NCBI GenBank assembly: GCA_963710375.1
Contig: CAVPZX010000005.1
Location: 416,001-480,000 of the forward strand
Direction of reading: 5' to 3'
From: Nitrospirota bacterium
GTDB taxonomy: Bacteria; Nitrospirota; Thermodesulfovibrionia; Thermodesulfovibrionales; Dissulfurispiraceae
DNA: 64,000 nucleotides
Shown here: in pieces, positions 1-64,000 of the stretch
Numbering within the stretch: position 1 is the first letter of the stretch
How the letters are laid out: each line of letters begins with the position of its first letter
Notes under the pieces: generated by a model
What the model was told of the DNA's origin: nothing
Seen by the model: only the letters and a program-made list of their open reading frames with translations
Database searches by the model: none
Translations under genes and position numbers: made by a program

Positions 1-1112
1 GCCGTTTCCATGGCAATAAAAAGGACGTGCTTCGATTTGTCATGGTGCATACTGCCTTTGTCATGGAGCAAATGAAGGGTGAGGACCTGAAACTCCTCAT
101 CATTCAGAACGCTTCTGAAATCATCTTCAGTCCAGGTAAAGTACCCTCCTTCGTCGTCAGCAGTAACGTCGGCATCCTGACTCGCGTAAAACCCGCCATC
201 CCTGCTTGAGAGAATGTCCATGGTAAAACTGATAATACCCCGCGCAACCTCCATGAAGTAGCCGGTGCCGAAGATTGAGTAAGCGTCAATATAATTTCTC
301 AGAAGCCAGGCGTTATCATCGGCCATTTTCTCGAAGTGAGGGACGATCCATTTATCGTCAACAGAGTAGCGGTGAAATCCGCCCTTAAGTTGGTCATGGA
401 ACCCGCCTTTCGCCATTGACTCTAGCATCTTTTTGGCAGCGTTGCCGCTCGACTCATCGCCGGTAAGAAAATACCTGTAAAGCAGGAATGATGCCGCACC
501 GGGCATAGGAAATTTCGGGGCCGTGCCGAACCCTCCGTTTTGCGGGTCAAACAGAGAGAGCATTGTGCTCTGCGCGACGTCAAGCATCGCGCTGTTTATT
601 TCTCCCTTAACCATAGCATCCGGCCTGATAAAATCCATGAGCCGTTCAGTATAACTGTTGACTTCCTCTCTGCTGGAACGGTAAAGGTCAATAATTGCCT
701 GGAGCACTTTTTTAAAACCCGGTCTTCCTTGACTGTCTTCAGGAGGGAAATAGGTGCCGCCGAAAAACGGTTTTTTGTCCGGGGTAAGAAACACGCTGAG
801 AGGCCATCCTCCCGCTGCTCCCATTGCTGATACGGCACGCTGGTAACGCCTGTCTATATCTGGCCGCTCATCCCTGTCGAGTTTTATGCTCACAAAATGG
901 CTGTTGAGCAGAGCGGCGACGCCGTCATCAAAAAAACATTCGTTTGCCATCACATGGCACCAGTGGCACCATATTGCACCGGAACTCAGGAAAACCGGTT
1001 TGTCCTCGATGCGCGCTTTTTCGAAAGCTTCTTCAGACCATGGATACCAGTCTATTTTTTGAGCGGCGGAATGTGCAAGGTAAGGAGATTTCTCATTAGC
1101 GAGTCTGCTCAT
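1..1112 (-). CDS. Thioredoxin-domain protein, YyaL/DUF255 (SSP411) family; runs off the left edge
   Basis: Manual translation from ATG at 1112: MSRLANEKSPYLAHSAAQKIDWYPWSEEAF...WCHWCHVM...KLDRDERPDID. Missing from the ORF track because there is no stop in the window. Confidence 0.9.
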   Translation of the reverse strand, partial: MSRLANEKSPYLAHSAAQKIDWYPWSEEAFEKARIEDKPVFLSSGAIWCHWCHVMANECFFDDGVAALLNSHFVSIKLDRDERPDIDRRYQRAVSAMGAAGGWPLSVFLTPDKKPFFGGTYFPPEDSQGRPGFKKVLQAIIDLYRSSREEVNSYTERLMDFIRPDAMVKGEINSAMLDVAQSTMLSLFDPQNGGFGTAPKFPMPGAASFLLYRYFLTGDESSGNAAKKMLESMAKGGFHDQLKGGFHRYSVDDKWIVPHFEKMADDNAWLLRNYIDAYSIFGTGYFMEVARGIISFTMDILSSRDGGFYASQDADVTADDEGGYFTWTEDDFRSVLNDEEFQVLTLHLLHDKGSMHHDKSKHVLFIAMET

Positions 1113-1117
1113 TGATC

Positions 1118-1543
1118 CTAACTGCGAAAGAACCCTAATTTCTCCATCTCGTTGATCGCCCATTCATCTTCAAGCAGCTCGTCTCCGTCCAGGTCTTTTT
1201 TTGTCCGCGCATATTCCTTGAGAAAGTAGTAGGCAAGCTGTTTCTCCAGACTGTTGAGCCGTTTTGCGATGTCGGCAGCAACATCCCTGACTGCCCACCT
1301 CACACTAAGACCGTTGATAATGCCCCCAAGCACCTCGTCACTGATCTCGGATTGCACAACCATCACGAGACGGTTATCCTCGCCGGTGATCAGTTTCATG
1401 GGTTGAGCAGGTTCTTTCAGCGATATGTCTTTCTGATCTGCCCACGATGTTATGTCGGGCACATACTGAATGTCAAAAATGAAGAATTCTCTGCCAAGCC
1501 TTCTCAGCTGGTCATCAAAGTCATCAACAAAAATCATAACCAC
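1118..1543 (-). CDS. Hypothetical protein
   Basis: 141-aa ORF with GAGGTG SD, directly upstream of the YyaL-like gene. Confidence 0.65.
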   Translation of the reverse strand: MVMIFVDDFDDQLRRLGREFFIFDIQYVPDITSWADQKDISLKEPAQPMKLITGEDNRLVMVVQSEISDEVLGGIINGLSVRWAVRDVAADIAKRLNSLEKQLAYYFLKEYARTKKDLDGDELLEDEWAINEMEKLGFFRS

Positions 1544-1638
1544 CTCTCAAGCATTTATTCGTCATGCCCGAAGTACTTCATCGGGCAGCCAATTCACTGA
1601 TACGATAACTGTATCATAATAGGGATGATTTGTCACGT

Positions 1639-1833
1639 TAACCCACATTATTCATAAATTTATACAAGGAGCAGGCGGGACATGGTGCTGAGCGGACTTT
1701 GACAGCCTAAGTGACACCAAGGACGGTGGCACAGGCTGTCATAGCCTCGGAGCAAGGCTGGATGCCTTGCGAGAATGAGTGAAGCACTGTGGCCTGACTG
1801 CTCCTTGTATAAATTTATGAATAATGTGGGTTA
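1639..1833. mobile_element. MITE-like element with perfect 36-bp terminal inverted repeats (including flanking TA)
   Basis: TAACCCACATTATTCATAAATTTATACAAGGAGCAG at 1639 and its exact reverse complement ending at 1833; non-coding interior with hairpins. Confidence 0.8.
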
Positions 1834-2298
1834 GTACGTTGATGGGTCCTCGGGAGGAAGCGCACTCTCATCAAAAGGCATGACCCCGAGCTGCACCATC
1901 ACCGATTCTATTCCTTCAAGCAGCACGGAATAATTGTAATCAGAGAGATTTTCATGTAGTGCCTGTTCAACTATCCGGTCAAAGGCGTCGTAGTCAAACT
2001 CCCTGCCAATCACTCCGGAGCGGACCAGTACATTAAAAACTGTCTTATCGTTGTCAAGGTCGTCATCAACCTTAATTAGAAGCGCTGCCCGTCGCCCGGG
2101 GGAAAGTAAAAACCACTCTGTAGCGCTGATTAAAGCATCATAGAGTGTTACTATGCCGGCTGAGATCTTCCCCTGCCTCAGCCTGCGTTTGCCCCCCCGT
2201 ATGTGAAGCCTTGCCTGTTGCAGGGCCGCTGCTTCCGGACCCAGTTCATCAGCGTTCATCAACCCGGCATGCGGCATAAATGTCCTTCGGACAGGCAA
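1831..2298 (-). CDS. Hypothetical protein (true start possibly 2277)
   Basis: 155-aa ORF downstream of sod on the same strand. Confidence 0.7.
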   Translation of the reverse strand: MPVRRTFMPHAGLMNADELGPEAAALQQARLHIRGGKRRLRQGKISAGIVTLYDALISATEWFLLSPGRRAALLIKVDDDLDNDKTVFNVLVRSGVIGREFDYDAFDRIVEQALHENLSDYNYSVLLEGIESVMVQLGVMPFDESALPPEDPSTY

Positions 2299-2361
2299 AG
2301 GTTGAGAGTAAGACAGGTATAGAAAAAATCTCTAACTTACCCTTAACCTATACCTTTACCT

Positions 2362-2940
2362 TTATTTTAAGCGCGCCTCTACTGTCTTCCAGTCGATATT
2401 TTTGAAGAATGACTGAATATAATCAGCTCTTTTGAGTCCATAATCGGTCATAAAGGCGTGTTCGAAGACGTCCATTATCAATATCGGGTTGCCGCCCGCA
2501 GGATGTCCGGCATCATGCTCATTTATCCAGAAATTGATGAGCTTCCCGTTATTGAGATCCTGGTAAAGGACTGCCCATCCAACGCCTCTCATGGTGCCTG
2601 TAGCCTTGAAGTGCTTCTCCCACGCCTCATAGCTTCCGAAATCCTCTGAAAACTTTGCGGCGAGCTTGCTGTCTTTCTGTATGGCTCCCTTACCGCCCAG
2701 GTTTTCGAAATAATACTCATGCAGCCTCATGCCGTTGAATTCCCATCCGAGCCTCCGCTTCATTTCGGCAAACTCAGGCGTGCCTCCTTTGTCCTCTTTC
2801 ATCAGTGCTTCGAGTAAATCAAGGACCTTGTTTGTGTTCGTGACATAACCCTGGTAAAGAGTAAAATGATTTTTAAGCAATGTCTCGCTGAAGCCTTCCA
2901 TGCCTATTAACTTCCCATAATCCTTTGCTGTGTAAGCCAT
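2362..2940 (-). CDS. sod: Fe/Mn superoxide dismutase
   Basis: HFTLYQGYV, NGMRLHEYYF, DVFEHAF metal-ligand motifs; GGAGG SD. Confidence 0.92.
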   Translation of the reverse strand: MAYTAKDYGKLIGMEGFSETLLKNHFTLYQGYVTNTNKVLDLLEALMKEDKGGTPEFAEMKRRLGWEFNGMRLHEYYFENLGGKGAIQKDSKLAAKFSEDFGSYEAWEKHFKATGTMRGVGWAVLYQDLNNGKLINFWINEHDAGHPAGGNPILIMDVFEHAFMTDYGLKRADYIQSFFKNIDWKTVEARLK

Positions 2941-3211
2941 ACCATCCTCCTTTGAAGTACGAAGTATGAAAAAGTTTATTTAAATACTATCAGATACCAT
3001 AAAAATGTCAAATTACAGCTTCGAAAAGAGACCAGAACGTGTATTTTTTTAATAAGTTGCTGACACTTTATTGACAAATGTTAGTAACTTTTTATTTATG
3101 ATTTCCTTGAACAGCAACGCGAAGACATAGTCCCTGGCTGTGACCTCCTTTTTGCCTTTTTACACTGGTTATGGTATAAGTTTACGAGCATGCGATCAAA
3201 GGAGATGTGCG

Positions 3212-4348
3212 GTGAAAGGGATCCTGAAGATAGCATTTAAGCTTCTGGTGAACGACAAGGGTAAATTTGCAGCGCTTCTTGTCGGTATAACTTTTGCTGT
3301 CTTTTTGATGGTTATGATGACATCGATGTTCGCGGGTATTTTGCACAGGGCATCTTCCACGATTATAAATGTAGGGGCCAAGATATGGGTGATGGATCCT
3401 GCGGTGAATACGCCTGCCAACAGCATCCCGATGCCGGATTATATATTAGACGCGGCACGGAGCATCAACGGAGTCAAATATGCAGTGCCTTTGTATTCGG
3501 GCGCCGGCCTTGTAAAACTCAGGAAAGGCGTTTACCAGGCTGTAACCATCATCGGGCTGGATGATGCAAGTCTCCTTGGCAGTCCACATCTCATTCAGGG
3601 GCACATCGAAGACATCTATGCCGAAAATTCATTTATTGTCGTCAAGGATTCGGAATATCCCAAACTCGGAAGCCCCGGACTCGGCACCGAATTCGAGATA
3701 AACGACAACAGGGGAGTTATTGTCGGCATAGCACGGGTCAATGTCGGCTCCCTGTTCGGAACTCCGACACTGTATACTACCTTCTACAGGGCTATTCAGT
3801 ATATTCCGTCGATGAGGTTCACCATTTCTTATATTCTTATAGAACCAAAGAGCGCTGCAGATATACTACATATCAAACAGCAGATACAATCGCTCGGCTA
3901 TGAAGCCCTGACAAAGGATGAATTCATCCATAAAGTTTCCGAATATTACAAATACCAGACAGGGCTCGGCATAAACGTGATGATAATGACCGTAATAAGT
4001 TTTATTGTCGGGTTGTCAATCTCCGGGCAGACCTTTTATACCTTTATATTGGAGAACCTCGAAAAGTTCGGCGCATTGAAAGCCATAGGCGCCAAAGGGT
4101 CCGAAATGGTATATATGATACTGTTTCAGGCTACTTTCACTGCTCTCACCGGATACGGCATGGGTGTAGGACTGGCCTCGCTGATAATAGCCTTCGCCAA
4201 ACTCAGGCTGCCGAGCTATGCAGCAATGATAACTTTTACGAATCTCGCATTTGCTTTTGTGATGGTATTGATAATAGCCGCAATATCGAGTTATATCGGA
4301 GTAAGAAAAGTGATAAGGATAGAGCCGTTCGACATATTCAGGGGTTAA
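3212..4348 (+). CDS. ABC exporter permease (FtsX/MacB/DevC-like)
   Basis: N-terminal TM, periplasmic domain, FGALKAIGA motif, C-terminal TMs; GTG start after AAGGAG. Confidence 0.85.
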   Translation: MKGILKIAFKLLVNDKGKFAALLVGITFAVFLMVMMTSMFAGILHRASSTIINVGAKIWVMDPAVNTPANSIPMPDYILDAARSINGVKYAVPLYSGAGLVKLRKGVYQAVTIIGLDDASLLGSPHLIQGHIEDIYAENSFIVVKDSEYPKLGSPGLGTEFEINDNRGVIVGIARVNVGSLFGTPTLYTTFYRAIQYIPSMRFTISYILIEPKSAADILHIKQQIQSLGYEALTKDEFIHKVSEYYKYQTGLGINVMIMTVISFIVGLSISGQTFYTFILENLEKFGALKAIGAKGSEMVYMILFQATFTALTGYGMGVGLASLIIAFAKLRLPSYAAMITFTNLAFAFVMVLIIAAISSYIGVRKVIRIEPFDIFRG

Positions 4349-4349
4349 G

Positions 4350-5063
4350 ATGGCCAATCTTGCAGTGAAGGCTGACAAGCTTGTTAAGTGGTTTGGAGAA
4401 GGAGAAGCCAAAACTGTCGCTGTGAGTGATGTCAGCTTTGAAGCCCACTTTGGGGAAATGCTGTACATCGAAGGCCCGTCAGGGAGCGGTAAGACAACAT
4501 TGTTGAGCATTATATCAGGAATTCTCAAGCCAAATTCAGGCACGGTGACAGTAGAGGGCAGAGATATCTGGAGTTTGACCAGTGACCAGCTCGCTGATTT
4601 CAGATTGAACAAGGTGGGATTCGTGTTTCAGGATTACCACCTCTTCCCAAAACTGACCACGGTAGAAAATGCAGCAATCCCCCTGATTTTGAAAAAGGTC
4701 GAGTGGAATGAATCCATAAAAATGGCCGCGAAGTATTTGGAAATAGTCGGTCTCAAGGACCGGGCCCAGCTCACTCCGGTCAAATTAAGCGGAGGGGAGC
4801 AGCAGCGGGTGGCTATTGCGAGGGCAATTGCGAGCAGCCCCGATATTCTTATATTTGACGAGCCTACAGCTTCATTGGATGGGGAAACAGGAAGGAGAAT
4901 TGTGGATTTTGTAAAGAAAAACATCCTGAACGAGAACCGGTGCATTATAATTGTCACGCATGACAGCAGGATATTCGAATATGCTGACAGGATAATGAAG
5001 ATGGCTGATGGCAAGATAACAGGAATAGTAAAAGGAGGCTTGCGTGAAGCGGAATCCCTTTGA
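4350..5063 (+). CDS. ABC transporter ATP-binding protein (LolD/DevA-like)
   Basis: GPSGSGKTT, LSGGEQQRV, DEPT motifs. Confidence 0.95.
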   Translation: MANLAVKADKLVKWFGEGEAKTVAVSDVSFEAHFGEMLYIEGPSGSGKTTLLSIISGILKPNSGTVTVEGRDIWSLTSDQLADFRLNKVGFVFQDYHLFPKLTTVENAAIPLILKKVEWNESIKMAAKYLEIVGLKDRAQLTPVKLSGGEQQRVAIARAIASSPDILIFDEPTASLDGETGRRIVDFVKKNILNENRCIIIVTHDSRIFEYADRIMKMADGKITGIVKGGLREAESL

Positions 5064-5114
5064 CTGTGAGCGCAATGTGACAGTAAGTTGCAGGAATCGT
5101 AAAAGGAGGGCGGC

Positions 5115-6200
5115 GTGAGGAATAAGATATTGTTCTCTCTCTCAATTATAGGCATTCTGGTCGGCTCGTTAAGCGCTTATATATATGGCATTGAACACAA
5201 GCCGTTGCCCCCTGTGTTTAATCCGGCCTCAAATCCCTATGCAAAAGGCATCTATGCCAGTGGAATTACTGAAAGCTACCAAAGCAATGGAGAGAATATA
5301 AATATATACCCCGAGGTGCCTGGAGTTGTGGTAAAAATCCCGGCAGCTGAAGGGCAAAAAGTGCATAAGGGAGATCTGCTGCTTGTTATGGATGATTCCG
5401 TACAAAGGGCGACTGCCGAACAGCAGAAATCGCAGGCTGAAGCAGCGCTCGCCCTGCTCGAAGAGCTGAAGGCCGAGCCGAGAAAAGAAAACCTCGAAAT
5501 TGCTGTTGCCCAGGTCGATTTTGCCGCGGCAAGCCTCAAGACATCTGAAGACCAATTGGACAAGCTCAGGAAATCTTACGAGCTCAATCCCAAATCGGTG
5601 AGTAAGAACGATTTGGATAATGCGGAAAATGCCGTTAAAACCGCAAGAGCGAATCTCGAAGTCGCCCGGAAGCAGTACGAACTCACAAAGGCAGGGGCCT
5701 GGATTTATGACATAAGGAACCAGGAAAACCAGTACAAGGCGCTGATAAAAGCCTACACAGCTTCGGTGGCTCTATTGGACAAGTACGCCATAAAAGCTCC
5801 GGCAGATGGAGTGGTCCTTTCCATAAATGTGGCTGCAGGCGGCTACATTTCTTCTCTGGGCTCATACGATACATATACGCAAGGCGCTGTTCCGGCAATT
5901 GTTATGGGATGGCCGCAGGACTTTATAGGCGTCAGGTGTTATATCGATGAAATACTCGTGCACAGGCTTCCGCTGGCATCACAGATGAACGCGCAAATGT
6001 TTATACGGGGTACCAATATCAGTATTCCCCTGCAATATGTGAGGACGCAGCCTTATGTATCCCCCAAGATTGAATTATCGAATGAAAGGACCGAAAGGGT
6101 GGATGTTAGGGTACTGCCTGTGATATTCAGGTTCGAGAGGCCAAAGAACGTTAGCATTTATCCTGGGCAATTGGTGGATGTCTATATTGGAGAGAAATGA
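5115..6200 (+). CDS. HlyD-family membrane fusion protein
   Basis: N-terminal TM, lipoyl-like halves (EGQKVHKGD, IKAPADGVV), coiled coil. Confidence 0.9.
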   Translation: MRNKILFSLSIIGILVGSLSAYIYGIEHKPLPPVFNPASNPYAKGIYASGITESYQSNGENINIYPEVPGVVVKIPAAEGQKVHKGDLLLVMDDSVQRATAEQQKSQAEAALALLEELKAEPRKENLEIAVAQVDFAAASLKTSEDQLDKLRKSYELNPKSVSKNDLDNAENAVKTARANLEVARKQYELTKAGAWIYDIRNQENQYKALIKAYTASVALLDKYAIKAPADGVVLSINVAAGGYISSLGSYDTYTQGAVPAIVMGWPQDFIGVRCYIDEILVHRLPLASQMNAQMFIRGTNISIPLQYVRTQPYVSPKIELSNERTERVDVRVLPVIFRFERPKNVSIYPGQLVDVYIGEK

Positions 6201-6240
6201 TGAAACAGGTTAAGGTTGAGGTTAAGGTTGAGGGAAAAAG

Positions 6241-7725
6241 ATGAGTGATAAAAAAACAAAGTTTTTATTTTACTTTCTCACCCTCAACCTTAGCCTTAAC
6301 CTGTTTCTTGCCGGATGCACCGTTGGGCCGGACTTTGTCCGTCCCAATCCACCCGAGGTCAAAAGCTACACCCACGGTACAGACCTTGCCGCGACAATTC
6401 CTGCTGATGGTAAGGCCCAGCTTTTTGAACAGGGTGGCAGTGTCGCCGCAGACTGGTGGTGCCTTTTTAATTCCTCCAAGCTGGATGCTGTGATAAAGGA
6501 TGCCATCGCAGGCAACCAAACACTGCAGGCTGCGCAGGCCAGTTTGCGCCAGAGTCAGGATAATCTCCGGGCCGGTTACGGAGTCTTCTATCCACAGCTT
6601 AATGCGGGTTTTGATGCCACGCGTCAGAAGTCCTTACTTGCCAATTTGGGCGGCAGGCGAGTCTTCAGCATCTTCAACCTTTTTACACTCCAGGGGACTG
6701 TCAGTTATGCCCTCGATGTTTTCGGCGGAGAACGCCGCGCAGTGGAGAGTCTGGGAGCTCAGGTGGATTTTCAACGTTATGAGGTTAAAGGCACTTACCT
6801 CACCTTGTCCGGCAATATTGTAAACACTATCATTGCTCAGGCGGCCTATAGAGAACAGATTAAGGCTGCTGAACAAATCATCAGTATAGACAGGGAACAA
6901 GTCAGCATCTCCGAAGCGCAGTGGGAAGCCGGCACTGTCCCGTACTCAAGTGTGCTCAGCCTCCGCAGTCAGCTTGCCGCTGATGAGGCGACGCTCCCGC
7001 CGCTACGGCAGAAACTAAGCCAGACAGAGGATTTGCTTGCTACCCTGACAGGCCGCACACCGGCGGAGTATGTCCAGCCGCAAGTCGATTGGGCAGACCT
7101 GACGCTCCCGGTCAAACTGCCGTTAACCCTGACCTCGGAGTTGGTGCATCAGCGTCCTGATATTCTTGCTGCTGAGGCGCAGCTGCATAGCGCCGGAGCC
7201 GAAATCGGGGTAGCGACGGCAGCATTGTTCCCTAGTTTCACCTTGAGCGGAGCTTACGGAGTGAGCAACACCTCCTTTAGCGACCTCTTCAAAAATAGCA
7301 GCATATGGAGTCTTGGCTCAGGCGTTGTTACGCCGCTTTTCCATGGGGGAACTTTGTGGTACAATCGGCAAGCTGCCATTGAAGGCTATAATCAATCCCT
7401 GGCCAATTATCGCCAGACCGTTCTTAGCGCATTTGCCCAGGTTGCCGATACCCTCAGGGCATTGGAACATGATGCCGAGACCTTGCAGGCCCAGTCGCGG
7501 GCACTGAGTACGTCGGAGGAAGCGCTCCGGCTGGTGCAGGCAAATTACCGGGCCGGCACAGCCAACTATTTGCAAGTGCTTCTTGCGGATGATCAGTACC
7601 ATCAAGCCAGGATCGGCTATCTCGGGGCATCGGCCCAGCGGTTCCAGGACACTGTCGCACTATTTGTTGCCCTGGGTGGCGGTTGGTGGAATGACGCGGA
7701 GCAGTCTAATTTAACCAAAAATTAA
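6241..7725 (+). CDS. NodT/TolC-family outer-membrane efflux lipoprotein
   Basis: Lipobox LAGC-TVGPDF, RPDILAAE, C-terminal ALGGGW. Confidence 0.93.
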   Translation: MSDKKTKFLFYFLTLNLSLNLFLAGCTVGPDFVRPNPPEVKSYTHGTDLAATIPADGKAQLFEQGGSVAADWWCLFNSSKLDAVIKDAIAGNQTLQAAQASLRQSQDNLRAGYGVFYPQLNAGFDATRQKSLLANLGGRRVFSIFNLFTLQGTVSYALDVFGGERRAVESLGAQVDFQRYEVKGTYLTLSGNIVNTIIAQAAYREQIKAAEQIISIDREQVSISEAQWEAGTVPYSSVLSLRSQLAADEATLPPLRQKLSQTEDLLATLTGRTPAEYVQPQVDWADLTLPVKLPLTLTSELVHQRPDILAAEAQLHSAGAEIGVATAALFPSFTLSGAYGVSNTSFSDLFKNSSIWSLGSGVVTPLFHGGTLWYNRQAAIEGYNQSLANYRQTVLSAFAQVADTLRALEHDAETLQAQSRALSTSEEALRLVQANYRAGTANYLQVLLADDQYHQARIGYLGASAQRFQDTVALFVALGGGWWNDAEQSNLTKN

Positions 7726-7808
7726 TTTGCCGTTAACACATCTGTAATAATTGCTCTATATTATAGTAAGTTATTTATTCGCAGACCCTAACTAGGAGGC
7801 CCATTATC

Positions 7809-9410
7809 ATGAGTTATAAAGTATTGGTAACCGATAAGATTAATGAAATTGCCGTGAAAATCCTGGAAAGCAGCTGTGAGGTAGATTATAAACCTGTTGT
7901 CAGTGCTGAAGAGCTTAAAGCCATCATTACAGACTACGACGCTTTAATGATTAGAAGCTCTTCAAAAATCACCAAAGACATAATCGCTGCCGCTGACAGG
8001 TTGAAAGTAGTTGGCAGGGCAGGTGTTGGAGTAGATAATGTCGATATTGACGCTGCCACAGACAAAGGAATAATTGTCATTAACTCACCTGAAGGCAATA
8101 CAGTATCAGCTGCTGAACATACGATAGCCATGATGCTGTCCATGACCAGGCATATCCCGGCAGCTGATGTTTCTATTAAGGAAGGCAGATGGGACAGGTC
8201 TAAGCTGACAGGTAGGGAGATCTTTAATAAAATATTAGGCGTAGTCGGTTTCGGGAAAGTTGGAAGCAGAGTGGCTTCTGCTGCCAGGGCAATGGGCATG
8301 AAAGTTTTGGTATATGATCCGTTTGTGGGCAAAGAGATCGTAGAAACGGCGGGCGCTTGTTATGTTGCATCGCTTGATGATATTTGGAAGTCGGCCGACT
8401 TTATCACATTGCATATTCCTAAAAACAAAGATACTCTTAATTTAATTAACAAAGACACAATAGCCAAGATGAAAAAAGGCGTAAAAATAATCAACTGCGC
8501 CAGGGGCGGAATAGTTAATGAGACTGATCTGGCGGAAGCGATTCAAAACGGTCATGTCGAAATGGCTGCTATTGACGTTTTTGATAAAGAACCTGTTGAA
8601 GGTTCGCCACTTTTGAAGATGGGGGACAAAGTTGTTCTCACCCCGCACCTGGGAGCCAGCACGGAAGAAGCACAAATAAATGTTGCCGTTGATGTTGCCG
8701 AGCAGATCAGGGATATGTCTCAGGGCCTGCCTGCAAGAAGCGCAGTTAATATCCCTTTCCTGAAGCCTGAAACACTTGAACCTGTAAAACACTATATGTC
8801 ACTTGCTGAGAACCTCGGATCCCTTGTGAGACAAGTTACAATCGGCGCTACACGGGAAATAGAAATAGTTGCCTGTGGCGAACTAGCCGGATTAGAAATC
8901 TCTCCGTTGGTAGTGGCAGTTACTAAAGGAGTTTTAGAGTGCAGCGGTGAGGGAGTTAATTATGTTAACGCTCCCAGGTTAGCTCAAAGAAGTGGAATAC
9001 ACTTCAAGAGATCGACGTCAACAGATTCAGAAAGCTATCTGGGCCTTTTAAAAGTGGTACTGACCACGGACAAAGAAACAAATAAGGCGACAGGTACCAT
9101 TATAGGCAATGATATTCCGAGAATTCTTGGAGTTAATGGTTATCACACAAGTATTGAGCCTGCCGTACATATGCTGGTTCTGCCTCATAAAGACAAACCA
9201 GGCATGGTTGCTCAGGTGGCAACGCTATTAAGTAAAGAGAACATTAACATATCGATGATGCAGGTAGGAAGAAAAGTTCGTGCACAGGCAGGCGGCGAAT
9301 CCATGATGATTTTAAACATTGATGAGCCTGTAACTGACGACATCCTTAAGCAATTACGTAAAATAGACGGCATTTATAATGCGAAATATGTTAACTTGAA
9401 GGCGAAATAA
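7809..9410 (+). CDS. serA: D-3-phosphoglycerate dehydrogenase
   Basis: GRAGVGVDN, INCARGG, TPHLGAST, C-terminal ACT domain. Confidence 0.96.
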   Translation: MSYKVLVTDKINEIAVKILESSCEVDYKPVVSAEELKAIITDYDALMIRSSSKITKDIIAAADRLKVVGRAGVGVDNVDIDAATDKGIIVINSPEGNTVSAAEHTIAMMLSMTRHIPAADVSIKEGRWDRSKLTGREIFNKILGVVGFGKVGSRVASAARAMGMKVLVYDPFVGKEIVETAGACYVASLDDIWKSADFITLHIPKNKDTLNLINKDTIAKMKKGVKIINCARGGIVNETDLAEAIQNGHVEMAAIDVFDKEPVEGSPLLKMGDKVVLTPHLGASTEEAQINVAVDVAEQIRDMSQGLPARSAVNIPFLKPETLEPVKHYMSLAENLGSLVRQVTIGATREIEIVACGELAGLEISPLVVAVTKGVLECSGEGVNYVNAPRLAQRSGIHFKRSTSTDSESYLGLLKVVLTTDKETNKATGTIIGNDIPRILGVNGYHTSIEPAVHMLVLPHKDKPGMVAQVATLLSKENINISMMQVGRKVRAQAGGESMMILNIDEPVTDDILKQLRKIDGIYNAKYVNLKAK

Positions 9411-9415
9411 CGAAT

Positions 9416-9751
9416 ATGAATATTAAAAAAATAATGATTGTGATAGTTGTAATATTGCTGCTGGCAATAGCAATCAACTATTACACAGGAACAACCATTC
9501 TCATAAACGGGAACAAAGTGTCCGGCGTATGGGGTTATATAGCAGCGTACTTTGCGCTGGTTCTCGTTGCCGCGGCGTTGGTTATTGTAATACCATCAAC
9601 CCTTATACTAATTGCAGTGCTTTTAGTAGTTTTCGGAATCTTCTTTGTTGTATTCTTTCCTCTGTTGCCCATCGTTTTCCTTTTAATTCCCGGCATCGTC
9701 TTTGCCGGCGTTGTTTACCTCATTTATAAAATGGCGAGAAAGAAAAAGTAA
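9416..9751 (+). CDS. Small hydrophobic membrane protein
   Basis: 111-aa, highly hydrophobic, follows serA. Confidence 0.65.
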   Translation: MNIKKIMIVIVVILLLAIAINYYTGTTILINGNKVSGVWGYIAAYFALVLVAAALVIVIPSTLILIAVLLVVFGIFFVVFFPLLPIVFLLIPGIVFAGVVYLIYKMARKKK

Positions 9752-9779
9752 TAAGTTCTGAAAGCCGGATAAGGCTGCC

Positions 9780-9966
9780 TCTGCAATTCAGACAGCACAG
9801 GGTAATTTTTCTTTGCGAGCGATTAGCCCGTTGTTCCAATCCTGCTGTCTGCACGGATAATCATTCGCGTTCCGGTTGAATGTGTGGGCTCGGCGTTACT
9901 CGCCCACTGCAGATAACCCAGGCGCTCGACTGCAGAAAAATAACCCTGTACTGTCTGAATTGCAGA
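9780..9966. mobile_element. MITE-like element with ~33-bp imperfect TIRs (CTGCAATTCAGACA end)
   Basis: TCTGCAATTCAGACAGCACAGGGTAATTTTTCT versus the reverse complement at 9934-9966 (2 mismatches). Confidence 0.75.
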
Positions 9967-10017
9967 ATCTAGAGTGTGTTAGCTCAATTAAGAACCGCAT
10001 TCATAGTATAATACAAG

Positions 10018-10812
10018 GTGCTGCGGTATCCAAATATCAATCCTGAAATTGTCAGGGTCGGGCCGTTTGCGGTCAGGTGGTACGGGGTGATGTACCTGAT
10101 CGGATTTGCATCGTCCTATCTTCTCGTGAAGTATCAGCTAAAAAAGTCCGGAAGCCGGGATAGAGTGGATATAGACTCCCTTTATTCATATGTCATACTC
10201 GGTCTTCTGGCAGGTGCGAGACTGGGTTATGTCGTGTTTTACAATCTTCCCTTTTACCTCAGCCATCCTCTGGAGCTGTTTGCCGTGTGGCACGGAGGTA
10301 TGTCGTTTCATGGCGGACTTATCGGGAGCATCGTTGCAGGGTACCTGTTCTGTAAAAAAATGAAGCTCGATTTCTGGCAGACAGCGGACCTTGTCATTGT
10401 TACGGCTCCAATCGGGCTTGGTCTCGGAAGGCTGGGGAATTTTATCAATGGAGAGTTGTACGGCAGAGTGGCTGATGTGCCGTGGGCCATGGTCTTCCCC
10501 TCAGGGGGGCCTGTGCCGCGTCACCCATCGCAGCTTTACGAGTTTTTTCTGGAAGGAGTGGTCCTGTTTGTTGTGCTCTGGATATTGAGAAGAAAGCATT
10601 ATAAGCCGGGGATACTGACCTCGCTGTTCGTGATTTTGTACGGGGCATTCCGGTTTTTTGCAGAGTTTTTCAGGGAGCCTGATGCGCAACTCGGTTATGT
10701 CCTCGGCATGCTTACTATGGGACAGGTGTTGTGCCTGTCCATGCTGCTGGCCGGGATAATAATGATGTACGCGCTAAATAGGGCGTATCGCACGATTAAA
10801 ATAAAAAGATAA
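10018..10812 (+). CDS. lgt: Prolipoprotein diacylglyceryl transferase
   Basis: VRWYG, GGMSFHGG, GRLGNFINGELYG, HPSQLYE. Confidence 0.97.
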   Translation: MLRYPNINPEIVRVGPFAVRWYGVMYLIGFASSYLLVKYQLKKSGSRDRVDIDSLYSYVILGLLAGARLGYVVFYNLPFYLSHPLELFAVWHGGMSFHGGLIGSIVAGYLFCKKMKLDFWQTADLVIVTAPIGLGLGRLGNFINGELYGRVADVPWAMVFPSGGPVPRHPSQLYEFFLEGVVLFVVLWILRRKHYKPGILTSLFVILYGAFRFFAEFFREPDAQLGYVLGMLTMGQVLCLSMLLAGIIMMYALNRAYRTIKIKR

Positions 10813-10838
10813 ATAATAACTTGCCAAGGAGAAGAGAC

Positions 10839-11534
10839 GTGAAAAAGATCATATTATGGTTTTTAGTATTAATAAGTGTGTATGCCAATATATCGTGTTC
10901 CAAACCGGATTACAAAAAGGTTGCAAATGACTTCATAACTACTACAACCACCATCAGAGATTACACTATCAGGGGAGTGGAAGCTACGAGTTCTCCCAAG
11001 TGGAAGGCTGTTATTGTGTATATAAAACAGGGCGGAACGAATATGCCTATTGTATTATTTGTATCAGACGATGGTCTGTCTATCGTGCCAAATTCAATGA
11101 TCTATGTTAACAATAAGCCGATTTTTACTAAAAAACTTGAGCCCGAACTTGGCAAGATAGATTTTCAGCTCTCTGGAAAGGACCGGCTTGTTTACAATCC
11201 CTCTGGAAATAAAACGGTTTACATGTTTACTGATCCTGACTGCCCATTTTGCAAGCAGGCCAGGGAGAAGCTCAAGAACTATAAAGGAGAATATAGGGTG
11301 GTAGTTAAGTATTTTCCGTTAGAGCAGATTCATCCCGGCGCAACTAAAAAAGCAATTGAAGAGCAGGCAGAGTGGCTTAAGAATAACAGAAAAGACCTTT
11401 CAAAAAAGGCAGATATTTATAAGGAGGCCCAACGAATGGTCGAAGAAGACATTATGGAAGCCAGAAAAGCTGAGATCAGGGGTGTCCCGACATATGTAAT
11501 GGAAGACGGAACCTTAAAGCAGGGGCTGTTTTAG
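10839..11534 (+). CDS. DsbC/DsbG-like thioredoxin-fold lipoprotein
   Basis: Signal peptide with Cys, FTDPDCPFC, GVPT cis-Pro loop. Confidence 0.8.
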   Translation: MKKIILWFLVLISVYANISCSKPDYKKVANDFITTTTTIRDYTIRGVEATSSPKWKAVIVYIKQGGTNMPIVLFVSDDGLSIVPNSMIYVNNKPIFTKKLEPELGKIDFQLSGKDRLVYNPSGNKTVYMFTDPDCPFCKQAREKLKNYKGEYRVVVKYFPLEQIHPGATKKAIEEQAEWLKNNRKDLSKKADIYKEAQRMVEEDIMEARKAEIRGVPTYVMEDGTLKQGLF

Positions 11535-11604
11535 GGCTCAAAGGCGGCAATTTCAGATATAATGGTGTACTGGAGATTGGGACCCGGAACTGGGGAGGCG
11601 CTTA

Positions 11605-12075
11605 GTGGACAGTGAGACGGCAGCCGGTTTGAACAGTCTTAAAAAACATGTTTTTTACGAGTTACTGCGTATCGGCGGGAGGGTATTTATACTCGTGAGG
11701 TATTCTGAGCATGTTATACTGGGAAACCGCGGCCTTACTGAAGATGAAAGGGAAAACGGCATTGTCCTCGTATTTAACCCGGGGATGAACTTCCAGTGGG
11801 ATGACTACGGGATTACCGCCACACTAGTCTTCGGCAGTTCATCCCAGAAATGTTTTATTCCAGTGGATGATATAGCAGCCGTCTATTCTTCCGATCTCAA
11901 TGCGCAATTTATGGTATTGCCCATGTCAAAGAAAATGCAGGACTTCCGGGCAAGGAGCACAGTCAGTGATGAAGACGCTTCTGTATTTGATGGTAATGTC
12001 ATTAAGGTCGATTTTACAAAGAGACAAAAGAAACACGACGCTGCAGAGGGAAAGGACGGAGATGTTCCGTCATAA
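11605..12075 (+). CDS. SspB-like (ClpXP adaptor) protein
   Basis: IVLVF...ITATLVFG...FIPVDDIAAVY pattern and NVIKVDF tail. Confidence 0.65.
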   Translation: MDSETAAGLNSLKKHVFYELLRIGGRVFILVRYSEHVILGNRGLTEDERENGIVLVFNPGMNFQWDDYGITATLVFGSSSQKCFIPVDDIAAVYSSDLNAQFMVLPMSKKMQDFRARSTVSDEDASVFDGNVIKVDFTKRQKKHDAAEGKDGDVPS

Positions 12076-12103
12076 TATAAGTGCTGTAACCGGTACACGG
12101 ATG

Positions 12104-12652
12104 TCAGGCGCTTTCTAACAACAACTTTTTCAGGAGCTCTTTGATCGCGAAAAATTCTGCTTGTTCAATTTTGCCTGCTTTAGAATAACGAACAATGCCT
12201 CTTTTATCTATAATGATGCAATTGCTTTCTCCCTTTATGATCTTATACTTTTCAAAGAAGCTGCCGTCCCAGTCGCCGTAAATTGTTATTCCTTCCTTCA
12301 AGGAGTTTTTTATCAAGTTCTTCGCCCAGATTCCTTTAAATGGCCAAACAGCGCCACTGCAATTAATAACGGCTAATCTTGAAACTTGCTTTTTTATTGA
12401 ATCGGGTTGATCCTTATAGAACTGATTCAATTCATTTTTTAACTCACGATTTTGCTCGATAATTTCTTTTTCTTTAGTTTCATAGAAAATCGTTATCACT
12501 GAACCTTTTAATTGATTTAGCGATATGTTCTTATCATCCCCTGATGTTATGAAAAATTCAGGGGCTCTCATTCCGTCCTCCAATAAGCAAAAGGCATTTG
12601 AATGCATAAGCAATGATAAAAAGATAACACATAAAACAATTGTTCTCATCAA
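12104..12652 (-). CDS. Exported redoxin/YtfJ-like thioredoxin-fold protein
   Basis: Signal peptide, APEF...ISLNQLKG, IIIDKRGIVRY; no CxxC. Confidence 0.55.
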   Translation of the reverse strand: MMRTIVLCVIFLSLLMHSNAFCLLEDGMRAPEFFITSGDDKNISLNQLKGSVITIFYETKEKEIIEQNRELKNELNQFYKDQPDSIKKQVSRLAVINCSGAVWPFKGIWAKNLIKNSLKEGITIYGDWDGSFFEKYKIIKGESNCIIIDKRGIVRYSKAGKIEQAEFFAIKELLKKLLLESA

Positions 12653-12947
12653 AGCCTCCTCAAATCCTTATGATCATAAAGATGAAAGTAAACATTTTTG
12701 CGTGAAAAGAGTACATGCGTCCACGCATGATTTCTACTTTACTCAACGCCAATTGTATCATATGCGCAGGTTGTATTAGAAAGGTCAGATGGTGTTGTGC
12801 GTCTCAATTAGGAGAGAGAAGTAAAGGCCCCTTACAAATTCTCAAATATGTTTGTTATTCTAAGTACTCATTGTGTCGTCGAACTTCGCAAAGCAGATGA
12901 GGAGGCATATCAGCGGAGAAATCCAACAGTCTGATATGACATAGGAA

Positions 12948-13283
12948 ATGGATAACGAGCACCTTGTACACGATTTGATTGTTGACCATTTAAGACACAG
13001 GTTCAGAAGGGATTATAGTGAGATCAAGGTTAATCCAGGGGGAGGGCCTGATATGACCCTGTCAAATCACGGTCTTGTTCTTGCCGTTGTTGAAGTTGAA
13101 ACTGAAAGCAGCATCACTCCTGAAAAGGCCGAGCAATGGAAAGGCCTGGCGCAGCCCGGCACCAAGCTTATTGTCATGGTGCCAAAAAGCGCACGTGTAA
13201 AGGTTATGGAGATGTTATGGCAGAAGGGCATTGCTGATAAAGTGGGAGTGGGCACCTATGATATCGCTATCACGATGCCATGA
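12948..13283 (+). CDS. Hypothetical protein (PD-(D/E)xK-like spacing PD...VEVET)
   Basis: 111-aa ORF with SD. Confidence 0.6.
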   Translation: MDNEHLVHDLIVDHLRHRFRRDYSEIKVNPGGGPDMTLSNHGLVLAVVEVETESSITPEKAEQWKGLAQPGTKLIVMVPKSARVKVMEMLWQKGIADKVGVGTYDIAITMP

Positions 13284-13387
13284 GAAAGGCAAAATGGCAA
13301 AAGGTTGAAAAGTAAAACACGGGCAGACTTTTAATTTTATTACTTTTATTAAACCTTTGGCACTTTGCCATTAGCCTTTTGCCTTTG

Positions 13388-14068
13388 TTAGCCCCCTTGC
13401 TGTTTGCCTTCTTCAGGCAGTGCCATATGCCGTATAAGTTTACCTGCCACCAGGTAAATTACCATCTCGGCAATATTAGTGGCATGGTCGGCGATACGCT
13501 CAAGATATTGGGCCACAAAGATTATTTTTGTGGCCCTTGTTACTGTTGCGGGGTCCTGTACCATAAAGAAGACCAATTCTTTAAGAATTGCATTTCTCAG
13601 GTCATCAACTTCATCATCTCTCATAATGACATCCATTGCTAATTTTTTGTCCCCTTTTACAAATGCGTCAAGTGCGTCTCTTGTCATGCCCTGGGCAATT
13701 TCTCTCATCCTCGGGATATCGATGTACGGCTTTAGAATGGGTTCTTCATTCAGTTCAATAGCCCTCTCGGCAATATTGGATGCCATATCTCCCATCCTTT
13801 CGAGGTCAGTGGTAATCTTCATCGCCGTTGTTATAAATCTCAGGTCACTGGCCATGGGCTGCATGAGTGCAATGAGCTTTATGCACTCCTCATCAATTTC
13901 ACTATCAAGCGTGTTTATCTGGTGGTCGTTCTCGATAACAGTCTTGGCGAGCTGGTTGTCCCTGTTGACGAGCGCTCTTACCGAATCCTTTATGGAAGTT
14001 TCAACCATAGACCCCATTATAAGGACTTTCTCTTTAAGCCGCAGCAATTCCTCATCGAATATAGACAT
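13388..14068 (-). CDS. phoU: Phosphate signalling protein PhoU
   Basis: TDLERMGD and LERIADHATNIAE repeats; follows pstB. Confidence 0.96.
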   Translation of the reverse strand: MSIFDEELLRLKEKVLIMGSMVETSIKDSVRALVNRDNQLAKTVIENDHQINTLDSEIDEECIKLIALMQPMASDLRFITTAMKITTDLERMGDMASNIAERAIELNEEPILKPYIDIPRMREIAQGMTRDALDAFVKGDKKLAMDVIMRDDEVDDLRNAILKELVFFMVQDPATVTRATKIIFVAQYLERIADHATNIAEMVIYLVAGKLIRHMALPEEGKQQGG

Positions 14069-14832
14069 TATCCAAACCTCCCAGTAATATAATCTTCCGT
14101 GAGCTTTTCAGACGGAGCTGTAAACATTTTGTCAGTCCTGTCAAACTCGATCAACTCCCCCAGCATCATAAACCCGGTCCAGTCAGATATCCGGGCCGCC
14201 TGCTGCATATTGTGCGTTACTATTATTATAGTCACACTATTTTTTAATTGCACGAGAAGCTCTTCTATCTTGCCGGTTGAGATAGGGTCAAGCGCGGAAG
14301 TCGGCTCATCGAAAAGAAGGACGTGAGGCTCAACCGCGAGAGCCCTGGCAATAACAAGCCGCTGCTGTTGTCCGCCCGAGAGATCATAAGCGCTGACATG
14401 CAGCTTGTCCTTGGCTTCATCCCACAGGGCAGCGTTTTTAAGGGCCTTCTCAACCCGTTCCGAGAGGTCTGAACGCTTTGTAATGCCCTTTAACTTCAGC
14501 CCGTATGCGATATTGTCGAAAATAGTCATAGGGAAGGGCGTGGGCTTCTGGAAGACCATGCCGATGTCGCTCCTCAGTTTGATAACATCGACATCATTTG
14601 AAAGAACATTCCTGCCCTCGAAGATTATCTCGCCCTCGTATCTATTCTTAGGATAAAGGTCGTGCATACGGTTAAAACATCTCAGTAATGTGGTCTTCCC
14701 GCAGCCGGAGGGCCCGATTAAAGCAGTCACTGCATTTTTATGAGCAGGCACATTAACCTGTTTAAGCGAATGTACATTGCCCGCATAATAAAAGTTCAGG
14801 TCTTTAGCTTGTATTTCCACTATATCGGACAC
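14068..14832 (-). CDS. pstB: Phosphate ABC transporter ATPase
   Basis: [26 protein letters not shown]. Confidence 0.97.
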
Positions 14833-15671
14833 TATTTATACCTCCATTTAATGATGAGTCTGCCCGCTATGGTGATCAGGAGAATGAAAATAGTTATTAC
14901 AAATGATGCGCCCCATGCCTGAATGTGCCACTCTTCATAGGGGCCCATAGCGTACTGGAATATTGTAGTAGTTAATGATGCGATCGGTTCTCGCATGTCA
15001 GTGGAAAGGTAGGAATTATTAAATGACGTAAACAATAGCGGTGCAGCCTCGCCAGCAACCCGGGCAATGGAAAGCAGTATTCCCGTAAGAATGCCTGTTG
15101 CCGCGCCTCTGTAAACCACCTGGATGATAACTTTGTAATACGGTGCGCCAAGGGCAAAGGCCGCTTCCCTTAAAGTCCACGGAACAAGAGAAAGCATATC
15201 CTCAGTTGTTCTGAGTACAACAGGGATCATGATAACTGACAGCGCAGCGGCTCCGGCCCAGCCATTGAAATGCCCGATAGGCTTGACCATTACAGCATAT
15301 ATAAAAGTTCCCACCACTATGGCAGGTACGCTGACCATAATATCGGCAAGTATACTTATGGCCCGTGCCACCCTGGTCCCTCTTGCGTATTCGGCAAGAA
15401 ATGTGCCTCCCAGAATGCCTATGGGAACGCCTATCAGAGTAGCAAAACCGACTATCATCAACTGCCCTATAAATGCATTGCGCAACCCGCCGCCTGTAAC
15501 GCCTGGCGGGGTCGGATCGTTAAGGAACAGACTCGGCGTAAGAGCCCCAATACCGCGTACAAGGACATCTCCCAGAATAAAAACTAGCCAGAACATTCCC
15601 AAAAGGGCGGCAAAAGTGCTCAAAGTAAGGGCCACGATGCTCTCGATTTTTCTTTTTTGATCGATGTTCAT
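14832..15671 (-). CDS. pstA: Phosphate ABC transporter permease
   Basis: [27 protein letters not shown]. Confidence 0.95.
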
Positions 15672-16609
15672 CGTGAATATTTCCTCTCAGCCTTGAGCAG
15701 AAAGATCTTTGCTACTGCAAGGACTATAAAGCTCATTATGAAAAGTATAAGGGCCAGATAAAAAAGTGACGAGAGGTAGATGTCTGTGTCAGCCTCGGTA
15801 AACTCATTGGCAAGTGATACTGTAATGGTTGCAGCAGCATCAAATAGCGATGCAGTGATCTGATGGTTGTTTCCAAGGACAAAAGCTACCGCCATGGTCT
15901 CGCCCAGCGCCCTGCCCAGGGAAAGAGTAACCCCTCCGAAAACGGCAAGTTTTGAATAAGGGATCACAACGTTTTTAACAACTTCCCATTTAGTGGCCCC
16001 GATTGCATAAGCAGACTCCTTGACAACGGCAGGCGTCAAATTAAAAGCGTCCCTAGAAATGCTTGCGGTGAAAGGTATAATCATTATGCTCAAAATAACA
16101 CTCGCAGTTAACATGTCGATGCCCATGGGCGTGCCTTTGAACAGGATTCCCACTAATGGCAGCGCTCCGACGCTCTTCTGAATCGCCGGTTCTATATATT
16201 TTGACATTATTGGAGCTACTGTGAACAGCCCCCACATGCCATAAATAATACTGGGAATTGCTGCCAGGAGTTCAATGGCGATCCCGATAGGCCCTCTCAT
16301 AAAGTTGGGAGATATTTCGGTAACAAAGATGGCAATGCCGATTGCGACAGGTACCGCAATTGCTAGAGAGAGCACTGTCGTAACAACGGTCCCGAATATG
16401 GTTGTCGCAGCCCCGAAGGATTGCTTTACAGGGTCCCAGTCAGTGGATTTCAAAAAGTTGATAACACCAAAACGACTGATGGCAAGCGACGACTCCTGTA
16501 TAAGCACTATTAAGATGCCTAAAACCAGTATAACCACCAGCGTTGAAGCAAAAGCTGTTATAAGAGAGAACACGAAGTCAACAGGGTTCTTTTTTTCAAG
16601 AATAGGCAA
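15668..16609 (-). CDS. pstC: Phosphate ABC transporter permease
   Basis: ELLAAIPSIIYGMWG, GRALGETMAV. Confidence 0.95.
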   Translation of the reverse strand: MPILEKKNPVDFVFSLITAFASTLVVILVLGILIVLIQESSLAISRFGVINFLKSTDWDPVKQSFGAATTIFGTVVTTVLSLAIAVPVAIGIAIFVTEISPNFMRGPIGIAIELLAAIPSIIYGMWGLFTVAPIMSKYIEPAIQKSVGALPLVGILFKGTPMGIDMLTASVILSIMIIPFTASISRDAFNLTPAVVKESAYAIGATKWEVVKNVVIPYSKLAVFGGVTLSLGRALGETMAVAFVLGNNHQITASLFDAAATITVSLANEFTEADTDIYLSSLFYLALILFIMSFIVLAVAKIFLLKAERKYSR

Positions 16610-16678
16610 GCTGCTTACTCCTTATGAATCAAATATAATTGGCCCAGAACAATTATGATCGGATAAAAGGCAATTAAA

Positions 16679-16710
16679 AGGGTCAGGATATATGATACAT
16701 ACCTGACCCT
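16679..16710 (-). terminator. Stem-loop between pstS and pstC
   Basis: AGGGTCAGG...CCTGACCCT inverted repeat. Confidence 0.55.
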
Positions 16711-16728
16711 CTTAATTCAATCTAACTT

Positions 16729-17739
16729 CTAATAAATGCCATTCTCCTTCCAGTATGCCCGGATCTTGTCCTTTAAACTCTTTGGCAGCGGCACATAGAT
16801 CAGTTCCTTGGCTTTTGCATCGCCGTTTTTGAAAGACCAGTCATAAAACTTGACGGTTTTCATATCGGCTTGTTTGTGATCCTTTGCGAGCAGAATAAAT
16901 GTGGCGCCTGCGATAGGCCATGCATTCTTGCCCGGTGCATTAACGAGCCAGAGGTCGAAGTGTTTTTTCGGGTCAAAGTTTGCTGAGGCAGCGGCATCTT
17001 CAAAAGCCTCGAAGCTCGGCTCGATATACTTGCCTGCAGAGTTTTTCAACGCTGTATAGGTTAGGTTGTTCAGTTTAGCATAAGCGAATTCTACATACCC
17101 GATAGCATCAGGGGCCTGATGTACATAGTTGGACACTCCCTCATTTCCCTTGCCGCCGATGCCGACAGGCCATTTTACAGAAGTTCCAGCCCCAACTTTC
17201 GTTTTCCATTCAGGACATGTTTCGGAAAGGTAACTAGTAAATATTGCAGTAGTACCGGAGCCGTCAGACCTATGGACAACGGTAATTTCGCTATGCGGCA
17301 GGTTTACCTGTGGGTTCAGAGCTTTAATTACTGGATCATCCCAGTATTTGACTTCGCCAAGATATGCTTTACATACAGCATTAGAATCCAGTTTTAACTC
17401 GCCTGGCTTTACGCCGGGCATGTGAACCACAATAACAACCCCACCCATAACAGCCGGGAACTGCAACAGGCCTGCCTTGTTCAGTTCCTCAGGGGTGAGG
17501 GGTGCATCAGATGCGCCGAATTCAACTGTCCTGTTCGAAATCTGCCTGATGCCTCCTCCTGAGCCGATAGGCTGATAATTGAGCTTAATACCGGTTGCCT
17601 TGTTATAGTCATACGCCCATGCTTGATAAACAGGGGCAGGGAATGTTGCTCCAGCGCCGGTTAGAATATCCTCCGCATGTACAACTGAAAACGTCAAAAC
17701 ACAAGCTGCTGATACAATCAAACTTACTAATCTTTTCAT
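16729..17739 (-). CDS. pstS: Phosphate-binding protein
   Basis: GAGATFP, GSGGG, RSDGSGTT. Confidence 0.97.
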   Translation of the reverse strand: MKRLVSLIVSAACVLTFSVVHAEDILTGAGATFPAPVYQAWAYDYNKATGIKLNYQPIGSGGGIRQISNRTVEFGASDAPLTPEELNKAGLLQFPAVMGGVVIVVHMPGVKPGELKLDSNAVCKAYLGEVKYWDDPVIKALNPQVNLPHSEITVVHRSDGSGTTAIFTSYLSETCPEWKTKVGAGTSVKWPVGIGGKGNEGVSNYVHQAPDAIGYVEFAYAKLNNLTYTALKNSAGKYIEPSFEAFEDAAASANFDPKKHFDLWLVNAPGKNAWPIAGATFILLAKDHKQADMKTVKFYDWSFKNGDAKAKELIYVPLPKSLKDKIRAYWKENGIY

Positions 17740-17774
17740 GTTTCCTCCTGGTTTAAAAAATCTCTGTCTGATTT

Positions 17775-17830
17775 AGGATAAAGCATAAATGTTACATAAA
17801 TGTTACGTCAGTGTTAAATATATATTACAT
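17775..17830 (-). promoter_or_regulatory. Pho-box-like array and -10 upstream of pstS
   Basis: Half-sites (minus-strand GTAAT/TTAAC/GTAAC/GTAAC) at 17824, 17813, 17802, 17791, exactly 11 bp apart; TATCCT 10 bp downstream. Confidence 0.75.
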
Positions 17831-17909
17831 ATCACCTCCCTATCGCAAATTAAAAATTACAAATTATGCATTGAGAGAAGAAGATATAAAATCATTTAAT
17901 TCTTCTTAA

Positions 17910-18098
17910 TTAAATAAGCGGACATTTCTTATGCTGTTTACTCTTACAGTACTCCTGGAGTTGGAACAAACTTGGGACGTAAGGTATATCTCCTGCCTGA
18001 CAGGTGAAAATGATCCATTTAGTAAGATAGGGGCATTTCAGACGCCTGGTCTCAACTTTTGAAAATACACTTTCCCTTCTTGACGTGCTGGTTGGCAT
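17910..18098 (-). CDS. Small Cys4 protein (CPY-type, C-x10-C-x17-C-x7-C)
   Basis: Shares Cys spacing with three paralogues in the window. Confidence 0.7.
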   Translation of the reverse strand: MPTSTSRRESVFSKVETRRLKCPYLTKWIIFTCQAGDIPYVPSLFQLQEYCKSKQHKKCPLI

Positions 18099-18105
18099 TA
18101 CAATA

Positions 18106-18360
18106 TCACCCCATGCTGATTGTTGCGATTATCTCACTATCTGCCATCATTTTTTTCAGGTATTTCTCAATATCAAAATGATCAGGATCATATGTAATGA
18201 CTAGGCTTCCGGTAACCGGGTTGGCCCGGACATCTTTAACCCCCTCCGGTATGGGTATCTCTGCTAATTTTTTTAGTGTTGCAATAGAAAGCTTTTTTAT
18301 CACCGGCACTTGTACTCTGATACGTCCCGGAACATGGTGAACCACCCTATAGTTGATCAT
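18106..18360 (-). CDS. HMA2-like (Cys-less HMA fold) protein
   Basis: HHVPGRIRV...VRANPVTGSLVITYD. Confidence 0.8.
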   Translation of the reverse strand: MINYRVVHHVPGRIRVQVPVIKKLSIATLKKLAEIPIPEGVKDVRANPVTGSLVITYDPDHFDIEKYLKKMMADSEIIATISMG

Positions 18361-18403
18361 TCAATCCACCTTTGTTAGGTTTCATTAATTAAATCATATT
18401 AAT

Positions 18404-18443
18404 TCTTACAAGATGATGAACTGTCAGTTACAACTTTGTGACA
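18404..18443 (-). promoter_or_regulatory. Pho-box-like array
   Basis: Minus-strand GTCAC/GTAAC/TTCAT/GTAAG with 11-bp period (18438, 18427, 18416, 18405). Confidence 0.6.
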
Positions 18444-18641
18444 TTTCAGCAAGGCAGGTTATAGAGTATAGGCCATAACTAATTGTTTTGCCATCGTTTG
18501 CCTTTGGCCTATAATCCATTACCGGCCTTTATGCAATGTAGGTATATAATGAAAGCTTTTTGTAGAATGCTTTTACATTTACATCTGACTAGTTTTATTA
18601 TACACTTTCATTAAAGACTGGCTCACGAGCGGGAGGACAAC

Positions 18642-18929
18642 ATGGCACTTTTTGATAATGGATTAAAGGGTAATATAGTTACAGGCCTCGCTGTCGGCAT
18701 TGGTGCGGCTCTATTTGCCCCTCAGGTGATTCCGGCACTGGCAGGTGTGGTAAAGCCGCTTGCAAAAGCCGCCATAAAGGGCAGCCTTGTTTTATATGAA
18801 AAAGGTAAAGAGGCTTTTGCAGAAGTAGGTGAAATGATGGAAGATATCGTTGCGGAAGTAAAGGCTGAAATGGCAGAATCACACAATGAGGCAGCCGGTA
18901 TCAGCCCCGACGATAAAACAGGCGCCTGA
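18642..18929 (+). CDS. DUF5132-like small GxxxG membrane protein (FezA-like architecture)
   Basis: GLAVGIGAALFAP...KPLAKAAIKG...EDIVAEVKAE; GGGAGG SD. Confidence 0.75.
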   Translation: MALFDNGLKGNIVTGLAVGIGAALFAPQVIPALAGVVKPLAKAAIKGSLVLYEKGKEAFAEVGEMMEDIVAEVKAEMAESHNEAAGISPDDKTGA

Positions 18930-19417
18930 TGATTCCTGAAGCAATTGTATGCCACTCTTCACCTGGAAGATCAAGGGTTAAAGTGCCTTCCAGAAAAGGT
19001 GACGCCGCTTATTTCTCTAGCCTGAAGGACCATTTTGCTCATCTGGAGGGAGTCAAGGAGGTCGAAGCAAATGCCGTTACAGGCAGTGTTGTGTTCATGC
19101 ATGCTGCTGATTTAAAGGCAATTTCTACTTTTGCCGAAGATCATTCACTTTTCAGGCTCATTAAATTAGAGTCCGCGACGCCTGCTCTGTCCCGAAATGT
19201 GGTTAAATCATTCAGGGACTTTGATAAGAAAGTAAAAAAATTTACCGGCAACGAACTGGATGTCCCCGGAGTGGCTTTCCTGACGCTGCTGGGGTTAGGT
19301 ATATACGAAATCGGCAGGGGAAACTTTGCCGCACCTGCATGGTATACCGCTTTTTGGTATTCATTGAACATATTTCTGAAATCAGTGCCTCATACCACCG
19401 ATGAGGAGAACAAATAG
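18929..19417 (+). CDS. HMA2-like domain membrane protein
   Basis: HSSPGRSRV...EANAVTGSV plus C-terminal hydrophobic segment and APAWYTAFWY. Confidence 0.75.
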   Translation: MIPEAIVCHSSPGRSRVKVPSRKGDAAYFSSLKDHFAHLEGVKEVEANAVTGSVVFMHAADLKAISTFAEDHSLFRLIKLESATPALSRNVVKSFRDFDKKVKKFTGNELDVPGVAFLTLLGLGIYEIGRGNFAAPAWYTAFWYSLNIFLKSVPHTTDEENK

Positions 19418-19496
19418 CGGAAGCCATGTAGTTAAACCGCTGCATGGCACATCAAGAAAAAAAACGTTAACAACAATCTAAAAGGGGGTTGCTATT

Positions 19497-20150
19497 ATGA
19501 CTAAGGGCGAGGCTAAGGCTAATTCAAGAGGGGCTGCCAATATTGGAGCAGCTGGAACAAAGGTGAAAGAGGGCATTGTAAGCAGCCTGAAAGGAATAAA
19601 CGAAATCGAGGCGGAAATCGTTAGTTTGGTGAGAAATACTGTCTCCAATGCGCTGAAGGCGACGGCATCGGTAGCCAGCGAGGGCGTGGTCATAACGAAG
19701 GATGTGGTAAAGGGCGCAATTCAGGCTACGGAAGAGGTCGGTACCGGATTGATTTTGAGCACTAAAAGTGTTGCCAAAGGAATTATAATGGGGGTCAGCG
19801 ATGTAGGCGGTGATGTGCTTAGTGTTGCCGGGCAGACTGTCAAGGGCGCTGTCAAAGGTGCTGCCGAAGTCGGTGCAGATGTCGCACTTGTTGCGAGAAG
19901 GGCTGTGGACGGTGTAATTGAAGCAACAAAAGAAATCGGAGGAAATGTTGAAGAGGCTGCCACAGTTGCCGTCGGAGGCGCAATAGAGGCCGCCGGATCT
20001 ATCGGCACTACTGCTGTGCATGCCGTGAAGGACATGCTTGTCGGCGTCGTTTCAGGAGTGAAAGAAGTTGCCGGCTCCGCGCTGCCGAAACCGCGTTCAT
20101 CCGCGGCGACTGAAGTAACGTCAAGGCACAGAACAAAAAGGGAAGAATAG
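19497..20150 (+). CDS. Gly/Ala/Val-rich protein with tandem 22-aa amphipathic repeats
   Basis: KGAIQATEEVGTGLILSTKSVA / KGIIMGVSDVGGDVLSVAGQTV / KGAVKGAAEVGADVALVARRAV / DGVIEATKEIGGNVEEAATVAV... Confidence 0.75.
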   Translation: MTKGEAKANSRGAANIGAAGTKVKEGIVSSLKGINEIEAEIVSLVRNTVSNALKATASVASEGVVITKDVVKGAIQATEEVGTGLILSTKSVAKGIIMGVSDVGGDVLSVAGQTVKGAVKGAAEVGADVALVARRAVDGVIEATKEIGGNVEEAATVAVGGAIEAAGSIGTTAVHAVKDMLVGVVSGVKEVAGSALPKPRSSAATEVTSRHRTKREE

Positions 20151-20156
20151 CGGCAC

Positions 20157-23100
20157 GTGGTCCAGACAGTACACGCGACCATACCCGGCAGGGCCCGATA
20201 CAAGGTGGCCGGACTTTACCGTTCGGAATCGCTGAAAAACCACATTGAATCGGGCCTTTCAGACAGGGAAGGGATTAATCTTGTCTCTGTAAACACATTG
20301 ACCGGGAGCGTTCTCGTATATTACAATTCCATCGATACCCCCGAATACGTTGCCAATGTTATTCAAAATATAGTCCTCGAACATAAAGGCAACGGTTTCA
20401 AGCAGATTGAAGATACTGCTCCTCTGTCCGGCTCCCGGCTTCCTGCAGCGGAAAGCCGTATGCCCGAGACCGGGCTGTCTCCCGCCCCGGCTAAAGAGAT
20501 AAAAAGCAGGGGTAAAGTAAGAAGGCTTGTCAGCCATGCCGAGGACCAGACGGTTGAGGAATGGCATGCTGCCGAACCGTCCGCAATCCTTGAGCGGCTC
20601 GATACTGCAGCATCTACGGGACTTTCAACTGAGAGCGCACAAGCAAGGCTAAAAAAGTTTGGTCCCAATCTCCTGCCTGAATCCGTCCCGCGTTCGGGAT
20701 TGAGCATTCTTCTCGATCAATTCAACTCGATCCCAAATGCCCTGCTGGGCGTAGCAGCCGGTCTCTCTGTTCTTACGGGAGGTATAGCTGATGCAATCGT
20801 CATTGCCGGAGTAGTAGGGATTAATGCGGTCATAGGCTATGTAACGGAGAGCCAGGCGGAAAGAACCATCCACTCTCTCAAGAGTCTTGTCAGGCCCTCT
20901 GCGCTTGTAATAAGAGATAATATTTATAAAGAGGTCCCTGCTGAAGATGTGGTAATCGGCGACATTCTGGTACTCAGGCCCGGCAGCTATGTCGCTGCCG
21001 ACAGCAGAATGGTTGAAGCAACTCACCTGAGTGTTGATGAATCAGCGCTTACCGGGGAGAGTATGCCGGTCGTTAAGTCTACGGAAAGCATCGCAGCCCA
21101 CAATCTGCCGCTTGCCGACAGGGTCAATATGGCCTATATGGGGACCCTGGTGACCGGGGGACAGGGCTTTGCTGTAGTTGTAGCCACCGGAAAGTTTACG
21201 GAGATAGGGAAGATACAGGAACTCGTGGGAGCTGCAGAGTCGCCAGATACTCCTATGGAGCGTCAGCTTAGAAAAATGGGCACACAGCTCGTGCTTATCA
21301 GCGGAGCTGTCTGTGGTCTTGTTTTCATCATAGGACTGCTGAGGGGATATGGTTTCCTGCAGATGCTCAAAAGCTCGATCTCTTTAGCTGTCGCTGCTGT
21401 CCCCGAGGGGCTGCCGACAGTTGCAACTACGACCCTCTCACTGGGGATCAGGAATATGAGGAGGCATAAAGTCCTCATTCGCCATCTCAACGCAGTCGAA
21501 ACACTCGGCTCGGTACAGACCATATGCATGGATAAGACCGGTACCATAACCCTGAACAGGATGACGGTTGTGGCTGTCCATTCGGGGATGAAGAGAATAA
21601 AGGTGATGGACGGAAAATTTATGGCCGGCAGGGAGAACATTAACCCCTATACCTCTGACGAGTTCCTCAGGCTTATCCATATTGCAGTGCTCTGCAATGA
21701 ATCTGAAATCATCGTGAAAGAACATACAGCTCGAGATCACCGTGGGAAGCACTTACGATGAGAACGGAGAGGGGAAATATGTGCTGCGCGGTTCACCCAC
21801 CGAGAACGCCCTTATGCATATGGCTATTTGTGCAGGTGTTGACATAGTTCAACTAAGAAAGATGTTCCCGCTTCTCAAAATAGGCTACCGCTCTGAAAAC
21901 CGCAATTATATGGCAACCCATCATGACTACGGCGTCGAGGGCAAGATCATAGCGTTGAAAGGCAGCCCTACGGAAGTGCTGGCAATGTGCGATTGGTATA
22001 TAAAGGACGGCGAAAAGATTTTGATCTCCGATGATGACAGGCTTGCATTGGAAACAGAGAATGAGCGAATGGCTGGTGAAGCACTGCGAGTCCTTGCCTT
22101 TGCTTATCACCAGTCTGAAAATGGCAACGGCGCCGGGTCCGACATCACCAGAGGTTTTGTGTGGCTCGGCCTGGTCGGGATGGCAGACCCCACCAGAAAG
22201 GGAGTCAGGGAACTGATCGGCGTCTTCCACCGGGCCGGCATAGAAACAGTTATGATAACCGGAGACCAGACGCCTACGGCTTATGCCATCGGAAACGAGC
22301 TTGACCTGAGCAATGGAGAACAGCTCGAAATCCTGGATTCGACCCACCTTACCGATATAGAACCCGATGTCATGAAAGCGCTTGCCGAGCGTGTCCATGT
22401 TTTTGCCCGCGTCAGTCCTGCCCATAAGCTTCAAATAGTGCAGGCTCTTCAGAGTGCGGGGAAAGTAGTCGCAATGACCGGCGACGGCATTAATGACGGC
22501 CCTGCGCTCAAGGCTGCCGACATAGGCATTGCAATGGGGCATACAGGCACAGATGTAGCCCGTGAGGTGGCCGATATTGTGCTTGAGGACGATAATCTTG
22601 AGACCATGATCATCGCTGTAAGCCATGGACGCACTATTTATAACAATATTCGAAAATCAGTGCATTTTCTCCTGTCGACCAACCTCAGTGAAATTATGGT
22701 CATGTTTACGGCCATTGCCGGAGGCCTCGGTCAGCCGGTCAATGCCATGCAACTGCTTTGGATCAACCTCATATCAGATATATTCCCCGGACTGGCGCTG
22801 GCACTTGAACAGCCAGAACCCGATGTGCTCACCAAGCCGCCGCGCAACCCTGAGCACCCTATTATTATGAGCAGCGACTTTAAAAGGATAACTTTCGAAT
22901 CCGCAATGATGAGCGCTACTACTCTCGGCGCATATGGGTACGGCATTGCGCGGTACGGACGTGGAGCGCAGGCAGGGACAATGGCCTTTATGACTCTGAC
23001 AACGAGTCAGCTTCTGCACGCCATTAGCTGCCGTTCTGAAAAAATCAGTGTCTTTGACAAAGAGCGTCTCCCGTCCAACAGGTACCTTGATGCTGCTCTG

Positions 23101-23271
23101 GGAGGCTCATTTGCGCTGCAGGCTTTGACAGTGGCATTGCCCGGACTTAGAGGCCTGCTCGGAACAACAACTATCAATTTTATGGATGCCCTGGTGATCG
23201 CAGGAGGTTCTCTGCTCCCTCTGGTTGTCAATGAAGCTACCAAGAAAACTATGCGAGGTGAAGCTATATGA
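20157..23271 (+). CDS. P2A-like cation-transporting P-type ATPase with N-terminal HMA2-like domain; one +1 frameshift near 21717-21760
   Basis: TGES, AVPEGLP, DKTGT in ORF 20157-21761; KGSP, MITGD, GDGINDGPAL, LWINLISD in ORF 21742-23271. Confidence 0.9.
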
Positions 23272-24455
23272 AAAAGGATTTCATGTTTACGTCCGAATCG
23301 GTAACAGAGGGACATCCCGACAAGCTCTGCGATCAGATTAGCGATGCCATCGTTGACCACTTTCTGCAGCAGGACCCGTACTCACGTGTTATCGCAGAAT
23401 GCGCTGTTTCGACGTCGATACTCTTCATAGCTGCAAGGTTTGCATCTGACGCACGTGTTGACTTCCCCTATATAGCACGTCAGGTAATATCTCAGGTTGG
23501 CTATGAACAGCATGAGTTTAACGGGAAAACATGCAGTATCCTTACGAGCCTCAAAGAATCACCCCGTGACGTGGACTGCTGTTTTGATGAACGGGAGTTG
23601 TCCGAGAGAGAAATCGACAATATCCCGGTCAAGAACCAGGTTACGGTTTTTGGTTTCGCATGTAATCAAACCCCCGCATTTATGCCGCTTCCCATATGGC
23701 TCGCTCATAAGCTTGCCAGACGGCTCACTTCGGCAAGACTTCAGAAGATACTGCCCTATCTTTCCCAGGACGGAAAAACCCAGGTGGGAGTTGAATTCAG
23801 GAACCGCGTTCCATACAGGATACACAGCTTAACGGTTATTGCAAGCCAGAATAAGCGCGGAGGCCCTGATCTGAAACAGTTGGGCGATGATATACGGGAA
23901 GCAATTATCGATAATGTCTTCCTTGATGAATCTATCAAGCCTGATAAAAATACCAGGATATTCGTTAATCCGGACGGCCCGTTTATCACCGGCGGCCCGT
24001 CAATCCATTCAGGGCTTACCGGCAGAAAAAATGCAATTGATACCTATGGGGAGTACTCTCGCCACAGCGGTGCAGCACTCAGCGGTAAGGACCCGATGAG
24101 AATTGACCGGGTCGGCGCGTATGCTGCGCGTTACGCGGCGAAGAATGTGATTGCGGCCGGGCTTGCCGAGGAGTGCGAAATCCAGCTCAGCTATTCCATA
24201 GGTCTTTCCCATCCTGTGAGCATTCAGGTAGAGACCTTTGGCACCGGCAAACTGCCGGACGCGATTATTGCCGATCTGGTTGAGAAGAATTTTGATTTCA
24301 GGCTTGCCGGAATTGTGAAACAGTTTAGTCTCAGGCGCCTGCCTGCTGCCATTAAAGGCGGTTTCTATCGGAAGCTTGCTGTCTATGGGCATGTCGGCAG
24401 AATGGATATAGGGTTGCCGTGGGAAGTCACTGATAAGGCCCACCTGCTGAAATAG
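23268..24455 (+). CDS. metK: Divergent S-adenosylmethionine synthetase paralogue
   Basis: FTSESVTEGHPDK, DGKTQV, GLTGRK, SGKD present; GAGDQG replaced by PVKNQV. Confidence 0.85.
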   Translation: MKKDFMFTSESVTEGHPDKLCDQISDAIVDHFLQQDPYSRVIAECAVSTSILFIAARFASDARVDFPYIARQVISQVGYEQHEFNGKTCSILTSLKESPRDVDCCFDERELSEREIDNIPVKNQVTVFGFACNQTPAFMPLPIWLAHKLARRLTSARLQKILPYLSQDGKTQVGVEFRNRVPYRIHSLTVIASQNKRGGPDLKQLGDDIREAIIDNVFLDESIKPDKNTRIFVNPDGPFITGGPSIHSGLTGRKNAIDTYGEYSRHSGAALSGKDPMRIDRVGAYAARYAAKNVIAAGLAEECEIQLSYSIGLSHPVSIQVETFGTGKLPDAIIADLVEKNFDFRLAGIVKQFSLRRLPAAIKGGFYRKLAVYGHVGRMDIGLPWEVTDKAHLLK

Positions 24456-24533
24456 CAGGCAGAGGCAAAGGTAGAGGTATAGATAGATAAACTCTACCTT
24501 TGCCTCTACCTCTGCCTCTGCCTTTGCTTTTCT

Positions 24534-24588
24534 GTAACTTAAAATTAATGTTCCTGTAAAACTACTTTAACCCTTTTCCCTGTAGAGT
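24534..24588 (+). promoter_or_regulatory. Pho-box-like array and -10
   Basis: GTAAC/TTAAT/GTAAA/TTAAC at 24534, 24545, 24556, 24567; TAGAGT at 24583. Confidence 0.65.
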
Positions 24589-24621
24589 ATATAAATGTGC
24601 TTTATCGCAGGAGGGGTGATA

Positions 24622-25413
24622 ATGGGACAGAATCAAAGCACAGTTCTGAGCATGCGCAATGGTCACTTTATTGTAAAACTGGCTGAATATCACGAAGAAC
24701 TGGAAAACACACTCAAACTGCGTTTCGATATATTTAACAGGGAGATGAATGAGGGCCTAAAAAGCTCTTACGTCACCGGCATGGACATGGACAATTATGA
24801 TGACTACTGTGATCACCTCATTGTTGTCGATACCCGTTGTAACAAGGTGGTCGGGACTTATCGTCTGCTCCTGGGTTTTGTCGCAGAAAACAGTATCGGC
24901 TACTATTCGGAGGGCGAATTCGATATGTCCGCTATCAGGACTATCGGGGGCGATAAGCTGGAACTCGGCCGCTCCTGCGTCCACAAGGATTACAGGAATG
25001 CCGGTGTCATCAATCTGCTTTGGGCCGGCATAGCCCGGTACATAGAAATATATGGTATTCGCCATTTATTCGGCTGCGGCAGTCTGCATACCAGTGACCC
25101 TGAAGAAGTAGGCATGGTATACTCTTACATGAACACATTTCACCGGGCAGGCGACGAATATACGGTGTATCCTATGAAAAAGCTGCGCGAGGTACGCTTG
25201 GCCAGCATTGTGGACCGGAAAACCGCGTTCGATAAACTCCCGCCGCTTATCAAGGGATATCTGCGGCTCGGAGCGCTTATATGCGGAGAGCCGGCTTATG
25301 ACGACATATTCGGAACAACGGATCTCTTTTTGCTCCTGGAAACAGAAAAGCTCATCAGCCGCTATAAAAGGAGGTTTTTCCAGCAGCCAGACGAGACATT
25401 ATGCCGGGCATAA
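24622..25413 (+). CDS. GNAT N-acyltransferase, OlsB-like (ornithine/amino-lipid synthesis)
   Basis: DMDNYDDYCDHL, VVGTYRL, ELGRSCVH, LPPLIKGYLRLGA. Confidence 0.85.
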   Translation: MGQNQSTVLSMRNGHFIVKLAEYHEELENTLKLRFDIFNREMNEGLKSSYVTGMDMDNYDDYCDHLIVVDTRCNKVVGTYRLLLGFVAENSIGYYSEGEFDMSAIRTIGGDKLELGRSCVHKDYRNAGVINLLWAGIARYIEIYGIRHLFGCGSLHTSDPEEVGMVYSYMNTFHRAGDEYTVYPMKKLREVRLASIVDRKTAFDKLPPLIKGYLRLGALICGEPAYDDIFGTTDLFLLLETEKLISRYKRRFFQQPDETLCRA

Positions 25414-26201
25414 TAAAACTATTAAGATTATTCCTGATTCTTATACTAAATCTCGTGTTCCTTGTCTGCGGTTTTTTGATAACGGCAGCTTTTTTTATTG
25501 CTCCTGAAAAGAAAATGTACCTCCGTGCTCATGGAATGCGATGGTGGGCGCGAGTCGGCTGTTTTATCCTTGGTATCCATATTACTCCCACCGGCTCATA
25601 TAAACAAAACGATGTCTTCTTCATCGTGAGTAATCATTGCAGCTATCTGGATATACTCATCATAGGCGCTATAATGCCCTCGGTCTTCGTCTCAAAAAGC
25701 GAGGTGGCCTCGTGGGTCTTCCTGGGCAGGATGGTAAAGCTTGCAGGGACTGTTTTTGTCAACAGGGAATCCAAAACAGCTGCTGTCAGAGTATTGGAGG
25801 CTATTAAGGAGCGCCTCGAGAGCGGCATTAGTGTTGTGGTTTTCCCTGAGGGAACTACCAATAACGGACTCAACATCAGGGATTTCAAGAGCACCTTTTT
25901 CAAAGCACCCATAGACAGCAAGGTGCCTATTTTGCCGCTCAGTATTATATACTCCCATTTAAACGGGATGCCTGTGACACCCGGAACAATTGATGCCGTG
26001 GCCTGGCATTCAGATATGCAGTTTGTCCCTCATTTTTGGAACCTTCTGGGTTTCAGCCGGATTGATGCAAGGATTCATTTCAATCCACCGCTTTACCATT
26101 TCACGGAAGACAGAAAAACACTCTCTTCTTTTGTGTCAGGGAAGGTCAAGCACGGCCATAATCTTTTAATTAAGAATTACGAATCAGGAATTAGGAATTA
26201 G
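25401..26201 (+). CDS. Lysophospholipid acyltransferase, OlsA/PlsC-like
   Basis: NHCSYLD and FPEGTT motifs; coupled to the OlsB-like gene. Confidence 0.88.
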   Translation: MPGIIKLLRLFLILILNLVFLVCGFLITAAFFIAPEKKMYLRAHGMRWWARVGCFILGIHITPTGSYKQNDVFFIVSNHCSYLDILIIGAIMPSVFVSKSEVASWVFLGRMVKLAGTVFVNRESKTAAVRVLEAIKERLESGISVVVFPEGTTNNGLNIRDFKSTFFKAPIDSKVPILPLSIIYSHLNGMPVTPGTIDAVAWHSDMQFVPHFWNLLGFSRIDARIHFNPPLYHFTEDRKTLSSFVSGKVKHGHNLLIKNYESGIRN

Positions 26202-26247
26202 AGAAATAAATATTGATTATACAGCCAGGAGAGTTGTACCGGCGGAT

Positions 26248-26619
26248 TTATAATAATACAGCTAATAACGACAGTGCTGATCCTTCCAATGCTTCCTGGA
26301 CAAAAGCCCCCAATACCGCCCGGCCCACCAAATGTCCTGTTTTAGCGGCAGCGCTATGTATATACTGATCATTGGTGGCCGCCTTTGTCGTATCGAAATA
26401 ACCTTTCCGTTGTAATATGCTTATGATATCCTTATGGTTGGCCATCTTTGGATTATAGTTCACCAGCAGACTGCCGGTAGTAAGGTTAATATCGACCGTA
26501 GCAATCCCATTCATTGTACTTAATGCCTTTTTGAGTTCGTTAGCCACGTTTTCGTTCCTTTTTATCGACGGGCTTTTAATTCTGAGTCTCCCGGGCACAT
26601 TATGAATGTAATAACTCAT
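26248..26619 (-). CDS. HMA2-like domain protein
   Basis: HNVPGRLRIK...INLTTGSLLVNY; AAGGAGG SD. Confidence 0.8.
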   Translation of the reverse strand: MSYYIHNVPGRLRIKSPSIKRNENVANELKKALSTMNGIATVDINLTTGSLLVNYNPKMANHKDIISILQRKGYFDTTKAATNDQYIHSAAAKTGHLVGRAVLGAFVQEALEGSALSLLAVLL

Positions 26620-26911
26620 TGTATCCCTCCTTATATGTTTTCGTGAATGTCTTGCAAACCGGATATCCCGAACACCTGAATCGTAATACTTTATCTTCCC
26701 TTTTATATAAATGCATTATCTTTCCACACACAGGACATGACGGCCTGTCCCTGACTTCAAATCTCCCGGTACCATGAGTAAATTGCCTGCCGCATATAAG
26801 ACATAGAAACCTCTGTTTCCCTTGCCAAGTTTTACCATATTTATAAACAGCATCCAAATTACAGTGCGGACATTTTGCTTCAACTTTTTCTTTCGCCGCA
26901 TCTGTCGTCAT
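26600..26911 (-). CDS. Double zinc-ribbon protein (IS1 InsA-like ribbon plus topoisomerase C4-like ribbon)
   Basis: CPHC...GKQRFLCLIC and CPVCGKIM...FRCSGYPVC. Confidence 0.7.
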   Translation of the reverse strand: MTTDAAKEKVEAKCPHCNLDAVYKYGKTWQGKQRFLCLICGRQFTHGTGRFEVRDRPSCPVCGKIMHLYKREDKVLRFRCSGYPVCKTFTKTYKEGYNELLHS

Positions 26912-26917
26912 ATAAAC

Positions 26918-26972
26918 ATTGTAATCAAATACCATTACAACAATATGACAGTCTGTGTTACCAACGAGTTAA
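26918..26972 (-). promoter_or_regulatory. Pho-box-like array and -10
   Basis: Minus-strand TTAAC, GTAAC, CTGTCAT, GTAAT at 11-12 bp spacing; TACAAT 10 bp downstream. Confidence 0.6.
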
Positions 26973-27196
26973 ATCCCGGAGCACTCGACCGACTTATACG
27001 TACCTCCATAGTCGACCATTTGCATTGAGCAGAAATAGACAGAACACGCTTCATGACGCCTGCTCATGCATATTCTTATGTTCACATCCGGCATATCATT
27101 GATAAGTTTGTTTACCACAAGGCACTGCGCACCTACTTCGCTTCCCTTGAGATACGGACAGATAGTAAGTCTTTCCATGTACATTTTGCTCTCCAT
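26969..27196 (-). CDS. Small Cys4 protein (C-x11-C-x17-C-x7-C)
   Basis: CPYLKG...C...CMSRRHEACSVY. Confidence 0.7.
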   Translation of the reverse strand: MESKMYMERLTICPYLKGSEVGAQCLVVNKLINDMPDVNIRICMSRRHEACSVYFCSMQMVDYGGTYKSVECSGI

Positions 27197-27205
27197 TTCA
27201 CTTGT

Positions 27206-27249
27206 ATAATAACAACTCTTGTGTTACAACAATATGAAAAGAATGTTAC
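27206..27249 (-). promoter_or_regulatory. Pho-box-like array and -10
   Basis: Minus-strand GTAAC/TTCAT/GTAAC at 27245, 27234, 27223; TATTAT 11 bp downstream. Confidence 0.6.
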
Positions 27250-27337
27250 AATTCTGTAACAATTGACTAATAACTTACAGCTAATAAGTCATGGGCAAAA
27301 CAACATACTCTTTTACAACCTGTAACCCGGATATTCT

Positions 27338-27544
27338 TTACCTCCTTCGGAGGGTCCTGGCCAAAAAAATCGGACAATTGTCGTAATCTTCATTGTTGCA
27401 ATAGCCGGATCTTCTCCTGGTATCTATTGTCAATTGTGACAGAGAGGCTGCACATATGCCGTTGTCGTTATTGGAATATGGACAGCTATGTTCGCAGCCG
27501 GTAATTGTATGGCATCTTTCGCTCTGCGTTATAGATGTGTTCAT
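27338..27544 (-). CDS. Small Cys4 protein (C-x9-C-x17-C-x7-C)
   Basis: CPYSNNDNGIC...YCNNEDYDNCPIF. Confidence 0.7.
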   Translation of the reverse strand: MNTSITQSERCHTITGCEHSCPYSNNDNGICAASLSQLTIDTRRRSGYCNNEDYDNCPIFLARTLRRR

Positions 27545-27561
27545 GTCGCCAGTTCACCTAT

Positions 27562-29292
27562 TTACTCATTGACTCGTTCAAATGGTTTATTGCCATTGGA
27601 CCGTGTTTTGAATCCTGTTGACGAATTCCTTAGTTCATCAGCAATGCCGGTAAGGGCGTCAACCTCATGTGTCACTTCGACAGACATCATCTCCATTTCT
27701 TTTGCTATCGCTGACGTCTCCTCAATACTCCTGAGCACGTCTTCGGATACCGCTGTCTGCTGGTCAACTGCCGCGGCAATCTGAGTTATCTGATCACGTA
27801 CCTTGCGCACAGAGTCCACTATACTGGTCAGTGAAGCGCCCGCCTGTGTCATATAGTCTTTCGCTCCTGTAACTTCATCAGAAGCATCCCGCATGGATTT
27901 TGTTGTCTTCCTGGATTCTGACTGGACAGCGTGAATTTTTTCCGTAATCTCGGCGGTGGCCCTGATTGTCCGCTCGGCCAGCTTGCGCACTTCATCAGCA
28001 ACTACGGCAAATCCCCTCCCTTGCTCGCCGGCGCGGGCCGCTTCAATAGCTGCATTGAGTGCAAGAAGATTGGTTTGGTCGGCAATATCGTTTATGACGG
28101 TAGCTATATCCCCGATTTCGCTCACCCTGTTGTTAAGCCCCTCCATCATTGAAGCTGCCTCAACAGTTGAAACGTGCACCTTGCTTACCGTAGCAACTGC
28201 CCCGTCAATTACGCTCTTGCCCCTTTCAGCGGCGGACATGGTCTGTGCAGAGGTCTCAGATGCGGCTGTGGCGCCTGCCGCAATGTTGTTAATGGTCTGG
28301 CTCATCTCGCCGGCAGAGGTGGCGATGTGCGCTGCTTGGAGGGATTGGCTTTTTGCGCCGCCAGCCGTTTTTTCAGCTTCAGCCCTCAGCTTCTGTACTG
28401 TGGAGATCACCTTATTTTCCGAATCGAGCATGCCGCCTATCATTCCGTTAAATGAATGGATCATCTTGTTAACATCGCGGCTCAGAATCCCTATCTCATC
28501 TTTGCTGTCATATTCAACTGATGCGGTAAGATCGCCGCTGGCCACCTGTTCAACAGTTTCAGCAAGTTTGGTCAGCGGTTTAATTATGTCGTTGACTATA
28601 AGGTAGCCGAAAATTATTGCGAGCGCCACTCCGACTATAATACTCACAAAAGCTATGGTGCTCACTGTTGTAAACAGCGATTCCGAGTGTGCATATGTCT
28701 CTTTAGCTTCCTCGATGTGGAGGGCGATCAACTCGCCAAGTTTTTGCTCAATCGGCTCAATAGTGGGATTCAGTTCGTCGATAAAAAAGTCGCTGAGTTT
28801 CTGACGGTCTTCCTCTTGTAAACTGTCCTTTAATTTGTTCAGAGGCGCCTCCAGACCAACCTGGGTATTATTTGCGCTCGCGATATCAAACAGCGGTTGA
28901 GTCTCTGCTATCAGTTTCTTCTCACGTGCGGTGTGCTCCAGTTCGGTATAGGCCTTCCATTTTTCGGCGATCACCAACAGCGCCTTATCAACGTTCTTGC
29001 GTCCTTCCTGCCATAAAGACTTATCCCCTTCAATAGGGTTGTCCCTGATGCGCTGCACGGACTTGACGATATTTATTGCATACATGTCAGATATTTCCTG
29101 AAGATCTTTCAATGGCAGCACATTTTTTTTGTATACGATATCGGTGCCGGCTACGGTCTTTTGCATGCCTATGATACCGAGTGTGCCGATAGCGATCAAC
29201 AGCATCAGCATAAAAACGACGAGCGCCAGGAGACGGTAGCCGATCTTTACATTATCCAGAAAAACGGTCTTGTATTTTTTTTTGAAACTCAT
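27562..29292 (-). CDS. Methyl-accepting chemotaxis protein (4HB sensor, HAMP)
   Basis: [38 protein letters not shown] at 29292 overlaps the upstream stop. Confidence 0.95.
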
Positions 29293-30518
29293 TATGCAAA
29301 GCGCTCTTTTATTGCATCTATAATCCTGTAGCGCAGGGACCAGAAACCGGTTTCCGGGCAGGGGGAGAGTATAGAATTTTTGCCGATACTGTACCTGTTG
29401 CCTCTCCAAACAACGGTGTTGCTGACAATCGGCACAGACCATATGAGCCCGATAAGAAGGTCTTTAAACGGGGCAAGCAAATAAAGAAAAGGATTATCCA
29501 GTTCGCTTCCGGTCTTTCTGCCCAGATAGAAGTCACCGGCCACCTTAAGTAGTGAAGTGAGAATTGCGAACGTGACGGTCAATTTAGTGCATTGCCAGAA
29601 TACAATCGGCAGCGCCGACATGAATACCGGGTTGCCTAATAGTTCGAATACATATTTCCCGCCGCCGAGTTTCCACCTGAGCTTGCCCCATCTCGTATGA
29701 CGGTTAAGGAACCGCCTTAGCCCCCAGTATTGATTTACATTTTGCACCATGTAGCCAGACAGCACCACTTTTTTGCCGCTCTTGCGCATTCTTTCCCCAA
29801 TGACATAATCCTCGGCAAGAATATCTTTTACCGCTTTGAGCCCGCCGATTGCCTCTAAATCCTTCTTGGACATCAGCATGGATTTCCCAACCACGCAGGG
29901 CATTCTCAAAAACTTATCGAGAAAGCATACGCTTCCCATAACAAAAGAGTTAAGATGCAGATTTTCAAATACTGCGCCCAGGGAACGGCCGCCGACACCT
30001 TTTATAATATTGCTTACCAACCCTATTTCACGGCCTTTGGCAGGATTCTCTATATGACTGGTTATTGCCCTGAGATACTTTTCATCAACCATGACATTGC
30101 TGTCGCTTATAAGGATATAGTCATACCTTGAAACTTTATACGCGGGCAGAAGATTATTGACTTTCGGATTAAGGCCGGAATTGGAATCTTCAACTATAAT
30201 GGTGATGTTTCTGTCAGGGCATTTTTCTCTTATTTTCCTCGCTACTTTGTAAGCAGGATCATTATGACTCTGGAGCGAGAATATGATCTCATATTCAGGA
30301 TAGTCCTGATTACAAAAGCTGAGAAGGTTGTCGTGCAAATTGTCATCCAATCCCTTAAGCGGTTTAAGAATCGAAACGGGAGGAAAAAGTCGGGGAAGGG
30401 CATGCCCTTCCCCGCAGTCACAGGGAGTGGAAAGATACGAGCGCACTGCCAATATTTGGAAGCCATACGCAATAAGACCTAAAAAAGTAAGAGAAGCAAA
30501 AAGCCAGAATATGCCCAT
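29292..30518 (-). CDS. Ceramide glucosyltransferase/HpnI-like glycosyltransferase
   Basis: [30 protein letters not shown] motifs. Confidence 0.85.
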
Positions 30519-30543
30519 TACTCTCCCTCCATTAGTGTTTCAC

Positions 30544-31242
30544 TTAGTTTCTGAATAGGGTTATTGCAACCCCTTTGTTGTGTTTAATACATTGTTTCAC
30601 CGCTGCAGTATCTTTCTCGCAATTAAGCAGCGTTTTCCACGAATACAGGTGTCGTGCCTTATGGAAGTCGCTATTGGCAACATAGGGATACTTTTTCAGA
30701 CTTATAACATTGAAAACATCGTCTCTGTTTGCCACTTCCCATGCATCGATATATTTGGCATATTTCTCCCTGTTGTTCCAGAGGAACAGGGTGTCACGGC
30801 TCATGTCAGACATATAATGAGGGTGGCAGGCCACTATCAGAGCGTCCTGTTCCCTTGCCTCGGAAAAAATCTTCTCATAGTTCCAGGAGGCGGGAATAAA
30901 ATCCTTTATATCAATAAGCAGCAAGTGAGCAGATTTGTCGGAAGAGATATGATTTTTGCTGATTTCAACTCCTGGGATCACCAGCATCCCGTACTTGTCC
31001 AATGCTCTATCCGCCTCTTTCCTGATATGTTCCATATACTCGCCGAAATTGTCTTCCCTTACTGAAAGGTTGAAGCGCTGGGCAAACTTTCCTATGGAGT
31101 TGTCGCCACTCACTACATGGTCGGTAATTGCAATAACATCGAATGCCGCTTGTCCAAAAAGGTCGATGGTTCGTCTCAACTCCACGGAACCGTCAGAGTA
31201 TGTGGTGTGGATATGAAAATCACACAAAAGCATCATATACAT
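30544..31242 (-). CDS. PHP-domain phosphoesterase
   Basis: DFHIHTTYSDG, AITDH, NSDFH. Confidence 0.88.
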   Translation of the reverse strand: MYMMLLCDFHIHTTYSDGSVELRRTIDLFGQAAFDVIAITDHVVSGDNSIGKFAQRFNLSVREDNFGEYMEHIRKEADRALDKYGMLVIPGVEISKNHISSDKSAHLLLIDIKDFIPASWNYEKIFSEAREQDALIVACHPHYMSDMSRDTLFLWNNREKYAKYIDAWEVANRDDVFNVISLKKYPYVANSDFHKARHLYSWKTLLNCEKDTAAVKQCIKHNKGVAITLFRN

Positions 31243-31257
31243 ATTAGTATTTCTTTG

Positions 31258-31295
31258 GTTACAGCATTATTAAGGGCGGATTAAGATTATGTTAC
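31258..31295 (-). promoter_or_regulatory. Pho-box-like array
   Basis: Minus-strand GTAAC/TTAAT/TTAAT/GTAAC at 31291, 31280, 31269, 31258. Confidence 0.65.
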
Positions 31296-32533
31296 GATCT
31301 GCTTTTGATTATATAAGCGTAATATGCCGCGGCATTGGTGGGCTTGCGTTCCATTGTGTTGAAGTTAACCCGGTAGAGGCCGAACCTGGCATCGAGTCCC
31401 TGCAGCCATTCGTAGTTATCGATCAGAGACCAGTAGAAATAGCCCCTGACATCGATACCGTCATTGATGCTTTTTTCGAGTGCGTCAATATGCCTTTTCA
31501 TATATTTAATTTTTTTCTGTCCGTCGCGGGTTGCAATACCGTTCTCGGTAATGATCAGAGGCACATTAAGCTTTGAAGCGTATCTCAGGACCTTTTCGAG
31601 ACCGCGCGGATGTATTTCCCATCCCATATCGGTCAGTCCATATCCGTCAATGTCCCTGTTCCTCAGTTCAACTCCCATCTTCTTAAACGGATTAAACCGT
31701 ATATGCACGCGTGTATAATAGTTGACCCCAAAGAAGTCCAACTTGTTTTTAATGGGGACAGGAATATTTATTTCGTTTTTAAAAGGGAACTTTACCTTCA
31801 GAACGCCGGTCAAAAAAGCATCCAGCAGCGAATGGTTGTAAAAATACTTGGCGATTTTTGACAGAAGCCTGTCCAGCGGGTTGAACCGGTGCCATGGCGC
31901 CAGGGCCGCCATATTATGCGCCACGCTGACCATTGGTGTAATCCCGTGTTTTTTTGCCTGCTCATGAATAAGGTCGTATGCCTTTGCGTGGCAGACAAGT
32001 ATGTTTTGCAGCGCCTTTATGGCAAGCGAGGGGTCGCGAATACCGGGCGGCATACAGCCTTCCAGATAACCGCCCAACAGTAGCACATAGGGCTCATTGA
32101 ATGTTATCCAGTAGCGTACCCCCTTGAGAGATGCCACCACTGTGTCGAGAAATTTCAAGAATTTGTCTACCGAAGCGTCTTCATGCCAGGGATATTTTTT
32201 GATGAACCACAGGGGGTGGGTAAAGTGGTTTAGCGTGACCATCGGTTCGATATTGTTCTGAATAAGTATATCGATGATTTCCTGATAGTGTGCCAGCGAT
32301 GCAGTGTCCCAAGTATTTTCCCTGGGCTGGATCCTGCTCCACTCTATGGAAAAACGATAGGAGTTGACGCCGAGGTTTTTTAACAGGAGCAGGTCTTCTT
32401 TGTAAAGCGTATAATGGTTGGTTACATTGGGCTTTTCACTGAGTATGGCGTCCCATGAGGTCCAGTCTGCATATGGAGAACCCTCGAGCTGAAATGCGGA
32501 TGTAGCAACACCCCAAAGAAATCCTTTATTCAT
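31292..32533 (-). CDS. Glycoside hydrolase family 1 (beta-glucosidase)
   Basis: FLWGVATSAFQ, TFNEP, ITENG, DNYEW. Confidence 0.93.
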   Translation of the reverse strand: MNKGFLWGVATSAFQLEGSPYADWTSWDAILSEKPNVTNHYTLYKEDLLLLKNLGVNSYRFSIEWSRIQPRENTWDTASLAHYQEIIDILIQNNIEPMVTLNHFTHPLWFIKKYPWHEDASVDKFLKFLDTVVASLKGVRYWITFNEPYVLLLGGYLEGCMPPGIRDPSLAIKALQNILVCHAKAYDLIHEQAKKHGITPMVSVAHNMAALAPWHRFNPLDRLLSKIAKYFYNHSLLDAFLTGVLKVKFPFKNEINIPVPIKNKLDFFGVNYYTRVHIRFNPFKKMGVELRNRDIDGYGLTDMGWEIHPRGLEKVLRYASKLNVPLIITENGIATRDGQKKIKYMKRHIDALEKSINDGIDVRGYFYWSLIDNYEWLQGLDARFGLYRVNFNTMERKPTNAAAYYAYIIKSRS

Positions 32534-32554
32534 GAAATCTGTTTCAGTTCTTTT

Positions 32555-34405
32555 TTACCCCATCTTTCGTCTGTCGCGTTCTATCCAGGAACCGCTCTTC
32601 ATTTTAGCGGCCTTTTTGACTTCTGTTGCGATAGAGGCGAGTTGTGCATATGATTCGAGCTTGTAGACCTCTGTGCTGACTATTCCTATCGAAAGGGAAA
32701 GAAGACTGTATGTTTCCTCCTCACCTTTGCGGTTTTTGGAAATATATTCTCCATTATTGAAATCAGCAGTTCCATGGAGTTCCGGCAACTCTGCTTCAAA
32801 ATGAGAAATAACCTTTTCGCAAACCGGGATCGAAATCTGCGATCGGGTAACGATAATAAAATCATCACCACCGATATGGCCGACAAAATTAAAACTTCCC
32901 GTATCAAATAGTTTTACAGTTTCCTGCAGTACATGGGCAAGTTTTTTAATTACAATATCTCCTCTTTCAAATCCGTAATGGTCATTGAACGGTTTAAAAT
33001 TGTTGATATCAACATAACAGACATCGAAATGCATATTTTGCGATAATTTCTTCTCTATGTCCCTCTGGATAAATTCATTTCCCGGAAGTCCGGAGAGAGG
33101 GTTTGCACCTTTTGCAAGAATAAGACTCCTCTCTGTCATAGCATCAAGAAGAGCGCTGATAGCCACAGTGCCGAAATATTTGCCGTTTTTTGTAATGCAA
33201 ATATCATCATAAAGGAATTCCGACTTCCTGGCATTTATTCTGCGCGCCACTTCTTCGAGTGTAGTGTTAGACTCAACCACCATAAACTGGCGGTCCATCA
33301 GCTTCGACACGTTTTTGTAAGAATTAAGCGCAAAGCCGTAACCGCATCTTCCGAGTATCTGGTTCTCTAGAAACCAGTTCCTGTGGAGCATCCCAAGCAC
33401 CTGTCCGTCATCCACTGCCGGCAGTCCCCTGAGTATCGGGTCCTTTATGAAACGATTGAATGCGGTCATGACAGATGAATTAGGGTGTATGGGTTCTACG
33501 TAATTGGCTACTTCGCCTATTAAACTTTGTTCCTCTCTGCCCGATATATTATTTTTTTTCCTGTTTTGTAAAATAGGTATGCAGGCATGGTCACCGTTGA
33601 GCATCGGAGACGGCTTATGCAGCAAGTATCCCTGCAACAGTTCAATGCCCATATTGAGAATTGCCTCAAGTTCTTCCTGCTGCTCAATGCCCTCCGCAAT
33701 TACTTTTATCCCCATTCTATGACACGCAGTGGCTATTGAATCAACAAGATTGAACTTTACAATTGCCTTATCTATATTTGACACAAAATGCCGGTCAATC
33801 TTGACAAAATCAGGCTCGATAATAGAGAGCATCTTGAGGCCGCCGTGTCCTGCGCCGAAATCATCAATCGCGATCTTATACCCCCTTCCCCTATAATACT
33901 CAATGGATTCCTTGAAAAGGTTATAGTTATGGATGGCGCTTTCTTCGGTAATTTCAAGAATTATACGGTCTTTCGGTATGCCCGATCTCTCCAGCAGTTC
34001 ATCGGTTATACCTGCCCTGTGACCGGTGTCCATCATAGTGTCGGGGCATACATTTATAAATAAATGAACTTCTTTTGTGTTTAACCCCAAAGTTGCCGCC
34101 TGGTTAATGGCATTTTCCCTGCAGTGAACATCCAGTGTCGATATCGTATTGGTCAGAATTGCTTTCCGGAACAGTTCGCTGATATCCGCGAAAGGATGCT
34201 CTCCTTTAATCCTCGTTAATGCCTCATATCCGAAAACCTTTCCTTCAATAGAAGAAAAGATTGGCTGGAAATGAACAGTAAGGGCATTATGATCCAGCAA
34301 ATCTAAAATACTCTGCTTGCATGCCTTGTTGGTATCGTTGGCATCGTAAAAAATTTCCTCTTTACCACTCAATTGCCATTTTAATCGGATTGCCATAATC
34401 AACAT
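32555..34405 (-). CDS. EAL-CBS-GGDEF c-di-GMP signalling protein (RapA-like architecture)
   Basis: EALTR, DDFGAG, EGIE, CBS-like middle region, GGDDF. Confidence 0.9.
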   Translation of the reverse strand: MLIMAIRLKWQLSGKEEIFYDANDTNKACKQSILDLLDHNALTVHFQPIFSSIEGKVFGYEALTRIKGEHPFADISELFRKAILTNTISTLDVHCRENAINQAATLGLNTKEVHLFINVCPDTMMDTGHRAGITDELLERSGIPKDRIILEITEESAIHNYNLFKESIEYYRGRGYKIAIDDFGAGHGGLKMLSIIEPDFVKIDRHFVSNIDKAIVKFNLVDSIATACHRMGIKVIAEGIEQQEELEAILNMGIELLQGYLLHKPSPMLNGDHACIPILQNRKKNNISGREEQSLIGEVANYVEPIHPNSSVMTAFNRFIKDPILRGLPAVDDGQVLGMLHRNWFLENQILGRCGYGFALNSYKNVSKLMDRQFMVVESNTTLEEVARRINARKSEFLYDDICITKNGKYFGTVAISALLDAMTERSLILAKGANPLSGLPGNEFIQRDIEKKLSQNMHFDVCYVDINNFKPFNDHYGFERGDIVIKKLAHVLQETVKLFDTGSFNFVGHIGGDDFIIVTRSQISIPVCEKVISHFEAELPELHGTADFNNGEYISKNRKGEEETYSLLSLSIGIVSTEVYKLESYAQLASIATEVKKAAKMKSGSWIERDRRKMG

Positions 34406-34486
34406 CTCCCTTTTGCGTCCGGCATATAGACAATTCGCTGATGATTATTAACACTTTTTTTATCGCATGATGTGCTATGGAGTTGT

Positions 34487-34530
34487 AGTCTACAACAGCG
34501 AATGTTACAGGAATATTACAATATAATGAA
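34487..34530 (-). promoter_or_regulatory. Pho-box-like array and -10
   Basis: Minus-strand TTCAT/GTAAT/GTAAC at 34526, 34515, 34504; TAGACT 11 bp downstream. Confidence 0.55.
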
Positions 34531-34671
34531 GATATTGAGAATGACACGAGAAAAAACATCTGGAAATCATGGCAGTACATAGAGACATACAAGAATTGTT
34601 GAATGTTATTTTTTATCGATAAATCATGGACTTTTTTATTAATTCAATATTCAAATTCAACATCTGAAGCA

Positions 34672-36895
34672 TTACCTGTTGTTCTTGCGGAACATTTCGG
34701 AGAGCGCATTAAACCTCCTGTCAGAAACCATTTGTTCAATGTTTGCCGGAGTTTTCTGCATCCAGTTGGGATATGATCCAGTTATGCCGGGTATATTCTG
34801 TTGGTCGACCGTGCCGATGATATCATCAAGACTGACTGCCACCAGTTTGCAGGAGGTTCGTGCCAGGTATTCATAGATGGCAAGGCATAATTCCGGTGAC
34901 ATATCGGGCGCGAGTCTAAAATCATCCGGAACGATGCCCTGGGATTTAAGGGCGTCGAGCATAAGCATTCTGTCACGCTCCCTGTCTTTGAGGCTCCGAT
35001 GCATCATCTCACTATCATGGTACACGTTCAACTGCTTCTTTACCCTGATGTCCCTGCCGGACCAGTAACCGTACACTGTCGGCAAGTCGTGTGTAGTTAT
35101 TGAGCAGAGGGCCATGGGAGGGTACTGTTCAGGGTGTCTGAATGAAGGGTCAGGATAGTTTCTTTCAAAATAGAAAAGCCTGTAAGAAAGCATCCCGAAC
35201 CTAAGGAGAGTTTCACGAACGTTTTCTCCCAATGTGCCGAGGTCTTCTGCTATTACCATCGTCTTGTTCCGCACGCTTTCAAGCGCAATTATTCTGAGAA
35301 AATCCTCTTCGGGACAGGCCACATAGGCGCCCTTTTCAGCAGGCATGCCTCCTGGTATCCAGAAAAGCCTGAACAAACCGAGCGCATGGTCAATTCTCAA
35401 TGCGCCGTTATATTTCATGTTCTTTGCTATCAGTTGTATAAAAAAATCATAACCGGTCTCTTTGAGTTTTCCGGAAATTACAGGCGGGAAAGTCCAGTTT
35501 TGTCCGTTGGGGTTGAAATCGTCGGGCGGCGCTCCTACATCTACGTGATCAGCGGTAATGCCCTGATGGTTCCATGAATCGGAGCCGCCGCCTATTGAGC
35601 CGATAGCGAGGTCATGGTATATGCCCAACTGCATTCCAAGACTAAATGCCAGCTCCGCCGTCTCCCTGTGCTGCTCATCTACAAGCCACTGTACATACTT
35701 ATGGAAAAGCAGATCTTTTTCATGTAATGCCCTGAATTCCCGGACCGCATCGCTGAGTGGATTGAGAAACTCTTCCGGCCAGTCCTGCCATATATGGGTA
35801 TTATGCACACTGTTCATATGCTCCCATAAGGCCGAAAACAGGGCAAATGAATCAAGAGCCGCTCCCTCTTGTTCAATGTACTTTCTGAAATCACAGACTG
35901 CGGGGCGAGTTGTTTTCGTATTCGCCCTGATAGAAATAATCGAATGCATGTCTGAGTATGCTCTTTTTCAAAAAGGCGATCTTCTCATATTCGACCAGGT
36001 CTCCATCTATTGCGGCGCTCATCTCTTTTTTGAAGATATCCGAAATCATCGTCTCCTGTGCACGTTCGGAAGCGTTCACTTCATGAATGGCATCCATATC
36101 GAGATATATGAAATTTTTATAAAATCTGCTGATGGGTGAGTAGGGGCTGATAGCGAAAGGCATTTTATTAGGAATGGCATGCAACGGGTTTATACCCACA
36201 AAGTCGCCCTTAAGCTCAGCAGTGAACTTGATGATGGTCTTTAGGTCGGTAAAATCGCCGACACCCCAGTTCCTCGAAGAACGAAGTGAATAGAGATTAA
36301 TTGAGAGCCCCCAGGTCTTGCGGTTTTCAAGCTCCGGGGGGGTATAACAGGTATCCGGAGTGATAATGATTCGACAGGTCTTCTCCAGTACAGCGCCTCC
36401 ACCAGGGAAAATATTTTCGGGGTGCCTGCATATGACCGTTGCACGATAGTAACCGATATCTCTGAAACCCTTGTCAGTCAAATCAACTTTGACGTACCTG
36501 GCGCCGCCAATCCACTGCTGGTCTTTAACTGTCAGGCTGTTGCCGGTAAATGTTAACTCTTCCCGATGCCCGTGCTCATCTTCGAGATAACATGAAAGAG
36601 TCAGCCGGTGTTCTTCACCCTCATTTACTGGAACATGCGCAGCAATAGTAAAAGGCTGTGCATTGACTGACAGCACCTTCACAGGATCGATAAAACTGCT
36701 CCATGGTTTGCACTGCTCCCTTGCAATCGCCGACGCCAGGCTTTCGGTTGAGTCAACGTCTATCTTCATTGACTTGAGGATGGCCTTTTTCGTATCAATT
36801 GAAGCAATATGCCGGTTGCCGAAGATGTCCCAGTACTCGGGGACGATCCCGCAGAGGTGTGACAATTGCTCAATCAACTCGTCGTAATGGGACAT
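34672..36895 (-). CDS. malQ: 4-alpha-glucanotransferase (GH77); +1 frameshift near 35895
   Basis: GVGDFTDL, SPYSPISR in the upstream ORF; DLAIG, RIDHALG, AEDLG, THDLPT in the downstream ORF. Confidence 0.88.
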
Positions 36896-37010
36896 GCGAA
36901 CCTTTCCGGAGCAACCCATTAAAATGGGTAAACAGCCTACAGAATTGTACAGTATAAGAAATTATTTGTCATCATTTGGCTCAGCATCTTGAATCATATG
37001 CTAAGCATAA

Positions 37011-38456
<1,446 letters not shown>

Positions 38457-38463
<7 letters not shown>

Positions 38464-38540
38464 GGTTGAGGTTGAGGTTGAGGTTGAGAAACAGCTAAAG
38501 GAGACTCTGTCTTAGTCTTAACCTCAACCTTAACCTCTTT
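38457..38540. repeat. (AGGTTG)5 plus inverted degenerate copies between convergent gltX and glnS
   Basis: Five tandem AGGTTG at 38457-38486; TTAACCTCAACCTTAACCTC near 38518-38538. Confidence 0.85.
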
Positions 38541-40221
38541 GCTTTGCCTTCTGTATTTTTGCCCACTCATCCTTCAGGGTAACGGTCCGGTTAAAAACCA
38601 GCCTTTCAGGAGTCGAATCCTCGGAATCAACGCAGAAATAGCCCATTCTCTCAAACTGGTATCTGCTTCCCGGCGCTGCATTTTTCAGTCCCGGTTCCAC
38701 CCTGCACGACGAGAGAGTCTCCAGCGACTTAGGATTTAAGTAATCGGTAAATTCCTTGCCCTCTTCAACGTCGTTTGGGTTCTCCTTTGTGAAGAGACTA
38801 TCATAGAGACGCACCTCAGCCTCTAACGAGTGTGGAGCGGAAACCCAATGCAGCGTTGCCTTGACTTTACGTTTGTCCGGGGCATCGCCCCCGCGGGTAG
38901 CCGGGTCGTAGGTGCAATGAATTTCCGTTATCTCGCCATTCGCATCCTTTTTCACATCAACGCACTTCACAAAATAGGCATACCTCAACCGCACTTCACG
39001 GCCAGGCGCAAGACGGAAAAATTGTTTGGGCGGGTTTTCCATAAAGTCCTCCCTCTCGATGTAGAGTTCCCGTGAGAAAGGCACGTTACGCGAACCCGCA
39101 TTGGGGTCTTCGGGGTTATTGACCGCATCCAGGTATTCCACCTCTCCTGCGTTATAGTTATCGATGACCACTTTTAAAGGCCGTAACACCGCCATTACCC
39201 GGGGAGCACGCTTGTTCAGGTCTTCCCTCACACAGAATTCCAACAGCTCGATGGCAGCCATGCTCTCCCTTTTGCCGACGCCGATGCGCTCGCAGAAATT
39301 CCTTATGGATTCGGGTGTGTATCCGCGTCTGCGGATACCTGCAAGGGTCGGCATACGCGGGTCGTTCCATCCCTCAACAAAACCTCCGTTCACCAACTTC
39401 AGGAGCCTGCGTTTGCTAAGCACCGTGTAACTCAGGTTGAGACGGGCGAATTCAATCTGCTGAGGGTGGTAGATATGCAATTCATCTATGAACCAGTCGT
39501 AGAGTGGCCGATGGTCTTCGTATTCCATGGTGCAGATGGAGTGGGTCACTCCTTCGATAGAGTCGGAAATGCCATGGGCATAGTCGTACATGGGATAGAT
39601 GCACCATTTGTCACCTGTCCGGTGATGAGACTCTTTTTTTATCCGGTACATTACCGGGTCTCTCATGTTGATATTGCCGGAGGCCATATCGATCTTTGCC
39701 CTCAATACGCGCGCACCGTCTTCAAATTCACCTGCCTTCATACGCTCGAAAAGATCGAGGTTTTCATCTACAGAGCGATTACGGTAAGGGCTATCCTTAC
39801 CAGGGGCCGTCAGTGTGCCGCGATATTCCCGTATTTGCTCGGCGCTCAAGTCGCACACATATGCCTTGCCCTCTCTTATAAGCTGTACCGCATAATCATA
39901 GAGTTTATCGAAATAGTCGGATGCATAGTAGAGACGGTCACCCCAGTCGAACCCGAGCCAGCGGACATCCGCCTCTATTGACTCAACATACTCCACCTCT
40001 TCTTTGCTCGGGTTAGTATCGTCGAAACGAAAATTGCAAAGACCGCCAAACTCCAGTGCAAGACCGAAATTAAGGCAGATTGATTTGGCATGTCCTATGT
40101 GCAGGTATCCGTTAGGCTCGGGCGGAAAGCGCGTCATAAGCCGTCCGCCGAACTTGCCGGTCTTCATATCTTCAGCTGCAATGGCGCGAATGAAATTAGA
40201 TGCCGCTGCCGGTGTTTCCAT
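38530..40221 (-). CDS. glnS: Glutamine--tRNA ligase
   Basis: [23 protein letters not shown]. Confidence 0.97.
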
Positions 40222-40294
40222 AACTACCCTTACCTTAGTCTGTTTTATAATGGCTCAAGAGATTTTATTTTAACATATAATAAAAAACCGTTAT

Positions 40295-40489
40295 CTGCAA
40301 TTCGGACACTGGATAAGTTTCTGAAGCGAATCGCGGAGTCCTGGTAACAGTTCTCGGCGAGTAAGCGTATAGCAGGCGCGAAACTGAAGACCGAAGGGCT
40401 GAATTTTGCGCCTGTAGCGTGACGAGCCGTTAGAACTGTCAAGACGCAGCGTCTGAGCGTAAGAGACTTATCCAGTGTCTGAATTGCAG
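40295..40489. mobile_element. MITE-like element, 24-bp TIR with CTGCAATTCRGACA end
   Basis: CTGCAATTCGGACACTGGATAAGT ... ACTTATCCAGTGTCTGAATTGCAG (1 mismatch); interior folds as nested hairpins. Confidence 0.75.
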
Positions 40490-40559
40490 CGCCGTTCTAT
40501 TCGGCGTTGTGCGTACCGCGTTACTCCTGCTATAATAAATCGATTAAGTTTTCTTCTTT

Positions 40560-40643
40560 GCCGAAGTGGCGGAACTGGCAGACGCGCTAGGTTCAGGGTC
40601 TAGTGGTCGCAAGGCCGTGCGGGTTCGAGTCCCGCCTTCGGCA
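40560..40643 (+). tRNA. tRNA-Leu(CAG)
   Basis: GCCGAAG/CTTCGGC acceptor stem, CTAGG-TTCAGGG-TCTAG anticodon arm, long variable arm, GTTCGA. Confidence 0.95.
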
Positions 40644-40707
40644 TTTTTATTAGGCTACTTCCTCAGCGGTCAAAATTTCGAACAAAGAAACCGGATGTTT
40701 CTCATTC

Positions 40708-41382
40708 TCAGCTCTTCCTGGTCTGATCGAGGGACCATTCCATGGGATCGAGCAGCGTGTATCCCATGTTCTCGAGTTTTCTTTTAACCTTGGCGACATT
40801 GAGGGTCAACAGGTATGGGAAGACAGCCCTTTTGCCTTTTTCCCAGTGTCTGGCTACAAGAATGCTGCCGAATGATATCCCCTCTTCAGTAATTGCATCC
40901 ACGATTTTCTTCATTTGCCCCAATTTATCTTCTACTACCAGACACACGAGAGTCCCGGGTTCTTCAATACCCAGCACATTGATAAATGCGCGGATCAGAT
41001 CGCGTGTCGAGATAATTCCAGTCAATTTCCCATCCTGGTCGACAACAGGCAATGCGCCTTTGTTACTCTTCTGCAGAAGCAGAAGTGCATCCTCAAGGGT
41101 GTCCATGGGAGAAATGGTGATCACCTTTTTATGCATGACATCCCGAACCTTAAGAGCCGACATTTGTTGTATTTCTTTCAAGTCTTCCCCACTCTTGGAA
41201 AAGACGGACGGCATCGCACTTCTTATATCACGGTCGCTGATAATCCCCACCACTTTATTATATTCATCAACCACCGGCAGATGCCTGACATTGTTCTCTT
41301 CCATCTTTCTCTTTGCTTCGAGGACGCCGTCATCAGGTCCAATTGTAATGACCCTTCGCGTCATAGACTTATTGATAAACAT
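40708..41382 (-). CDS. CBS-pair plus ACT protein (AcuB-like)
   Basis: Two CBS domains (HLPVVD, GIISDRDI), C-terminal ACT-like domain. Confidence 0.85.
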   Translation of the reverse strand: MFINKSMTRRVITIGPDDGVLEAKRKMEENNVRHLPVVDEYNKVVGIISDRDIRSAMPSVFSKSGEDLKEIQQMSALKVRDVMHKKVITISPMDTLEDALLLLQKSNKGALPVVDQDGKLTGIISTRDLIRAFINVLGIEEPGTLVCLVVEDKLGQMKKIVDAITEEGISFGSILVARHWEKGKRAVFPYLLTLNVAKVKRKLENMGYTLLDPMEWSLDQTRKS

Positions 41383-41393
41383 GGTACCCCCTT

Positions 41394-42350
41394 TCAGGCT
41401 TTGCAGCCGAGAAGAATTTTAACATGATTTCTTGCCAGTTCAGGCAGGCGGTTCAGTGCGTATCCCCCTTCGAGAACAGAGATGATCCGTCCACCCGAAT
41501 ATTTGTCGGCCATCCCAACAATATTCTCCATAATCCATGAAAAGCACTCCGTCGAAAGCTTTATATCGGACATGTCATCGTCAACATGGGCATCGAAACC
41601 TGCGGACACAAGAATAAATTCAGGTTTAAACTCTTCGAAAGCCGGGAACAGGTCTTTTTCAAGCAATGTCTTATACTCCTCGTCTCCCCAGCCCGGCAAC
41701 GCCGGCGAGTTCAGGGTGAATCCGTAGCCCTCACCTGCTCCTCTCTCAAACTCCCTGCCTGTACCGGGATAGGCAAATGAAGGATGTTCATGAATAGAAT
41801 AATAATACACCGAAGGGTCATCCAAAAAAATGTTCTGTGTGCCGTTGCCGTGATGGACATCAAAATCCACTATGCCTATCCGCTGCAATTTCCATTTACG
41901 CCTCAGGTACCTGGCGGCAATGGCTATGTTGTTGAAATAGCAAAATCCCATGACCTTGCTCACTTCTGCATGATGTCCGGGCGGCCTGACAGCGCAGAAG
42001 GCATTGTCTATCTCTCCCTGCATCACAAGATCGACGGTATCGAGAATTCCCCCCACAGCCAGCATTGCGGTTTCAAAGGTCTCGCGGCACATCTTATTAT
42101 CGGGATGATCAAGCTCGTTCAACCCCCAATTACACGCTTCTTCAAAGCGTATTATGAGTTTCATGCTGTGCACAAGCTCAATCCACTCCTGGTCAGCCCG
42201 GCGGGCCTTTATGAGTCTCACTTTGGAGATAAGACCCGCCTCTTCAAGCCCCTTGTATATCGCCAGCAGTCGTGCGGAACACTCCGGATGTTCGGGTCCG
42301 GTGTCGTGGAGCAAAAACCTCTCGTCGTACAGAAATCCTGTTTTTCTCAT
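41394..42350 (-). CDS. Histone deacetylase family protein
   Basis: RPPGHH, GFCYFNN, DFDVHHGNGT, SAGFD, LEGGY. Confidence 0.93.
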   Translation of the reverse strand: MRKTGFLYDERFLLHDTGPEHPECSARLLAIYKGLEEAGLISKVRLIKARRADQEWIELVHSMKLIIRFEEACNWGLNELDHPDNKMCRETFETAMLAVGGILDTVDLVMQGEIDNAFCAVRPPGHHAEVSKVMGFCYFNNIAIAARYLRRKWKLQRIGIVDFDVHHGNGTQNIFLDDPSVYYYSIHEHPSFAYPGTGREFERGAGEGYGFTLNSPALPGWGDEEYKTLLEKDLFPAFEEFKPEFILVSAGFDAHVDDDMSDIKLSTECFSWIMENIVGMADKYSGGRIISVLEGGYALNRLPELARNHVKILLGCKA

Positions 42351-42506
42351 TGAGCCATCAAACACCTAAGTACTTTAAAACTTCTTTAACGGTTTTTTCT
42401 ACCCTGAACCTATTTTTTCCCCTTATTATAATGCGGGGCTGTTTTCTTGTTTTGAAGTCAACTGCTATATTAATAAAGTGCTTAAAAAGAGAGCGTAGGG
42501 AGAGTT

Positions 42507-43163
42507 ATGCATACAAGGGACAATAAGAACTTTAGATTCATTTCCGCTGATCGTGATATCCAGTCCCTCGATCTCATAGAACAGATGTTGGAGTCGGAGT
42601 TCCCGAGAATTTCGAGCGACCTTGGAAATCCTCAAGCCGACAACAAAATCACGGTCCAAATTTTTCCAGATCTGATTTCTTTTCATTCGGCAATCGGCAT
42701 TGATAATCCTCAGCCCTGGATGATCGGAGATGCCAGACCAGGCCTCATCAGGATAGTATCTCCGCTTAACCCTGGGCCTAGGCATTCAATGGAGAGTATT
42801 TTGCAATGTGCAATTCACGAAATGGCCCATGTTCTGACATTCTTTATTAATTTTGAAATACCTTCATGGCTGAGCGAGGGGATAGCAACATGGGAGGCCG
42901 GGCAGAAGGAACGGATGGACATCGTCTACAAACACCTGGACCAAAATAATATGCCGACATTCGACGACTTAAATGAGTTTCCCTGTTCCTATGATGTATA
43001 TCCATTCTCGTATAGTGTTATTGAGTTCTTAAAGGCGACATATGGGTTCTCCAAGATAATAGAACTCGTCGCCGATTTTTCTTCACCCGAAAAGACCCTT
43101 GGCAAAACTTTGTCTGAAATAAGAGAAGACTGGATTGAATATCTGAGGAAGCAAAAGGATTGA
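42507..43163 (+). CDS. Peptidase MA-like zinc metalloprotease
   Basis: HEMAH ... WLSEGIA. Confidence 0.7.
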   Translation: MHTRDNKNFRFISADRDIQSLDLIEQMLESEFPRISSDLGNPQADNKITVQIFPDLISFHSAIGIDNPQPWMIGDARPGLIRIVSPLNPGPRHSMESILQCAIHEMAHVLTFFINFEIPSWLSEGIATWEAGQKERMDIVYKHLDQNNMPTFDDLNEFPCSYDVYPFSYSVIEFLKATYGFSKIIELVADFSSPEKTLGKTLSEIREDWIEYLRKQKD

Positions 43164-43240
43164 GAGTTCTGACCCCGAAAGTCATCTGCCTGGTTATGGT
43201 AAAATATTTAATTATTGCAAATTGCGAACCGAGGTAAAAT

Positions 43241-44149
43241 ATGGGAGTTCTGGATTGCATCGGCAAAACGCCGCTCATAAAACTGGATGTCTTAAATCCG
43301 AATCCGGATGTCGAGATATTTGCAAAACTTGAGGGCAACAATCCTGCCGGCTCGATAAAAGACCGTCCCGCCTTCTATATGATTGAGGCGGCGGAGAAGT
43401 GTGGAGAGTTGACAAGAGATAAAATAATTCTCGAGGCAACCTCAGGCAATACCGGTATCGGGCTGGCTATGGTTGCAACTGCAAAAAAATACAGAGTTAA
43501 GCTTACCATGCCTGCCTGCGTAAGCTTGGAAAGAAGGAAGGTGCTGGAGGCTTTTGGAGCAGAGCTTATACTGAGCCCTGCTGAAGAGGGTACAGATGGG
43601 GCGATCCGGCTTGCTCATAAAATAATGTCCGAAACCCCTCACCTTTATTATATGCCGAACCAGTTTGATAACCCGGCCAACGCACTGGCACATTATGAGA
43701 CAACCGGCAAGGAGGTTATAGAGCAGACGGGTGGCAGAATTACACATTTTGTGGCCGGCATAGGGACCTCAGGCACTCTCATGGGAGCCGGAAGACGGCT
43801 CAAGGAATTCAATAGCGCCATTAAGGTCATCGGTGTCGAACCTGTTATGGGCCACAGAATACAGGGTCTCAAGAATATGTCTGAGTCAATTGTCCCCAAG
43901 ATTTTTGACCCGGCTCGTCTTGATGAGCGGTACATTGTCAATGATGAAGAGGCCTTCGATACAACAAGGATGCTTACGATTAAGGAAGGAATTTTTGCGG
44001 GTATGTCGAGCGGCGCTGCAATGTACATCGCCATCAAAAAGTCAAGCGAACTAAAGAGCGGGGTAATCGTAGTCCCGTTTCCAGACAGGGGCGATCGCTA
44101 TCTTTCAACGGCTCTTTTCACATCCGTTTGCGGAAAATGCCCTCCTTAG
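43241..44149 (+). CDS. cysM: Cysteine synthase (CysM/CysK family)
   Basis: [24 protein letters not shown]. Confidence 0.9.
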
Positions 44150-44162
44150 GACTCGCGAGCCA

Positions 44163-45776
44163 TCAGCAGAGTTGTTTGAAAAAGTCGTTTCCCTTATCAT
44201 CCACAAGGATGAAGGCCGGGAAGTCGACAACCTCTATCTTCCAGACCGCCTCCATACCGAGTTCAGGATAGTCGAGACATTCGACCTTTTTTATGTTCTT
44301 CGCAGCGAGGAGCGCAGCTGGGCCTCCTATCGAGCCAAGGTAGAAACCTCCATGTTTCTTGCAGGCATCGGTCACCTGCCGGCTTCGATTACCCTTCGCG
44401 ATCATTATCATGGAACCGCCATGCGACTGCAGTAATTCAACATAAGAGTCCATGCGGCCGGCAGTTGTGGGGCCAAAGGAACCGGACGGTTTGCCTGGCG
44501 GAGTCTTGGCCGGTCCCGCATAATAGACAGGATGCTTCTTCAGGTATTCCGGTATCTCTTCACCTTTTTCGATCAGCTCTTTGAACTTTGCATGAGCTAT
44601 ATCTCTGGCAACGACAAGTGTCCCTGTGAGAGACAATTGCGTGGTCACCGGGTATCTGGAGAGTTCAGCCAGCACATCAGCCATCGGCTTATTCAGGTCA
44701 ATCCTTATCACGCCATGTTCTCGTTTGCCACGGTATTTACCAGGGATTAGACGGCCAGGATCGCGTTCCAGCTCTTCCAGCCAGATACCGTCCCTGTTGA
44801 TCATTGCTTTTACATTGCGATCAGCGGAGCAGGAGACTCCCATGCCGATGGGACAAGATGCGCCGTGACGGGGCAGGCGAATGACACGCACATCAAGGGC
44901 AAAGTATTTGCCGCCGAACTGGGCGCCGTAACCGCATTTATAGGCGGCGTCAAGTATCCTCTTTTCCAATTCGATGTCTCGGAATGCATGACCGGACTTG
45001 TCTCCCTCGGCCGGAAGGTTGTCCAGGTATTTGGTAGTGGCGAGCTTGACGGTCTTCAAACATGCCTCTGCTGAAGTTCCGCCTATAACGAATGCCAGAT
45101 GGTATGGCGGACACGCGGCTGTGCCGAGGGTCTTCATTTTTTCGACGAGAAATTGCTCAAGACTTGCAGGGTTAAGGATAGCCTTGGTCTCCTGGTAAAG
45201 AGCGGTCTTGTTGGCTGAGCCCCCGCCTTTGGCTACAAACAGGAATTTGTATTCCATCCCTTCAACGGCATGGAGGTCTATCTGCGCAGGCAGGTTACAT
45301 CCCGAGTTGGCTTCGGCATACATGTTCAATGCAACCGTCTGAGAATATCGAAGATTATTTTCGGTGTATGTCTTGTAGACACCTTTTGAAAGATATGCCT
45401 CGTCATTAATGCCTGTCCAGACCTGCTGACCCTTCTTTCCGTAAATGGTAGCTGTACCCGTGTCCTGACAAAGGGGCAGCTCAAAACCGGCAGCCACTTC
45501 TGCATTCAGCAACATTGCAACGGCAACGCCGCGATCGTTGTCAGAAGCCTCGGGATCGGATAATATCGCCGCAACCTGCTCGAGGTGGGCAGGGCGCAAC
45601 AGGAACGATACGTCACGCATGGCCTTGTCGGCGAGAAAAACAAGGGCTTCCGGTGCTATGATCAATAGGTCTTTTTCTTCAAAGGATGATACTGAAACAT
45701 ACTCTTTGGTCAGAAGACGGTATTTTGTTGTGTCCGGTCCGAGCGGAAAGACATCATGGTATTCTTCAGTCGTCAT
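44163..45776 (-). CDS. fumA: Class I (Fe-S) fumarate hydratase
   Basis: [21 protein letters not shown]. Confidence 0.95.
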
Positions 45777-45958
45777 ATTTTCTCTTAACCACCTTTGTTC
45801 ACGTATTTCTCAGCGCCAGACAAAATTATAATCAATTCATTTGACTTTCGACAACAATAGGAAAGATAGAAAAAGACAACACCAATATTTTACAATGAAT
45901 GTTGAAGGAGTAGATACGCTGAAGGCTGGTCTCGGGCGACGGCGTATCCAATTTAATT

Positions 45959-46327
45959 ATGGATGCTTTTACCAAGATTGCGGAGCAGAGGATCAAGGAT
46001 GCTATCGACAACGGTGAGTTCGATAACCTCAGCGGCTCAGGCAAGCCTCTTTCGCTTGAAGATGAGAGCTGGATACCCGAAGATCTGAGGCTTGCCTACA
46101 GGATTCTGAAAAATAACGGTTTCCTGCCGCCGGAGTTGGAACTGAGGAACGAAATAATCAATCTCCGGAGATTTATTGACACAATTGATGACGATAAGGA
46201 GAGGGTAAAGAAACTCAGGGAACTGAACTTTAAAATTACAAAGCTTGGACTCATGAGGGGGAAGCCATGCCTCTTAGAACAATTTCCGGAATATGAGAGC
46301 AGGTTTTATGAGAAGGCGCTGAAGTAA
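45959..46327 (+). CDS. DUF1992 family protein
   Basis: IAEQRI...GEFDNLSGSGKPL...LKNNGFLPPE. Confidence 0.85.
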   Translation: MDAFTKIAEQRIKDAIDNGEFDNLSGSGKPLSLEDESWIPEDLRLAYRILKNNGFLPPELELRNEIINLRRFIDTIDDDKERVKKLRELNFKITKLGLMRGKPCLLEQFPEYESRFYEKALK

Positions 46328-46343
46328 AGAAGAAGGAGGGGGT

Positions 46344-46805
46344 ATGCATCTCTATCTTGTGCAGCATGCGGAAGCTAAAAAGGAAGAGGAAGATCCATTG
46401 AGATCGCTTACCGACAAAGGAACTCATGATATAAAAAAGGTAGCTTCCAATGTCGTCAAACTGAAACTAAAAGTCGCTAACATTTATCACAGCGGTAAAA
46501 CTAGGGCCTTACAAACCGCTCAGATACTGCACAAGAGTGTAGACTCTTCTGGTGGAATATCACAAACTGACGGATTATCGCCTATGGACGAACCAGGAGT
46601 TTGGGCAGAGCGATTGGGTTCAATAAAAGATAACATTATACTGGTTGGACATCTGCCCCATCTATCAAAACTTGCGTCACTTTTAGTTGCAGGGGATGAG
46701 GGAAAAGACGTAGTAAACGTTCAAAAGGCATCAATAGTCTGCCTCCAGCGATTTGACGATGGACATTGGGCGGTAGACTGGATGCTCACTCCTGAAATAT
46801 GCTGA
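46344..46805 (+). CDS. sixA: Phosphohistidine phosphatase SixA
   Basis: LVQHAEA, RALQTA, LVGHLP. Confidence 0.88.
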
Positions 46806-49800
46806 AGACAAATCATCTTGCCGTTTCCCAACCTTACCGGACGATCAATAAAGTCAGATTTGTCACCGCCTCCAGCCTGTTCGACGGGCACGACGCTTCA
46901 ACCAACATTATCCGCCGGATTCTCCAGGCCTCGGGCGCCGAGGTAATCCATCTGGGGCACAACCGGTCCGCGGAAGAGATCGTTACCGCGGCGTTACAGG
47001 AAGATGTGCAGGGCGTCGCAGTGTCCTCGTACCAGGGTGGGCATATGGAATTCTTCAGATATATGTTGGATCTGCTTCGGGAGAGGGGCGGAGAGCACAT
47101 CCAGGTTTTTGGCGGAGGCGGCGGGGTGATCGTGCAAGACGAGATCCGCGAATTGCAGGCCTACGGTATCGCCCGCATTTATTCTCCTGAGGACGGCCAG
47201 ACCATGGGACTGCAGGGCATGGTCAACGAGATGCTCAGTCGATGCGACGCGGATGTCTCACAGTTCGCGCCCAACAGCCTCAAGTCCCTGGATACGGGCG
47301 ATCACGGGACGCTTGCCAGAGTCATCACCGCGCTTGAAAACAGGACCTATCCGGAACATCTGAACCGGGAAATCCAGCAGCGCTCCGGGTCGATGAGCAT
47401 TCCCGTGCTCGGCATAACCGGCACAGGGGGCTCAGGCAAAAGCTCACTCATTGACGAATTTATCCGCCGCATCCGGCTCGACCAGGACGACCGGCTCAAG
47501 ATCGCGGTGCTGGCGGTAGATCCCACGCGCAGGAGGACCGGCGGCGCTTTGCTCGGCGATCGTATCCGTATGAATGCGATCAGTCATCCCCATATCTACA
47601 TGCGTTCCCTCGCCACCCGCGGGTCCGGAACTGAAATATCGGCCGCGTTGCGCGATGTGATTGGGGCATGCCGGCTGTCTGGCTTCGACCTTATAATCGT
47701 CGAGACGCCGGGCATTGGCCAGGGTGATACCGGTATAGTGCCGCTGGTGGATGTCTCGCTCTATGTTATGACACCCGAGTTCGGCGCGGCAAGCCAGTTG
47801 GAGAAGATCGATATGCTGGACTTCGCCGATTTTGTCGCGATCAACAAATTCGACCGCAAGGGCGCGGAGGACGCACTGCGGGACGTGCGCAAGCAGGTCC
47901 AGCGCAACCGCCGGGCTTTTGAGCAGAGGCCGGAGGACATGCATGTCTTCGGCACTGTCTCTTCCCATTTCAACGACGAGGGCGTCACCGCGCTTTATCA
48001 GGCAGTCCTCCCAAAGCTCGTGGAGCATGGGCTTAAGCCCTATCCCGGCAGGCTTCCGAAGGCACGGGTCGGACTGTCCTCTACGATCAGCGTGATTGTG
48101 CCTCCGCATCGGGTCCACTACCTTGCCGAGATTGCGGATACGGTTCGAAACTATCACAGACACGTGCAGGAGCAAAGCCGTATCGCCCGCGAGCGACAGC
48201 AGTTACGGAGCGCTAGAAACGCCCTGGACAAGTGCGGTAAGGACGCTTCGGCGCTCGAAGAACTGATTTCGGCCAAGGACCTCCAGATCGATCCCCGCTC
48301 CAAAGAGATGCTCGAGTCGTGGCCGAAGACGCTTGAGACGTACGCTCAGGACGAGTACGTAATGAAGGTCCGAGACGAGGAGATCCGCACCTCGCTCAAT
48401 CATGTAACACTCTCCGGCACAAAGATCCCGAAGGTTTCGTTGCCGCGCTTCGAGGACGAGGGCGAGATACTCAAGTGGCTGATGCGCGAAAACCTGCCCG
48501 GCTCGTTCCCTTACACTGCCGGCGTTTTTGCATTCAAACGGGAAAATGAAGACCCAACCCGTATGTTCGCCGGAGAGGGCGATGCCTTCCGCACCAACTA
48601 CCGGTTCAAGAAACTCTCTGAGGGCATGCAGGCGGTACGTCTGTCCACTGCGTTCGATTCGGTAACGCTTTACGGGTGTGATCCGGACGAGCGCCCCGAC
48701 ATATACGGCAAAGTCGGCAACTCAGGCGTCTCGATTTCTACGCTGGATGACATGATGGTATTGTATTCAGGCTTCGACCTGTGCCACCCGGCATCCTCAG
48801 TGTCTATGACCATTAACGGCCCGGCGCCGATAATTCTCGCCATGTTCTTTAATACAGCGATTGACCAGGAGGTTGAGAAGTTCACTGGGGTGAATGGTCG
48901 CGAGCCGACCGAGGACGAGGCCCGTAAGATTAGGGCGTCGGTGCTGTCAAACGTGCGCGGCACTGTACAGGCGGACATCCTCAAAGAGGACCAGGGCCAG
49001 AACACCTGTATCTTCTCCATCGACTTCGCGCTCAAGATGATGGGCGACATCCAAGAATACTTCGTACATAACAACGTGCGGAACTTTTACTCGGTCTCGA
49101 TTTCCGGCTATCACATTGCCGAGGCCGGTGCGAACCCCATCTCTCAGCTTGCATTCACGTTGGCGAATGGCTTTACCTACGTGGAGACGTACCTGTCGCG
49201 CGGTATGCATATAGACGACTTTGCGCCCAACCTCTCGTTCTTCTTCTCCAACGGCATGGAGCCCGAGTACTCAGTCATAGGCCGCGTGGCGCGCCGCATA
49301 TGGGCCGTCGCGATGAAGGACCGCTACAGCGCGAACGAACGCTCACAGAAACTTAAGTATCATATCCAGACGTCAGGGCGCTCGCTTCACGCACAGGAGA
49401 TGGCCTTCAACGATATTCGCACTACCTTGCAGGCCATGATCGCTATTTATGACCACTGCAACTCGCTGCATACCAACGCTTATAATGAGGCGATCACCAC
49501 GCCCACCGAGGAATCAGTGCGCCGGGCCATGGCCATTCAGCTCATCCTCAATAGGGAATGGGGAATCGCAAAGAACGAGAACCCGAACCAGGGCTCTTTT
49601 ATCATCGAAGAGCTTACGGACCTGGTGGAGGAAGCGGTGCTCAAGGAGTTCGAGGCGATCAGTTCGCGCGGGGGCGTGCTGGGCGCAATGGAGACCGGTT
49701 ACCAGCGAGGCAAGATCCAGGAGGAGTCGCTGGACTACGAGACGAAGAAACACGACGGGTCTTATCCCATCGTAGGGGTGAACACCTTCCGCAATCCCGG

Positions 49801-50056
49801 CGATCAAGCCCTTCATGAAACAGCGGACCTTGCCCGGTTGACCGAGGAGGAAAAAAGGAGCCAGTTGCAAAGACTCAGGGAGTTTCACAACCGCCACGCG
49901 CAGGAAGCGCCGATGGCGCTGGCCATGCTTAAGCAAGCCGCAATCAACGGCGACAATATTTTCGGAGCTCTGATGGATGCGGTCCGCTGTTGTTCTCTGG
50001 GTCAGCTCACGCAGGCCCTATTCGAGGTAGGCGGACAGTATCGCCGTGGCATGTAA
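46799..50056 (+). CDS. icmF: Fused isobutyryl-CoA mutase/MeaB-type GTPase
   Basis: B12-binding [13 protein letters not shown] GTPase, mutase domain; 1085 aa. Confidence 0.93.
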
Positions 50057-50109
50057 ATAGGGACAGGTGTAAGTGGTAACTGGATTTTAGAGAATAAGGA
50101 GGAGGTTGT

Positions 50110-50751
50110 ATGAACGAGTTCGAATCCTGGCACAATGATGTGATCGGAAACAAGGCAGTAGCTGCTTTGGTCAAAAACAAATTCACCGCTACATATTGCA
50201 AGACCGGACCTGAAGCCGTGGAAAAAATTCTCGAACAGATACCGCCCAACTCATCCGTCGGAATAGGCGGCTCCTGGACAGTGATGCAACTGGGATTGCT
50301 GGATAAATTGGCAGCCCGAGGCAGCGAGGTGCTGAACCACGGGAAAGCTGGTTTGACCCCGGAGGAAGCAATGTCGATCCGCCGGCGGCAGTTGACATGT
50401 GATGTATTTCTTACCGGCACCAACGCAGTGACGCTTGACGGCAAACTGGTCAATACGGATGGGGTTGGAAACCGTGTAGCGTCGATGATTTTTGGTCCAA
50501 AGAAGGTAATTCTGGTTGTTGGAATCAATAAAATAGTCAAAGACGTGGAGGCGGCGGAAGCAAGGATTAAACTATATGCCGCACCCATCAATAACAAACG
50601 GTTGAAACTCCCCAATCCCTGCACCATAACAGGTGAATGCATGGATTGTGAGAGTGACACCCGGATCTGTAATGTTACTACCATTATGAAAAAGAAGCCA
50701 AAACTTACAGATGTCCATGTTTTCGTCGTCGGGGAGGAATTGGGGTTCTGA
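50110..50751 (+). CDS. LUD/LutC-family (lactate utilisation) protein
   Basis: GTNAVTLDGKLVNTDGVGNRV, PCTITGECMDC. Confidence 0.85.
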   Translation: MNEFESWHNDVIGNKAVAALVKNKFTATYCKTGPEAVEKILEQIPPNSSVGIGGSWTVMQLGLLDKLAARGSEVLNHGKAGLTPEEAMSIRRRQLTCDVFLTGTNAVTLDGKLVNTDGVGNRVASMIFGPKKVILVVGINKIVKDVEAAEARIKLYAAPINNKRLKLPNPCTITGECMDCESDTRICNVTTIMKKKPKLTDVHVFVVGEELGF

Positions 50752-50862
50752 TTCGGCAGCAAAAGGAGTCGCAGAAGCCGGATAGAACAAAAACGAATCG
50801 GTTTTTTAAACAGGAAGCGATTTATATTTAAACACACTAAAAAAACATTAAGAGGAGAGAAA

Positions 50863-51051
50863 ATGCCGATAGTTCAGATTGATTTTTTAGAGGGTCGTTC
50901 TATAGAGCAAAAGCGGGAACTGGCGAAAAGAGTAACTCAAGCTGTCTGCGAGACTGCGAAATGCCCTCCGGAAGCTGTTACCATCCTTCTGCGGGAATTG
51001 CCTGCAACTAATATTGCCAAAGCAGGCACTCTGATAAGCGACAAGCAATAA
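50863..51051 (+). CDS. 4-oxalocrotonate tautomerase family protein
   Basis: N-terminal Pro, EGRSIEQK. Confidence 0.9.
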   Translation: MPIVQIDFLEGRSIEQKRELAKRVTQAVCETAKCPPEAVTILLRELPATNIAKAGTLISDKQ

Positions 51052-51052
51052 G

Positions 51053-51086
51053 AAAAGCCCATTCCAGTTCTGGAATGGGCTTTTAC
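51053..51086 (+). terminator. Rho-independent terminator
   Basis: AAAAGCCCATTCCAG-TT-CTGGAATGGGCTTTT. Confidence 0.85.
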
Positions 51087-51217
51087 CTTTAAATAACAAC
51101 GTGTTGTGATATCCCCATCGGGGTCGATTTTGAGCCCCGATAAAGTCTCAAAGTGGGTTAAATCTCCCTGTCAACCTCAGAGTGAGGAATAAAGCGCATC
51201 GGGGATTGTTGAGGGAA

Positions 51218-51265
51218 TTAATCAAAACTTAACCATCCTGCAATACTATTTAACACTCCTGCAAT
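51218..51265 (+). promoter_or_regulatory. Pho-box-like array
   Basis: TTAAT/TTAAC/GCAAT/TTAAC/GCAAT at 10-11 bp spacing. Confidence 0.5.
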
Positions 51266-51353
51266 ACTGTTGAAATAATGCCTGTGCCATCATATTAGTG
51301 GAAGCTTAAAGCCAATGAAACCTGCGTAGACCAAATTTATAAAGAAGAGCGCC

Positions 51354-51677
51354 GTGATAAATAATTTCAAAACTGATAGAACTATTAGAACCGGAGTTAA
51401 GAAGAGAGCATTAGCCTCACAGATTAAAGGACTTGCAGAAGCAATATTGCTACAGTTATTGGAAGATTTGTGGATCGATAAAGAAAGATCACGCTGCATG
51501 GACTTTTTTATAGGAGAAGGATTTAGTATCTGTTCCGAAATCGCCGGGATGAGTTCTGATGATAAGGTAAAAATACTGAGTATTGTCGAAGATATTATTT
51601 ATCAAAATTCAGGGAAAGACAAAAAAGTTAGAGGTATAAGAGCTGAGCGTGGTGAGGGTTATGAACTTGTGCAATGA
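51354..51677 (+). CDS. Hypothetical protein
   Basis: 107-aa ORF upstream of a Cys4 gene. Confidence 0.55.
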   Translation: MINNFKTDRTIRTGVKKRALASQIKGLAEAILLQLLEDLWIDKERSRCMDFFIGEGFSICSEIAGMSSDDKVKILSIVEDIIYQNSGKDKKVRGIRAERGEGYELVQ

Positions 51678-51703
51678 AATAATAAACAGTTCGGAGGTGT
51701 AAG

Positions 51704-51901
51704 ATGGCTTGTCCGTTTTTCAAAGAGGCTTATGTAGGGTATTGCAGTGCATGTGATTTTCCTTATACTCCCAGCATTATTGAACTCGAACAACAGTGTC
51801 TTAAAGACAGTATCGAGTTTTGTGTACACTTTAATAGGCTTCATTCAATGGCTCAAATTGCAACGCTAATGTCACGTAGTTATTCAGAGTCTAATAATTG
51901 A
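51704..51901 (+). CDS. Small Cys4 protein (C-x10-C-x17-C-x7-C)
   Basis: MACPFF...PYTPSIIELEQQC; GGAGGT SD; aligns with 17910-18098. Confidence 0.75.
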   Translation: MACPFFKEAYVGYCSACDFPYTPSIIELEQQCLKDSIEFCVHFNRLHSMAQIATLMSRSYSESNN

Positions 51902-52000
51902 ACAAACATTGACCGGAAAATCTCCCCTCACTCTTAGGAGCAGTTTTAATCACGAAAACGAGAAAGCTAAACTTTGGGAGTAATTTTTTTGGAGGTATCG

Positions 52001-52327
52001 ATGAAAAAAGCAATATTTATGGTCATCGTAGTAGCAGCACTATTTGCAGGCCCTACATATTCCTTTGCCGATGATTCAGCATCGGATTCTTTTCTCGCTG
52101 ACTTAGCCCTGCTGGTCCCTGAGGCTTATGATTTGACGGTTGATTATGTTGCCCATATATCCTGCGGGACAGTAAACGCCAGGGACATGAACGTCGATGA
52201 GTTGCAGGGTCTCTTTTCCGAAAGACAGTTCAGCCAATTCCTCGTCCTTAAATTAAAAGGGGATGCCGGCCAGGAATACCAGACAAAGCTAAATGCGCTG
52301 TGCAGAACAAATGTTGCGAAGAACTAG
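52001..52327 (+). CDS. Exported hypothetical protein
   Basis: Signal peptide MKKAIF...SFA; GGAGG SD. Confidence 0.65.
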   Translation: MKKAIFMVIVVAALFAGPTYSFADDSASDSFLADLALLVPEAYDLTVDYVAHISCGTVNARDMNVDELQGLFSERQFSQFLVLKLKGDAGQEYQTKLNALCRTNVAKN

Positions 52328-52475
52328 AATCTTGGCCGTCAATAGATAGTAAATGGCGGAGCAGGGAGACTAATTCCTTGTAACAAGCAAAACTTTCAAA
52401 GTGCTATAATTATATGTAGAATGAATAAAAATCATAAGCGATATAGATGAAAATTTAGGCCTATAAGGGGATTAT

Positions 52476-52763
52476 ATGGATAATCAAGAGGCTTATCAGA
52501 AAGCTAAGAAAAAAGTAGAGGCTAAACTCAGTTTCTACGTCCATCTGGCAGTTTATATCGTGGTAAATGCTCTCCTTGTTTTAGTGAACATTGCTACAAC
52601 TCCTAAGTACCTCTGGTTCCCATGGCCTCTATTTGGATGGGGGATCGGATTGTTTTTTCATGGCATGGGAGTCTTCTTCTTTTCCGAAGGATCACGCATA
52701 AAAGAACGAATGATTGAGAAAGAGATGAAGAGGAATAATCTCGGCAATAGAGACGAACACTGA
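52476..52763 (+). CDS. 2TM domain protein
   Basis: FYVHLAVY...WFPWPLFGWGIGLFFH. Confidence 0.85.
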   Translation: MDNQEAYQKAKKKVEAKLSFYVHLAVYIVVNALLVLVNIATTPKYLWFPWPLFGWGIGLFFHGMGVFFFSEGSRIKERMIEKEMKRNNLGNRDEH

Positions 52764-52939
52764 GAATGATGAGTCAAAAACATAAATACTATTGCCAGCA
52801 TCATCTGGATTGAGTTAAGCGTAACATGTCGCCCGATTTTGCCGAAACAAGTAGTGTGACTGGGACCATATCTTTGCCGTCAGCGGAACCAAAACCTTGC
52901 CGAAAGTATCAAAGCCTGAGCTAGATAATGGATACCAAT

Positions 52940-53593
52940 CTATTTGTCGGTAATCTTCTTTAGAATCTCCAACGTTCTTTGCGGGTCGGCTCTAACAGTG
53001 TAATCCGGGTCCGCATCTACACTGCGAATGATGCCCTGCTGGTCGATGATTATTCTGGCGGGCATGGGTAAAGTCCATGTATCATCACCATTCACTTTTG
53101 GCAGATCAACACCAAATCCACCATATATGATTCGCAATTCATTCGGTAGTGTAAAGGTCAATCCATACTGAGACGCAACCTTGTTACCATAATCGTGCAA
53201 CAGGTCAAAGGAAAGACCAAGCTTTTCTGACATCTTTTTCAGGTACAATCCGCGTTGAGGCGATATTGCGACCAATGAAGCGCCAAGCTGCTTAATATCA
53301 GAGAAAACCTCTTCCAGAGCTTCCAGCTCCAGATTGCAGTAAGGTCACCAGGAACCACGATAAAAACTAACCACCACACTGCCATGCGTCATTAATTCTG
53401 CCAAAGTGATGATTTTCCCATCTGAATTGGGAAGCTCAAAGTCAGGGGCATGACTACCAGGTCTCAGAACTCTCTCCATAATGCCGGATCTGCGAAGCTC
53501 CTCGGTTGCTTGATGCATCGCGGCCAGAGTTTCCTTCGGTACTTTGGCGACGAAATTATTTTTGTATTCGTCTAGCTTGTCCTGTAAGCTCAT
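52940..53593 (-). CDS. Peroxiredoxin-like (AhpC/TSA) selenoprotein with UxxC
   Basis: Two track ORFs are in frame across TGA 53345-53347: FYRGSW-U-PYCNLEL; stem-loop 3' of the UGA. Confidence 0.88.
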
Positions 53594-53847
53594 CGCATCC
53601 TCCTTTTTTATATTGCGGGTCAGCACCCAATGACAATTTTTTTTGGCTTCGAACACGTAACCGACGTCTGACGACTGCAAACAATCGAAATTAATGTTTC
53701 TCTGGCCTTTGATGAAAGCCCCAAACTCTCTTATTATAAGCGGTCTGATAGACTATATTGTGTTGTTGCCAGACGCATGGGGACAGAAGCTTTTTTTGAT
53801 AACCGCTTATCCTAGGATAAGGTCAAAAAAACAATGTTTGCCCCCTC

Positions 53848-54207
53848 TTACATGCCTGGTTTTGGCTGCCAGAGTCCGAAGGCAGCGCCGGTCGGATCTA
53901 AAATTACGCTGAACCAACCCATGCCCGGGACCTCGGTGACATCCTTAGCAATTGTGGCTCCGAGGGACTGTGCCTTTTTTGTCGAGGCTGCAACGTCATC
54001 AACCAAGATATACGGAAGCCAATTGTCCGGAATACCGGGCATAGGTTTTTTCATTATACCTCCGCCCGTTCCTTCCCCGACTTTGATGATCGTGTATTCC
54101 ATGTCCGGAATGTCTTCCAACTTCCAGTCGAACATGGCTGTATAGAACTTCTTAGACTTCTCAACGTCCTGCGTCTCCAATTCTACGTGAACAAACGGAT
54201 TTGCCAT
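53848..54207 (-). CDS. VOC/glyoxalase family protein
   Basis: FVHVEL...DPTGAAFGLWQ. Confidence 0.9.
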   Translation of the reverse strand: MANPFVHVELETQDVEKSKKFYTAMFDWKLEDIPDMEYTIIKVGEGTGGGIMKKPMPGIPDNWLPYILVDDVAASTKKAQSLGATIAKDVTEVPGMGWFSVILDPTGAAFGLWQPKPGM

Positions 54208-54222
54208 AGTTTACCTCCTAAC

Positions 54223-55131
54223 TCAAGTACGATTTTTTATGAAAGTGCCTTTTCCAAACTCCTCAAATGCTATTTGCAGTTCTTCTTGTGTGTTCATGAC
54301 GATGGGACCATACCATGCGACAGGTTCGCCGATCGGCCTGCCGGAAATAAGGAGAAAGCGCACCGATGAATCCTCCGCCTCGATTGTAACTTCATCTCCA
54401 TCTCGCTCGTAAAGTACAATGGTCTCTGCGCTGAACTTGCATTCTCTCTTGAAGTCGAAATAATTATTGCCTATAACTTCATGCGCGAAAGGGTTTCTCT
54501 CTTTGTCAAAATACGCGCTTCCCTCGATTACATAAGCAAATACTGTATGACCCGAAGGGACTGCATGCGTAAAAGTCGTCTTTGCCGGCACCAACACGTC
54601 AATATATTCGGGTTCAGTGACAATGTCCGTAACAGGACCGATGGCGCCGTCAACGGCACCGCAGATGATTTTGATTGCTGCTCCGGAAGCCAGTTTTTTC
54701 TCTGGAATCTGAACACGTTTCACCTCACGGTACCGTGGATCCATCATCTTGAAACTTGAAGGGAGATTTGCCCAGAGCTGGAATCCCCAGAGCACATTAT
54801 CCTTATCCCCTTTCGGCATCTCCTGATGGATGATGCCGCTTCCTGCTGTCATCCATTGGACATCTCCGGGTGATATGATTCCGCTGTTTCCCATGCTGTC
54901 ACCATGTTCGACCTTGCCTTGAAGCACATACGTGATGGTCTCGATTCCCCGGTGGGGATGCCAGGGAAATCCGGGGAGGTAGTGGCCAGGGTTGTCGGAA
55001 TGGAAATCGTCAAGAAGCAAGAAGGGATCGAGCTGCGGCACCTGATTGTTGCCAAAGGCACGTTTCAGATGGACGCCTGCCCCTTCAGTCGTAGGCCTGC
55101 TTTTCCACACCTTTTTTATCTTTCGAACCAT
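54223..55131 (-). CDS. Pirin family protein
   Basis: DPFLLLD, HPHRGIETITY, AGSGIIHQE. Confidence 0.93.
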   Translation of the reverse strand: MVRKIKKVWKSRPTTEGAGVHLKRAFGNNQVPQLDPFLLLDDFHSDNPGHYLPGFPWHPHRGIETITYVLQGKVEHGDSMGNSGIISPGDVQWMTAGSGIIHQEMPKGDKDNVLWGFQLWANLPSSFKMMDPRYREVKRVQIPEKKLASGAAIKIICGAVDGAIGPVTDIVTEPEYIDVLVPAKTTFTHAVPSGHTVFAYVIEGSAYFDKERNPFAHEVIGNNYFDFKRECKFSAETIVLYERDGDEVTIEAEDSSVRFLLISGRPIGEPVAWYGPIVMNTQEELQIAFEEFGKGTFIKNRT

Positions 55132-55307
55132 AGCGAAGCCCTCCTTAAGAAAATGCTGATATTTTTCTTAAAGTGTAGCAGTTTTCAGGAATACATCAAG
55201 TCGCAGGATATGTGGCTGCCGGGACAAACATTAATTCGGAGCTGAATGCTACAATATTATAAGTTACAGGCTAAACCGGTAATGCGCGGTTTCTCAACAA
55301 AAAGAGT

Positions 55308-55327
55308 ATGGCGGTGCAGGGAAGCGA
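55308..55327 (-). repeat. Degenerate copy of the tRNA-Met 3' end (att remnant)
   Basis: ATGGCGGTGCAGGGAAgCGA matches 63533-63552 at 19/20. Confidence 0.7.
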
Positions 55328-55509
55328 CTGTACTCGTTCCACTTTTCTCAAACTCACTGTAACACGTTGCTTTTTCTGCCACAAGCGCTCTTTCCGCCTG
55401 AACGCGCGCTCAATTTTGTGTCACAGTTTACGTCCCAGTTTACACGGCCAAACATAGCCCTGTCAAACCCCAGTTGATAAATCAGGTGGCCTATTGTAGG
55501 ATTATAACC

Positions 55510-55849
55510 GTGAACTGGATAGAGAAAATACGACATGGGTTTGAATCAAACGCAGTCTTTTATACCAGACATGCCAAGATAGAAATGGAGACGGAAGAAT
55601 TCGGGCGGATATTGGATGCGGATATTGGATAATGAGGTGTACGAAGCCGTCTGCGGTGGAGAAGTTATTGAGGAATACCCCGAGGATACACCATATCCAA
55701 GTGTCTTGATATTCGGGAAAACATTGATAGCTCGACCTTTGCATATAGTTTGTGCGTATAATAAAGAAGATAGTATGGCGATAGTAATAACTGTCTACCA
55801 GCCCAACCCTGAGTTGTGGATGGAATACAAGAGGAGAAAAGAGCCATGA
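55510..55849 (+). pseudogene. DUF4258-like putative toxin frameshifted by a 13-bp tandem duplication
   Basis: GCGGATATTGGAT twice at 55605-55630; removing one copy joins YTRHA...EFGRILD to NEVYEAV...YPSVLI. Confidence 0.75.
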
Positions 55850-56097
55850 AATGCGTAATCTGTCATGGAGACAACATCAAGGTCGCTGAGGTTAAGGAAG
55901 AATTTACTGTTGGAAACGATATTATTTACATCCCGGTAAAAGTTCCGGTCTGCAAGACCTGTGGCGAGCGGTATTACGACAGGAGAACGATACAGTTTTT
56001 GGAACAAGTTGAAGTAAATCTTCCCGAGACAAAGGCTGAGCTGAAAGAGGTAGGCAGGGTATTGATGTATGACAAATCAATGCCGGTTGTTAAGTAA
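55846..56097 (+). CDS. YgiT-type zinc-finger (MqsA-like) putative antitoxin
   Basis: MKCVICHG...VCKTCGERYY; ATGA overlap with the upstream gene. Confidence 0.85.
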   Translation: MKCVICHGDNIKVAEVKEEFTVGNDIIYIPVKVPVCKTCGERYYDRRTIQFLEQVEVNLPETKAELKEVGRVLMYDKSMPVVK

Positions 56098-56292
56098 ATG
56101 GCGGTGCAGGGAATCGAACCCCGGACACTGCGGATATGAGCCGGAAAAGATCAATTTAACACCTCAAGGAATACCCTCAAGTATACCACAAAAGCAAAGA
56201 GTTCCGAAGCGTAAGAGAACGTAATAAACCGTTTTCTTACGTCTTTTTTTGTGAACTTTAGCACGGGATTAGCACGAGCGGAGGGTAAGAGG

Positions 56293-57390
56293 TTGCAAAG
56301 CATCAAATCATTAATGGCGTTAGTGGATTCACTGAACATTGGATTTTACCTCGACGCTTATAAACTGACCGAAGAGGATTTCACCTATCTGGAAACTCTC
56401 AAGCAGAGGGCAAGAGATGAGGGCTTCAACGCAATAGAGCCTTTCGAGTTTAAAGGTAAATTCTTCACCGGTATAACTTCTGCAAAAAATATTTATGCAT
56501 ATGTTCTGATCAACAACGATGTCACCGTCAAGATTGCCCGTAAGCTCTCACAGGGGACTTATCCCGAAATTTTTATTGAGTATCGCTCCCGGCTGCTACT
56601 TGGCGGCCTGAAGGATGCCTATTTGATAGTCAAGGAATGGGTGGAATCCTGGGCCGATATAGAAAGAGAGAAAGTATCCCGCGCTGACATCACGGTGGAT
56701 TTTCAAGGGCAATTAAAAATAAACATCGATGATGTCGTTATGAGATGCAGGAACAACGGCGAATATTATGAAGCGTATCGAGATGGCCGTCGATTAACCG
56801 GCTATCGCTTCGGCTCTGCTGCATTGCAATGCAGGATTTATGACAAAACAGTGGAAATTGAAAAAAGCGGAAAACTCTATCTCAAGGAAGAATGGAAAAA
56901 GCAGGGGTGGGACGAAGAAACTGAAGTGTGGAGAGTAGAATTCCAGTTAAGGCGGGACATGCTTAAAGAATTTCAGGTTGAGACCTTGCAAAATCTTATA
57001 GATCATGCGCCCGACATATGGCGTTATCTTACTGCTGAATGGCTTACCGTGAGACAGCCATCACGTACAGACAAGACCCGTTCACGATGGGAACTGACCA
57101 AAACTTGGAAGATTGTGGTCGAATCATTCAAGGGCTTCGGCATCCTGACGGGAATAGTAAGGGAGAATATCAAAGATGTAACTGTTGACAGACTGGTGCC
57201 CCAGTTAGCAGGGCTATGTACCTCCTTTGCTGCTCTTACCCGGAAAGAACGTATACCGATATATGAAATATTGAAGCGAGCCGAAGCGCACATAAAACGG
57301 AAGGGGAAAACAACAAAGGGGATTATAGAGGAAAAAATGCAGCGGTATTCCCTATTCGAGGAAACTTATTCGGGGCTGCAGGAGGTATGA
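56293..57390 (+). CDS. Replication initiation factor (Rep_trans-like)
   Basis: VSRADITVD, CRIYDKTVE, WRVEFQLRR motifs. Confidence 0.8.
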   Translation: MQSIKSLMALVDSLNIGFYLDAYKLTEEDFTYLETLKQRARDEGFNAIEPFEFKGKFFTGITSAKNIYAYVLINNDVTVKIARKLSQGTYPEIFIEYRSRLLLGGLKDAYLIVKEWVESWADIEREKVSRADITVDFQGQLKINIDDVVMRCRNNGEYYEAYRDGRRLTGYRFGSAALQCRIYDKTVEIEKSGKLYLKEEWKKQGWDEETEVWRVEFQLRRDMLKEFQVETLQNLIDHAPDIWRYLTAEWLTVRQPSRTDKTRSRWELTKTWKIVVESFKGFGILTGIVRENIKDVTVDRLVPQLAGLCTSFAALTRKERIPIYEILKRAEAHIKRKGKTTKGIIEEKMQRYSLFEETYSGLQEV

Positions 57391-57428
57391 AAAGGCGCGA
57401 CATGCTAACCTTCTGTTATTCGTTACTC

Positions 57429-57869
57429 TCATTTGTTGTTCAGGAACTTTTTTATCAGCTTAGTTAGATAGTCTATCTTCCGCATCTCGCATTCCCAAAT
57501 AATCAAGGAAGCCCAGCCTAAACTTGATAATTGTTTCAAATTCTTTTTATCTCGAGCTTTATTCATAATCAATTTTGAATTCCAATATTGCACGTTTGAA
57601 GCCGGTTTGTTCATACCAGCTTTACAGTTATGCCCATGCCAAAAACAGCCGTGTACAAAAATTACTTTTCGACGCGACGAAAAAACAAGGTCTGGAGAGC
57701 CCGGCAAATCTTTTCTGTGGAGCCTATAGCGAAAGCCCATGTTAAATACTAAATGCCTGATAGTTTTTTCAACAAGAGTACCCTTCGACTTCACGCGAGC
57801 CATTAATTCACTTCTGGCCTCCTTCGTCAACCGGTCTTTTGTTTTGGGTCTTGATGGAATGTTACTCAT
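57429..57869 (-). CDS. vsr: Very short patch repair endonuclease
   Basis: RSELMARVKSK, LPGSPD, FVHGCFWHGH, IWECE. Confidence 0.93.
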   Translation of the reverse strand: MSNIPSRPKTKDRLTKEARSELMARVKSKGTLVEKTIRHLVFNMGFRYRLHRKDLPGSPDLVFSSRRKVIFVHGCFWHGHNCKAGMNKPASNVQYWNSKLIMNKARDKKNLKQLSSLGWASLIIWECEMRKIDYLTKLIKKFLNNK

Positions 57870-57914
57870 AGGCTGTAGACAAATAGTATACATGATTGAA
57901 TATCATCTTAGTCA

Positions 57915-58133
57915 ATGGATGTTAAATTATTGCTTGCAAGAAATGTGAGAGAGTACCGCGAAAAGTTAGGCTTTTCTCAGGAAGAACTCGCGGAGGTATC
58001 TGGACTTCACAGGACATATATCAGTGGGATTGAGAGAGGCGTGAGAAATCCCACAATTTCTGTGGTTGCAGTTTTAGCAAAGGCATTGAACATATCGGTT
58101 TCAGCACTTCTTTCAAAGGCCGGAGAAAAATGA
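57915..58133 (+). CDS. XRE HTH regulator, RM controller (C) protein-like
   Basis: SQEELAE...LHRTYISGIERGVRNP; ATGA-coupled to the putative REase. Confidence 0.85.
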   Translation: MDVKLLLARNVREYREKLGFSQEELAEVSGLHRTYISGIERGVRNPTISVVAVLAKALNISVSALLSKAGEK

Positions 58134-58873
58134 CTATTTTCTCCACGCCAGAACAGCTTCAAGAGATCAAGAAAATTCTATCAGGCTATATAAGATTACC
58201 ATTCTCAGACAAAACTATCCCCGGCGCTGTCATGGAAGCAGTTCTGGCTAAAGTCAGAAATGGAGTAGTTCTTAACACTTATGATTTTGTAGATGTTATA
58301 AATGCGGTGTCTCATTGTGGGTGGCAGGTAAAATCAACGAAAGAAAAAACTCCAGTTACATGGAAAAGAGCTAAATTGCCGAATCAAGATGAACTCATAA
58401 AGAACTCTCACGAGAGCAAAGAAGGGCTACAGGCACTTGGAGACACAATTATTGATTTTTGCAATGCCCATGTTCGGCATAGTATTGAGCTATACGACTT
58501 GCGTGAAATCGGATATAGCAGGCTGATCGTCCATAAAAACTGGACAATTACATATTTTGAAAAATTGCTCTGTGTAAGTGAGAGGCCGGATATTTTTGCT
58601 AAGGCCGATTTTTCTTGGAAATGGTCTATACCAAAGAAAACAAAGAAAAAAGAACAACTGCCTGCTTTACATGGGACTCATAAGACCCTCAAAAAAAAAT
58701 GGTGGGCGTGGCATGGATTAGGCGAAAATCAGTTGCATTTCAGTGGTGAAAGGGCGTGGTGGCCCACTACTTCCGAAGGTCAAATGATGACTTTTGATAG
58801 CCCCGCAGATAATGAAAGGATATTGTTAGAACGATTTGTAGATTTTCTTGCTAAACTAGATAATTCTGTTTGA
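58130..58873 (+). CDS. Putative type II restriction endonuclease
   Basis: Position after the C gene and convergent with the MTase; E...VD...QVK nuclease-like spacing. Confidence 0.6.
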   Translation: MTIFSTPEQLQEIKKILSGYIRLPFSDKTIPGAVMEAVLAKVRNGVVLNTYDFVDVINAVSHCGWQVKSTKEKTPVTWKRAKLPNQDELIKNSHESKEGLQALGDTIIDFCNAHVRHSIELYDLREIGYSRLIVHKNWTITYFEKLLCVSERPDIFAKADFSWKWSIPKKTKKKEQLPALHGTHKTLKKKWWAWHGLGENQLHFSGERAWWPTTSEGQMMTFDSPADNERILLERFVDFLAKLDNSV

Positions 58874-59991
58874 TTTAGCATTCCCTCAGCTATTTGTTTT
58901 ATTAACAAGGGGGGAACGGCATTACCAACTTGCCCAGCTTGATCATTGTAAGTGCCAACAAAAATAAAGCTATCAGGAAAGCCTTGTATTCTCGCGACTT
59001 CACGTATAGTCAGAATTCTAAGGTCAACCGGATGACCCCAGCGTCCTGAGCCTGGATGAAATACCCACCGAGTGATGGTTGGCGCAATCATTTTTTTTGT
59101 AAGCCGGCCATAGGCCCCGCTGTATCCACTCTTGACTTGCAAATGGTGTGGTAATTCTTTTAATCCTTCTCCCGGCTTCAATGATGATAGTCTTTCAAAT
59201 TGCAAAGGCTGGAGTTTACGAGCTATATGGTTCTTTACGCTCTCTTGTCCATCTCTTATCATTTTCTGGTAATAAGAAAAAGGCTCACATGAGTATGGCA
59301 TAAACTCAGAGCCTTCGCCATGTTTCAATGATGGCAAATCGCCTATGGCATCCCAAACGGTGACATGGTTATTAACAGAAAATAGATCGATAATATCTTC
59401 TGGAGTGTCGTGTGTGGGATGGGGTAAATTGAACATTACGCCAAGTCGGTTTCCTACAAAAAAAGCGCGGCGCCGCTTTTGTGGAATTCCATAGTCAGCA
59501 GCATTTAGGACAGCATATGATACGTAATAATTATCCTCCCTCAGTCGGGCTATTATTTCCTCCGTGTAAGCCAAGTCAAATCCATTTTTCATCTCTGCAA
59601 CATTTTCCATTAGGATTAGTTGTGGCCGCAAGTCACGACAGAAATCAAGAAATGTTCTTATCAACTGGTTCTTAGGATCAAGCAAATATCTATTTTTTCT
59701 CGGAACGTTCTTGGAGAACCCCTGACACGGGGGACCGCCTGCGAGTAACGTTAGCTCGCCCGGTTCCAAACCTACCTCTCTCATAAATTGTTCAGTTGAT
59801 ATTTTTGTTAAATCGTTATGAAAGAGTTTTGCTTCGGGAAAATTATGTTTGAATGTCGCCGAGTACTTTTTTTCAATGTCCGCACCTGCAATAATGTTAA
59901 CCCCAGCCTGCTTCAGGCCGCAAGAGATTCCTCCGCATCCGCAGAATAAGTCAATAGCTGTAAGTTTTGGTTCTGACATAATGTTACTCAT
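58780..59991 (-). CDS. dcm: DNA (cytosine-5)-methyltransferase
   Basis: DLFCGCGG, GGPPCQGFS, ENV, PQKRRR, QVGNAVPP. Confidence 0.95.
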   Translation of the reverse strand: MSNIMSEPKLTAIDLFCGCGGISCGLKQAGVNIIAGADIEKKYSATFKHNFPEAKLFHNDLTKISTEQFMREVGLEPGELTLLAGGPPCQGFSKNVPRKNRYLLDPKNQLIRTFLDFCRDLRPQLILMENVAEMKNGFDLAYTEEIIARLREDNYYVSYAVLNAADYGIPQKRRRAFFVGNRLGVMFNLPHPTHDTPEDIIDLFSVNNHVTVWDAIGDLPSLKHGEGSEFMPYSCEPFSYYQKMIRDGQESVKNHIARKLQPLQFERLSSLKPGEGLKELPHHLQVKSGYSGAYGRLTKKMIAPTITRWVFHPGSGRWGHPVDLRILTIREVARIQGFPDSFIFVGTYNDQAGQVGNAVPPLLIKQIAEGMLNQTELSSLARKSTNRSNNILSLSAGLSKVII

Positions 59992-60256
59992 AGTATTCAA
60001 TTTGCCGCAAAATTGTCAACCCCCGGTAAATAGCATGTCAAGCAAATATAACAAACTTTGAAGCATTCATTATATATTACTTGGTATTTTAAAAACTTTT
60101 GGTCTACTGTCCTATTGAGACTAATGGCCCTGCTTGCGTGCGGGGGGAGCACGTACGCAAGCAGGGGCCAGAATTATGATAGAATCGCGTGTGTTCTGCG
60201 ATGGCGTGGTCTTCCCGGTCAAATTATCTTGAACGGAGGAAATCTTGAACGCAACT

Positions 60257-60970
60257 TCATTTCTTTATTGGATTAGAAAAGATAGGCAGCAAAACTCCAA
60301 AAATGGTTACAAGTAATGTCAAAGCGGCAATAATTAGGGAGAGGATTTCATATGTGAAAGCCTTCTTGGGTTTTTCATAGGGATAAATCCTAACGTAAGG
60401 AAATAGTTTGCCCTTAGAAGAAAAAAACGAAATAATAATCATTATAGCTGTAAAACAAAATGTGGCAAAGGATAGCAGGAATTTTCCTTTTATTAGTTGT
60501 AAGATTCCAAGAAAAAAGGCGGGACTTATGAGCATGCCTGCTGTTACAGGCATGGCACGAGTTATGATTGAATACCATGGCTTTCTTTTTCTGAAGAAAT
60601 TGGTAAGCTGTGCGATGCGACCGAGATAAGAAGCTTCGTCATTAGATGAAATTTGGTAATGAACGAAATTGTGATACATGGTCAAGGAGAGTGAATTATT
60701 TATTTCCTGATTATCATCGCGAGTTAACACAGTTACCGATAATTCATTAGTTGGGGCCTCCTTGCTAAAAGCTTTAACCTCATCAATTGAAGTAAATATT
60801 TGCTTAAGGCCTTCATAACCAATTTGTACAGACAAATTAATATTCTGAATCGGTGCGCCCGCCGTGAGTATTTGGAGGAGCTCTATCATATCGGCCTTAT
60901 AAAAAAGAACTGGATGGACTTCAATTAATTTTGACCATTCTTGTTTCATAGCGCCATTTATCTCCTGCAC
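60257..60970 (-). CDS. Membrane protein (soluble N-terminal domain plus 3 TM)
   Basis: 237-aa AT-rich ORF with hydrophobic C-terminal segments. Confidence 0.65.
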   Translation of the reverse strand: MQEINGAMKQEWSKLIEVHPVLFYKADMIELLQILTAGAPIQNINLSVQIGYEGLKQIFTSIDEVKAFSKEAPTNELSVTVLTRDDNQEINNSLSLTMYHNFVHYQISSNDEASYLGRIAQLTNFFRKRKPWYSIITRAMPVTAGMLISPAFFLGILQLIKGKFLLSFATFCFTAIMIIISFFSSKGKLFPYVRIYPYEKPKKAFTYEILSLIIAALTLLVTIFGVLLPIFSNPIKK

Positions 60971-61377
60971 AAGATGAAATACACTGGATTATAACATTTT
61001 TTTCTATCAGAGCAGCTATCTATAGTCCTTATGATTATGTGCCTCTGCTGCGGGCAGCGCACCGCGAGGCGGGGAGCAGCACGCAAGCAGAGTAGGGCAG
61101 CCCCCTTACGGTTTAACAAGGGGGGTGCAAAATGCACATGGGAATGGCGTTTGAATTCTTATCTTGAGCCGTTATATGATAAAAGAGAGCATATAAGAGA
61201 AGGCATTGCGGGGAAAGTTTTGGAGGTTTTCCCCTTATTTATCCGGCATCTTATGGGAGAGGTTGGACGTCTCCTACGGTGGGCATGCGGGATAGATAAT
61301 TTATTACAATGTCTTCTCTCATATGCTCGTTTTTATTCAGACTCACTTATATCCGCAATTGAGTTTCTGAAGTATGT

Positions 61378-61776
61378 TTAACGTTTCTTGCGAAAGTTCG
61401 TTATGAGCGTCCATTTAGTATCACCAGGCATTCTACACTCCCAGAATAACCAACCATTAACGGGATTCTGAGTTATAGATACAGCAGCCGCAGAAGCAGA
61501 ATGAAATCTATTGCCATTAATGACTAATGCTCCGTTTTCAATTTTGCCTGCATAGCTTTGCCCTTTGTGAAACGCTCGAAACTCTGTTCCATGGGGGAAG
61601 GTAACACCTTTTGTAACCCAAGGCGTGCTGGCATGTTTAGTTATTACCTTGGTGGTATCGGATTCTTTTAGGTCGAATGTTCTCCTCAATACATCATTAA
61701 AGCTATCGCTTTCATCCCTGAGTAGACTCGTCATTTTTTTGTACACCTCGAAATCAATTGGTATGGTTGTATACAT
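61378..61776 (-). CDS. SeqA-N-like ribbon plus RAMA-like domain protein
   Basis: TIPIDFEVY...SFNDVLRR; C-terminal FHSASAAA...VNGWLFW. Confidence 0.7.
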   Translation of the reverse strand: MYTTIPIDFEVYKKMTSLLRDESDSFNDVLRRTFDLKESDTTKVITKHASTPWVTKGVTFPHGTEFRAFHKGQSYAGKIENGALVINGNRFHSASAAAVSITQNPVNGWLFWECRMPGDTKWTLITNFRKKR

Positions 61777-61820
61777 TTGCCCTATTCTCCTTAAATTACT
61801 TAAACTATCTTATAGTTAAA

Positions 61821-61891
61821 ATAGTAGCATTTATAGTTAGTTGTGTCAAGTAAAAAATTGATTGACAAAACACTTCTACACGTGTTAGCGT
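61821..61891. promoter_or_regulatory. Divergent sigma70 promoters
   Basis: Minus: TTGACA-17-TACTAT (61849-61821); plus: TTGACA at 61862 with TAGCGT 18 bp later. Confidence 0.65.
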
Positions 61892-61925
61892 GTACACATG
61901 CGGCTGGGTGGGGAGGATAACGCGA

Positions 61926-62228
61926 ATGAGAAAGAAATTAACGCTGACAATTGATGCGGATGTTTACGACATGATTAAAGACTTGCCCCGTAAAATATCT
62001 ATATCTGAGGTTGTCTCTTTTATACTTAAGGCAATGTATCAAGACCTGAAAAAGGGCAGAGAATTAACACAAGAGGAGTTTGAGGTATGGGCAAAGAGCA
62101 GTCCTGAATTGGCCGACATCAGAGAGAGAATGAGGGAACACTGGGGGTCTGGAATAAGAAAGATTGATGAAGTCGTCGAGAAAGTGAAAACGATTGCTAA
62201 GCCGAGGAAGAGCAAGAAAGATAAATAA
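61926..62228 (+). CDS. Ribbon-helix-helix-like DNA-binding protein
   Basis: MRKKLTLTIDADVY...ISISEVV; GGAGG SD. Confidence 0.65.
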   Translation: MRKKLTLTIDADVYDMIKDLPRKISISEVVSFILKAMYQDLKKGRELTQEEFEVWAKSSPELADIRERMREHWGSGIRKIDEVVEKVKTIAKPRKSKKDK

Positions 62229-62230
62229 CC

Positions 62231-62512
62231 ATGCAGCAATTAGATAAATATCCCGACCTTATGACACCGGGAGAAGTTGCAGAAGTTCTCGGGTGCAGGC
62301 CTGTAACCGTTCCTCGCCTTAGAGGTCTTATGAAGGCATATGTACTCAACGGAAGAAAGAAGTTTAAGTATAGAAAGCAGGATGTGATTGATTACATAAA
62401 TTCAAAGGTCGAAAAAAGGGAGGTGATAGAGATTGCCAGTAAACAGAAGAAAGGACACCGGAAAATGGGGTTACCGACATTATTACCGTGGGAGGAACTA
62501 CAGAAAGCATGA
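62231..62512 (+). CDS. Excisionase-like HTH protein
   Basis: LMTPGEVAEVLG...YRKQDVIDYI; overlaps the integrase start. Confidence 0.75.
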   Translation: MQQLDKYPDLMTPGEVAEVLGCRPVTVPRLRGLMKAYVLNGRKKFKYRKQDVIDYINSKVEKREVIEIASKQKKGHRKMGLPTLLPWEELQKA

Positions 62513-63596
62513 ATGGGATACGCGAGAAGAGGCCGTCAATGCTTTTAACGAGCTATTAGACAAACTGAGAAGAGAAATTCCAGTTACTGATTCAAATATA
62601 TATTTGGTTGAAGCTGTGAACGAATTTATGAAATACTCTAAACGGGTTGGAAAATCTGAAAGTCGATTACTGCACCTGTACCTTAATTTTGAGAAGTTCT
62701 TAATTCCTTTTTTGGGTGACAGTAAAAGATTGAGAGATATTACGCATCTGGATATCGAATCTTTTATAGATGATCAGATGAAGCGACCCATAAAGAACAA
62801 AACAATTAAACATTATGTTGATGACCTGAACGCATTGCTTAACTGGGCCAAGAAAGAGGAAATCATTTCCGCAAATCCCATGCTCAAAGTTAATAGAAAA
62901 CGAATCAGACCGGAGAAGATTATTAAACAAGGCCACACACCGGAGAAGATTAAAATTTGTGAATCGGTGCTAAACGATGAACAGAGGCTATTTTTTAGGT
63001 TCATCAAATTTACCGGGGCCAGACTGGATGAAGCTTTAAAAATGATATGGCCCGATGTTCATTACGAAGGTGAAGGCAAGGTTATTTTAAGAGGAACCAA
63101 GACTGAAGAATCTTTAAGGGAAATAGAAATGTGTAAAGGTCTTCGCCAAACACTTAAAGACTTAGAGAAGCATAGAACTGATTCACCCTACTTGTTTCAT
63201 AAAAAAGACGGCTCACGGATTTATAGAAGAGATAAGCTTTTTAAGAAAATCACGAAGCTTACCGGGATAAAGATTACCGCTAAAAGTCTGAGAGATTATT
63301 TCTGCTCTATGATCGGCATGGGGGACGATGAGTATACCCCAGATATCGTGACCGCACAGAAGCTGATGGGACATGCAAACCTGAACACGACTCAGAGGTA
63401 TCTCTTTTCGTTAAAAGATCGCCGTATAAGGGCCGTAGCAATTTTAGACAGAATAGAAGGGATTAGCACTGACATTAGCACGGGACAGGGTATTTCATGC
63501 GAGGGGCAAGCCGTAACTCATTGTAAATTAAAATGGCGGTGCAGGGAATCGAACCCCGGACACTGCGGATATGAGCCGCATGCTCTAACCGTCTGA
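62433..63596 (+). CDS. Tyrosine recombinase/integrase
   Basis: TGARLDE, KSLR (for HxLR), LMGH, TQRY; N-terminal arm-binding-like region. Confidence 0.92.
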   Translation: MPVNRRKDTGKWGYRHYYRGRNYRKHEWDTREEAVNAFNELLDKLRREIPVTDSNIYLVEAVNEFMKYSKRVGKSESRLLHLYLNFEKFLIPFLGDSKRLRDITHLDIESFIDDQMKRPIKNKTIKHYVDDLNALLNWAKKEEIISANPMLKVNRKRIRPEKIIKQGHTPEKIKICESVLNDEQRLFFRFIKFTGARLDEALKMIWPDVHYEGEGKVILRGTKTEESLREIEMCKGLRQTLKDLEKHRTDSPYLFHKKDGSRIYRRDKLFKKITKLTGIKITAKSLRDYFCSMIGMGDDEYTPDIVTAQKLMGHANLNTTQRYLFSLKDRRIRAVAILDRIEGISTDISTGQGISCEGQAVTHCKLKWRCRESNPGHCGYEPHALTV

Positions 63597-63607
63597 GCTA
63601 CACCGCC
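63534..63607 (-). tRNA. tRNA-Met(CAT), elongator-like
   Basis: GGCGGTGTAGCTCAG...GCGG-CTCATAT-CCGC...GTTCGATTCCCTGCACCGCCA. Confidence 0.93.
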
Positions 63608-63836
63608 TTTCTCTTATACAGCTTTCAATTATACCAAACGGCAGAATTTTAAGGCAATTTCCTAATCTCCCATAATTCTGCTTGTATTCTCTTCTTTAAC
63701 CATGATATTGTTTTATTAATATTCATCACTTCTGTATAAGGCAATAGATTGAGATGCTGATCCCGGCGGTCCTGTGTTTATCCTCCCGGTTCGACCACGT
63801 GGGAATTCTACACCGAAGTTATTGAAGGGTTAAGTA

Positions 63837-64000
63837 ATGCAAAACAGCTTGGGTGAAGCTGAAATAAAGCTTTTCCAGTTTCTAGAGACCCTGCCAATGG
63901 GGATTTTTGTTCTGGACTCACAAGGAACATCCTGTTATGCAAATACAAAAGCGCAGGAAATGCTCGGCAAAGTGGTGACGGTAGACACCCAAGCCAGTCA
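63837..64000 (+). CDS. PAS-domain protein, N-terminal fragment (runs off the right edge)
   Basis: Manual translation: FLETLPMGIFVLDSQG...YANTKAQEMLG. Confidence 0.7.
   Translation, partial: MQNSLGEAEIKLFQFLETLPMGIFVLDSQGTSCYANTKAQEMLGKVVTVDTQAS

Follow-up and report, generated by a model that had tools for sequence, protein, structure and literature searches.

Small four-cysteine proteins beside Pho-type boxes and two-component genes in Nitrospirota: a putative accessory family of phosphorelay signalling

Introduction

Small proteins that act by contact are familiar from two-component signalling, where connector proteins in general work in this way. Comparable architectures also occur among metal-binding domains: in FmdB-type and other small zinc ribbons, and in zinc-finger–receiver fusions, a Cys4 domain either stands alone or precedes a receiver at the N-terminus. 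In zinc ribbons the cysteines form two CxxC pairs.

Nearest in size and composition are the C(P)XCG zinc-finger microproteins of Haloferax volcanii which, in the accessible portion of PMC11241148, likewise have fewer than 80 aa, four cysteines, many paralogues and a Cys-Pro pair, and are easily missed; of 14 such haloarchaeal proteins, 5 are given there as Zn-free. The DUF1127 proteins that bind PhoR, as presented in the accessible part of PMC12501420, offer a possible working analogue of another kind: small, multi-copy and phosphate-linked, with a proposed two-component contact. For the respiratory context described below, the part of PMC9386147 that was available mentions ACIII and glycine cleavage separately.

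The window considered here, meaning the whole stretch of 64,000 nucleotides that was analysed, carries four dispersed small open reading frames that a preliminary description had grouped by their cysteine spacing and linked to Pho-like boxes (Table 1).

Table 1. Coordinates of the Cys4 paralogues, their neighbours and the associated box arrays in the window
Feature	Position	Strand	Details
Four-half-site Pho-box array, pstSCAB-phoU promoter	17786..17829	-	36.6 bits, genome's top score; pstS over NCBIfam cut-off
Cys4 paralogue 1	17910-18098	-	62 aa; C22-C33-C51-C59; spacing 10/17/7; dN/dS 0.07 vs 6 orthologues
HMA_2 domain protein, 84 aa	18106..18360	-	PF19991 E 2e-9; putatively co-transcribed with paralogue 1
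Weak Pho-box-like array	18400..18443	-	9.3 bits (<13-bit cut-off), 4/1000 shuffles; precedes HMA_2-Cys4 unit
HMA_2 protein, 123 aa	26248..26619	-	PF19991 E 1.6e-13; last in paralogue-2 unit
Double zinc-ribbon protein, 111 aa	26600..26935	-	3' of paralogue 2; PF03811, NF050000 domain; recurs in 9 loci
Cys4 paralogue 2	26969-27196	-	75 aa; spacing 11/17/7; dN/dS 0.31
Strong Pho-box array, paralogue 2	27218..27261 (site 27250)	-	25.6 bits, genome rank 4; 54 bp before ORF; 0/1000 shuffles
Cys4 paralogue 3	27338-27544	-	68 aa; C-terminal LARTLR; spacing 9/17/7; dN/dS 0.19
Pho-box array before PHP-GT21-MCP-paralogue 3 run	31253..31296 (site 31285)	-	18.5 bits, 0/1000 shuffles
Pho-box-like array	51249..51281	+	16.2 bits (moderate), 0/1000 shuffles; precedes 107-aa ORF and paralogue 4
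Unnamed 107-aa protein, LAEAILLQ motif	51354..51677	+	Constant neighbour of paralogue-4 clade; 10 loci
Cys4 paralogue 4	51704-51901	+	65 aa; spacing 10/17/7; dN/dS 0.19

A conserved, unnamed four-cysteine domain

The four open reading frames are paralogues of a real, conserved and unnamed domain of ~45 residues with the pattern CP-aromatic-x7-9-C-x17-C-x7-C. The C-P-[YF] start and the C-x(9-11)-C-x17-C-x7-C spacing reported earlier are present in all four; the motifs PYVPSLFQLQEYC and PYTPSIIELEQQC are likewise found among the window ORFs. Translation, on the minus strand for three of them, meets no internal stop; an SD-like GGGGTGA lies 5' of the ATG of paralogue 1, an SD-like AGGTGA accompanies paralogue 3 and an SD sequence, GGAGGTG, paralogue 4. 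Paralogue 2 may instead start at its second Met, at 27184. All four are under purifying selection (dN/dS 0.07–0.31). The strict pattern is found in 5 of 46,381 six-frame genome segments, four of them in the window, which makes up ~2% of the genome; ten per-segment shuffles gave no match in nine cases and one match in the other. The same genome has a fifth paralogue outside the window.

A profile search of genomes, as the preliminary description had proposed, returned 828 clusters at 50% identity and members in 130 of the 301 genomes of the phylum (Nitrospirota, according to homologue labels), with up to 12 copies each. Presence is patchy across families: 54/64 in family f19 versus 3/50, 1/24 and 0/11 in others. 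The four cysteines (C22, C33, C51 and C59) are invariant in all 140 aligned sequences, and the expectation that homologues would keep the spacing is borne out, since of the 136 members parsed out of 150, 128 retain x17 and 132 retain x7 (range 7-13 / 16-19 / 5-9). A helix, Y-x-P-S-x-F-x-L-x-E-Y, and an aromatic residue preceding the fourth cysteine are conserved as well, and identity between subfamilies is 16-30%, with differing tails and charges. Clades mentioned below come from a quick tree of 46 columns and 129 rows, only starred clades being used.

The earlier reading of the four as belonging to no named family agrees with searches of Pfam, NCBIfam, PHROGs and the PDB. The window proteins matched nothing in Pfam, NCBIfam or a PDB sequence search, and six further members nothing in NCBIfam; over 140 members, no Pfam family appeared in more than two (best E 0.0012) and no PHROG in more than one. 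Two CxxC knuckles, by which zinc ribbons and C(P)XCG proteins are defined, are absent from the 136 parsed members, and the 140 sequences have the four invariant Cys/His ligands expected of a zinc finger in the broad sense. Zn does not follow from four cysteines alone. An AF2 model places a short beta-hairpin at residues 25-33 and helices at 44-51 and 54-58 (mean pLDDT 68). With only ~40 ordered residues to compare, Foldseek against the PDB gave a best E of 3.8 and VIA-align stayed below a Z of 2 over 48,161 chains; a BFVD fold search gave no significant match. Look-alikes among uncharacterised phage proteins of 62-70 aa (Atlas 0.87; BFVD E 0.35 and 0.76) fell below threshold in both tools. The 17910 protein turned up no relative in a related-locus search, nor did an Atlas search with the tandem repeat described below give a usable match. 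A word-index search for longer fused forms yielded 7651 candidates and none at E 0.01, which is weak evidence; the fusion proteins were recovered through HMMER and genome searches.

Phage origin was considered separately and rejected: a fixed-spacing DNA pattern had three viral matches, none in a frame encoding the domain; a second pattern, modelled on a phage motif, had one match, judged unrelated; and tblastn reached E 6-7 at best against phages and found nothing in plasmids. In full-text literature, searched by titles and abstract openings over a collection with few subscription journals, neither the domain family nor the GcvH-like fusion was described.

Transcription units and Pho-type boxes

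Operon structure at the four window loci was read from gene spacing. Paralogue 1 closes a short HMA_2-Cys4 unit that lies immediately upstream of pstS, an order (HMA2>Cys4) seen again in relatives. Paralogue 2 heads a Cys4–Zn-ribbon–HMA_2 unit, and paralogue 3 begins 17 bp after an MCP gene in a putative PHP–glycosyltransferase 21–MCP–paralogue 3 unit (gene identities by Pfam). The 107-aa neighbour of paralogue 4 has no match in Pfam, PHROGs or NCBIfam. None of the four has a receiver gene as neighbour, and phoB-phoR of this genome, with phoB at C4:119272-119982, is unlinked, with neither a box nor a Cys4 gene within the 7 kb examined.

Boxes were scored over three half-sites with a matrix from 22 pstS leaders of other genomes and a 13-bit cut-off; in these training leaders the half-site T(G/T)TAACA recurs as an 11-bp repeat before pstS. 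Judged by sequence, the 11-bp arrays can credibly be taken as Pho boxes of this lineage. In this genome they also precede phosphonate-transporter-like, OlsB-like and PHP genes, and the candidate Pho regulon comprises 28 sites, 7 of them in the window. The preliminary description had placed such an array before each of the four transcription units, and this holds strongly for paralogue 2, moderately for paralogue 4 and weakly for paralogue 1, at whose orthologous loci boxes of 7.6-26.5 bits lie ~350-425 bp before the first Cys. Paralogue 3 lacks a box within 1 kb, the best score there being -5.1, and can be reached from the box at 31285(-), ~3.7 kb upstream, solely via its putative unit.

Over the family, 50 of 123 sampled members have a box within 1 kb versus a genome background of 36/3135, a proportion that, like those given below, is inflated by sampling and kinship because loci were chosen around high-scoring matches and clusters in related genomes. 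Boxes precede three subfamilies and their frequency differs by clade: 11/11 in the 26969 clade, 3/23 in the 51704 clade and 0/34 in a large f19 sister clade, with none at the fifth paralogue; 1 of 31 f19 members has one, versus 49 of 92 other members. The suggested co-occurrence is thus confined to part of the family, and the proposition that Pho control defines it was rejected on these frequencies. The 0/34 clade is without boxes even though the same matrix gives pstS promoters 27-34 bits in that family of genomes. A sigma-54-like TGGCAC...TGC precedes five members and is a lead only, the loose pattern having 9 matches in 129 leaders and no control.

Signalling neighbours and fusion proteins

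Non-Pho members are found next to genes for response regulators, chemotaxis and additional sigma factors. A receiver-domain gene within 500 bp was recorded for 26/78 non-Pho and 7/51 Pho members, versus 78/3064 genes here, and four f19 genomes are no denser in receiver domains than this genome; boxes and receiver genes are both enriched more than tenfold over background. Members occur inside chemotaxis operons, as MCP-CheW-Cys4-CheD with overlapping stop and start and as MCP-Cys4-CheY-like, and directly 5' of phoB-phoR-type genes (L040, L048). RpoS/RpoD-like sigma genes (11 proteins) adjoin members at 10 loci, and HMA_2 genes lie near members at 23. Within a subfamily, gene order and box placement are maintained across families and orders. 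Of 129 members, 29 show no Pho box and no signalling neighbour within 2.5 kb. It is worth noting that genes in regulator-controlled islands adjoin regulators whatever their role.

The domain is also found joined to other domains. Three proteins of 186-189 aa join Cys4 to a receiver (P0132, L186, L180); two come from one family, f2, and all three may represent one event. In G494, a related receiver, 43% and 51% identical, is encoded separately, two places downstream of a Cys4 gene. Receiver domains fuse to many partners.

A second fusion type, of 300-320 aa, begins with two Cys4 repeats, whose 8 Cys are all invariant over 13 sequences, and continues with a part that has the H-protein fold (Pfam; Foldseek E 9e-9 to 3ab9). 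Its score lies far below the GcvH NCBIfam cut-off (34 vs 117 bits) and the lipoyl lysine position is not conserved. An AF2 model of the fusion, built with 13 sequences, gives residues 1-122 a pLDDT below 50. The gene faces a divergent kinase/sigma-54-regulator pair and belongs to an ACIII-like operon with a multiheme cytochrome, a molybdopterin-family subunit, a 4Fe-4S protein and NrfD, these neighbours being typed by Pfam for L086 only. Such a Cys4-Cys4-GcvH-like subunit of ACIII-like operons is undescribed in the literature searched. Its place in a respiratory operon fits an electron carrier as well as it fits a signalling role.

Proposed function and alternatives

The explanation tentatively preferred here, whilst falling short of being probable outright, is that the Cys4 domain, predicted to form a hairpin with two helices, is a putative metal-binding accessory of phosphorelay signalling. 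Four thiols would surround one metal ion, likely Zn, and the protein would bind a receiver domain or its kinase and so tune its output. Each copy would be switched on by the regulator of its own unit, and its product would feed back on, or connect, the pathway of that unit. PhoB would be this regulator for the units of paralogues 1-3; in most of the paralogue-4 clade it would be one of NarL or sigma-54 type. The Pho box of paralogue 4 may have been gained locally and the family only partly recruited into the Pho regulon. Against this reading stand the four window genes, none with a receiver neighbour, the unlinked phoB-phoR and the 29 members that show no Pho box and no signalling neighbour. 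Of the two roles first suggested, regulator and chaperone, signalling proximity and fusion across subfamilies favour a regulator or adaptor and leave the chaperone less favoured; core charges of -4 to +3 in the window proteins argue against a shared nucleic-acid ligand.

A bolder extension, rather unlikely as a whole, would make this a hitherto unrecognised metal-binding 'connector' domain, novel in its ligand spacing and perhaps in its fold, whose paralogues (up to 12 per genome) are each wired to a different phosphorelay (PhoB, NarL-type, NtrC-type, CheY) by docking on receivers. Tandem copies on the non-lipoylated GcvH-like subunit would then couple the ACIII-like complex to a two-component system.

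The cysteines could instead hold an Fe-S cluster or form a thiol redox switch, making the domain a redox or oxygen sensor, or a small electron carrier, reporting either to signalling proteins or to ACIII-like complexes. Tandem copies with eight invariant cysteines in a respiratory-type operon speak for this, the patchy distribution across families could track lifestyle, and Fe-S proteins often have a Cys-Pro motif at either end. However, the members searched have no CxxC, no known Fe-S motif (such as CxxCxxCxxxCP) and no Fe-S family match, the best profile score (Fer4_17, E 0.059) falling on a different stretch of one protein; atypical binding is conceivable, but redox enzymes are not a recurring neighbour class of free-standing members, and this reading appears distinctly unlikely.

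It is improbable, too, that the protein is a small transcription cofactor on RNA polymerase or an alternative sigma-70, in a DksA/TraR-like role aiding the units that it heads. The adjoining sigma genes, the frequent position of a member as first gene behind a regulated promoter and the sub-threshold phage look-alikes are set against the lack of any sequence or fold match to a family, a core charge that is not conserved, PHROG matches in at most one of 140 members and viral pattern and tblastn matches at chance level.

Phosphate-starvation metal buffers or chaperones for a neighbouring HMA_2 / P-type ATPase system would explain why paralogues 1 and 2 each share a unit with an HMA_2 protein, why such genes recur near members and why the clades of both paralogues retain Pho boxes. 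Yet in over half of the sampled members both a Pho box and an HMA_2 or ATPase neighbour are missing, the f19 clade is without boxes (0/34), the 84-aa HMA_2 neighbour of paralogue 1 contains no cysteine, and the reading accounts neither for the receiver and GcvH-like fusions nor for the places of members in chemotaxis operons, so that this role is highly doubtful. Highly doubtful as well is a generic structural mini zinc finger with unrelated partners per subfamily, gathered with other small genes into regulator-rich islands: low identity, differing tails and charges, diverse contexts and non-independent kin would suit it, but not the per-subfamily conservation of gene order and box position or the more than tenfold enrichments.

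Significance and comparison with known systems

Small cysteine proteins of unknown function form a familiar class, and what is suggested here as a mechanism is read from genomic context. What is added is a large unannotated domain family, common in one under-studied phylum and with no curated profile or solved relative, together with a usable Pho-box matrix and a candidate Pho regulon for this lineage. Should its members indeed bind receivers or kinases, the family would add a new type of small modulator to two-component signalling, with feedback on phosphate sensing among its effects. As the proteins have 50-80 aa and are cheap to make, their metal content, structure and partner could be settled quickly.

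Set against the closest described systems, the family differs from each in a definable way. Unlike the C(P)XCG microproteins, it is bacterial, has a 10/17/7 spacing with no CxxC knuckles and no profile match, and is predicted to form a hairpin and two helices. Zinc ribbons are scarcely closer, Zn_ribbon_8 touching 1 of 140 members at E 0.026. No DUF1127 match was found among the 140 members, and the Cys4 unit, unlike DUF1127, is a cysteine-ligand domain whose interaction is putative. The GcvH-like fusions share the H-protein fold with GcvH, to which they add two N-terminal Cys4 repeats and an ACIII-like operon, with no conserved lipoyl lysine. Finally, the arrays share the 11-bp direct repeats of the PhoB/PhoP box, PhoB binding being predicted here, and their half-site is nearer to the Gram-positive TTAACA form than to the CTGTCAT of E. 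coli.

Results

Four small ORFs had been described as sharing a four-cysteine arrangement (Cys4) and as belonging to no named family, and both statements hold. All four are present, 51704 being the only one encoded on the plus strand and the other three on the minus, with intervals between cysteines of 10/17/7 in paralogues 17910 and 51704, 11/17/7 in 26969 and 9/17/7 in 27338 (each named by its start coordinate), and searches of Pfam, NCBIfam, PHROG and PDB sequences returned no match. The strict pattern is matched by 5 of 46,381 six-frame segments of the 3.19-Mb genome, namely these ORFs and a fifth paralogue; ten shuffles gave one match in total. Pooled dN/dS among same-genus orthologues, over the 41–42 codons counted from the first cysteine, is 0.07 for 17910 (6 pairs), 0.31 for 26969 (4), 0.19 for 27338 (4) and 0.19 for 51704 (8), values that place the four frames under protein-level selection. 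Shine-Dalgarno-like sites precede three of the four ORFs; in 26969 the sole such site fits the second Met.

A profile of the four ORFs retrieved 40 relatives, two labelled Nitrospirae; further homologues are labelled Nitrospiraceae, Nitrospirota and, in one record, Deltaproteobacteria, and these labels point to Nitrospirota as the phylum concerned. A 27-sequence profile found 828 representatives at 50% identity (E up to 0.001). The spacing is kept in homologues: among the best 150 of the 828, a regular expression parsed 136, with a second interval of 17 in 128 and a third of 7 in 132, and the 14 unparsed sequences deviate in the residues after the first cysteine or in the third interval, one lacking the first cysteine. 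All four cysteines are invariant in an alignment of 140 sequences, with the consensus CP(H/Y/F)L-x7-C-x-A-x4-YxPSxF(E/Q)LxEY-C-x4-(H/Y/F)-x2-CP(F)(Y/F). Among close relatives, 26 of 41 carry the domain (up to 12 copies per genome), as do 68 of 151 genomes of the phylum in one set and 130 of 301 in another (E 0.01), patchily by genome family (f19 54/64, f1 19/23, others 3/50, 1/24 and 0/11). An AF2 model of the 62-aa 17910 protein (mean pLDDT 68, pTM 0.42) predicts a hairpin (25-27, 31-33) flanked by Cys22 and Cys33, with helices 44-51 and 54-58 running up to Cys51 and Cys59; fold searches were empty or weak and, with only ~40 ordered residues, inform on neither novelty nor kinship.

Features and their locations (window coordinates unless a contig or fetched locus is named)
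Feature	Location	Strand	Remark
Paralogue 17910	17910-18098
Paralogue 26969	26969-27196
Paralogue 27338	27338-27544
Paralogue 51704	51704-51901
Fifth Cys4 paralogue	G000:C2:52779-52967		strict Cys pattern
107-aa protein beside 51704	51354-51677	+	no Pfam, NCBIfam or PHROG match
Its other two copies	G000 C2:52412-52771, C5:75499-75873
Phosphate-starvation island	7721-51281		arrays of at least 13 bits at 7721, 17818, 24533, 27250, 31285, 34531, 51249
Shine-Dalgarno with start-stop	17825-17839	-	GGAGGTGAT
DUF5132 to MetK-like operon	18642-24455	+	P-type ATPase ORFs 20157-21761, 21742-23271
4-alpha-glucanotransferase	34672-36919	-	two overlapping ORFs
Extended overlapping starts	27562-29442, 37050-38463
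Probable edge of mobile island	56251-63596
ACIII-like operon, two GcvH-like proteins	L086:7692-14720	+	also L087-L090, L164-L169
178-aa ORF	L181:1706-2242	-
Small protein CP-x8-CYC-x14-CC-x5-C	L195:1691-1891, L196:1532-1780 (G000 C2, C9); L188:4802-5014	+, -; -
Small four-Cys ORFs	L048:3750-3938, L052:5713-5949, L189:3104-3328, L040:2727-2939, L054:3201-3404	-, -, -, +, +

An 11-bp half-site matrix trained on 22 pstS leaders of other genomes (excluding this genome and one masked, one truncated and five second-copy leaders) yielded the half-site T(G/T)TAACA and, at 13 bits or more, 28 three-site arrays in the genome, 7 within the window. Nearly all lie 20-330 bp upstream of a same-strand gene, among them both pstS, an OlsB-like acyltransferase gene, a PHP gene and, judged by eye, a phosphonate-transporter-like gene; as predicted from sequence, the arrays are a coherent candidate Pho regulon. 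The island in the window holds pst, OlsB-like acyltransferase and acyltransferase, GT21, PHP and EAL/CBS/GGDEF genes. Overlapping the first half-site of its pstS array is a near-perfect Shine-Dalgarno followed immediately by ATG-TAA; a similar element, with ATG/TTG-TAA(TCA), occurs in 13 of 23 pstS leaders examined, mostly of the same genus, and of the genome's 102 GGAGGTGA sites just 2 have a start-stop directly after. The element may serve to load ribosomes onto, or to stabilise, read-through RNA from the HMA_2-Cys4 unit; alternatively, it may partly be a by-product of the box sequence.

The preliminary description had placed a box before each Cys4 unit, which stands best for 26969 (25.6 bits, directly upstream) and 51704 (16.2 bits, upstream of the preceding 107-aa gene). 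The array upstream of the HMA_2 gene preceding 17910 is weak at 9.3 bits, a score reached by 4 of 1000 shuffles; orthologous loci have arrays of 7.6-26.5 bits at equal distance. There is no array within 1 kb of 27338, which lies 17 bp after an MCP gene and has a box (18.5 bits) only through the inferred PHP-GT21-MCP unit that it would end.

Co-occurrence with Pho boxes extends beyond this genome in a subfamily-dependent manner. Among 129 distinct members from fetched loci, 123 had a full upstream kilobase, and 50 of these (sharing 40 distinct boxes) had an array of at least 13 bits, against 36 of 3135 called genes of this genome; the sample is centred on strong hits and clusters from kindred genomes, and its 41% should not be read as a rate for the whole family. 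In a quick tree, boxes accompany 11/11 members of the 26969 clade (support 100), 3/23 of the 51704 clade (97) and 0/34 of a mostly-f19 clade (94). By genome family, 1/31 f19 members have one versus 49/92 others; the matrix works in f19, where four pstS leaders score 27-34 bits. Given this clustering, and a fifth paralogue without a box, Pho control appears to mark the subfamilies of the first three paralogues; 51704 looks like a local recruit.

Clustering of 601 neighbouring ORFs gave signalling proteins as the dominant group (88 proteins in 45 loci), followed by HMA_2 (23 loci), pstS (18), GT21 (14), ATPase (14), the 107-aa protein (10), sigma-70 (10) and MCP (8). Pfam typed 47 of the 88 as NarL-, NtrC- and PhoB-type regulators, single receiver domains, kinases and GGDEF/EAL proteins. 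Within 500 bp, 26/78 non-Pho and 7/51 Pho members have a receiver gene, versus 78/3064 genes in this genome, a slightly low background in that the profile found 91 genes against 116 Pfam domains; f19 genomes have no more receiver domains per megabase than this one (one of the counts being a lower bound). Neither box nor signalling neighbour occurs within 2.5 kb of 29/129 members. Some Cys4 genes are embedded in chemotaxis operons (such as MCP-CheW-Cys4-CheD in L179), others lie upstream of phoB-phoR-type genes (L040, L048), and L131 and L146 hold tandem arrays of three or four. The 107-124 aa family (LAEAILLQSxEDLW...C..FF.GEGF..C), with three copies here, nearly always adjoins Cys4 or two-component genes.

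Divergent from the HMA_2-Cys4 unit runs a DUF5132 - HMA_2 - 217-aa protein - P-type ATPase - MetK-like operon, its ATPase split into two overlapping ORFs by a frameshift or assembly error. Together with the split glucanotransferase and two extended overlapping starts, this split suggests that the assembly may contain frameshift errors. The probable mobile-island edge has a phage-type integrase, small ORFs resembling DUF2924/RAMA and DUF6364, and genes that look, by eye from their translations, like restriction-modification genes.

In three proteins of 186-189 aa (P0132, L186, L180), Cys4 stands N-terminal to a receiver domain; these may be a single event, two being from one family, and genome G494 encodes a related receiver on its own, two genes downstream of a Cys4 gene. 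A 300-320 aa protein carries two tandem Cys4 copies and then a GcvH-fold domain, with 8/8 cysteines kept throughout 13 sequences and no conservation of the lipoyl lysine. Its five named loci are labelled Chitinophagaceae, Bacteroidetes and Ignavibacteriales; in that phylum 7/201 genomes match (one used in the profile), always in tandem form. Downstream lie a multiheme cytochrome, molybdopterin-family subunit, 4Fe-4S protein, NrfD and a second GcvH-like protein, membrane-anchored with another cysteine-rich stretch; facing this ACIII-like operon is a divergent unit of kinase, archaemetzincin-like M54 peptidase and sigma-54 regulator (typed by Pfam in L086, by similarity elsewhere).

The 178-aa ORF, where Cys4 runs into lipoprotein-like sequence, is either a true fusion or a lost stop; it lies under a 23.9-bit Pho box and precedes porin-like and phosphate-binding-like genes. 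The CP-x8-CYC protein, a sibling-like candidate, overlaps the start of MCP-looking genes and scores just 6-7 bits on the Cys4 profile. Further small ORFs, of types C-x9-C-x14-C-x6-C and C-x6-C-x17-C-x7-C, lie beside Cys4 genes in relatives' Pho islands, with weak profile scores.

Discussion

Cys4 is a selected four-cysteine mini-domain in regulator-controlled units, and in some proteins is fused to signalling or signalling-linked domains. Our leading reading, held tentatively and at somewhat under even odds, is that it would bind one metal, most likely Zn, and contact another protein through the conserved YxPSxFxLxEY helix, a receiver domain or kinase being the most plausible partner, with feedback or cross-talk on signalling as the outcome. 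Zn is favoured because the cysteine spacing fits no known Fe-S pattern, but among four-cysteine microproteins 5 of 14 were without Zn (PMC11241148). Three points count against this leading reading: none of the four window paralogues adjoins a receiver gene, phoB-phoR is unlinked to Cys4 genes in this genome, and any regulated island gene is expected near regulators. An Fe-S or redox sensor is improbable, if the strongest of the rivals. A transcription cofactor is rather less probable than an Fe-S sensor; slighter still, and equal to one another, are the chances of a metal chaperone and of subfamilies with unrelated roles.

Titles and abstract openings in the literature covered, mostly outside subscription journals, contain no description of the family. 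As a putative small cysteine-ligand metalloprotein it is of a familiar type; its spacing is new and no curated family includes it. The feedback or cross-talk suggested for Cys4 is proposed by analogy with small DUF1127 proteins, which are reported to act on PhoR (PMC12501420).
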